From Nemertoderma westbladi (lineage: Eukaryota; Animalia; Xenacoelomorpha): a stretch of DNA of 42,779 nt. Under the pieces are notes generated by a model that saw only the letters and a list, made by a program, of their open reading frames with translations, made no database searches and was not told the DNA's origin. The first letter of the stretch is position 1. The number at the start of each line of letters is the position of its first letter. The position numbers were made by a program, and so were the translations under genes. Location: NCBI GenBank assembly GCA_032718475.1, contig JAUCBJ010003056.1:1-42779 (forward strand), written 5' to 3'. This document shows, piece by piece, positions 1 through 42,779 of this stretch.

Positions 1-605
1 ACCGTTCTAATTAGTGTCGTTTCCAAAATTTTCAGTGTTTTTTTGACTACATAATTACGTACATTTTGGTTCAAGCCCTTAAAAAATAAGTGCTCTATAA
101 CTATTATAATGGATCCCGCCTTTTTGTAGCCGCTCTCTGCTATGGTTACGTAAAGTTCTGCTGCACGAAGGCCGCCTCAGACCTGTTAAACTTAACGAAA
201 TGAAACAAATAAAATCACAACTTGATGACGTAAATAACTATAAATAGACCGTTGAACCATATTATTATGAAACCAGAATTTTGGCAACCTTGAACCCCAT
301 TAAAATGTCTAATAATTGCCGTTGGTTTACAGTAAATACTTGATTGGCATCTCAACTATGACAACAATATAAGAATCATGGAATATAAGAGTAGATAGCC
401 TAGTATTCTATCTAAATGTTATCACCGACGACAATGTGCTTGCAATTTATAGACGGGAACCGGTTTAGACCGGTTGGTACCAGATATACTGTACTGTATC
501 ATATAAGATAACATAACAAAGGTAGCCAACCTATTTACCATTACATTATATTTTCATACATCTAGATTGTTTGAGATACGACCCAGGAAAATAATATAGT
601 TAACT

Positions 606-1877
606 ATGGTTTGGGACACATCTCCCCTAGTCAAAGGGGTTTGTGGTCAGAAGAAACATCATCATGGCCATCATCATCACAACACACGATACGCCCACAA
701 AGCGGTGCTTGTGTTCTCGGTCCTGCAGCTCATTGGGGCCATGACGCTGATGCATTTGGGAGGTTTCGCTAAGGGCACCTACGGTATGTCGCGTCATTGT
801 GAGTATGGTCTGGGAGCCATGATATTCTTTATAACGGGTCTGCTTGGAGCCATCGCTTCCCAGAGGCGATCCCATCGTATCATCGTAGCCACTCTCGTGT
901 TCTCGATAATCAGCGTAGTGGCCGCCATGGGATGCGTCGGGTTGGGGGGCTTCAAGGTCTACCAAAAGATACAGTGGAAGAGGGGGATGCAAGAATACCA
1001 GCAAGGAGACGAGATGTACGATTACCAACGACCATCACCGTCACCACCGATAACCCCAGATCAGCTCCCGGAATCCATTGATATCGCCGGCGAAATTGTC
1101 AAAGTTGATGATCTTGTAAAGTATATGGTGGAAGAACGCAACACCTCCAATAAGCTGTTGGATTACATCGAACAGGAGCTATTCGAATCGACCAAAGCTG
1201 ATATGGTTGCTAAGCTACAGAAGTTGTTGGAAGATAATGCGTGGATACCTAAGGAGGTCTCTGATATCATTATCAGCACCGTCAACAACAGTCGATGTCC
1301 TTTCTTTATGGATAAAGCTGTTCGAAACGTGGAGAAGCTACTGGCAAAGGGCGAAGTGAGCAAAGATGACATGGACCGTATTATGGATGAGTGGGGTGCC
1401 GATAAGATCGCGATGAAGATTATCTGGAAAGGATGTCTGGGGAGATTGTTGAGAGCGGAAAGACAGGAGGACGAAGAAGACGAAGACACTAGCGAGGCGG
1501 ATAGCGGTGAGGAGAAGAACGACAATGATGATGATGATGTAAAGAGATGGTGGAAGAAGATGATTATGAGAAAGAAGTTCAAGGAAGGTGGGAGTAGCGA
1601 AGGAAAGCCATGGTGGAAAAAGCACCATGGTAAGAGAGGAGGGGACAAGAAGAATAAATGCATGAAGCTATTTGTGTACGCGGTGGGTTTGGGGTTGGGG
1701 TTCTTGCATCTCGTGGTCAATGTGGTTCTTACGATTCTTGGAGCTCGAGGTGTTTGTGGAAATAGAGGAGCGGAGACGAGCAGCGTGTCTACCACAGATG
1801 GGAGCGGACTCTACACCAGCATTCAGACAGCCCAAGGTCAAGGAGACTACCCGGAGAAGCAGCCTGTGATATCGTAG
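606..1877 (+). CDS. Four-transmembrane protein, MS4A/CD20-like, with an unusually long TM3-TM4 loop (423 aa)
   Basis: Long uninterrupted ORF, more GC-rich than its flanks. Three closely spaced N-terminal hydrophobic segments (AVLVFSVLQLIGAMTLMHLGG; GLGAMIFFITGLLGAIA; IIVATLVFSIISVVAAMGCVGLG) and a fourth near the C-terminus (LFVYAVGLGLGFLHLVVNVVLTILG). The G..FFITG.LG..A pattern resembles TM2 of CD20-like proteins. Family call is by eye only. Confidence 0.7.
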   Translation: MVWDTSPLVKGVCGQKKHHHGHHHHNTRYAHKAVLVFSVLQLIGAMTLMHLGGFAKGTYGMSRHCEYGLGAMIFFITGLLGAIASQRRSHRIIVATLVFSIISVVAAMGCVGLGGFKVYQKIQWKRGMQEYQQGDEMYDYQRPSPSPPITPDQLPESIDIAGEIVKVDDLVKYMVEERNTSNKLLDYIEQELFESTKADMVAKLQKLLEDNAWIPKEVSDIIISTVNNSRCPFFMDKAVRNVEKLLAKGEVSKDDMDRIMDEWGADKIAMKIIWKGCLGRLLRAERQEDEEDEDTSEADSGEEKNDNDDDDVKRWWKKMIMRKKFKEGGSSEGKPWWKKHHGKRGGDKKNKCMKLFVYAVGLGLGFLHLVVNVVLTILGARGVCGNRGAETSSVSTTDGSGLYTSIQTAQGQGDYPEKQPVIS

Positions 1878-2200
1878 ATAATCGCTGCACTAAAAAACTT
1901 TGAAGATTTTATGTACATAAATACACTATTTATTTACTGTGTAGTAAAGTGTAGTTACAGTGTAGTTTTTGAATATTTTACATTAGTTTTATGTAAATAT
2001 TTTATTCCTCAATAGAAAATTACTTACTAACACGGTTAAGGTAGTCTAGGGCTCTATCACAATTGAGTAGGCCTACCTGGCTTCATATTATTTATTAGTA
2101 CTGCCGATACAGATATCAGGATCAGTCTATGAGTTTAGCTGATCCTATCAGTGACTGACACTCATCGTTCTGTTACTGATGCACCACTGTACGACTGTGA

Positions 2201-2309
2201 CTGTACCGATATAGGAGTTCCGGTACACGTCATTGTGCGACCAGTGCTGTTCTGTACCGATATAGGAGTTCCGGTACACGTCATTGTGGGACCAGTGTGC
2301 TGTTCTGTA
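2201..2309. repeat. Two-copy ~51 bp tandem duplication, probably in the 3' UTR of the TM gene
   Basis: ctgtaccgatataggagttccggtacacgtcattgtg(c/g)gaccagtg... starts at 2201 and again at 2252. Confidence 0.9.
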
Positions 2310-2312
2310 GCG

Positions 2313-2318
2313 AATAAA
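2313..2318 (+). promoter_or_regulatory. Candidate polyadenylation signal of the TM gene
   Basis: AATAAA about 440 nt after the stop codon, with a second at ~2358. The motif is common by chance in AT-rich DNA. Confidence 0.3.
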
Positions 2319-3445
2319 TACCGTGATCTTAAAGTAGGCTTATTTATTCAATTATGGAATAAATTTACGTAAATTTAGCATTATAGAGTACTTTATTTGC
2401 CTTGCTTCGCTCTGTTGTACAATATACCTATAAAGTTGCTTTGCACAATATGTTTGTTAATGTTAATATTTTCTTTAATGATGTATACAGTACAGACTAT
2501 AGCTATAGTAATCACTATACCTTGCGAAGGAACACGACCGGTTAAAAACACATTGATACGAATTTAACATCTATTGTGACCAAATTCAACAATTTCAGCA
2601 TTTCGAATTTGACGATTTCTTCGAAAAACTAAAAAATATTTCTCTCAAGGTATTAAACAGATTTTGCAAAGTTCCGGCGGAATTTACAAATTAATTATTA
2701 AACAATTTATAAATGTTATATTAAATGGAAATTGTTTTTTTTTTGAGATACAGTATTTGTTTTCGTCTGAGTCAAACCTAATATGCTAAAAAGGTATGCA
2801 TGCATTAAAGTTGCTGCATAAATGCATACAGCATAAATTACTAAGCTCCTTTGGTTGTGCTAGAAATAATTGTTATCGTCGCAAATATAACACTCCCCCC
2901 ATCTTTACACTGTTAGCTTGACTGCAGTTCATGGGAACTAAAAATGTTACGCATGTCTTCTTTATGTGTGTTTGTTATTACTACACGGTATTACTTGCAA
3001 AGCTAAACCTGGAGGAGCAAAAGTCGTCAAGTTTCGAATAGGTAGTGATTTTATTTCAGGTTTAGATAAGATAGCCGACCCTCTGAAAAAATGTAGTAAC
3101 AATTCTGTAACCCGGCCAACCGCAAATATTTAAAAATAGATTTAAAAATTTTAATTTACGTTTTAGGCCTACCTAACCTACCGATATTTATTTAAAGTTA
3201 TTGATATCAATATTTTTTTCGTTGTCTTACTTTCATTCATATCTTCTTTGTGGTTCCAACTTTTACGAAATTAATAAACTATATAAATAAAATTCTTTGC
3301 TCTTTGCTAAATATTTTATTATGTTTAATATATTATATGCCGGTACATTTAATAAAACTAAATAAACTAAATATTAGCGATATTTAGGCTTGAGTTGCTT
3401 TTGTAATCAGCTAAAAACACACTATTATTTTTCTGTTGCAGTAAT

Positions 3446-4051
3446 GGAGCGTTCATAAAGTATGTCACGCAAATGTTCTCGATTTTTGATGCCCCTCCCC
3501 CGCTGTTACAAAGTGTCATTCAAGCTCGACCACCTCCACCTTCTGGCACATTTAGTAAATGTGTAATACCCCCCCCCCCCCCCCCCATCCTCCCAGATCA
3601 AATATATTTGATGTCAATAATACACAATGTTTGTTATACTGTACCACAATACAAACGAAATAAATGTTACAGTCCTGGTCTTTATTTACACGTTCGAACA
3701 GTACCTAGTATAATGATGGACAGTACGAATCGTAGGGAATTAATTAGATATCCAAAATATTTTAATGAAGCAGCTTTTTATAGCTAGGAACTAACTGCCT
3801 GATTTCTGAATATTGAAGCAAAGTTATGCATAAACTTTTTAACGTTTTATTAATGTTAAGGAAAGTTACCCACTGATCTACAAACGTGTAAAGTGAAAGT
3901 CAAGCTAACATTAAGGCATAGAGAACATCGCCGTGTCCGTCAAAAAGTCGAGACCCCCCCCCCCCCCCCCCCCCCTTTGTCACAAAATGTCATGCATCGA
4001 CCCCCCCCCCCCCCCCCCCCCCTAGTGCGTGACATACTTTATGAACGCTCC
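3446..4051. mobile_element. Non-autonomous DNA transposon (MITE), possibly PIF/Harbinger-like
   Basis: Perfect 26 bp terminal inverted repeats: ggagcgttcataaagtatgtcacgca (3446-3471) and tgcgtgacatactttatgaacgctcc (4026-4051). Internal poly-C tracts, no transposase. Flanks are taat/ttac, so the TSD is unclear. Confidence 0.8.
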
Positions 4052-4459
4052 TTACCACTGTAGTAGTTAGAGAAAGGTAAATTATATTACGAGATATATT
4101 GATATATTCGCTCTACTTTGTACACCACCGTTTCGTGTTTCTCTTGTAATTTGTACCGATATTTCACAAGCATTCCCATTAAATATTGAAACTTAATCTA
4201 TACTGTACGTAACTAATTTTTAGAAATCACCTCATTCTGGGTCACCATCACCACTTTTCCATCTTGAGATGTCACCCTTACCATTTTTGTGAGAGTTATT
4301 ATGGTTTCGAGTCGCCTGTGCCACAAATCAACTCGCTCTGGAATACGATAGCTGTTGGATGTGTTCGAGGGAGCAGATTCAATTGAAGGTGTTTCCGAAT
4401 AACCTGCCGTGCCACTCTGTGGATGTGTGAAGTGCCACAATATTATCATACCATATCAT

Positions 4460-4780
4460 CTCAGCCTAGACTGAGAACACTCCCCAGTTATCTCAGCCAA
4501 GGCTGAGAAGACTCCCCTTAGGCTGAGATAACTCCCCTAATTGAGTTATAATTCATATCGAAATCCGTACCTGTGTTATTTTCGTATATTGCAAAAATAA
4601 AACTGTAACCTATGTTATTGATATATCATTTTGTTTTGATTAGAAAAGCTCGCCACTGTAACCTGCTCCTTTCCGTTAATTAAGAAATCTAGGGAGAAAA
4701 CTGGGGAGTGTTCCCAGCCTAGGCTGAGAAGACTGGGGAGTCATATTGGGTGGGGAGTTATCTCAGCCTGTTACACCGGC
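4460..4780. repeat. Inverted-repeat element built from palindromic ctcagcctaggctgag / actcccc subunits; probable transposon remnant
   Basis: ctcagcctagactgagaacactccccagtt (~4460-4489) is a near reverse complement of aactggggagtgttcccagcctaggctgag (~4699-4728). Further ggctgag-actcccc copies occur in both orientations. Confidence 0.6.
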
Positions 4781-5688
4781 CTATGTCCTGTATGTAAACT
4801 GGAAATTAAAACCTTTACTCCAAACGTTCCGTAATATCCAGCACAAATCCAATCCTGTAGCGCTGAATTTGAGAGAAACATGACGTCACAGGAAAGACCT
4901 TGTAACGCCTCAAACGTAACTTACACTTACTGTAAAGGTACCCTTGTTGTATGAACAGTTTTACACTTACAACGTTACAGGGTGGACAAAACCTCGGTTT
5001 ATTACAAATGTATTTAAAATCAATTTCTAACCTAATATAGCCCAAGCCCAGTAGTGGTTAGAGGAACACGTATATCGCCTCTATTAGATTGGCCAGGATC
5101 TCTGCTCTCTGTGGAGATATTGATTATACTACTGTGGGATACAAAATTGTATAAATTGCCATGGTTTTCAAAAAAAGAAAACAGACAACCGAAGCCGAGG
5201 GGACACGAAGGCTTATCTTTCGATAGCTGCTACCCGATGGTAGGGGTGGCATGACATAATAGTAGGTCATGGGGATTGGCACAACTCCTATCCCAAGTTT
5301 TGCCCCAGTAATTCAACCGGTGCTAATTAATGGTTTTATAGTATTTTATTGAAGAGTAAATTTTGCTACAACATTTTTGTCCATCATAATATTCACTGTT
5401 GTGGCCTGTATATTTCAATATTTTTTATTGCGCCTGGATGGGAGATGTCGGTATTTCTACTAGTAATTAGCGTATAAGTTTCATTTCTTGCTGCACCCCC
5501 TGTCGAAGTTTTGTATAGGCCTAATTGCAGTCGTGTCGTGTCATCATCACCATTATAGAACTCATTTATCTTTAAAACTATTTTAATGAAAACAAAATAC
5601 ATCCAATGATTAAATACAAATATTTGAATAAATACATATTTGATTACATACAAATTGCACGGACTTCGATGGAGTGATACCGAATCTT

Positions 5689-5694
5689 TTTATT
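5689..5694 (-). promoter_or_regulatory. Candidate RRM1 polyadenylation signal
   Basis: tttatt on + (AATAAA on -), about 400 nt past the RRM1 stop codon. Confidence 0.3.
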
Positions 5695-6097
5695 ATTAAA
5701 TGTTTTAATTGCCGGAAAACTAACAGAATATTAAAACGAACTGATATACATCAGATTAACAGATAACTTGTTCCATAAAAAATATAATATCATGCCTTAG
5801 CTCATCATCCTATGTCTGCATAGTTACAGAAAACACGAAAGGGGCATGAAAAAAAGTAAATAAATAATTTGTCGTACTCAAAGGAGAGAAATAGTTAAAC
5901 TCTATACCTACACATAAAACTACCAGTATACGATATTGCAACTACCTTCTAACACAACCTATTGCATAGATATATAGCTGTAACCTCGGTTACCGAATAT
6001 TCTTCCGTTGTAACAACAGTTGTTACCTAGTATACAACAGCTGTATCCCCAGTTAAACACAGTTAGTTACACAGAGTACTGAGCTAAACCAATGTCT

Positions 6098-6363
6098 CTA
6101 TCCACTACACATCATACAGTTCTCGCGATTCTCCAACGAGCACGCCGCCACTCTGTCCTGCAGTATCGCATCCATGTCCGCTTTGGTTGGCGACAACGCT
6201 GACTTTGACAGCTGCGGAGGCTCACCGCTACCTTCCTCCGCAGTTTCCTTAGCAACAACAGCCTCTCCGTTGTCTGCCGTACCCGATTGTACCTGTAGTT
6301 TTTGTTTGTTAACCGTGAATTGTATCGCGTTGACGGCGGGCTTCGTACGAAGGTAGTACATTC
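6098..6363 (-). CDS. RRM1: RRM1 last coding exon ([10 protein letters not shown]...[14 protein letters not shown])
   Basis: Acceptor tttcccttcacag|GAATGTAC, phase 1, 266 nt. Contains the YY pair and the CxxC tail. Confidence 0.96.
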
Positions 6364-9300
6364 CTGTGAAGGGAAAGGTTGACAAACAATCGGATTGACC
6401 AGCTATTCTAGAATGATGATTAATTAGTTAATGATGAGCTGGAGTGTACACAGACGGCTCTGGCTCAAACTGCTCAAACTCACAAAAAGGGGCCAAAAAA
6501 ATATTTTTTGTAAAAAAAAAGTTTCCAAAACAAATGAATAAATGAAAAAATGAGAAAAACAGATGTCCATTCCTGTAACACTTGTCCCACAATGTAACGC
6601 CCTATATCAGCCAATCAGAGCCCTTGAATGGTGATTTCCGATGCCTGTAACAATTTGTCCCACCATGTAACACCAGTTGTAATTACACTGATATGTTAAA
6701 TTAACCTAGATTTCGTCTCTGAGTGGGAGCTATGCAGCCATTCCTGATCCCAGTAACACCTCGCAATAAAGCTTATTTGAAAATATAATCAATCATAATA
6801 AATCTTTTTTATGGTCCCCATCTCAGGAAAAATGATAAAATATGATAGTTTATCAAATAAACATCAAGAGTTTATTAAAACATTTTAACAATGTGACGTA
6901 CCTATATTTCGTCGCTTAAGAACCTAAAGGCCCTAAATCAAATTTTGACCAAAAAATAAAGTTAGGTCCTTTAGGTACTTTAGTGACGATTTATATGAAA
7001 ATTCACAAAATATGACGAGTTTATTACCGAGTTTATAACTTCACTATAGCAGATCAGTTAGACAAAACCTGGAAATTGTTTATGAGTTCATCTCCACCCT
7101 CCACAGATCCTCCTGTACTTCCCACAGTGGCAGTATGATTTTTTGTGCATCTGTTGGACCATAAAATTATCTTCAAATATAACTTTACTAGGTTCCAAAA
7201 AAAAAACATCATTCTAAAATTAAGTCGAATCGTGTGGGAAACGTTTTTGGCCACTTTTTGTGAGTTTGGGCCTACTAACACTCGAGATGTTCAAATACTC
7301 ACCTGTTTTTAATCCCAAATTCCAGCCGTAGAAGTGCATGGAAGTTAGTTTCCCATAGTTGGGTTTGGCGATATGAATGTTTAGACTTTGACTCTGATCA
7401 ATGAATGCTCCACGGTCAGCTGCCATCTGTATAATATCCCGTTGGGACACCTCCCATACTGTCCGGTATAACTAAAGGAAAGACAAAGTGTACAGTTCGT
7501 GTAATATTTATAGCTATTTATTAGGGATGTGCCGGATTGACTATTTTCAAACCGGCCAGGCCGAAGTCGGAGCCGGATTCGTAAAAAAAAGTCCGGAATT
7601 TTTTTTATATATCACCACTTTTTTCCTTGAATCAGCTATATGGTACCTTTGTGCATGAACAGAACTGGAGGGAGGGAGGGTACCACGTCATTTGGTCCTT
7701 AGGGCGTTAGGTCCTGCATTGATAGATGACGTGCTGGATCATTATCAGCAAGGTGATAATGACCGATGATAAGGACGTTGACTTTAATATAATACTTCCG
7801 ATGATAAGGACGTTGACTTTAATATTAATTAAGTAAGTAAAAGTAGATAAGTAAGTATAAGTCAATTATCCCAACTAAATGGGACGAGAAGAGCGTTTTA
7901 CGTTGGTGGGCTGCAAATAAGGAATAATTTCCTAATTTACAAATACTCCAGCATATCTCCTGCATCTTCAATTTATTCCGAGCGAATATTTGTAGAGGCT
8001 GGTAATGTATTTGATGAGAATCGCTCTCGTCTACTTTCAGATGGTGGAGAGAAACTAATATTTTTGTGCCATAACTTACGCCGATTTGATATAATGGATT
8101 GATTTGATAATTGATTTGATAAATAAAGTGCAAATTGAAAAATAGAACGAAGTAATACAGTAGCTGTAGTTTTTTTATAATCTCTGAGTTAAATTGGATT
8201 TACTAGAGTTTCTAAATTGCCTGTCGAATAATATATAAAGTGGTCGGTCATTCACGGTGGTAAGCTTAATTAGTATATGGACATACATGTACTCTTTATT
8301 ATATATATATTAAGTGTTAGTGAGGCTGAGCCCAACCAAATACAAATATTCTTGGTAAAAAGTCAGCTCAGCTCGAAAGCTCAAAAAGTCAATCAGCTCA
8401 GTATGTAGATAGTCATAAAATTATAGCTCTGCTTTTTAGACTTTATCATTATTCATAATATGAATGAATATGACACAAACTATGAAAAAACTGTATTGTA
8501 TTCCATTGTATTTGCTTATGTTTAAATTTAAAAGAAAATTTATTTTGATGGTTTTTTTTTCGAAAATTTACCTTAATTGTAAATTTTGTCAACAATTAGT
8601 TGATATTGAAGTCCGGCCAAAAATTTAAATCCGGCCGGAGCCGGAACCGGATCTTTTTCTCAAAATCCGACCGGAATTCCGGCCCGGCCGGATATCCGGC
8701 ACACCCCTACTATTTATAATATATCTAAAATATCCGTTGAATTTGGATCAGATTGTGTAGTAAATGGACCGCGATGTAAGTTAGGAGGTTAACGCTGCGT
8801 TTCTGTAGGGTGATGCTTGTTACCTGTTTGATATCGTCGGGTATCCCTTGTATATTCTGAATAGATCCATTGTGATGAACCAACTCGTTCTGCATGTCGT
8901 TGGTCCATAGACCCCTCTCTACAAGGTCCTTAAGGAGATGATGATTAACGCATTGGAACTCCCCACTGAGCACCCGACGACTGTATATGTTGCTGGTGTA
9001 GGGTTCTATGCTCTCGTTGTTCCCCAGTATCTGTGCTGTAGACGCTGTAGGCATCGGGCTCAGCAGCAGACTGTTCCGGATCCCGTGTTCAGAAATTTTG
9101 GCGCGTAGAGAGTCCCACTCCCATAGCGCGGATGGCTTAACATTCCACATATCGTGTTGGAGAATCCCTAAAGTGAAAAATAATCCCTAAAGTGAAAAAT
9201 AATTCCTATGGGCCCACTTTTTGACCAATTATTTGACCATGTTAATTGCTAATATCATGAGGTTTTTTTGTTTTAGAATATAAGAAGTGAGAAATCCATA

Positions 9301-12300
9301 AAGTTTGTAATTCATAAAGTGAAAAACATTTCTTAAGTTGAAAAATAATTCATAAAGTGAAAAATAATTTCTAAGTTGAAAAATAATTCCTAAAGAGAAA
9401 ATAAATTACGTAAGTTATTACTACAAACAATTGAAAATGACTAACCTATAAACAAATAATTATTTATTATTATGGGGAAAAAAGTGGATGCATTTTTTTC
9501 ACTATTCTCAAGGCATTTTATTTATCGAGCGTCAGCAAGGTTAATAAAGGGTCGAGAGAATATTGGAAAAATAATTTTCTACGTTTTTTTCCCATGTAAT
9601 ACGTAATTTTATTCTTAAATTGGTACTTTTTTGTTGCTTAATTCTTTAATAAAACATAGCGATATACTAAAGTACAGTAGTGTTACAAAATAAATTGAAC
9701 TGCAGTATTTTACTATATTGCTTCCATAGTTACTGCGATTCTAAATTATTGTACTCTTCAACTCCTGATGCTTCCTACTCAATGTTAAATAATTTAGTGT
9801 TCTCGAATATTTATTATGTAACTAGAGAGCCGCTTAGCAACATAAACCAATATTGGATATTGAGAAAGCAGACACTAAAGTTGCAATAACTTTTAAGTGC
9901 GTGAATAGATTTTGATCATGTTACGTGCAAACCTTTTCTACTTCCAATAAAATTTCCGAAATTCCACCAAAAGTATCTGTATTCTTAAATTGTTACATTT
10001 TCTCTCGAATATAACCTAAAATCGGTAGAAAAATTTGTAATTTTTTCCAAAGTAACCCATATATATGATTGCATGGATTAAACTTTTTTTCCCGGTGAAA
10101 AAAAGTAAAATGGTAAAAAAAAAAAAAATAAAATGGTATTAAAATAGCTGCTTAATAAATACGTTTTAGAACAAATGATATTCTAGTTCTCACGTACACT
10201 AACCTCGACTGACTGGTGAACCCTTGTAGCTGGCGTACACTAACCTCGACTGGCCGGTGAACCCTTGTAGCTGGCGTACACTAACCTCGACTGACTGGTG
10301 AACCCTTGTAGCTAGCGTACACTAACCTCGACTGGCCGGTGAACCCTTGTAGCTGGCGTACACTAACCTCGACTGACTGGTGAACCCTTGTAGCTAGCGT
10401 ACACTAACCTCGACTGACTGGTGAACCCTTGTAGCTAGCGTACACTAACATCGACTGACTGGTGAACCCTTGTAGCTAGCGTACACTAACCTCGACTGAC
10501 TGGTGAACCCTTGTAGCTAGCGTACACTAACCTCGACTGACTGGTGAACCCTTGTAGCTAGCGTACACTAACCTCGACTGACTGGTGAACCCTTGTAGCT
10601 AGCGTACACTAACCTCTACTGACTGGTGAACCCTTAGCTAGCGTACACTAACCTCGACTGACTGGTGAACCCTTGTAGCTAGCGTACACTAACCTCGACT
10701 GACTGGTGAACCCTTGTAGCTGGCGTACACTAACCTCGACTGACTGGTGAACCCTTGTAGCTAGCGTACACTAACCTCGACTGACTGGTGAACCCTTGTA
10801 GCTAGCGTACACTAACCTCGACTGACTGGTGAACCCTTGTAGCTGGCGTACACTAACCTCGACTGACTGGTGAACCCTTGTAGCTAGCGTACACTAACTG
10901 ACTGGTGAACCCTTGTAGCTAGCGTACACTAACCTCGACTGACTGGTGAACCCTTGTAGCTAGCTTACACTAACCTCGACTGACTGGTGAACCCTTGTAG
11001 CTAGCGTACACTAACCTCGACTGACTGGTGAACCCTTGTAGCTAGCGTACACTAACCTCGACTGACTGGTGAACCCTTGTAGCTGGCGTACACTAACCTC
11101 GACTGACTGGTGAACCCTTGTAGCTAGCGTACACTAACTGACTGGTGAACCCTTGTAGCTAGCGCACACTAACCTCGACTGACTGGTGAACCCTTGTAGC
11201 TAGCGTACACTAACCTCGACTGACCGGTGAACCCTTGTAGCTAGCGTACACTAACCTCGACTGACTGGTGAACCCTTGTAGCTAGCGTACACTAACCTCG
11301 ACTGACTGGTGAACCCTTGTAGCTAGCGTACACTAACTTCGACTGACTGGTGAACCCTTGTAGCTAGCGTACACTAACCTCGACTGACTGGTGAACCCTT
11401 GTAGCTAGCGTACACTAACCTCGACTGACTGGTGAACCCTTGTAGCTAGCGTACACTAACTGACTGGTGAACCCTTGTAGCTAGCGCACACTAACCTCGA
11501 CTGACTGGTGAACCCTTGTAGCTGGCGCACACTAACCTCGACTGGCTGGTGAACCCTTGTAGCTAGCATACACTAACCTCGACTGACTGGTGAACCCTTG
11601 TAGCTAGCGTACACTAACCTCGACTGACTGGTGAACCCTTGTAGCTAGCGCACACTAACCTCGACTGACTGGTGAACCCTTGTAGCTAGCGTACACTAAC
11701 CTCGACTGACTGGTGAACCCTTGTAGCTAGCGTACACTAACCTCGACTGGCCGGTGAACCCTTGTAGCTAGCGTACACTAACCTCGACTGACCGGTGAAC
11801 CCTTGTAGCTAGCGTACACTAACCTCGACTGACCGGTGAACCCTTGTAGCTAGCGTACACTAACTGACTGGTGAACCCTTGTAGCTAGCGTACACTAACC
11901 TCGACTGAACGGTGAACCCTTGTAGCTAGCGTACACTAACTGACTGGTGAACCCTTGTAGCTAGCGTACACTAACCTCGACTGGCCGGTGAACCCTTGTA
12001 GCTAGCGTACACTAACCTCGACTGGCCGGTGAACCCTTGTAGCTAGCGTACACTAACCTCGACTGACTGGTGAACCCTTGTAGCCTCGTACACTAACCTC
12101 GACTGACTGGTGAACCCTTGTAGCTAGCGTACACTAACCTCGACTGACTGGTGAACCCTTGTAGCTAGCGTTCACTAACCTCGACTGAACGGTGAACCCT
12201 TGTAGCTAGCGTACACTAACCTCGACTGGCCGGTGAACCCTTGTAGCTAGCGTACACTAACCTCGACTGAACGGTGAACCCTTGTAGCTAGCGTACACTA

Positions 12301-15300
12301 ACTGACTGGTGAACCCTTGTAGCTAGCGTACACTAACTGACTGGTGAACCCTTGTAGCTAGCGTACACTAACCTCGACTGGCCGGTGAACCCTTGTAGCT
12401 AGCGTACACTAACCTCGACTGGCCGGTGAACCCTTGTAGCTGGCGTACACTAACCTCGACTGACTGGTGAACCCTTGTAGCTAGCGTACACTAACCTCGA
12501 CGGTGAACCCTTGTAGCCTCGTACACTAACCTCGACTGACTGGTGAACCCTTGTAGCTAGCGTACACTAACCTCGACTGACTGGTGAACCCTTGTAGCTA
12601 GCGTACACTAACCTCGACGGTGAACCCTTGTAGCCTCGTACACTAACCTCGACTGACTGGTGAACCCTTGTAGCTAGCGTACACTAACCTCGACTGGCCG
12701 GTGAACCCTTGTAGCTAGCGTACACTAACCTCGACTGAACGGTGAACCCTTGTAGCTAGCGTACACTAACTGACTGGTGAACCCTTGTAGCTAGCGTACA
12801 CTAACCTCGACTGGCCGGTGAACCCTTGTAGCTAGCGTACACTAACCTCGACTGGCCGGTGAACCCTTGTAGCTAGCGTACACTAACCTCGACTGACCGG
12901 TGAACCCTTGTAGCTAGCGTACACTAACCTCGACTGACCGGTGAACCCTTGTAGCTAGCGTACACTAACCTCGACTGACTGGTGAACCTTTGTAGCTAGC
13001 GTACACTAACCTCGACTGACCGGTGAACCCTTGTAGCTAGCGTACACTAACCTCGACTGACTGGTGAACCCTTGTAGCTAGCGTACACTAACCTCGACTG
13101 ACTGGTGAACCCTTGTAGCTGGCGTACACTAACCTCGACGGTGAACCCTTGTAGCCTCGTACACTAACCTCGACTGGCCGGTGAACCCTTGTAGCTAGCG
13201 TACACTAACCTCGACTGGCCGGTGAACCCTTGTAGCTAGCGTACACTAACCTCGACTGACTGGTGAACCTTTGTAGCTAGCGTACACTAACCTCGACTGA
13301 CTGGTGAACCCTTGTAGCTAGCGTACACTAACCTCGACTGACTGGTGAGCCCTTGTAGCTAGCGTACATTAACCTCGACTGACTGGTGAACCCTTGTAGC
13401 TAGCGTACACTAACCTCGACTGACTGGTGAACCCTTGTAGCTAGCGTACACTAACTGACTGGTGAACCCTTGTAGCTAGCGTACACTAACCTCGACTGGC
13501 CGGTGAACCCTTGTAGCTAGCGTACACTAACCTCGACTGACTGGTGAACCCTTGTAGCTGGCGTACACTAACCTCGACTGACTGGTGAACCCTTGTAGCT
13601 AGCGTACACTAACCTCGACTGACTGGTGAACCCTTGTAGCTGGCGTACACTAACCTCGACTGACTGGTGAACCCTTGTAGCTAGCGTACACTAACCTCGA
13701 CTGGCCGGTGAACCCTTGTAGCTAGCGTACACTAACCTCGACTGACTGGTGAACCCTTGTAGCTGGCGTACACTAACCTCGACTGACTGGTGAACCCTTG
13801 TAGCTGGCGTACACTAACCTCGACTGGCCGGTGAACCCTTGTAGCTAGCGTACACTAACCTCGACTGACTGGTGAACCCTTGTAGCTGGCGTACACTAAC
13901 CTCGACTGACTGGTGAACCCTTGTAGCTAGCGTACACTAACCTCGACTGACTGGTGAACCCTTAGCTAGCGTACACTAACCTCGACTGACTGGTGAACCC
14001 TTGTAGCTAGCGTACACTAACCTCGACTGGCCGGTGAACCCTTGTAGCTGGCGTACACTAACCTCGACTGACTGGTGAACCCTTGTAGCTAGCGTACACT
14101 AACCTCGACTGACTGGTGAACCCTTGTAGCTAGCGTACACTAACCTCGACTGACTGGTGAACCCTTGTAGCTGGCGTACACTAACCTCGACTGACTGGTG
14201 AACCCTTGTAGCTAGCGTACACTAACCTCGACTGACTGGTGAGCCCTTGTAGCTAGCGTACATTAACCTCGACTGACTGGTGAACCCTTGTAGCTAGCGT
14301 ACACTAACCTCGACTGACTGGTGAACCCTTGTAGCTAGCGTACACTAACCTCGACTGACTGGTGAACCCTTGTAGCTAGCGTACACTAACCTCGACTGAC
14401 TGGTGAACCCTTGTAGCTAGCGTACACTAACCTCGACTGACTGGTGAACCCTTGTAGCTGGCGTACACTAACCTCGACTGACTGGTGAACCCTTGTAGCT
14501 AGCGTACACTAACCTCGACTGACTGGTGAACCCTTGTAGCTGGCGTACACTAACCTCGACTGACTGGTGAACCCTTGTAGCTAGCGTACACTAACCTCGA
14601 CTGGCCGGTGAACCCTTGTAGCTAGCGTACACTAACCTCGACTGACTGGTGAACCCTTGTAGCTGGCGTACACTAACCTCGACTGACTGGTGAACCCTTG
14701 TAGCTGGCGTACACTAACCTCGACTGGCCGGTGAACCCTTGTAGCTAGCGTACACTAACCTCGACTGACTGGTGAACCCTTGTAGCTGGCGTACACTAAC
14801 CTCGACTGACTGGTGAACCCTTGTAGCTAGCGTACACTAACCTCGACTGACTGGTGAACCCTTGTAGCTAGCGTACACTAACCTCGACTGGCCGGTGAAC
14901 CCTTGTAGCTAGCGTACACTAACCTCGACTGGCCGGTGAACCCTTGTAGCTGGCGTACACTAACCTCGACTGACTGGTGAACCCTTGTAGCTAGCGTACA
15001 CTAACCTCGACTGACTGGTGAACCCTTGTAGCTAGCGTACACTAACCTCGACTGACTGGTGAACCCTTGTAGCTGGCGTACACTAACCTCGACTGACTGG
15101 TGAACCCTTGTAGCTAGCGTACACTAACCTCGACTGACTGGTGAACCCTTGTAGCTAGCGTACACTAACCTCGACTGACTGGTGAACCCTTGTAGCTAGC
15201 GTACACTAACCTCGACTGACTGGTGAACCCTTGTAGCTAGCGTACACTAACCTCGACTGACTGGTGAACCCTTGTAGCTAGCGTACACTAACCTCGACTG

Positions 15301-18300
15301 ACTGGTGAACCCTTGTAGCTAGCGTACACTAACCTCGACTGACTGGTGAACCCTTGTAGCTAGCGTACACTAACCTCGACTGACTGGTGAACCCTTGTAG
15401 CTAGCGTACACTAACCTCGACTTACTGGTGAACCCTTGTAGCTAGCGTACACTAACCTCGACTGGCCGGTGAACCCTTGTAGCTAGCGTACACTAACCTC
15501 GACTGACTGGTGAACCCTTGTAGCTAACGTACACGAACCTCGACTGACTGGTGAACCTTTGTAGCTAGCGTACACTAACCTCGACTGACTGGTGAACCCT
15601 TGTAGCTAACGTACACTAACCTCGACTGACTGGTGAACCCTTGTAGCTAGCGTACGGTCCGTCTCTTATTGCCAGTTCGCAACTCGCCTCCAAAGCCGCG
15701 TAGTAGATCGTTTCGAATATCTGTTTGTTGAGGATCTGGGCCTTCTCGCTGTCGAATGGGAGTCGCAGCAGTATGAATGCGTCGGCCAGTCCCTGGACCC
15801 CGATTCCGATGGGCCGATGCGAGAGGTTTGACTTCCGTGCAGTCTCGACGGGGTAGTAGTTGACGTCTATGATCTGGTTGAGGTTTCTGGTTACCACCTG
15901 CACGGAAATTAGTTCAGTTTGAGTTCCGATATACTTGATGTTCCAGTTCTTAGATTATATTATATTAAATGAACTCAGGTTTATAAAATTATTGTTAAAC
16001 GACATATTTTCAAATTAAGTTTAAAACCATAGTTAGTTTAAAATAGGCAAATTTAATTTTAATAAAAACACACAATCCAGAAATATACAGAACACATTTT
16101 AACTATAGGAGTGTTCCGGCTCCGGTCGGATTTCATTTTTTGGCCGGATTTTCATTTCAACGAATTGTACAATTTTTACAACAAAATTTACAATTAAAGT
16201 AAATTTTCAAAAAAACATCAAATAAATTTTCCTTTAAATTCAAACAAATTAAAACATAAGCAAATACAATGGAATACAAGACAATTAATTGACAAGAGCT
16301 AACATTTTATGACTATCTATATGCTGAGCTGACTGACTACTTTTTGCCAAGAATATTTGTATTTGGTTGTGCTCAGCCTCACTAACACTTATAATATAAT
16401 AGTACACTACTTGTGCCCATATACTAATTAGAAACTGGTCAATAATTATTATATTGTCCCAGGGCGCAAGCCTTGATGTTAGGCCTATTAGGTATTGTTA
16501 TAAATTGAGATTGACCAGTTTATATATTCGACAGGCAATTTAGAAATAGTAGAAATTTAGTTATCTATCTATCTCTCTAGTTAGAGTTTTAACGCATGAT
16601 TTCTGTACCCAAACACTAAAATAGTTAATCGCAATGTAAGTATGAAAAATGATGTCAATAATATTAAGTAATAAATATCTTGTGATGTTACAATTAATAA
16701 GGATAAAGTAAATTCGCCTCCCTGCCAAATTGACTCACCTTTGTAACAGCTTTGAGTTTTATAAAATCAAACTTCCCTCCCGCTGTGACGTACATCGGCA
16801 AGGCCAATGAGGCGAGGTTACACACAGCTGTCTCAGTGGCACTGGAGTACTCCACAATCTCAGTGCAGAGGTTACTGCACTTAATGGTTCCAAGGTTCTG
16901 TTGGTTAGATTTTCTGTTACAAGCGTCTTTGTACAGCATATAGGGGGTTCCTAAATAACAGATGTTATAAATTTATACAGTTTTAGCCTCCCCCGTTTCT
17001 ATCTGGCCCTCCACTATCCCCAACCCACTCACCTGTCTCTATCTGGGCCTCCACTACCCCCAACCCACTCACCTGTCTCTATCTGGGCCTCCACTATCCC
17101 CAACCCACTCACCTGTCTCTATCTGGGCCTCCACTATCCCCAACCCACTCACCTGTCTCTATCTGGCCCTCCACTATCCCCAACCCACTCACCTGTCTCT
17201 ATCTGGGCCTCCACTATCCCCAACCCACTCACCTGTCTCTATCTGGCCCTCCACTATCCCCAACCCACTCACCTGTCTCTATCTGGCCCTCCACTATCCC
17301 CAACCCACTCACCTGTCTCTATCTGGGCCTCCACTATCCCCAACCCACTCACCTGTCTCTATCTGGGCCTCCACTATCCCCAACCCACTCACCTGTCTCT
17401 ATCTGGGCCTCCACTATCCCCAACCCACTCACCTGTCTCTATCTGGGCCTCCACTACCCCCAACCCACTCACCAGTCTCTATCTGGGCCTCCACTACCCC
17501 CAACCCACTCACCTGTCTCTATCTGGACCTCCACTATCCCCAACCCACTCACCTGTCTCTATCTGGGCCTCCACTATCCCCAACCCACTCACCTGTCTCT
17601 ATCTGGCCCTCCACTATCCCCAACCCACTCACCTGTCTCTATCTGGGCCTCCACTATCCCCAACCCACTCACCTGTCTCTATCTGGCCCTCCACTATCCC
17701 CAACCCACTCACCTGTCTCTATCTGGCCCTCCACTATCCCCAACCCACTCACCTGTCTCTATCTGGGCCTCCACTATCCCCAACCCACTCACCTGTCTCT
17801 ATCTGGGCCTCCACTATCCCCAACCCACTCACCTGTCTCTATCTGGGCCTCCACTACCCCCAACCCACTCACCAGTCTCTATCTGGGCCTCCACTACCCC
17901 CAACCCACTCACCTGTCTCTATCTGGACCTCCACTATCCCCAACCCACTCACCTGTCTCTATCTGGGCCTCCACTACCCCCAACCCACTCACCAGTCTCT
18001 ATCTGGACCTCCACTACCCCCAACCCACTCACCAGTCTCTATCTGGGCCTCCACTACCCCCAACCCACTCACCTGTCTCTATCTGGGCCTCCACTATCCC
18101 CAACCCACTCACCTGTCTCTATCTGGGCCTCCACTATCCCCAACCCACTCACCTGTCTCTATCTGGCCATCCACTATCCCCAACCCACTCACCTGTCTCT
18201 ATCTGGGCCTCCACTACCCCCAACCCACTCACCTGTCTCTATCTGGACCTCCACTATCCCCAACCCACTCACCTGTCTCTATCTGGGCCTCCACTACCCC

Positions 18301-21300
18301 CAACCCACTCACCAGTCTCTATCTGGACCTCCACTACCCCCAACCCACTCACCAGTCTCTATCTGGGCCTCCACTACCCCCAACCCACTCACCTGTCTCT
18401 ATCTGGGCCTCCACTATCCCCAACCCACTCACCTGTCTCTATCTGGGCCTCCACTATCCCCAACCCACTCACCTGTCTCTATCTGGCCCTCCACTATCCC
18501 CAACCCACTCACCTGTCTCTATCTGGGCCTCCACTATCCCCAACCCACACACCTGTCTCTATCTGGGCCTCCACTATCCCCAACCCACTCACCTGTCTCT
18601 ATCTGGCCCTCCACTATCCCCAACCCACTCACCTGTCTCTATCTGGGCCTCCACTATCCCCAACCCACTCACCTGTCTCTATCTGGGCCTCCACTATCCC
18701 CAACTCACTCACCTGTCTCTATCTGGGCCTCCACTATCCCCAACCCACTCACCTGTCTCTATCTGGGCCTCCACTACCCCCAACCCACTCACCTGTCTCT
18801 ATCTGGGCCTCCACTATCCCCAACCCACTCACCTGTCTCTATCTGGGCCTCCACTATCCCCAACCCACTCACCTGTCTCTATCTGGCCCTCCACTATCCC
18901 CAACCCACTCACCTGTCTCTACCTGGGCCTCCACTATCCCCAACCCACTCACCTGTCTCTATCTGGCCCTCCACTATCCCCAACCCACTCACCTGTCTCT
19001 ATCTGGCCCTCCACTATCCCCAACCCACTCACCTGTCTCTATCTGGGCCTCCACTATCCCCAACCCACTCACCTGTCTCTATCTGGGCCTCCACTATCCC
19101 CAACCCACTCACCTGTCTCTATCTGGGCCTCCACTATCCCCAACCCACTCACCTGTCTCTATCTGGGCCTCCACTACCCCCAACCCACTCACCAGTCTCT
19201 ATCTGGGCCTCCACTATCCCCCAACCCACTCACCTGTCTCTATCTGGACCTCCACTATCCCCAACCCACTCACCTGTCTCTATCTGGGCCTCCACTATCC
19301 CCAACCCACTCACCTGTCTCTATCTGGCCCTCCACTATCCCCAACCCACTCACCTGTCTCTATCTGGGCCTCCACTATCCCCAACCCACTCACCTGTCTC
19401 TATCTGGCCCTCCACTATCCCCAACCCACTCACCTGTCTCTATCTGGGCCTCCACTATCCCCAACCCACTCACCTGTCTCTATCTGGGCCTCCACTATCC
19501 CCAACCCACTCACCTGTCTCTATCTGGCCCTCCACTATCCCCAACCCACTCACCTGTCTCTATCTGGGCCTCCACTATCCCTAACCCACTCACCTGTCTC
19601 TATCTGGCCCTCCACTATCCCCAACCCACTCACCTGTCTCTATCTGGGCCTCCACTATCCCCAACCCACTCACCTGTCTCTATCTGGCCCTCCACTATCC
19701 CCAACCCACTCACCTGTCTCTATCTGGCCCTCCACTATCCCCAACCCACTCACCTGTCTCTATCTGGGCCTCCACTATCCCCAACCCACTCACCTGTCTC
19801 TATCTGGGCCTCCACTATCCCCAACCCACTCACCTGTCTCTATCTGGGCCTCCACTACCCCCAACCCACTCACCAGTCTCTATCTGGGCCTCCACTACCC
19901 CCAACCCACTCACCTGTCTCTATCTGGACCTCCACTATCCCCAACCCACTCACCTGTCTCTATCTGGGCCTCCACTATCCCCAACCCACTCACCTGTCTC
20001 TATCTGGCCCTCCACTATCCCCAACCCACTCACCTGTCTCTATCTGGGCCTCCACTATCCCCAACCCACACACCTGTCTCTATCTGGGCCTCCACTATCC
20101 CCAACCCACTCACCTGTCTCTATCTGGCCCTCCACTATCCCCAACCCACTCACCTGTCTCTATCTGGGCCTCCACTATCCCCAACCCACTCACCTGTCTC
20201 TATCTGGGCCTCCACTATCCCCAACCCACTCACCTGTCTCTATCTGGGCCTCCACTATCCCTAACCCACTCACCTGTCTCTATCTGGGCCTCCACTACCC
20301 CCAACCCACTCACCTGTCTCTATCTGGGCCTCCACTATCCCCAACCCACACACCTGTCTCTATCTGGGCCTCCACTATCCCCAACCCACTCACCTGTCTC
20401 TATCTGGCCCTCCACTATCCCCAACCCACACACCTGTCTCTATCTGGGCCTCCACTATCCCCAACCCACTCACCTGTCTCTATCTGGCCCTCCACTATCC
20501 CCAACCCACTCACCTGTCTCTATCTGGGCCTCCACTATCCCCAACCCACTCACCTGTCTCTATCTGGGCCTCCACTAATCCCAACCCACTCACCTGTCTC
20601 TATCTGGGCCTCCACTATCCCCAACCCACTCACCTGTCTCTATCTGGGCCTCCACTATCCCCAACCCACTCACCTGTCTCTATCTGGGCCTCCAGTAACC
20701 CCAACCCACTCACCTGTCTCTATCTGGCCCTCCAGTATCCCCAACCCACTCACGTGTCTCTATCTGGGCCTCCACTATCCCCAAACCACTCACCTGTCTA
20801 TATCTGGGCCTCCACTATCCCCAACCCACTCACCTGTCTCTATCTGGGCCTCCACTATCCCCAACCCACTCGCCTGTCTCTATCAGGGCCTCCACTAGCC
20901 CCAACCCACTCACCTGTCTCTATCTGGCCCTCCACTATCCCCAACCCACTCACCTGTCTCTATCTGGGCCTCCACTATCCCCATCTCACTCACCTGTCTC
21001 TATCGGGGCCTCCACTATCCCCAACCCACTCACCTGTCTCTATCTGGGCCTCCACTATCCCCAACCCACTCACCTGTCTCTCCACTATCCCCAACCCACT
21101 CATCTGTCTCTATCTGGGTCTCCACTATCCCCAACCCACTCACCTGTCTCTATCTGGGCCTCCACTATCCCCAACCCACTCACCTGTCTCTATCTGGGCC
21201 TCCACTACCCCCAACCCACTCACCTGTCTCTATCTGGCCCTCCACTATCCCCAACCCACTCACCTGTCTCTATCTGGGCCTCCACTATCCCCAACCCACT

Positions 21301-22220
21301 CACCTGTCTCTATCTGGGCCTACACTATCCCCAACCCACTCACCTGTCTCTATCTGGGCCTCCACTATCCCCAGCCCACTCACCTGTCTCTATCTGGGCC
21401 TCCACTATCCCCAACCCACTCACCTGTCTCTATCTGGGCCTCCACTAACCCCAACCAACTCACCTGTCTCTATCTGGGCCTCCACTACCCCCAATCCACT
21501 CACCTGTCTCTATCTGGGCCTTCACTATCCCCAACCCACTCACCCGTCTCAATCTGGGCCTCCACTATCCCCAACCCACTCACCTGTCTCTATCTGGGCC
21601 TCCACTATCCCCAACCCACTCACCTGTCTCTATCTGGGCCTCCACTATCGCGTACCACAAGGTCTGCGCTTTCATTCTCTTCCTGAACCTTCCCTCATTC
21701 TCGTATTTCTCGTAGAGTTTCTCGAACTCATCTCCCCAGGTGTCGCACAGACCAGGAGACTCGTGGGGGCACATGAGACACCAATCGCCGTTCTCTTGAA
21801 CTCGCTTCATAAACAGGTCCGGGATCCATAGAGCGTAGAACAAATCCCGGGCACGTGACTCCTCCTTACCTACATGGATGGAACCTACGTATATTGGATG
21901 GAAACAAAGGCCTAGCACACTTGAGTGAACAACGTCTATATTTGCACTGAAAGTGGATTTCTATATTTGAAAAAACAACAAATCATTTTACCGGTAAGTA
22001 GATGTGAGTTGCAATAACAGATTAGCGAGTAGTTCATAGAGAAGTCATACTAAACCTGTGTTCTTTCTGCAGTCGAGGAAATCAATGATATCCGCATGCC
22101 AAGGTTCGAGGTATATGGCGAAGGCTCCTGGTCTCTTATTGCCACCCTGGTCCACATAGCGGGCCGTGTTATTAAAAACTCGTAGCATTGGGAGCAATCC
22201 ATTACTTACACCATTGGTAC
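6098..22220 (-). CDS. RRM1: Ribonucleoside-diphosphate reductase large subunit, 3' part; joined exons 22220-22056, 21869-21624, 16950-16739, 15897-15621, 9167-8824, 7471-7303, 6363-6098 (5' exons outside the window)
   Basis: Exons join in frame through GT-AG introns. Class Ia R1 motifs are present: loop 2 [11 protein letters not shown], active-site SNLCTEI and [18 protein letters not shown] tyrosine pair and C-terminal CMMCSG. Confidence 0.97.
6903..6996. repeat. Small imperfect inverted repeat (hairpin or mini-MITE) in the last RRM1 intron
   Basis: tcgtcgcttaagaacctaaaggccctaa pairs with ttaggtcctttaggtactttagtgacga; arms ~33 bp, spacer ~25 bp. Confidence 0.6.
7303..7471 (-). CDS. RRM1: RRM1 exon ([11 protein letters not shown]...[10 protein letters not shown])
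   Basis: Acceptor tttcctttag|TTATAC and donor ACAG|gtgagt, 169 nt. Contains IDQSQSLN. Confidence 0.96.
7522..8709. mobile_element. Non-autonomous hAT-type DNA transposon in an RRM1 intron
   Basis: 16 bp TIRs tagggatgtgccggat / atccggcacaccccta (1 mismatch). Exact 8 bp TSD ctatttat at 7514-7521 and 8710-8717. Subterminal ccgg-rich repeats at both ends and no transposase ORF. An 8 bp TSD with TAGGG ends fits hAT. Confidence 0.9.
8824..9167 (-). CDS. RRM1: RRM1 exon (GILQHDMW...[19 protein letters not shown]...PDDIKQ)
   Basis: Acceptor tttcactttag|GGATTC and donor CAG|gtaaca, 344 nt. Confidence 0.96.
9163..9410. repeat. ~19 bp repeat spanning the splice acceptor (aatccctaaagtgaaaaat), with decayed copies further into the intron
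   Basis: Exact copies at 9163-9181 and 9182-9200. Degenerate copies such as aattcataaagtgaaaaat and aattcctaaagagaaaat lie at ~9290-9410. Confidence 0.75.
10193..15655 (-). repeat. Minisatellite 1: 41 bp unit made of exon end plus donor, ~130-135 copies
   Basis: Transcript-strand unit GCTAGCTACAAGGGTTCACCAGTCAGTCGAG|gttagtgtac. The exonic part encodes [11 protein letters not shown], and the first copy is the real exon end (donor at 15620). Confidence 0.98.
15621..15897 (-). CDS. RRM1: RRM1 exon ([11 protein letters not shown]...[12 protein letters not shown]...YKGSPVSRG)
   Basis: Acceptor tttccgtgcag|GTGGTA and donor CGAG|gttagt, 277 nt. Confidence 0.96.
16106..16558. mobile_element. Truncated, diverged, inverted copy of the hAT-type element at 7522-8709
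   Basis: Begins with the TIR-like taggagtgttccgg. Blocks such as aaacataagcaaatacaatggaatacaa, ccaagaatatttgtatttggttg.gctcagcctcactaacactt and attcgacaggcaatttagaaa are reverse complements of ~8200-8620. Confidence 0.85.
16739..16950 (-). CDS. RRM1: RRM1 active-site exon (GTPYMLYKD...SNLCTEI...VCNLAS...AVTK)
   Basis: Acceptor ttatttag|GAACCC and donor AAG|gtgagt, 212 nt. Catalytic Asn, Cys and Glu and the redox Cys are present. Confidence 0.97.
16998..21649 (-). repeat. Minisatellite 2: 40 bp unit made of exon end plus donor, ~115 copies
   Basis: Transcript-strand unit GATAGTGGAGGCCCAGATAGAGACAG|gtgagtgggttggg. The exonic part encodes IVEAQIETG, and the first copy is the real exon end (donor at 21623). 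Confidence 0.98.
21624..21869 (-). CDS. RRM1: RRM1 exon ([21 protein letters not shown]...[12 protein letters not shown])
   Basis: Acceptor ccatgtag|GTAAGG and donor ACAG|gtgagt, 246 nt, phase 1 at both ends. Confidence 0.95.
22056..22220 (-). CDS. RRM1: RRM1 exon missed by the ORF track ([56 protein letters not shown])
   Basis: Manual translation of the - strand. Acceptor aatattacag|GTACC and donor ACAG|gtttag, 165 nt. Contains specificity loop 2. Confidence 0.96.
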
Positions 22221-22227
22221 CTGTAAT

Positions 22228-25200
22228 ATTAACGAACCTGCTATGTAGGTGTAGGACCCAGTAGCCCGTATATTGTGTACATTAACGAACCTGCTATGTA
22301 GGAACCAGTAGCCCATATATTGTGTACATTAACGAACCTGCTATGTAGGAACCAGTAGCCCGTATATTCTGTACATTAACGAACCTGCTATGTAGGAACC
22401 AGTAGCCCGTATATTGTGTACATTAACGAACCTGCTATGTAGGAACCAGTAGCCCGTATATTGTGTACATTAACGAACCTGCTATGTAGGACCCAGTAGC
22501 CCGTATATTGTGTACATTAACGAACCCGCTATGTAGGAACCAGTAGCCCGTATATTGTGTACATTAACGAACCTGCTATGTAGGAACCAGTAGCCCGTAT
22601 ATTGTGTACATTAACTAACCTGCTATGTAGGAACCAGTAGCCCGTATATTGTGTACATTAACGAACCCGCTATGTAGGAACCAGTAGCCCGTATATTGTG
22701 TACATTAACGAACCTGCTATGTAGGAACCAGTAGCCCGTATATTGTGTACATTAACGAACCCGCTATGTAGGAACCAGTAGCCCGTATATTGTGTACATT
22801 AACGAACCTATGTAGGTGTAGGACCCAGTAGCCCGTATATTGTGTACATTAACGAACCTGCTATGTAGGAACCAGTAGCCCGTATATTGTGTACATTAAC
22901 AAACCTGCTATGTAGGAACCAGTAGCCCGTATATTGTGTACATTAACGAACCTGCTATGTAGGAACCAGTAGCCCGTATATTGTGTACATTAACGAACCT
23001 GCTATGTAGGAACCAGTAGCCCGTATATTGTGTACATTAACGAACCCGCTATGTAGGAACCAGTAGCCCGTATATTGTGTACATTAACGAACCTGCTATG
23101 TAGGAACCAGTAGCCCGTATATTGTGTACATTAACGAACCTGCTATGTAGGAACCAGTAGCCCGTATATTGTGTACATTAACGAACCTGCTATGTAGGAA
23201 CCAGTAGCCCGTATATTGTGTACATTAACAAACCTGCTATGTAGGACCCAGTAGCCCGTATATTGTGTACATTAACGAACCTGCTATGTAGGAACCAGTA
23301 GCCCGTATATTGTGTACATTAACGAACCTGCTATGTAGAAACCAGTAGCCCGTATATTGTGTACATTAACGAACCTGCTATGTAGAAACCAGTAGCCCGT
23401 ATATTGTGTACATTAACGAACCTGCTATGTAGAAACCAGTAGCCCGTATATTGTGTACATTAACGAACCTGCTATGTAGAAACCAGTAGCCCGTATATTG
23501 TGTACATTAACGAACCTGCTATGTAGGAACCAGTAGCCCGTATATTGTGTACATTAACGAACCTGCTATGTAGGAACCAGTAGCCCGTATATTGTGTACA
23601 TTAACGAACCTATGTAGGTGTAGGACCCAGTAGCCCGTATATTGTGTACATTAACGAACCTGCTATGTAGGACCCAGTAGCCCGTATATTGTGTACATTA
23701 ACGAACCTGCTATGTAGGAACCAGTAGCCCGTATATTGTGTACATTAACGAACCTGCTATGTAGAAACCAGTAGCCCGTATATTGTGTACATTAACGAAC
23801 CTGCTATGTAGAAACCAGTAGCCCGTATATTGTGTACATTAACGAACCTGCTATGTAGGAACCAGTAGCCCGTATATTGTGTACATTAACGAACCTGCTA
23901 TGTAGAAACCAGTAGCCCGTATATTGTGTACATTAACGAACCTGCTATGTAGAAACCAGTAGCCCGTATATTGTGTACATTAACGAACCCGCTATGTAGG
24001 AACCAGTAGCCCGTATATTGTGTACATTAACGAACCTGCTATGTAGGAACCAGTAGCCCGTATATTGTGTACATTAACGAACCTGCTATGTAGAAACCAG
24101 TAGCCCGTATATTGTGTACATTAACGAACCTGCTATGTAGGAACCAGTAGCCCGTATATTGTGTACATTAACGAACCTGCTATGTAGGAACCAGTAGCCC
24201 GTATATTGTGTACTTTAACGAACCTGCTATGTAGGACCCAGTAGCCCGTATATTGTGTACATTAGCGAACCCGCTATGTAGGAACCAGTAGCCCGTATAT
24301 TGTGTACATTAACGAACCTATGTAGGTGTAGGACCCAGTAGCCCGTATATTGTGTACATTAACGAACCTGCTATGTAGGAACCAGTAGCCCGTATATTGT
24401 GCACATTAACGAACCTGCTATGTAGGAACCAGTAGCCCGTATATTGTGTACATTAACGAACCTGCTATGTAGGAACCAGTAGCCCGTATATTGTGTACAT
24501 TAACGAACCCGCTATGTAGGAACCAGTAGCCCGTATATTGTGTACATTAACGAACCTGCTATGTAGGAACCAGTAGCCCGTATATTGTGTACATTAACGA
24601 ACCTGCTATGTAGGAACCAGTAGCCCGTATATTGTGTACATTAACGAACCTGCTATGTAGGAACCAGTAGCCCGTATATTGTGTACATTAACGAACCCGC
24701 TATGTAGGAACCAGTAGCCCGTATATTGTGTACATTAACGAACCCGCTATGTAGGAACCAGTAGCCCGTATATTGTGTACATTAACGAACCTATGTAGGT
24801 GTAGGACCCAGTAGCCCGTATATTGTGTACATTAACGAACCTGCTATGTAGGAACCAGTAGCCCGTATATTGTGTACATTAACGAACCTGCTATGTAGGA
24901 ACCAGTAGCCCGTATATTGTGTACATTAACGAACCCGTTATATATAGGAACCAGTAGCCCGTATATTGTGTACATTAACGAACCTGCTATGTAGGAACCA
25001 GTAGCCCGTATATTGTGTACATTAACGAACCTGCTATGTAGGAACCAGTAGCCCGTATATTGTGTACATTAACGAACCCGTTATATATAGGAACCAGTAG
25101 CCCGTATATTGTGTACATTAACGAACCTGCTATGTAGGAACCAGTAGCCCGTATATTGTGTACATTAACGAACCTGCTATGTAGGACCCAGTAGCCCGTA

Positions 25201-28200
25201 TATTGTGTACATTAACGAACCTGCTATGTAGGAACCAGTAGCCCGTATATTGTGTACATTAACGAACCTGCTATGTAGAAACCAGTAGCCCGTATATTGT
25301 GTACATTAACGAACCTGCTATGTAGGAACCAGTAGCCCGTATATTGTGTACATTAACGAACCTGCTATGTAGGAACCAGTAGCCCGTATATTGTGTACTT
25401 TAACGAACCTGCTATGTAGGACCCAGTAGCCCGTATATTGTGTACATTAACGAACCTGCTATGTAGGAACCAGTAGCCCGTATATTGTGTACATTAACGA
25501 ACCTATGTAGGTGTAGGACCCAGTAGCCCGTATATTGTGTACATTAACGAACCTGCTATGTAGGACCCAGTAGCCCGTATATTGTGTACATTAACGAACC
25601 TGCTATGTAGGAACCAGTAGCCCGTATATTGTGCACATTAACGAACCTGCTATGTAGGAACCAGTAGCCCGTATATTGTGTACATTAACGAACCTGCTAT
25701 GTAGGAACCAGTAGCCCGTATATTGTGTACATTAACGAACCCGCTATGTAGGAACCAGTAGCCCGTATATTGTGTACATTAACGAACCTGCTATGTAGGA
25801 ACCAGTAGCCCGTATATTGTGTACATTAACGAACCTGCTATGTAGGAACCAGTAGCCCGTATATTGTGTACATTAACGAACCTGCTATGTAGGAACCAGT
25901 AGCCCGTATATTGTGTACTTTAACGAACCTGCTATGTAGGACCCAGTAGCCCGTATATTGTGTACATTAACGAACCTGCTATGTAGGAACCAGTAGCCCG
26001 TATATTGTGTACATTAACGAACCTATGTAGGTGTAGGACCCAGTAGCCCGTATATTGTGTACATTAACGAACCTGCTATGTAGGACCCAGTAGCCCGTAT
26101 ATTGTGTACATTAACGAACCTGCTATGTAGGAACCAGTAGCCCGTATATTGTGCACATTAACGAACCTGCTATGTAGGAACCAGTAGCCCGTATATTGTG
26201 TACATTAACGAACCTGCTATGTAGGAACCAGTAGCCCGTATATTGTGTACATTAACGAACCCGCTATGTAGGAACCAGTAGCCCGTATATTGTGTACATT
26301 AACGAACCTGCTATGTAGGAACCAGTAGCCCGTATATTGTGTACATTAACGAACCTGCTATGTAGGAACCAGTAGCCCGTATATTGTGTACATTAACGAA
26401 CCTGCTATGTAGGAACCAGTAGCCCGTATATTGTGTACATTAACGAACCCGCTATGTAGGAACCAGTAGGAGTAGCCCGTATATTGTGCACATTAACGAA
26501 CCTGCTATGTAGGAACCAGTAGCCCGTATATTGTGTACATTAACGAACCTGTTATATATAGGAACCAGTAGCCCGTATATTGTGTACATTAACGAACCTG
26601 CTATGTAGGAACCAGTAGCCCGTATATTGTGTACATTAACGAACCTGCTATGTAGGAACCAGTAGCCCGTATATTGTGTACATTAACGAACCTGCTATGT
26701 AGGAACCAGTAGCCCGTATATTGTGTACATTAACGAACCTGCTATGTAGGAACCAGTAGCCCGTATATTGTGTACATTAACGAACCTGCTATGTAGGAAC
26801 CAGTAGCCCGTATATTGTGTACATTAACGAACCCGTTATATATAGGAACCAGTAGCCCGTATATTGTGTACATTAACGAACCCGCTATGTAGGACCCAGT
26901 AGCCCGTATATTGTGTACATTAACGAACCTGCTATGTAGGAACCAGTAGCCCGTATATTGTGTACATTAACGAACCTGCTATGTAGGAACCAGTAGCCCG
27001 TATATTGTGTACATTAACGAACCTGCTATGTAGGACCCAGTAGCCCGTATATTGTGTACATTAACGAACCTGCTATGTAGGAACCAGTAGCCCGTATATT
27101 GTGTACATTAACGAACCCGCTATGTAGGAACCAGTAGCCCGTATATTGTGTACATTAACGAACCCGCTATGTAGGAACCAGTAGCCCGTATATTGTGTAC
27201 ATTAACGAACCTGCTATGTAGGAACCAGTAGCCCGTATATTGTGTACATTAACAAACCCGTTATATATAGGAACCAGTAGCCCGTATATTGTGTACATTA
27301 ACGAACCCGTTATATAGGAACCAGTAGCCCGTATATTGTGTACATTAACGAACCCGCTATGTAGGAACCAGTAGCCCGTATATTGTGTACATTAACGAAC
27401 CTGCTATGTAGGAACCAGTAGCCCGTATATTGTGTACATTAACGAACCTGCTATGTAGGAACCAGTAGCCCGTATATTGTGTACATTAACGAACCTGCTA
27501 TGTAGGAACCAGTAGCCCGTATATTGTGTACATTAACGAACCTGCTATGTAGGAACCAGTAGCCCGTATATTGTGTACATTAACGAACCTGCTATGTAGG
27601 AACCAGTAGCCCGTATATTGTGTACATTAACGAACCTGCTATGTAGGAACCAGTAGCCCGTATATTGTGTACATTAACGAACCTGCTATGTAGGAACCAG
27701 TAGCCCGTATATTGTGTACATTAACGAACCTGCTATGTAGGAACCAGTAGCCCGTATATTGTGTACATTAACGAACCTGCTATGTAGGAACCAGTAGCCC
27801 GTATATTGTGTACATTAACGAACCTGCTATGTAGGAACCAGTAGCCCGTATATTGTGTACATTAACGAACCTGCTATGTAGGAACCAGTAGCCCGTATAT
27901 TGTGTACATTAACGAACCTGCTATGTAGGAACCAGTAGCCCGTATATTGTGTACATTAACGAACCTGCTATGTAGGAACCAGTAGCCCGTATATTGTGTA
28001 CATTAACGAACCTGCTATGTAGGAACCAGTAGCCCGTATATTGTGTACATTAACGAACCTGCTATGTAGGAACCAGTAGCCCGTATATTGTGTACATTAA
28101 CGAACCTGCTATGTAGGAACCAGTAGCCCGTATATTGTGTACATTAACGAACCTGCTATGTAGGAACCAGTAGCCCGTATATTGTGTACATTAACGAACC

Positions 28201-31200
28201 TGCTATGTAGGAACCAGTAGCCCGTATATTGTGTACATTAACGAACCTGCTATGTAGGAACCAGTAGCCCGTATATTGTGTACATTAACGAACCTGCTAT
28301 GTAGGAACCAGTAGCCCGTATATTGTGTACATTAACGAACCTGCTATGTAGGAACCAGTAGCCCGTATATTGTGTACATTAACGAACCTGCTATGTAGGA
28401 ACCAGTAGCCCGTATATTGTGTACATTAACGAACCTGCTATGTAGGAACCAGTAGCCCGTATATTGTGTACATTAACGAACCTGCTATGTAGGAACCAGT
28501 AGCCCGTATATTGTGTACATTAACGAACCTGCTATGTAGGAACCAGTAGCCCGTATATTGTGTACATTAACGAACCTGCTATGTAGGAACCAGTAGCCCG
28601 TATATTGTGTACATTAACGAACCTGCTATGTAGGAACCAGTAGCCCGTATATTGTGTACATTAACGAACCTGCTATGTAGGAACCAGTAGCCCGTATATT
28701 GTGTACATTAACGAACCTGCTATGTAGGAACCAGTAGCCCGTATATTGTGTACATTAACGAACCTGCTATGTAGGAACCAGTAGCCCGTATATTGTGTAC
28801 ATTAACGAACCTGCTATGTAGGAACCAGTAGCCCGTATATTGTGTACATTAACGAACCTGCTATGTAGGAACCAGTAGCCCGTATATTGTGTACATTAAC
28901 GAACCTGCTATGTAGGAACCAGTAGCCCGTATATTGTGTACATTAACGAACCTGCTATGTAGGAACCAGTAGCCCGTATATTGTGTACATTAACGAACCT
29001 GCTATGTAGGAACCAGTAGCCCGTATATTGTGTACATTAACGAACCTGCTATGTAGGAACCAGTAGCCCGTATATTGTGTACATTAACGAACCTGCTATG
29101 TAGGAACCAGTAGCCCGTATATTGTGTACATTAACGAACCTGCTATGTAGGAACCAGTAGCCCGTATATTGTGTACATTAACGAACCTGCTATGTAGGAA
29201 CCAGTAGCCCGTATATTGTGTACATTAACGAACCTGCTATGTAGGAACCAGTAGCCCGTATATTGTGTACATTAACGAACCTGCTATGTAGGAACCAGTA
29301 GCCCGTATATTGTGTACATTAACGAACCTGCTATGTAGGAACCAGTAGCCCGTATATTGTGTACATTAACGAACCTGCTATGTAGGAACCAGTAGCCCGT
29401 ATATTGTGTACATTAACGAACCTGCTATGTAGGAACCAGTAGCCCGTATATTGTGTACATTAACGAACCTGCTATGTAGGAACCAGTAGCCCGTATATTG
29501 TGTACATTAACGAACCTGCTATGTAGGAACCAGTAGCCCGTATATTGTGTACATTAACGAACCTGCTATGTAGGAACCAGTAGCCCGTATATTGTGTACA
29601 TTAACGAACCTGCTATGTAGGAACCAGTAGCCCGTATATTGTGTACATTAACGAACCTGCTATGTAGGAACCAGTAGCCCGTATATTGTGTACATTAACG
29701 AACCTGCTATGTAGGAACCAGTAGCCCGTATATTGTGTACATTAACGAACCTGCTATGTAGGAACCAGTAGCCCGTATATTGTGTACATTAACGAACCTG
29801 CTATGTAGGAACCAGTAGCCCGTATATTGTGTACATTAACGAACCTGCTATGTAGGAACCAGTAGCCCGTATATTGTGTACATTAACGAACCTGCTATGT
29901 AGGAACCAGTAGCCCGTATATTGTGTACATTAACGAACCTGCTATGTAGGAACCAGTAGCCCGTATATTGTGTACATTAACGAACCTGCTATGTAGGAAC
30001 CAGTAGCCCGTATATTGTGTACATTAACGAACCTGCTATGTAGGAACCAGTAGCCCGTATATTGTGTACATTAACGAACCCGTTATATATAGGAACCAGT
30101 AGCCCGTATATTGTGTACATTAACGAACCTGCTATGTAGGAACCAGTAGCCCGTATATTGTGTACATTAACGAACCTGCTATGTAGGAACCAGTAGCCCG
30201 TATATTGTGTACATTAACGAACCTGCTATGTAGGAACCAGTAGCCCGTATATTGTGTACATTAACGAACCTGCTATGTAGGAACCAGTAGCCCGTATATT
30301 GTGTACATTAACGAACCCGTGCTATGTAGGAACCAGTAGCCCGTATATTGTGTACATTAACGAACCTGCTATGTAGGAACCAGTAGCCCGTATATTGTGT
30401 ACATTAACGAACCTGCTATGTAGGAACCAGTAGCCCGTATATTGTGTACATTAACGAACCTGCTATGTAGGAACCAGTAGCCCGTATATTGTGTACATTA
30501 ACGAACCTGCTATGTAGGAACCAGTAGCCCGTATATTGTGTACATTAACGAACCTGCTATGTAGGAACCAGTAGCCCGTATATTGTGTACATTAACGAAC
30601 CCGCTATGTAGGAACCAGTAGCCCGTATATTGTGTACATTAACGAACCCGTTATATATAGGAACCAGTAGCCCGTATATTGTGTACATTAACGAACCTGC
30701 TATGTAGGAACCAGTAGCCCGTATATTGTGTACATTAACGAACCTGCTATGTAGGAACCAGTAGCCCGTATATTGTGTACATTAACGAACCCGTTATATA
30801 TAGGAACCAGTAGCCCGTATATTGTGTACATTAACGAACCTGCTATGTAGGAACCAGTAGCCCGTATATTGTGTACATTAACGAACCTGCTATGTAGGAA
30901 CCAGTAGCCCGTATATTGTGTACATTAACGAACCTGCTATGTAGGAACCAGTAGCCCATATATTGTGTACATTAACGAACCTGTTATATGTAGGAACCAG
31001 TAGCCCGTATATTGTGTACATTAACGAACCTGCTATGTAGGAACCAGTAGCCCGTATATTGTGTACATTAACGAACCTGCTATGTAGGAACCAGTAGCCC
31101 GTATATTGTGTACATTAACGAACCTGCTATGTAGGAACCAGTAGCCCGTATATTGTGTACATTAACGAACCCGCTATGTAGGAACCAGTAGCCCGTATAT

Positions 31201-34200
31201 TGTGTACATTAACGAACCTGCTATGTAGGAACCAGTAGCCCGTATATTGTGTACATTAACGAACCTGCTATGTAGGACCCAGTAGCCCGTATATTGTGTA
31301 CATTAACGAACCTGCTATGTAGGAACCAGTAGCCCGTATATTGTGTACATTAACGAACCCGTTATATATAGGAACCAGTAGCCCGTATATTGTGTACATT
31401 AACGAACCTGCTATGTAGGAACCAGTAGCCCGTATATTGTGTACATTAACGAACCTGCTATGTAGGACCCAGTAGCCCGTATATTGTGTACATTAACGAA
31501 CCCGCTATGTAGGACCCAGTAGCCCGTATATTGTGTACATTAACGAACCTGCTATGTAGGAACCAGTAGCCCGTATATTGTGTACATTAACGAACCTGCT
31601 ATGTAGGACCCAGTAGCCCGTATATTGTGTACATTAACGAACCTGCTATGTAGGACCCAGTAGCCCGTATATTGTGTACATTAACGAACCCGCTATGTAG
31701 GACCCAGTAGCCCGTATATTGTGTACATTAACGAACCTGCTATGTAGGAACCAGTAGCCCGTATATTGTGTACATTAACGAACCTGCTATGTAGGAACCA
31801 GTAGCCCGTATATTGTGTACATTAACGAACCCGCTATGTAGGAACCAGTAGCCCGTATATTGTGTACATTAACGAACCCGTTATATATAGGAACCAGTAG
31901 CCCGTATATTGTGTACATTAACGAACCCGTTATATATAGGAACCAGTAGCCCGTATATTGTGTACATTAACGAACCTATGTAGGTGTAGGAACCAGTAGC
32001 CCGTATATTGTGTACATTAACGAACCTGCTATGTAGGTGTAGGACCCAGTAGCCCGTATATTGTGTACATTAACGAACCTGCTATGTAGGAACCAGTAGC
32101 CCGTATATTGTGTACATTAACGAACCTGCTATGTAGGAACCAGTAGCCCGTATATTGTGTACATTAACGAACCCGTTATATATAGGAACCAGTAGCCCGT
32201 ATATTGTGTACATTAACGAACCCGTTATATATAGGAACCAGTAGCCCGTATATTGTGTACATTAACAAACCCGCTATGTAGGACCCAGTAGCCCGTATAT
32301 TGTGTACATTAACAAACCCGCTATGTAGGACCCAGTAGCCCGTATATTGTGTACATTAACGAACCTGCTATGTAGGACCCAGTAGCCCGTATATTGTGTA
32401 CATTAACGAACCTGCTATGTAGGACCCAGTAGCCCGTATATTGTGTACATTAACGAACCCGTTATATATAGGAACCAGTAGCCCGTATATTGTGTACATT
32501 AACGAACCTGCTATGTAGGAACCAGTAGCCCGTATATTGTGTACATTAACGAACCCGTTATATATAGGAACCAGTAGCCCGTATATTGTGTACATTAACA
32601 AACCCGCTATATAGGAACCAGTAGCCCGTATATTGTGTACATTAACGAACCTGCTATGTAGGACCCATTAGCCCGTATATTGTGTACATTAACGAACCTG
32701 CTATGTAGGACCCATTAGCCCGTATATTGTGTACATTAACGAACCTGCTATGTAGGAACCAGTAGCCCGTATATTGTGTACATTAACGAACCTGCTATGT
32801 AGGAACCAGTAGCCCGTATATTGTGTACATTAACGAACCTGCTATGTAGGAACCAGTAGCCCGTATATTGTGTACATTAACGAACCTGCTATGTAGGAAC
32901 CAGTAGCCCGTATATTGTGTACATTAACGAACCTGCTATGTAGGACCCAGTAGCCCGTATATTGTGTACATTAACGAACCTGCTATTTAGGAACCAGTAG
33001 CCCGTATATTGTGTACATTAACGAACCCGTTATATATAGGAACCAGTAGCCCGTATATTGTGTACATTAACGAACCCGCTATGTAGGAACCAGTAGCCCG
33101 TATATTGTGTACATTAACGAACCTGCTATGTAGGAACCAGTAGCCCGTATATTGTGTACATTAACGAACCTGCTATGTAGGACCCAGTAGCCCGTATATT
33201 GTGTACATTAACGAACCCGCTATGTAGGAACCAGTAGCCCGTATATTGTGTACATTAACGAACCCGTTATATATAGGAACCAGTAGCCCGTATATTGTGT
33301 ACATTAACGAACCCGCTATGTAGGAACCAGTAGCCCGTATATTGTGTACATTAACGAACCCGTTATATATAGGAACCAGTAGCCCGTATATTGTGTACAT
33401 TAACGAACCTGCTATGTAGGAACCAGTAGCCCGTATATTGTGTACATTAACGAACCTGCTATGTAGGAACCAGTAGCCCGTATATTGTGTACATTAACGA
33501 ACCTGCTATGTAGGAACCAGTAGCCCGTATATTGTGTACATTAACGAACCTGCTATTTAGGAACCAGTAGCCCGTATATTGTGTACATTAACAAACCCGT
33601 TATATATAGGAACCAGTAGCCCGTATATTGTGTACATTAACGAACCCGCTATGTAGGAACCAGTAGCCCGTATATTGTGTACATTAACGAACCCGTTATA
33701 TATAGGAACCAGTAGCCCGTATATTGTATACATTAACGAACCCGTTATATATAGGAACCAGTAGCCCGTATATTGTGTACATTAACGAACCTGCTATGTA
33801 GGAACCAGTAGCCCGTATATTGTGTACATTAACGAACCCGCTATGTAGGAACCAGTAGCCCGTATATTGTGTACATTAACGAACCTGCTATGTAGGAACC
33901 AGTAGCCCGTATATTGTGTACATTAACGAACCCGCTATGTAGGAACCAGTAGCCCGTATATTGTGTACATTAACAAACCCGTTATATATAGGAACCAGTA
34001 GCCCGTATATTGTGTACATTAACGAACCTGCTATGTAGGAACCAGTAGCCCGTATATTGTGTACATTAACAAACCCGTTATATATAGGAACCAGTAGCCC
34101 GTATATTGTGTACATTAACGAACCTGCTATGTAGGAACCAGTAGCCCGTATATTGTGTACATTAACGAACCCGCTATGTAGGAACCAGTAGCCCGTATAT

Positions 34201-37200
34201 TGTGTACATTAACGAACCCGCTATGTAGGAACCAGTAGCCCGTATATTGTGTACATTAACGAACCTGCTATGTAGGAACCAGTAGCCCGTATATTGTGTA
34301 CATTAACAAACCCGTTATATATAGGAACCAGTAGCCCGTATATTGTGTACATTAACGAACCTGCTATGTAGGAACCAGTAGCCCGTATATTGTGTACATT
34401 AACGAACCCGCTATATAGGACCCAGTAGCCCGTATATTGTGTACATTAACGAACCCGTTATATATAGGAACCAGTAGCCCGTATATTGTGTACATTAACG
34501 AACCCGCTATGTAGGAACCAGTAGCCCGTATATTGTGTACATTAACGAACCCGTTATATATAGGAACCAGTAGCCCGTATATTGTGTACATTAACGAACC
34601 TGCTATTTAGGAACCAGTAGCCCGTATATTGTGTACATTAACAAACCCGTTATATATAGGAACCAGTAGCCCGTATATTGTGTACATTAACGAACCTGCT
34701 ATGTAGGAACCAGTAGCCCGTATATTGTGTACATTAACGAACCCGCTATATAGGACCCAGTAGCCCGTATATTGTGTACATTAACGAACCCGTTATATAT
34801 AGGAACCAGTAGCCCGTATATTGTGTACATTAACGAACCCGCTATGTAGGAACCAGTAGCCCGTATATTGTGTACATTAACGAACCCGTTATATATAGGA
34901 ACCAGTAGCCCGTATATTGTGTACATTAACAAACCCGTTATATATAGGAACCAGTAGCCCGTATATTGTGTACATTAACGAACCTGCTATGTAGGAACCA
35001 GTAGCCCGTATATTGTGTACATTAACGAACCTGCTATGTAGGAACCAGTAGCCCGTATATTGTGTACATTAACGAACCCGCTATGTAGGAACCAGTAGCC
35101 CGTATATTGTGTACATTAACGAACCCGCTATGTAGGAACCAGTAGCCCGTATATTGTGTACATTAACGAACCTGCTATGTAGGAACCAGTAGCCCGTATA
35201 TTGTGTACATTAACAAACCCGTTATATATAGGAACCAGTAGCCCGTATATTGTGTACATTAACGAACCTGCTATGTAGGAACCAGTAGCCCGTATATTGT
35301 GTACATTAACGAACCCGCTATATAGGACCCAGTAGCCCGTATATTGTGTACATTAACGAACCCGTTATATATAGGAACCAGTAGCCCGTATATTGTGTAC
35401 ATTAACGAACCCGCTATGTAGGAACCAGTAGCCCGTATATTGTGTACATTAACAAACCCGTTATATATAGGAACCAGTAGCCCGTATATTGTGTACATTA
35501 ACGAACCTGCTATGTAGGAACCAGTAGCCCGTATATTGTGTACATTAACGAACCCGCTATATAGGACCCAGTAGCCCGTATATTGTGTACATTAACGAAC
35601 CCGCTATGTAGGAACCAGTAGCCCGTATATTGTGTACATTAACAAACCCGTTATATATAGGAACCAGTAGCCCGTATATTGTGTACATTAACGAACCTGC
35701 TATGTAGGAACCAGTAGCCCGTATATTGTGTACATTAACGAACCCGCTATGTAGGAACCAGTAGCCCGTATATTGTGTACATTAACGAACCCGCTATATA
35801 GGACCCAGTAGCCCGTATATTGTGTACATTAACGAACCCGTTATATATAGGAACCAGTAGCCCGTATATTGTGTACATTAACGAACCCGCTATATATAGG
35901 AACCAGTAGCCCGTATATTGTGTACATTAACGAACCTGCTATATAGGAACCAGTAGCCCGTATATTGTGTACATTAACGAACCTGCTATGTAGGAACCAG
36001 TAGCCCGTATATTGTGTACATTAATGAACCCGCTATATAGGACCCAGTAGCCCGTATATTGTGTACATTAACGAACCCGTTATATATAGGAACCAGTAGC
36101 CCGTATATTGTGTACATTAACGAACCCGCTATGTAGGAACCAGTAGCCCGTATATTGTGTACATTAACGAACCCGTTATATATAGGAACCAGTAGCCCGT
36201 ATATTGTGTACATTAACGAACCTGCTATGTAGGAACCAGTAGCCCGTATATTGTGTACATTAACGAACCTGCTATGTAGGAACCAGTAGCCCGTATATTG
36301 TGTACATTAACGAACCTGCTATGTAGGACCCAGTAGCCCGTATATTGTGTACATTAACAAACCCGCTATGTAGGAACCAGTAGCCCGTATATTGTGTACA
36401 TTAACGAACCCGCTATGTAGGAACCAGTAGCCCGTATATTGTGTACATTAACGAACCTGCTATGTAGGACCCAGTAGCCCGTATATTGTGTACATTAACG
36501 AACCTGCTATGTAGGAACCAGTAGCCCGTATATTGTGTACATTAACGAACCTGCTATGTAGGAACCAGTAGCCCGTATATTGTGTACATTAACGAACCTG
36601 CTATGTAGGAACCAGTAGCCCGTATATTGTGTACATTAACGAACCTGCTATGTAGGAACCAGTAGCCCGTATATTGTGTACATTAACGAACCTGCTATGT
36701 AGGAACCAGTAGCCCGTATATTGTGTACATTAACGAACCTGCTATGTAGGACCCAGTAGCCCGTATATTGTGTACATTAACGAACCTGCTATGTAGGAAC
36801 CAGTAGCCCGTATATTGTGTACATTAACGAACCTGCTATGTAGGAACCAGTAGCCCGTATATTGTGTACATTAACGAACCTGCTATGTAGGAACCAGTAG
36901 CCCGTATATTGTGTACATTAACGAACCTGCTATGTAGGAACCAGTAGCCCGTATATTGTGTACATTAACGAACCTGCTATGTAGGAACCAGTAGCCCGTA
37001 TATTGTGTACATTAACGAACCTGCTATGTAGGAACCAGTAGCCCGTATATTGTGTACATTAACGAACCTGCTATGTAGGAACCAGTAGCCCGTATATTGT
37101 GTACATTAACGAACCTGCTATGTAGGAACCAGTAGCCCGTATATTGTGTACATTAACGAACCTGCTATGTAGGAACCAGTAGCCCGTATATTGTGTACAT

Positions 37201-40200
37201 TAACGAACCTGCTATGTAGGAACCAGTAGCCCGTATATTGTGTACATTAACGAACCTGCTATGTAGGAACCAGTAGCCCGTATATTGTGTACATTAACGA
37301 ACCTGCTATGTAGGAACCAGTAGCCCGTATATTGTGTACATTAACGAACCTGCTATGTAGGAACCAGTAGCCCGTATATTGTGTACATTAACGAACCTGC
37401 TATGTAGGAACCAGTAGCCCGTATATTGTGTACATTAACGAACCTGCTATGTAGGAACCAGTAGCCCGTATATTGTGTACATTAACGAACCTGCTATGTA
37501 GGAACCAGTAGCCCGTATATTGTGTACATTAACGAACCTGCTATGTAGGAACCAGTAGCCCGTATATTGTGTACATTAACGAACCCGCTATGTAGGAACC
37601 AGTAGCCCGTATATTGTGTACATTAACGAACCTGCTATGTAGGAACCAGTAGCCCGTATATTGTGTACATTAACGAACCCGCTATGTAGGAACCAGTAGC
37701 CCGTATATTGTGTACATTAACGAACCTGCTATGTAGGAACCAGTAGCCCGTATATTGTGTACATTAACGAACCTGCTATGTAGGAACCAGTAGCCCGTAT
37801 ATTGTGTACATTAACGAACCTGCTATGTAGGAACCAGTAGCCCGTATATTGTGTACATTAACGAACCTGCTATGTAGGAACCAGTAGCCCGTATATTGTG
37901 TACATTAACGAACCTGCTATGTAGGAACCAGTAGCCCGTATATTGTGTACATTAACGAACCTGCTATGTAGGAACCAGTAGCCCGTATATTGTGTACATT
38001 AACGAACCTGCTATGTAGGAACCAGTAGCCCGTATATTGTGTACATTAACGAACCTGCTATGTAGGAACCAGTAGCCCGTATATTGTGTACATTAACGAA
38101 CCTGCTATGTAGGAACCAGTAGCCCGTATATTGTGTACATTAACGAACCTGCTATGTAGGAACCAGTAGCCCGTATATTGTGTACATTAACGAACCTGCT
38201 ATGTAGGAACCAGTAGCCCGTATATTGTGTACATTAACGAACCTGCTATGTAGGAACCAGTAGCCCGTATATTGTGTACATTAACGAACCTGCTATGTAG
38301 GAACCAGTAGCCCGTATATTGTGTACATTAACGAACCTGCTATGTAGGAACCAGTAGCCCGTATATTGTGTACATTAACGAACCTGCTATGTAGGAACCA
38401 GTAGCCCGTATATTGTGTACATTAACGAACCTGCTATGTAGGAACCAGTAGCCCGTATATTGTGTACATTAACGAACCTGCTATGTAGGAACCAGTAGCC
38501 CGTATATTGTGTACATTAACGAACCTGCTATGTAGGAACCAGTAGCCCGTATATTGTGTACATTAACGAACCTGCTATGTAGGAACCAGTAGCCCGTATA
38601 TTGTGTACATTAACGAACCCGCTATGTAGGAACCAGTAGCCCGTATATTGTGTACATTAACGAACCCTGCTATGTAGGAACCAGTAGCCCGTATATTGTG
38701 TACATTAACGAACCCGCTATGTAGGAACCAGTAGCCCGTATATTGTGTACATTAACGAACCTGCTATGTAGGAACCAGTAGCCCGTATATTGTGTACATT
38801 AACGAACCTGCTATGTAGGAACCAGTAGCCCGTATATTGTGTACATTAACGAACCTGCTATGTAGGAACCAGTAGCCCGTATATTGTGTACATTAACGAA
38901 CCTGCTATGTAGGAACCAGTAGCCCGTATATTGTGTACATTAACGAACCCGCTATGTAGGAACCAGTAGCCCGTATATTGTGTACATTAACGAACCTGCT
39001 ATGTAGGAACCAGTAGCCCGTATATTGTGTACATTAACGAACCTGCTATGTAGGAACCAGTAGCCCGTATATTGTGTACATTAACGAACCTGCTATGTAG
39101 GAACCAGTAGCCCGTATATTGTGTACATTAACGAACCTGCTATGTAGGAACCAGTAGCCCGTATATTGTGTACATTAACGAACCTGCTATGTAGGAACCA
39201 GTAGCCCGTATATTGTGTACATTAACGAACCTGCTATGTAGGAACCAGTAGCCCGTATATTGTGTACATTAACGAACCCGTGCTATGTAGGAACCAGTAG
39301 CCCGTATATTGTGTACATTAACGAACCTGCTATGTAGGAACCAGTAGCCCGTATATTGTGTACATTAACGAACCCGCTATGTAGGAACCAGTAGCCCGTA
39401 TATTGTGTACATTAACGAACCTGCTATGTAGGAACCAGTAGCCCGTATATTGTGTACATTAACGAACCTGCTATGTAGGAACCAGTAGCCCGTATATTGT
39501 GTACATTAACGAACCTGCTATGTAGGAACCAGTAGCCCGTATATTGTGTACATTAACGAACCTGCTATGTAGGAACCAGTAGCCCGTATATTGTGTACAT
39601 TAACGAACCTGCTATGTAGGAACCAGTAGCCCGTATATTGTGTACATTAACGAACCTGCTATGTAGGAACCAGTAGCCCGTATATTGTGTACATTAACGA
39701 ACCTGCTATGTAGGAACCAGTAGCCCGTATATTGTGTACATTAACGAACCTGCTATGTAGGAACCAGTAGCCCGTATATTGTGTACATTAACGAACCTGC
39801 TATGTAGGAACCAGTAGCCCGTATATTGTGTACATTAACGAACCTGCTATGTAGGAACCAGTAGCCCGTATATTGTGTACATTAACGAACCTGCTATGTA
39901 GGAACCAGTAGCCCGTATATTGTGTACATTAACGAACCTGCTATGTAGGAACCAGTAGCCCGTATATTGTGTACATTAACGAACCTGCTATGTAGGAACC
40001 AGTAGCCCGTATATTGTGTACATTAACGAACCTGCTATGTAGGAACCAGTAGCCCGTATATTGTGTACATTAACGAACCTGCTATGTAGGAACCAGTAGC
40101 CCGTATATTGTGTACATTAACGAACCTGCTATGTAGGAACCAGTAGCCCGTATATTGTGTACATTAACGAACCTGCTATGTAGGAACCAGTAGCCCGTAT

Positions 40201-42779
40201 ATTGTGTACATTAACGAACCTGCTATGTAGGAACCAGTAGCCCGTATATTGTGTACATTAACGAACCTGCTATGTAGGAACCAGTAGCCCGTATATTGTG
40301 TACATTAACGAACCCGCTATGTAGGAACCAGTAGCCCGTATATTGTGTACATTAACGAACCTGCTATGTAGGAACCAGTAGCCCGTATATTGTGTACATT
40401 AACGAACCCTGCTATGTAGGAACCAGTAGCCCGTATATTGTGTACATTAACGAACCTGCTATGTAGGAACCAGTAGCCCGTATATTGTGTACATTAACGA
40501 ACCTGCTATGTAGGAACCAGTAGCCCGTATATTGTGTACATTAACGAACCTGCTATGTAGGAACCAGTAGCCCGTATATTGTGTACATTAACGAACCTGC
40601 TATGTAGGAACCAGTAGCCCGTATATTGTGTACATTAACGAACCCGTTCTATGTAGGAACCAGTAGCCCGTATATTGTGTACATTAACGAACCTGCTATG
40701 TAGGAACCAGTAGCCCGTATATTGTGTACATTAACGAACCTGCTATGTAGGAACCAGTAGCCCGTATATTGTGTACATTAACGAACCTGCTATGTAGGAA
40801 CCAGTAGCCCGTATATTGTGTACATTAACGAACCTGCTATGTAGGAACCAGTAGCCCGTATATTGTGTACATTAACGAACCTGCTATGTAGGAACCAGTA
40901 GCCCGTATATTGTGTACATTAACGAACCTGCTATGTAGGAACCAGTAGCCCGTATATTGTGTACATTAACGAACCTGCTATGTAGGAACCAGTAGCCCGT
41001 ATATTGTGTACATTAACGAACCTGCTATGTAGGAACCAGTAGCCCGTATATTGTGTACATTAACGAACCCGCTATGTAGGAACCAGTAGCCCGTATATTG
41101 TGTACATTAACGAACCTGCTATGTAGGAACCAGTAGCCCGTATATTGTGTACATTAACGAACCTGCTATGTAGGAACCAGTAGCCCGTATATTGTGTACA
41201 TTAACGAACCTGCTATGTAGGAACCAGTAGCCCGTATATTGTGTACATTAACGAACCTGCTATGTAGGAACCAGTAGCCCGTATATTGTGTACATTAACG
41301 AACCTGCTATGTAGGAACCAGTAGCCCGTATATTGTGTACATTAACGAACCTGCTATGTAGGAACCAGTAGCCCGTATATTGTGTACATTAACGAACCTG
41401 CTATGTAGGAACCAGTAGCCCGTATATTGTGTACATTAACGAACCTGCTATGTAGGAACCAGTAGCCCGTATATTGTGTACATTAACGAACCTGCTATGT
41501 AGGAACCAGTAGCCCGTATATTGTGTACATTAACGAACCTGCTATGTAGGAACCAGTAGCCCGTATATTGTGTACATTAACGAACCTGCTATGTAGGAAC
41601 CAGTAGCCCGTATATTGTGTACATTAACGAACCTGCTATGTAGGAACCAGTAGCCCGTATATTGTGTACATTAACGAACCTGCTATGTAGGAACCAGTAG
41701 CCCGTATATTGTGTACATTAACGAACCTGCTATGTAGGAACCAGTAGCCCGTATATTGTGTACATTAACGAACCTGCTATGTAGGAACCAGTAGCCCGTA
41801 TATTGTGTACATTAACGAACCTGCTATGTAGGAACCAGTAGCCCGTATATTGTGTACATTAACGAACCTGCTATGTAGGAACCAGTAGCCCGTATATTGT
41901 GTACATTAACGAACCTGCTATGTAGGAACCAGTAGCCCGTATATTGTGTACATTAACGAACCTGCTATGTAGGAACCAGTAGCCCGTATATTGTGTACAT
42001 TAACGAACCTGCTATGTAGGAACCAGTAGCCCGTATATTGTGTACATTAACGAACCTGCTATGTAGGAACCAGTAGCCCGTATATTGTGTACATTAACGA
42101 ACCTGCTATGTAGGAACCAGTAGCCCGTATATTGTGTACATTAACGAACCTGCTATGTAGGAACCAGTAGCCCGTATATTGTGTACATTAACGAACCTGC
42201 TATGTAGGAACCAGTAGCCCGTATATTGTGTACATTAACGAACCTGCTATGTAGGAACCAGTAGCCCGTATATTGTGTACATTAACGAACCTGCTATGTA
42301 GGAACCAGTAGCCCGTATATTGTGTACATTAACGAACCTGCTATGTAGGAACCAGTAGCCCGTATATTGTGTACATTAACGAACCTGCTATGTAGGAACC
42401 AGTAGCCCGTATATTGTGTACATTAACGAACCTGCTATGTAGGAACCAGTAGCCCGTATATTGTGTACATTAACGAACCTGCTATGTAGGAACCAGTAGC
42501 CCGTATATTGTGTACATTAACGAACCTGCTATGTAGGAACCAGTAGCCCGTATATTGTGTACATTAACGAACCTGCTATGTAGGAACCAGTAGCCCGTAT
42601 ATTGTGTACATTAACGAACCTGCTATGTAGGAACCAGTAGCCCGTATATTGTGTACATTAACGAACCTGCTATGTAGGAACCAGTAGCCCGTATATTGTG
42701 TACATTAACGAACCTGCTATGTAGGAACCAGTAGCCCGTATATTGTGTACATTAACGAACCTGCTATGTAGGAACCAGT
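22228..42779 (-). repeat. Minisatellite 3: 47 bp unit made of exon end plus donor, more than 430 copies, running off the window
   Basis: Transcript-strand unit AATGTACACAATATACGGGCTACTGGTTCCTACATAGCAG|gttcgtt. It translates to (N)[13 protein letters not shown], the conserved RRM1 segment (IRATGSYIAG) that directly precedes GTNG in the next exon. Confidence 0.97.

Follow-up and report, generated by a model that had tools for sequence, protein, structure and literature searches.

RRM1 and its array-filled introns

The window, that is, the whole stretch of 42,779 nucleotides that was analysed, carries on the minus strand an intact animal RRM1 gene, which encodes an enzyme of DNA building-block synthesis. 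Its seven exons join into 559 codons and a stop codon with no internal stop, and six of the seven match Pfam family PF02867. In the order of transcription they lie at 22056..22220 (165 nt, TNGVSNG...RKNT; joined reading frame and Pfam match), 21624..21869 (246 nt; joined frame and a spliced contig from run X4), 16739..16950 (212 nt; joined frame, Pfam and contigs), 15621..15897 (277 nt; joined frame and spliced contigs from X3 and X4), 8824..9167 (344 nt; joined frame and homology), 7303..7471 (169 nt; joined frame and Pfam match) and 6098..6363 (266 nt; this last coding exon encodes the C-terminal pair of cysteines and holds the stop codon; joined frame). The exons are 44-55% GC and the collapsed introns 27-38%. 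For the neighbouring gene no relatives were found among 4651 candidates, and its atlas matches were all below 0.9.

Three of the seven RRM1 introns visible in the window are occupied by tandem arrays, as a first-pass annotation made from the sequence alone had observed. It had also remarked that all three are phase-1 introns splitting a Gly codon at AG|GT. This is true of all three but does not distinguish them, since the exon ends in AG at all seven donors, each of which reads AG|GT, and five of the seven introns are phase-1 Gly.

Anatomy of the arrays

Tandem Repeats Finder bore out the three arrays, with 135 copies in the first, 116 in the second and at least 434 in the third; the unit of each is made of an exon end and its donor. 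Array 1 (10193..15655, minus strand; 41 bp x135.1, 94% matches) has 5 nt of microhomology at its flanks and is followed by approximately 1 kb of unique intron. Array 2 (16998..21649, minus strand; 40 bp x116.5, 96% matches) is G-rich on the sense strand, its terminal partial copy is degenerate and without GT, and approximately 42 nt of unique intron follow. Array 3 (22228..42779, minus strand, with at least 433 copies; 22250-42779 in the Tandem Repeats Finder output, 47 bp x434.3, 96% matches) ends in a 53-nt variant unit and extends past the window edge. The combined array length is 30.6 kb within one conserved gene. On the sense strand the unit comprises 35 exon and 6 intron nucleotides in array 1, 26 and 14 in array 2, and 37 and 10 in array 3, for which 43 and 4 is an alternative division. 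The earlier claim that the source exon is the first copy of arrays 1 and 2 holds: both consensus sequences are identical to copy 1, which is the true exon end (the last 35 nt of the 277-nt exon and the last 26 nt of the 246-nt exon, respectively). The source exon of array 3 would lie beyond the window end, judging from the motif IRATGSYIAG, which occurs in 80 of 120 homologous proteins.

The three units are mutually unrelated (pairwise p 0.27, 0.15 and 0.93), and within the window no exact 16-mer of any unit was found outside its own array, in agreement with the independent origins proposed for them. Searches of metagenome contigs with the array-3 unit gave 0 matches, and the units fold into hairpins no better than shuffled sequence. 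Each array contains 26-35 different variants of the unit, arranged in a structured order, and array 1 shows no clear divergence gradient toward its edge units. The donor 9-mer is intact in 116 of 130 units of array 1 (where the unit split leaves four merged units), 100 of 116 of array 2 and 324 of 433 of array 3, giving at least 540 intact decoy donors in RRM1; as most units keep it, the donors are not being purged. No unit length is divisible by 3, and in every array the reading frame meets a stop before two copies have been read, which rules out a coding role for the repeat copies.

Support in sequencing runs and splice-site choice

Four of the six listed sequencing runs were examined (X1 to X4). 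X1 and X2 are DNA runs from two studies, and X3 and X4 were recognised as spliced by alignment, not by being listed as RNA. Summed contig depth in X1 rose from 22.8 in unique sequence to 992 at the end of array 1 and 263 at the end of array 2, and in X2 from 15.1 to 1051 and 1176. The depth ratios in X1 and X2 are unequal and, with the recurring blocks of variant units described below, hint that array length may differ between alleles or cells. Summed contig depth is not copy number, so the array lengths are those of the assembly. Loose contig ends in X2 continue into a further repeat unit, the junction of array 2 with its flank is present in DNA contigs of both X1 and X2, and the alleles in these runs differ from that of the window.

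These data bear on the possibility that the arrays, or most of their length, were created by the assembly. In its favour, the copy numbers are those of the assembly and the run support is for arrays 1 and 2. Against this, in two DNA runs from separate studies the depth rises sharply where arrays 1 and 2 end, the tandem loose ends and the array-2 flank junction are found in contigs, and the unit variants are numerous and ordered. We regard such an artefact as extremely improbable. Arrays 1 and 2, which the run support covers, are not an assembly artefact.

The true donor of array 1 lies at 15621/15620, and spliced contigs from X3 and X4 connect 15620 with the exon that follows. For array 2, with its true donor at 21624/21623, a spliced contig of X4 passes from 16952 through a single copy and on into unique exon sequence. 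Thus at arrays 1 and 2, the two that could be checked, the first donor is the one chosen in assembled RNA, contigs being prone to drop rare variants so that low-level use of later donors could go unseen. Despite the decoys, the first donor is still selected at these two arrays. Array 2 presents a potential 82-nt intron that is not used, and so sets up a natural experiment in which first-come choice of splice sites can be compared with intron definition.

Repeats at splice boundaries

A further junction-spanning repeat, missed in the first-pass annotation, lies at an acceptor (9163..9208, minus strand; 19-bp unit x2.4, Tandem Repeats Finder and X3/X4 loose ends). Its unit consists of the pyrimidine tract, the AG and 3-5 exon nucleotides, and the X3 and X4 loose-end sequences show that the last acceptor, 9168/9167, is used. 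Approximately five degenerate copies of the same unit lie within the intron at 9308..9416 (minus strand; score 34, p=0.002 against 500 shuffles). A search for remnants at 10 junctions in the five collapsed introns longer than 60 nt returned this acceptor, 9167, as its one clear case (p=0.002); ahead of acceptor 21869, a 9-nt duplication that does not cross the junction gave a weak signal (p=0.024), which loses significance when all 10 tests are considered.

The chance that a 41-bp seed, having survived, spans a donor is p=0.058, and the chance that all three arrays do so is p=1.9e-4. The clustering of repeats at splice boundaries in RRM1 therefore really exceeds random placement, in a post hoc test of one gene in a window selected for these arrays; the first-pass annotation had named random placement as the outcome that would undo its reading. 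With expansion limited to seeds of GC at least 0.42 the value, also post hoc, becomes 3.2e-3.

That annotation had gone further, taking the three recurrences to suggest a process that targets donors, with co-transcriptional R-loops or breaks there among the candidates. In the form considered here, R-loops arising during transcription, or nicks or staggered cuts at the donor, would preferentially seed duplications of 40-47 bp. The donor placement of all three large arrays, which persists after GC filtering, and the similar unit sizes would fit such a process. The excess is post hoc and from a single gene, however, and donors are not separable from acceptors: 3:0 gives p=0.125, and the count is 3:1 with the acceptor repeat. 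Nor do R-loops gain from base composition, as a G-rich sense strand is not common to the amplified donors (unit G-skew 0.65, 0.14 and 0.00, against 0.50 for an unamplified donor). Mirages, the boundary-spanning minisatellites of lancelets, occur at both boundaries (PMC3087553, in the portion available), and our literature search found no publication on donor-targeted duplication. A process specific to donors is, in our judgement, unlikely. The genome looks well suited to a count of donor against acceptor arrays.

Base composition may be a source of the bias. The amplified donors have the three highest GC values of the seven (0.56, 0.51 and 0.44; the others 0.41, 0.39, 0.39 and 0.29), a ranking expected by chance once in 35, again post hoc. 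GC-richer exon edges amid AT-rich introns might be the places where amplification leaves the gene intact, a suggestion that we make tentatively. Two GC-rich acceptors (0.54 and 0.56) are unamplified, and the acceptor that does carry a repeat is AT-rich (0.37). The GC filter also removes only part of the excess.

Seeding and expansion

We conclude that the arrays are probably three independent minisatellites of the mirage type. Each likely began as one short tandem duplication across a donor, for which a few bases of microhomology were the likely guide, and slippage and unequal exchange would then have enlarged it. The seed would be a microhomology-guided tandem duplication. Its scar is legible in array 1, where the same 5 nt flank the array at both ends (chance 0.0056); it would have a counterpart in array 3 and is unreadable in array 2, so that microhomology is read directly for one array of the three.

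The anatomy of the arrays indicates why such a duplicate would survive: one whole exon is kept and the extra copies are all intronic. Splicing from a later donor would shift the frame or introduce a stop, because the units are not multiples of 3 and carry in-frame stops within two copies, and such RNA would probably be degraded. The earlier alternative, that only donor-spanning copies survive because they fall inside the intron, is not sufficient alone, because purely intronic duplicates survive too. Neither the donor-side location of all three large arrays nor their close unit sizes (40-47 bp) is predicted by microhomology seeding.

Expansion appears to have proceeded by duplication of blocks at the DNA level. 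In array 1, seven variant units recur within a 10-unit block, compared with a maximum of three in 20 shuffles; the corresponding values are 6 against 4 in array 3 and 5 against 4, a marginal result, in array 2. Repeated blocks of this kind are expected from DNA-level duplication and unequal exchange. They also bear on the RNA-templated or rolling-circle copying put forward at the outset, taken here to mean that a junction fragment of pre-mRNA or of an excised circle was inserted in many copies in one step. The units do carry unspliced exon-intron junctions, and array 3 is almost without variation in the 5'-most part that the window contains (0.02 differences per unit). Each array, on the other hand, lines up in register with the exon from which it derives and is found nowhere else in the window, the variants shared among repeated blocks point to stepwise growth, and microhomology accounts for the ends of array 1. 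Copying from RNA is not needed to explain the arrays, and we consider it very unlikely. The arrays are likely neutral passengers.

Array 3 as a candidate new intron

Array 3 differs from the others in having no intron interior: the sole part of its intron outside the array is 7 nt ending in the CAG acceptor (22221..22227, minus strand), and the last intact donor lies 17 nt from the acceptor. Its phase is also unusual. Under microhomology seeding, these features require an added deletion together with an earlier intron gain or shift.

A possible alternative, compatible with the account preferred for arrays 1 and 2, is that array 3 created its own intron along the lines of the Rogers model. A wholly exonic 47-nt segment containing CAG|GT would have been duplicated after loss of an older phase-0 intron, its first copy supplying the donor and its last copy the acceptor, and the new intron would then have expanded to more than 20 kb. 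The rotated unit reads in frame as 43 exon nucleotides plus 4 nt (15 residues). Of the 47 homologues with the same His at -2, 33 have residues [VLI]N at that place (33 of the 80 with the motif), a reading expected by chance from intron bases at 0.015. Three of the last four unit nucleotides match the start of the downstream exon, and of the 7 non-array nucleotides before the acceptor five equal the upstream exon end, three of these being the CAG itself. Among 80 related loci, four have an intron here, all in phase 0 and 2 nt downstream, and none (0/80) has one in phase 1. The mechanism is documented, multi-copy cases in fission yeast included (PMC3443670, PMC4974935, in the parts available).

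Several features fit this poorly. The exonic AC at +3/+4 is kept in 0 of 433 copies (416 TC, 16 TT and 1 TA). A complete last copy is absent, the donor-side 10 nt being followed by 7 nt and not by the 37-nt exon part, so that a 30-nt deletion is required. The 6-nt match could be microhomology, of which array 1 has 5 nt. Other intron positions of this RRM1 are also unshared, with 0 breaks at four of them, so that novelty of position calls for no special explanation; at this site most of the 80 loci lack an intron, and there is no close relative among them. The upstream exon and first donor, moreover, are placed outside the window by the motif. Among the related loci, 23 are listed with a break or a non-contiguous start, and the 80 contain three arrays of period at least 20, all short. 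We hold intron birth to be a tentative possibility, somewhat short of an even chance.

In comparison with published intron gain by tandem duplication (PMC3443670, PMC4974935, PMC2812944, in the parts available), array 3 is a candidate in sharing an exonic AG|GT unit and an intron composed almost wholly of copies, and differs in the donor +3 base and the incomplete last copy. Arrays 1 and 2 are unlike such gains in that their units include true intron sequence. Were array 3 to have arisen in this way, it would be structurally required, since collapse would leave 17 nt. It would also be an animal case in which intron gain through tandem duplication can be traced, the intron having then grown as a satellite, and core genes of this lineage would be actively turning over introns through repeat amplification at proto-splice sites.

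Comparison with known systems

The first-pass annotation knew of no named class for such repeats; the splice-donor arrays of RRM1 belong to one already described, mirages or splice-site-spanning minisatellites, and are unusually large members of it (mirages, PMC3087553 and PMC3902484; F7-type VNTRs, PMC1557585; all in the parts available). Like these, they are head-to-tail minisatellites (units of 41, 40 and 47 bp, 94-96% matches). Arrays 1 and 2 and the acceptor repeat have units that cross an exon-intron boundary, as by the motif those of array 3 would. Spliced contigs use the outermost, authentic splice site at array 1 and at the acceptor repeat (X3, X4) and also at array 2 (X4).

The seeding step has a general counterpart in microhomology-mediated tandem duplication, a general seed of tandem repeats (PMC13167724, in the part available). 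It leaves short direct repeats at unit ends, as in array 1, and its products are mostly neutral and depleted from coding sequence. The seeds reported there are largely from microbes and humans, and the words 'intron', 'splice' and 'exon' have 0 occurrences in the main text.

Lancelet mirages are known from Adh3, the globins BflGb6 and BflGb9, troponin C and PGBD5 (PMC3087553, PMC3902484, in the parts available). As in RRM1, boundary-spanning tandem units repeat the splice site, both 5' and 3' boundaries are affected, and a gene may hold more than one array (two in PGBD5). The Adh3 mirage, as described in these citing papers, has units of 10-72 bp and is normally spliced. Lancelet copy numbers are 2-7 (3-6 in BflGb6 and 2-7 in PGBD5), against 116 to more than 430 in RRM1. 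The host of this RRM1 is apparently not a lancelet: the best identity, obtained with a single-exon query, was 78% among the 120 matches listed. A quick tree of 44 of these, each at least 680 aa long and either named or an unnamed one chosen by hand, with no lancelet included, left the window RRM1 unplaced on a branch of 0.61.

Human donor-spanning VNTRs are found in F7 intron 7 (37 bp), CBS intron 13, IFI6 (6-16), lamin B2 (100 bp) and PDGF (81 bp), the lamin B2 repeat being reported, in a title cited by the same source, to cover most of an intron (PMC1557585, in the part available). They have 5-25 copies and one array per gene, compared with three arrays of 116 to more than 430 copies in RRM1. 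CBS and 6-16 also splice at the next two pseudo-sites; no such products were seen in the RRM1 contigs, which miss rare forms. In F7, unit 1 spans the exon-intron boundary, identical pseudo-donors follow, and the most upstream donor is used. The same arrangement is present in RRM1, where first-donor use agrees with both F7 (PMC1557585) and the lancelet mirages (PMC3087553), in the parts of these sources available, and the rule that the most upstream donor wins extends from the 5-25 copies of human genes to more than 100.

RRM1 gene structure

The window contains the final seven exons of animal RRM1 on the minus strand, at 22220-22056, 21869-21624, 16950-16739, 15897-15621, 9167-8824, 7471-7303 and 6363-6098. 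Together they make a reading frame of 559 codons that ends in a stop and is free of internal stops, and six of the seven match the ribonucleotide reductase barrel domain. The intron positions (6098-22220, minus strand) look lineage-specific, and few of 80 related loci are intron-rich; among the six later positions, locus L005 has one in common, L063 and L069 have breaks near another, and at the remaining four all 80 loci are unbroken. Two introns carry a dispersed repeat (16113-16546 and 8209-8647), the copies lying in opposite orientation and being 66% identical across 401 nt; its depth is very high in the DNA runs, and it is likely a high-copy non-autonomous element.

Elsewhere in the window, a single long ORF at 600-1877 (plus strand; 425 residues stop to stop) is His-rich at its start, charged in the middle and hydrophobic over a late stretch. 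Its CD20/MS4A-like match is weak (Pfam PF04103, 28.6 bits with a cut-off of 27.9), and no relatives were found among 4651 candidates, with atlas hits below 0.9. An intergenic 51-bp repeat (x2.2) lies at 2201-2313, a 20-bp motif at 4456-4741 has tandem and inverted copies, and three poly-C runs of 18-22 nt cluster at 3569-3586, 3954-3975 and 4001-4022, the similar sequence around them being partly inverted.

Anatomy and independence of the arrays

Tandem Repeats Finder identified three large arrays, of 41 bp x135 (array 1, 10193-15655), 40 bp x116.5 (array 2, 16998-21649) and 47 bp x434 (array 3, 22250-42779, extending past the window edge), which combined occupy 30,645 of the 42,779 bases. Unit dissection on the sense strand gave 35 exon and 6 intron nt for array 1, 26 and 14 for array 2, and 37 and 10 for array 3, upholding the first-pass annotation of three unrelated satellites built from an exon end plus its donor. 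Its source assignments also held for arrays 1 and 2, each of which opens with the genuine exon end as a copy identical to the consensus, and are probable for array 3, whose source exon lies outside the window but whose unit encodes a protein motif present in 80 of 120 homologous proteins. The arrays are independent; their units are mutually unrelated, and no unit sequence was found in the window outside its own array. Donor 9-mers are intact in 116/130, 100/116 and 324/433 units of arrays 1, 2 and 3. Arrays 2 and 3 form almost the whole of their introns, as only about 56 and 17 nt remain once they are collapsed; 1036 nt remain for array 1. The phase-1 Gly codon split at AG|GT is indeed common to the arrays but is not distinctive, since all seven donors have an exon-end AG and five of seven introns are phase-1 Gly.

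Read support and splicing

Of six public sequencing runs, none on record as RNA, four (X1-X4) were compared with the segment 15615-17030. X1 and X2 come from two studies; both cover the introns and have alleles differing from the window's. Depth jumps at the array 1 end (22.8 to 992 in X1, 15.1 to 1051 in X2) and the array 2 end (23 to 263 and 15 to 1176), X2 loose ends run on into one more unit, and contigs from both runs connect unique flank with the array 2 end. The possibility raised earlier, that reads might lack the arrays, is thus argued against at the ends of arrays 1 and 2, although these data do not give copy number. Arrays 1 and 2 are real, array 3 presumably so, and all three are large as assembled.

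X3 and X4 behave as RNA, because they precisely lack the 841-nt intron between exons 16950-16739 and 15897-15621 and have zero depth in unique intron sequence. Both splice 15620 directly to the exon at 9167, using the first donor of array 1 and the last copy of the acceptor, and X4 leads from 16952 across a single copy and on into unique exon sequence, so that array 2 is spliced from its first donor as well. Later donors may see minor use, as contigs lose rare variants. The partial copy that closes array 2 (16990-17020, minus strand) has lost its GT donor; splicing from the nearest intact one would yield an 82-nt intron, which is not used in the spliced contig. Exonic single-base differences from the window at 15694, 15757 and 15829 are common to X1, X2 and X4 and absent from X3, yet X1 and X3 bear the same sample code.

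Clustering at splice boundaries

In a post hoc random-seeding test on this one gene (4427 nt collapsed intron, 41-bp seed), a surviving seed has a probability of 0.058 of spanning a donor; for all three to do so p=1.9e-4, or 1.6e-3 for any boundary, and with expansion limited to seeds of GC >=0.42 these become 3.2e-3 and 2.2e-2. Survival of donor-spanning copies, offered earlier as the alternative, is insufficient alone because purely intronic duplicates survive as well, yet the other intronic repeats of the gene are small. The proposal of a process that seeds duplications at donors specifically is unlikely: clustering at boundaries beyond random placement stands, but an excess of donors over acceptors is not demonstrated (3:0 gives p=0.125). 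The donor-only picture had also missed a 19-bp repeat (x2.4, 9163-9208) across the acceptor at 9168/9167, which has degenerate copies at 9308-9416 (p=0.002 in a comparison with 500 shuffles) and is the sole clear remnant among 10 junctions tested. R-loops are expected to be marked by G-skew; among the arrays this is strong in array 2 alone, and it occurs at one unamplified donor too. The amplified donors are the top three of seven in GC (chance 1 in 35, the array 3 value being that of its unit), but a purely GC-based account is opposed by two acceptors that are GC-rich yet not amplified, and by the AT-richness of the acceptor repeat. A literature search with subscription papers mostly outside its reach found no genome-wide test of donor versus acceptor bias.

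Immediately upstream of the acceptor of the 186-nt intron (21870-21900, minus strand) is a 9-nt duplication with an upstream AG (p=0.024, uncorrected), possibly an old two-copy acceptor duplication.

Origin and growth

Array 1 is flanked in exon and intron by an identical five bases (chance 0.0056), a microhomology; such short direct repeats are described, in the accessible part of PMC13167724, as scars of microhomology-mediated duplication. Seed duplication was probably guided by microhomology in array 1, and presumably in arrays 2 and 3 also. Variant blocks recur in array 1 (7 variant units in one 10-unit block, against a maximum of 3 in 20 shuffles), in array 3 (6 against 4) and marginally in array 2 (5 against 4), which suggests stepwise enlargement by slippage and unequal exchange. 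No unit length is a multiple of three and stop codons appear within two copies, so RNA from later donors would be non-productive; the arrays are probably neutral.

Array 3 may instead have made its own intron when an exonic segment containing AG|GT was duplicated, a route to new introns in the accessible text of PMC3443670 and PMC4974935; we regard this as possible but doubtful. The rotated unit reads in frame as exon for 15 residues (43 nt); of the four bases left over, three agree with the downstream exon start, but six matching bases may be microhomology and the exon's +3/+4 bases are kept in 0/433 copies. [VLI]N occupies the corresponding place in 33/47 homologues with His at -2 (33/80 overall; chance 0.015). 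Just 7 non-array bases precede the acceptor, although the tail is not one whole copy. At this site four of 80 related loci (L005, L034, L040, L041) carry an intron, in each case in phase 0 and lying 2 nt downstream, and none has phase 1; however, RRM1 has other unshared introns, the majority of these loci are uninformative, and the upstream exon lies outside the window. The model does not fit arrays 1 and 2, which contain real intron sequence.

Comparison with known repeats

The first-pass annotation knew of no named class, but boundary-spanning tandem repeats have been called mirages in lancelet Adh3, and are reported for globins, troponin C and PGBD5 as well; they can lie at either boundary, leave splicing undisturbed and are of unclear origin (accessible parts of PMC3087553 and PMC3902484). 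The RRM1 arrays are members of this kind, showing those of its defining features that could be tested. Donor-spanning minisatellites are likewise reported in human F7, CBS, 6-16, lamin B2 and PDGF, and in F7 experiments the most upstream donor wins (PMC1557585, in part); in human duplicated genes, boundary repeats can yield new introns (PMC2812944, in part). The lancelet and human examples have 2-25 copies in the accessible text, against 116 to over 430 here, and the host probably differs from that of the lancelet mirages.
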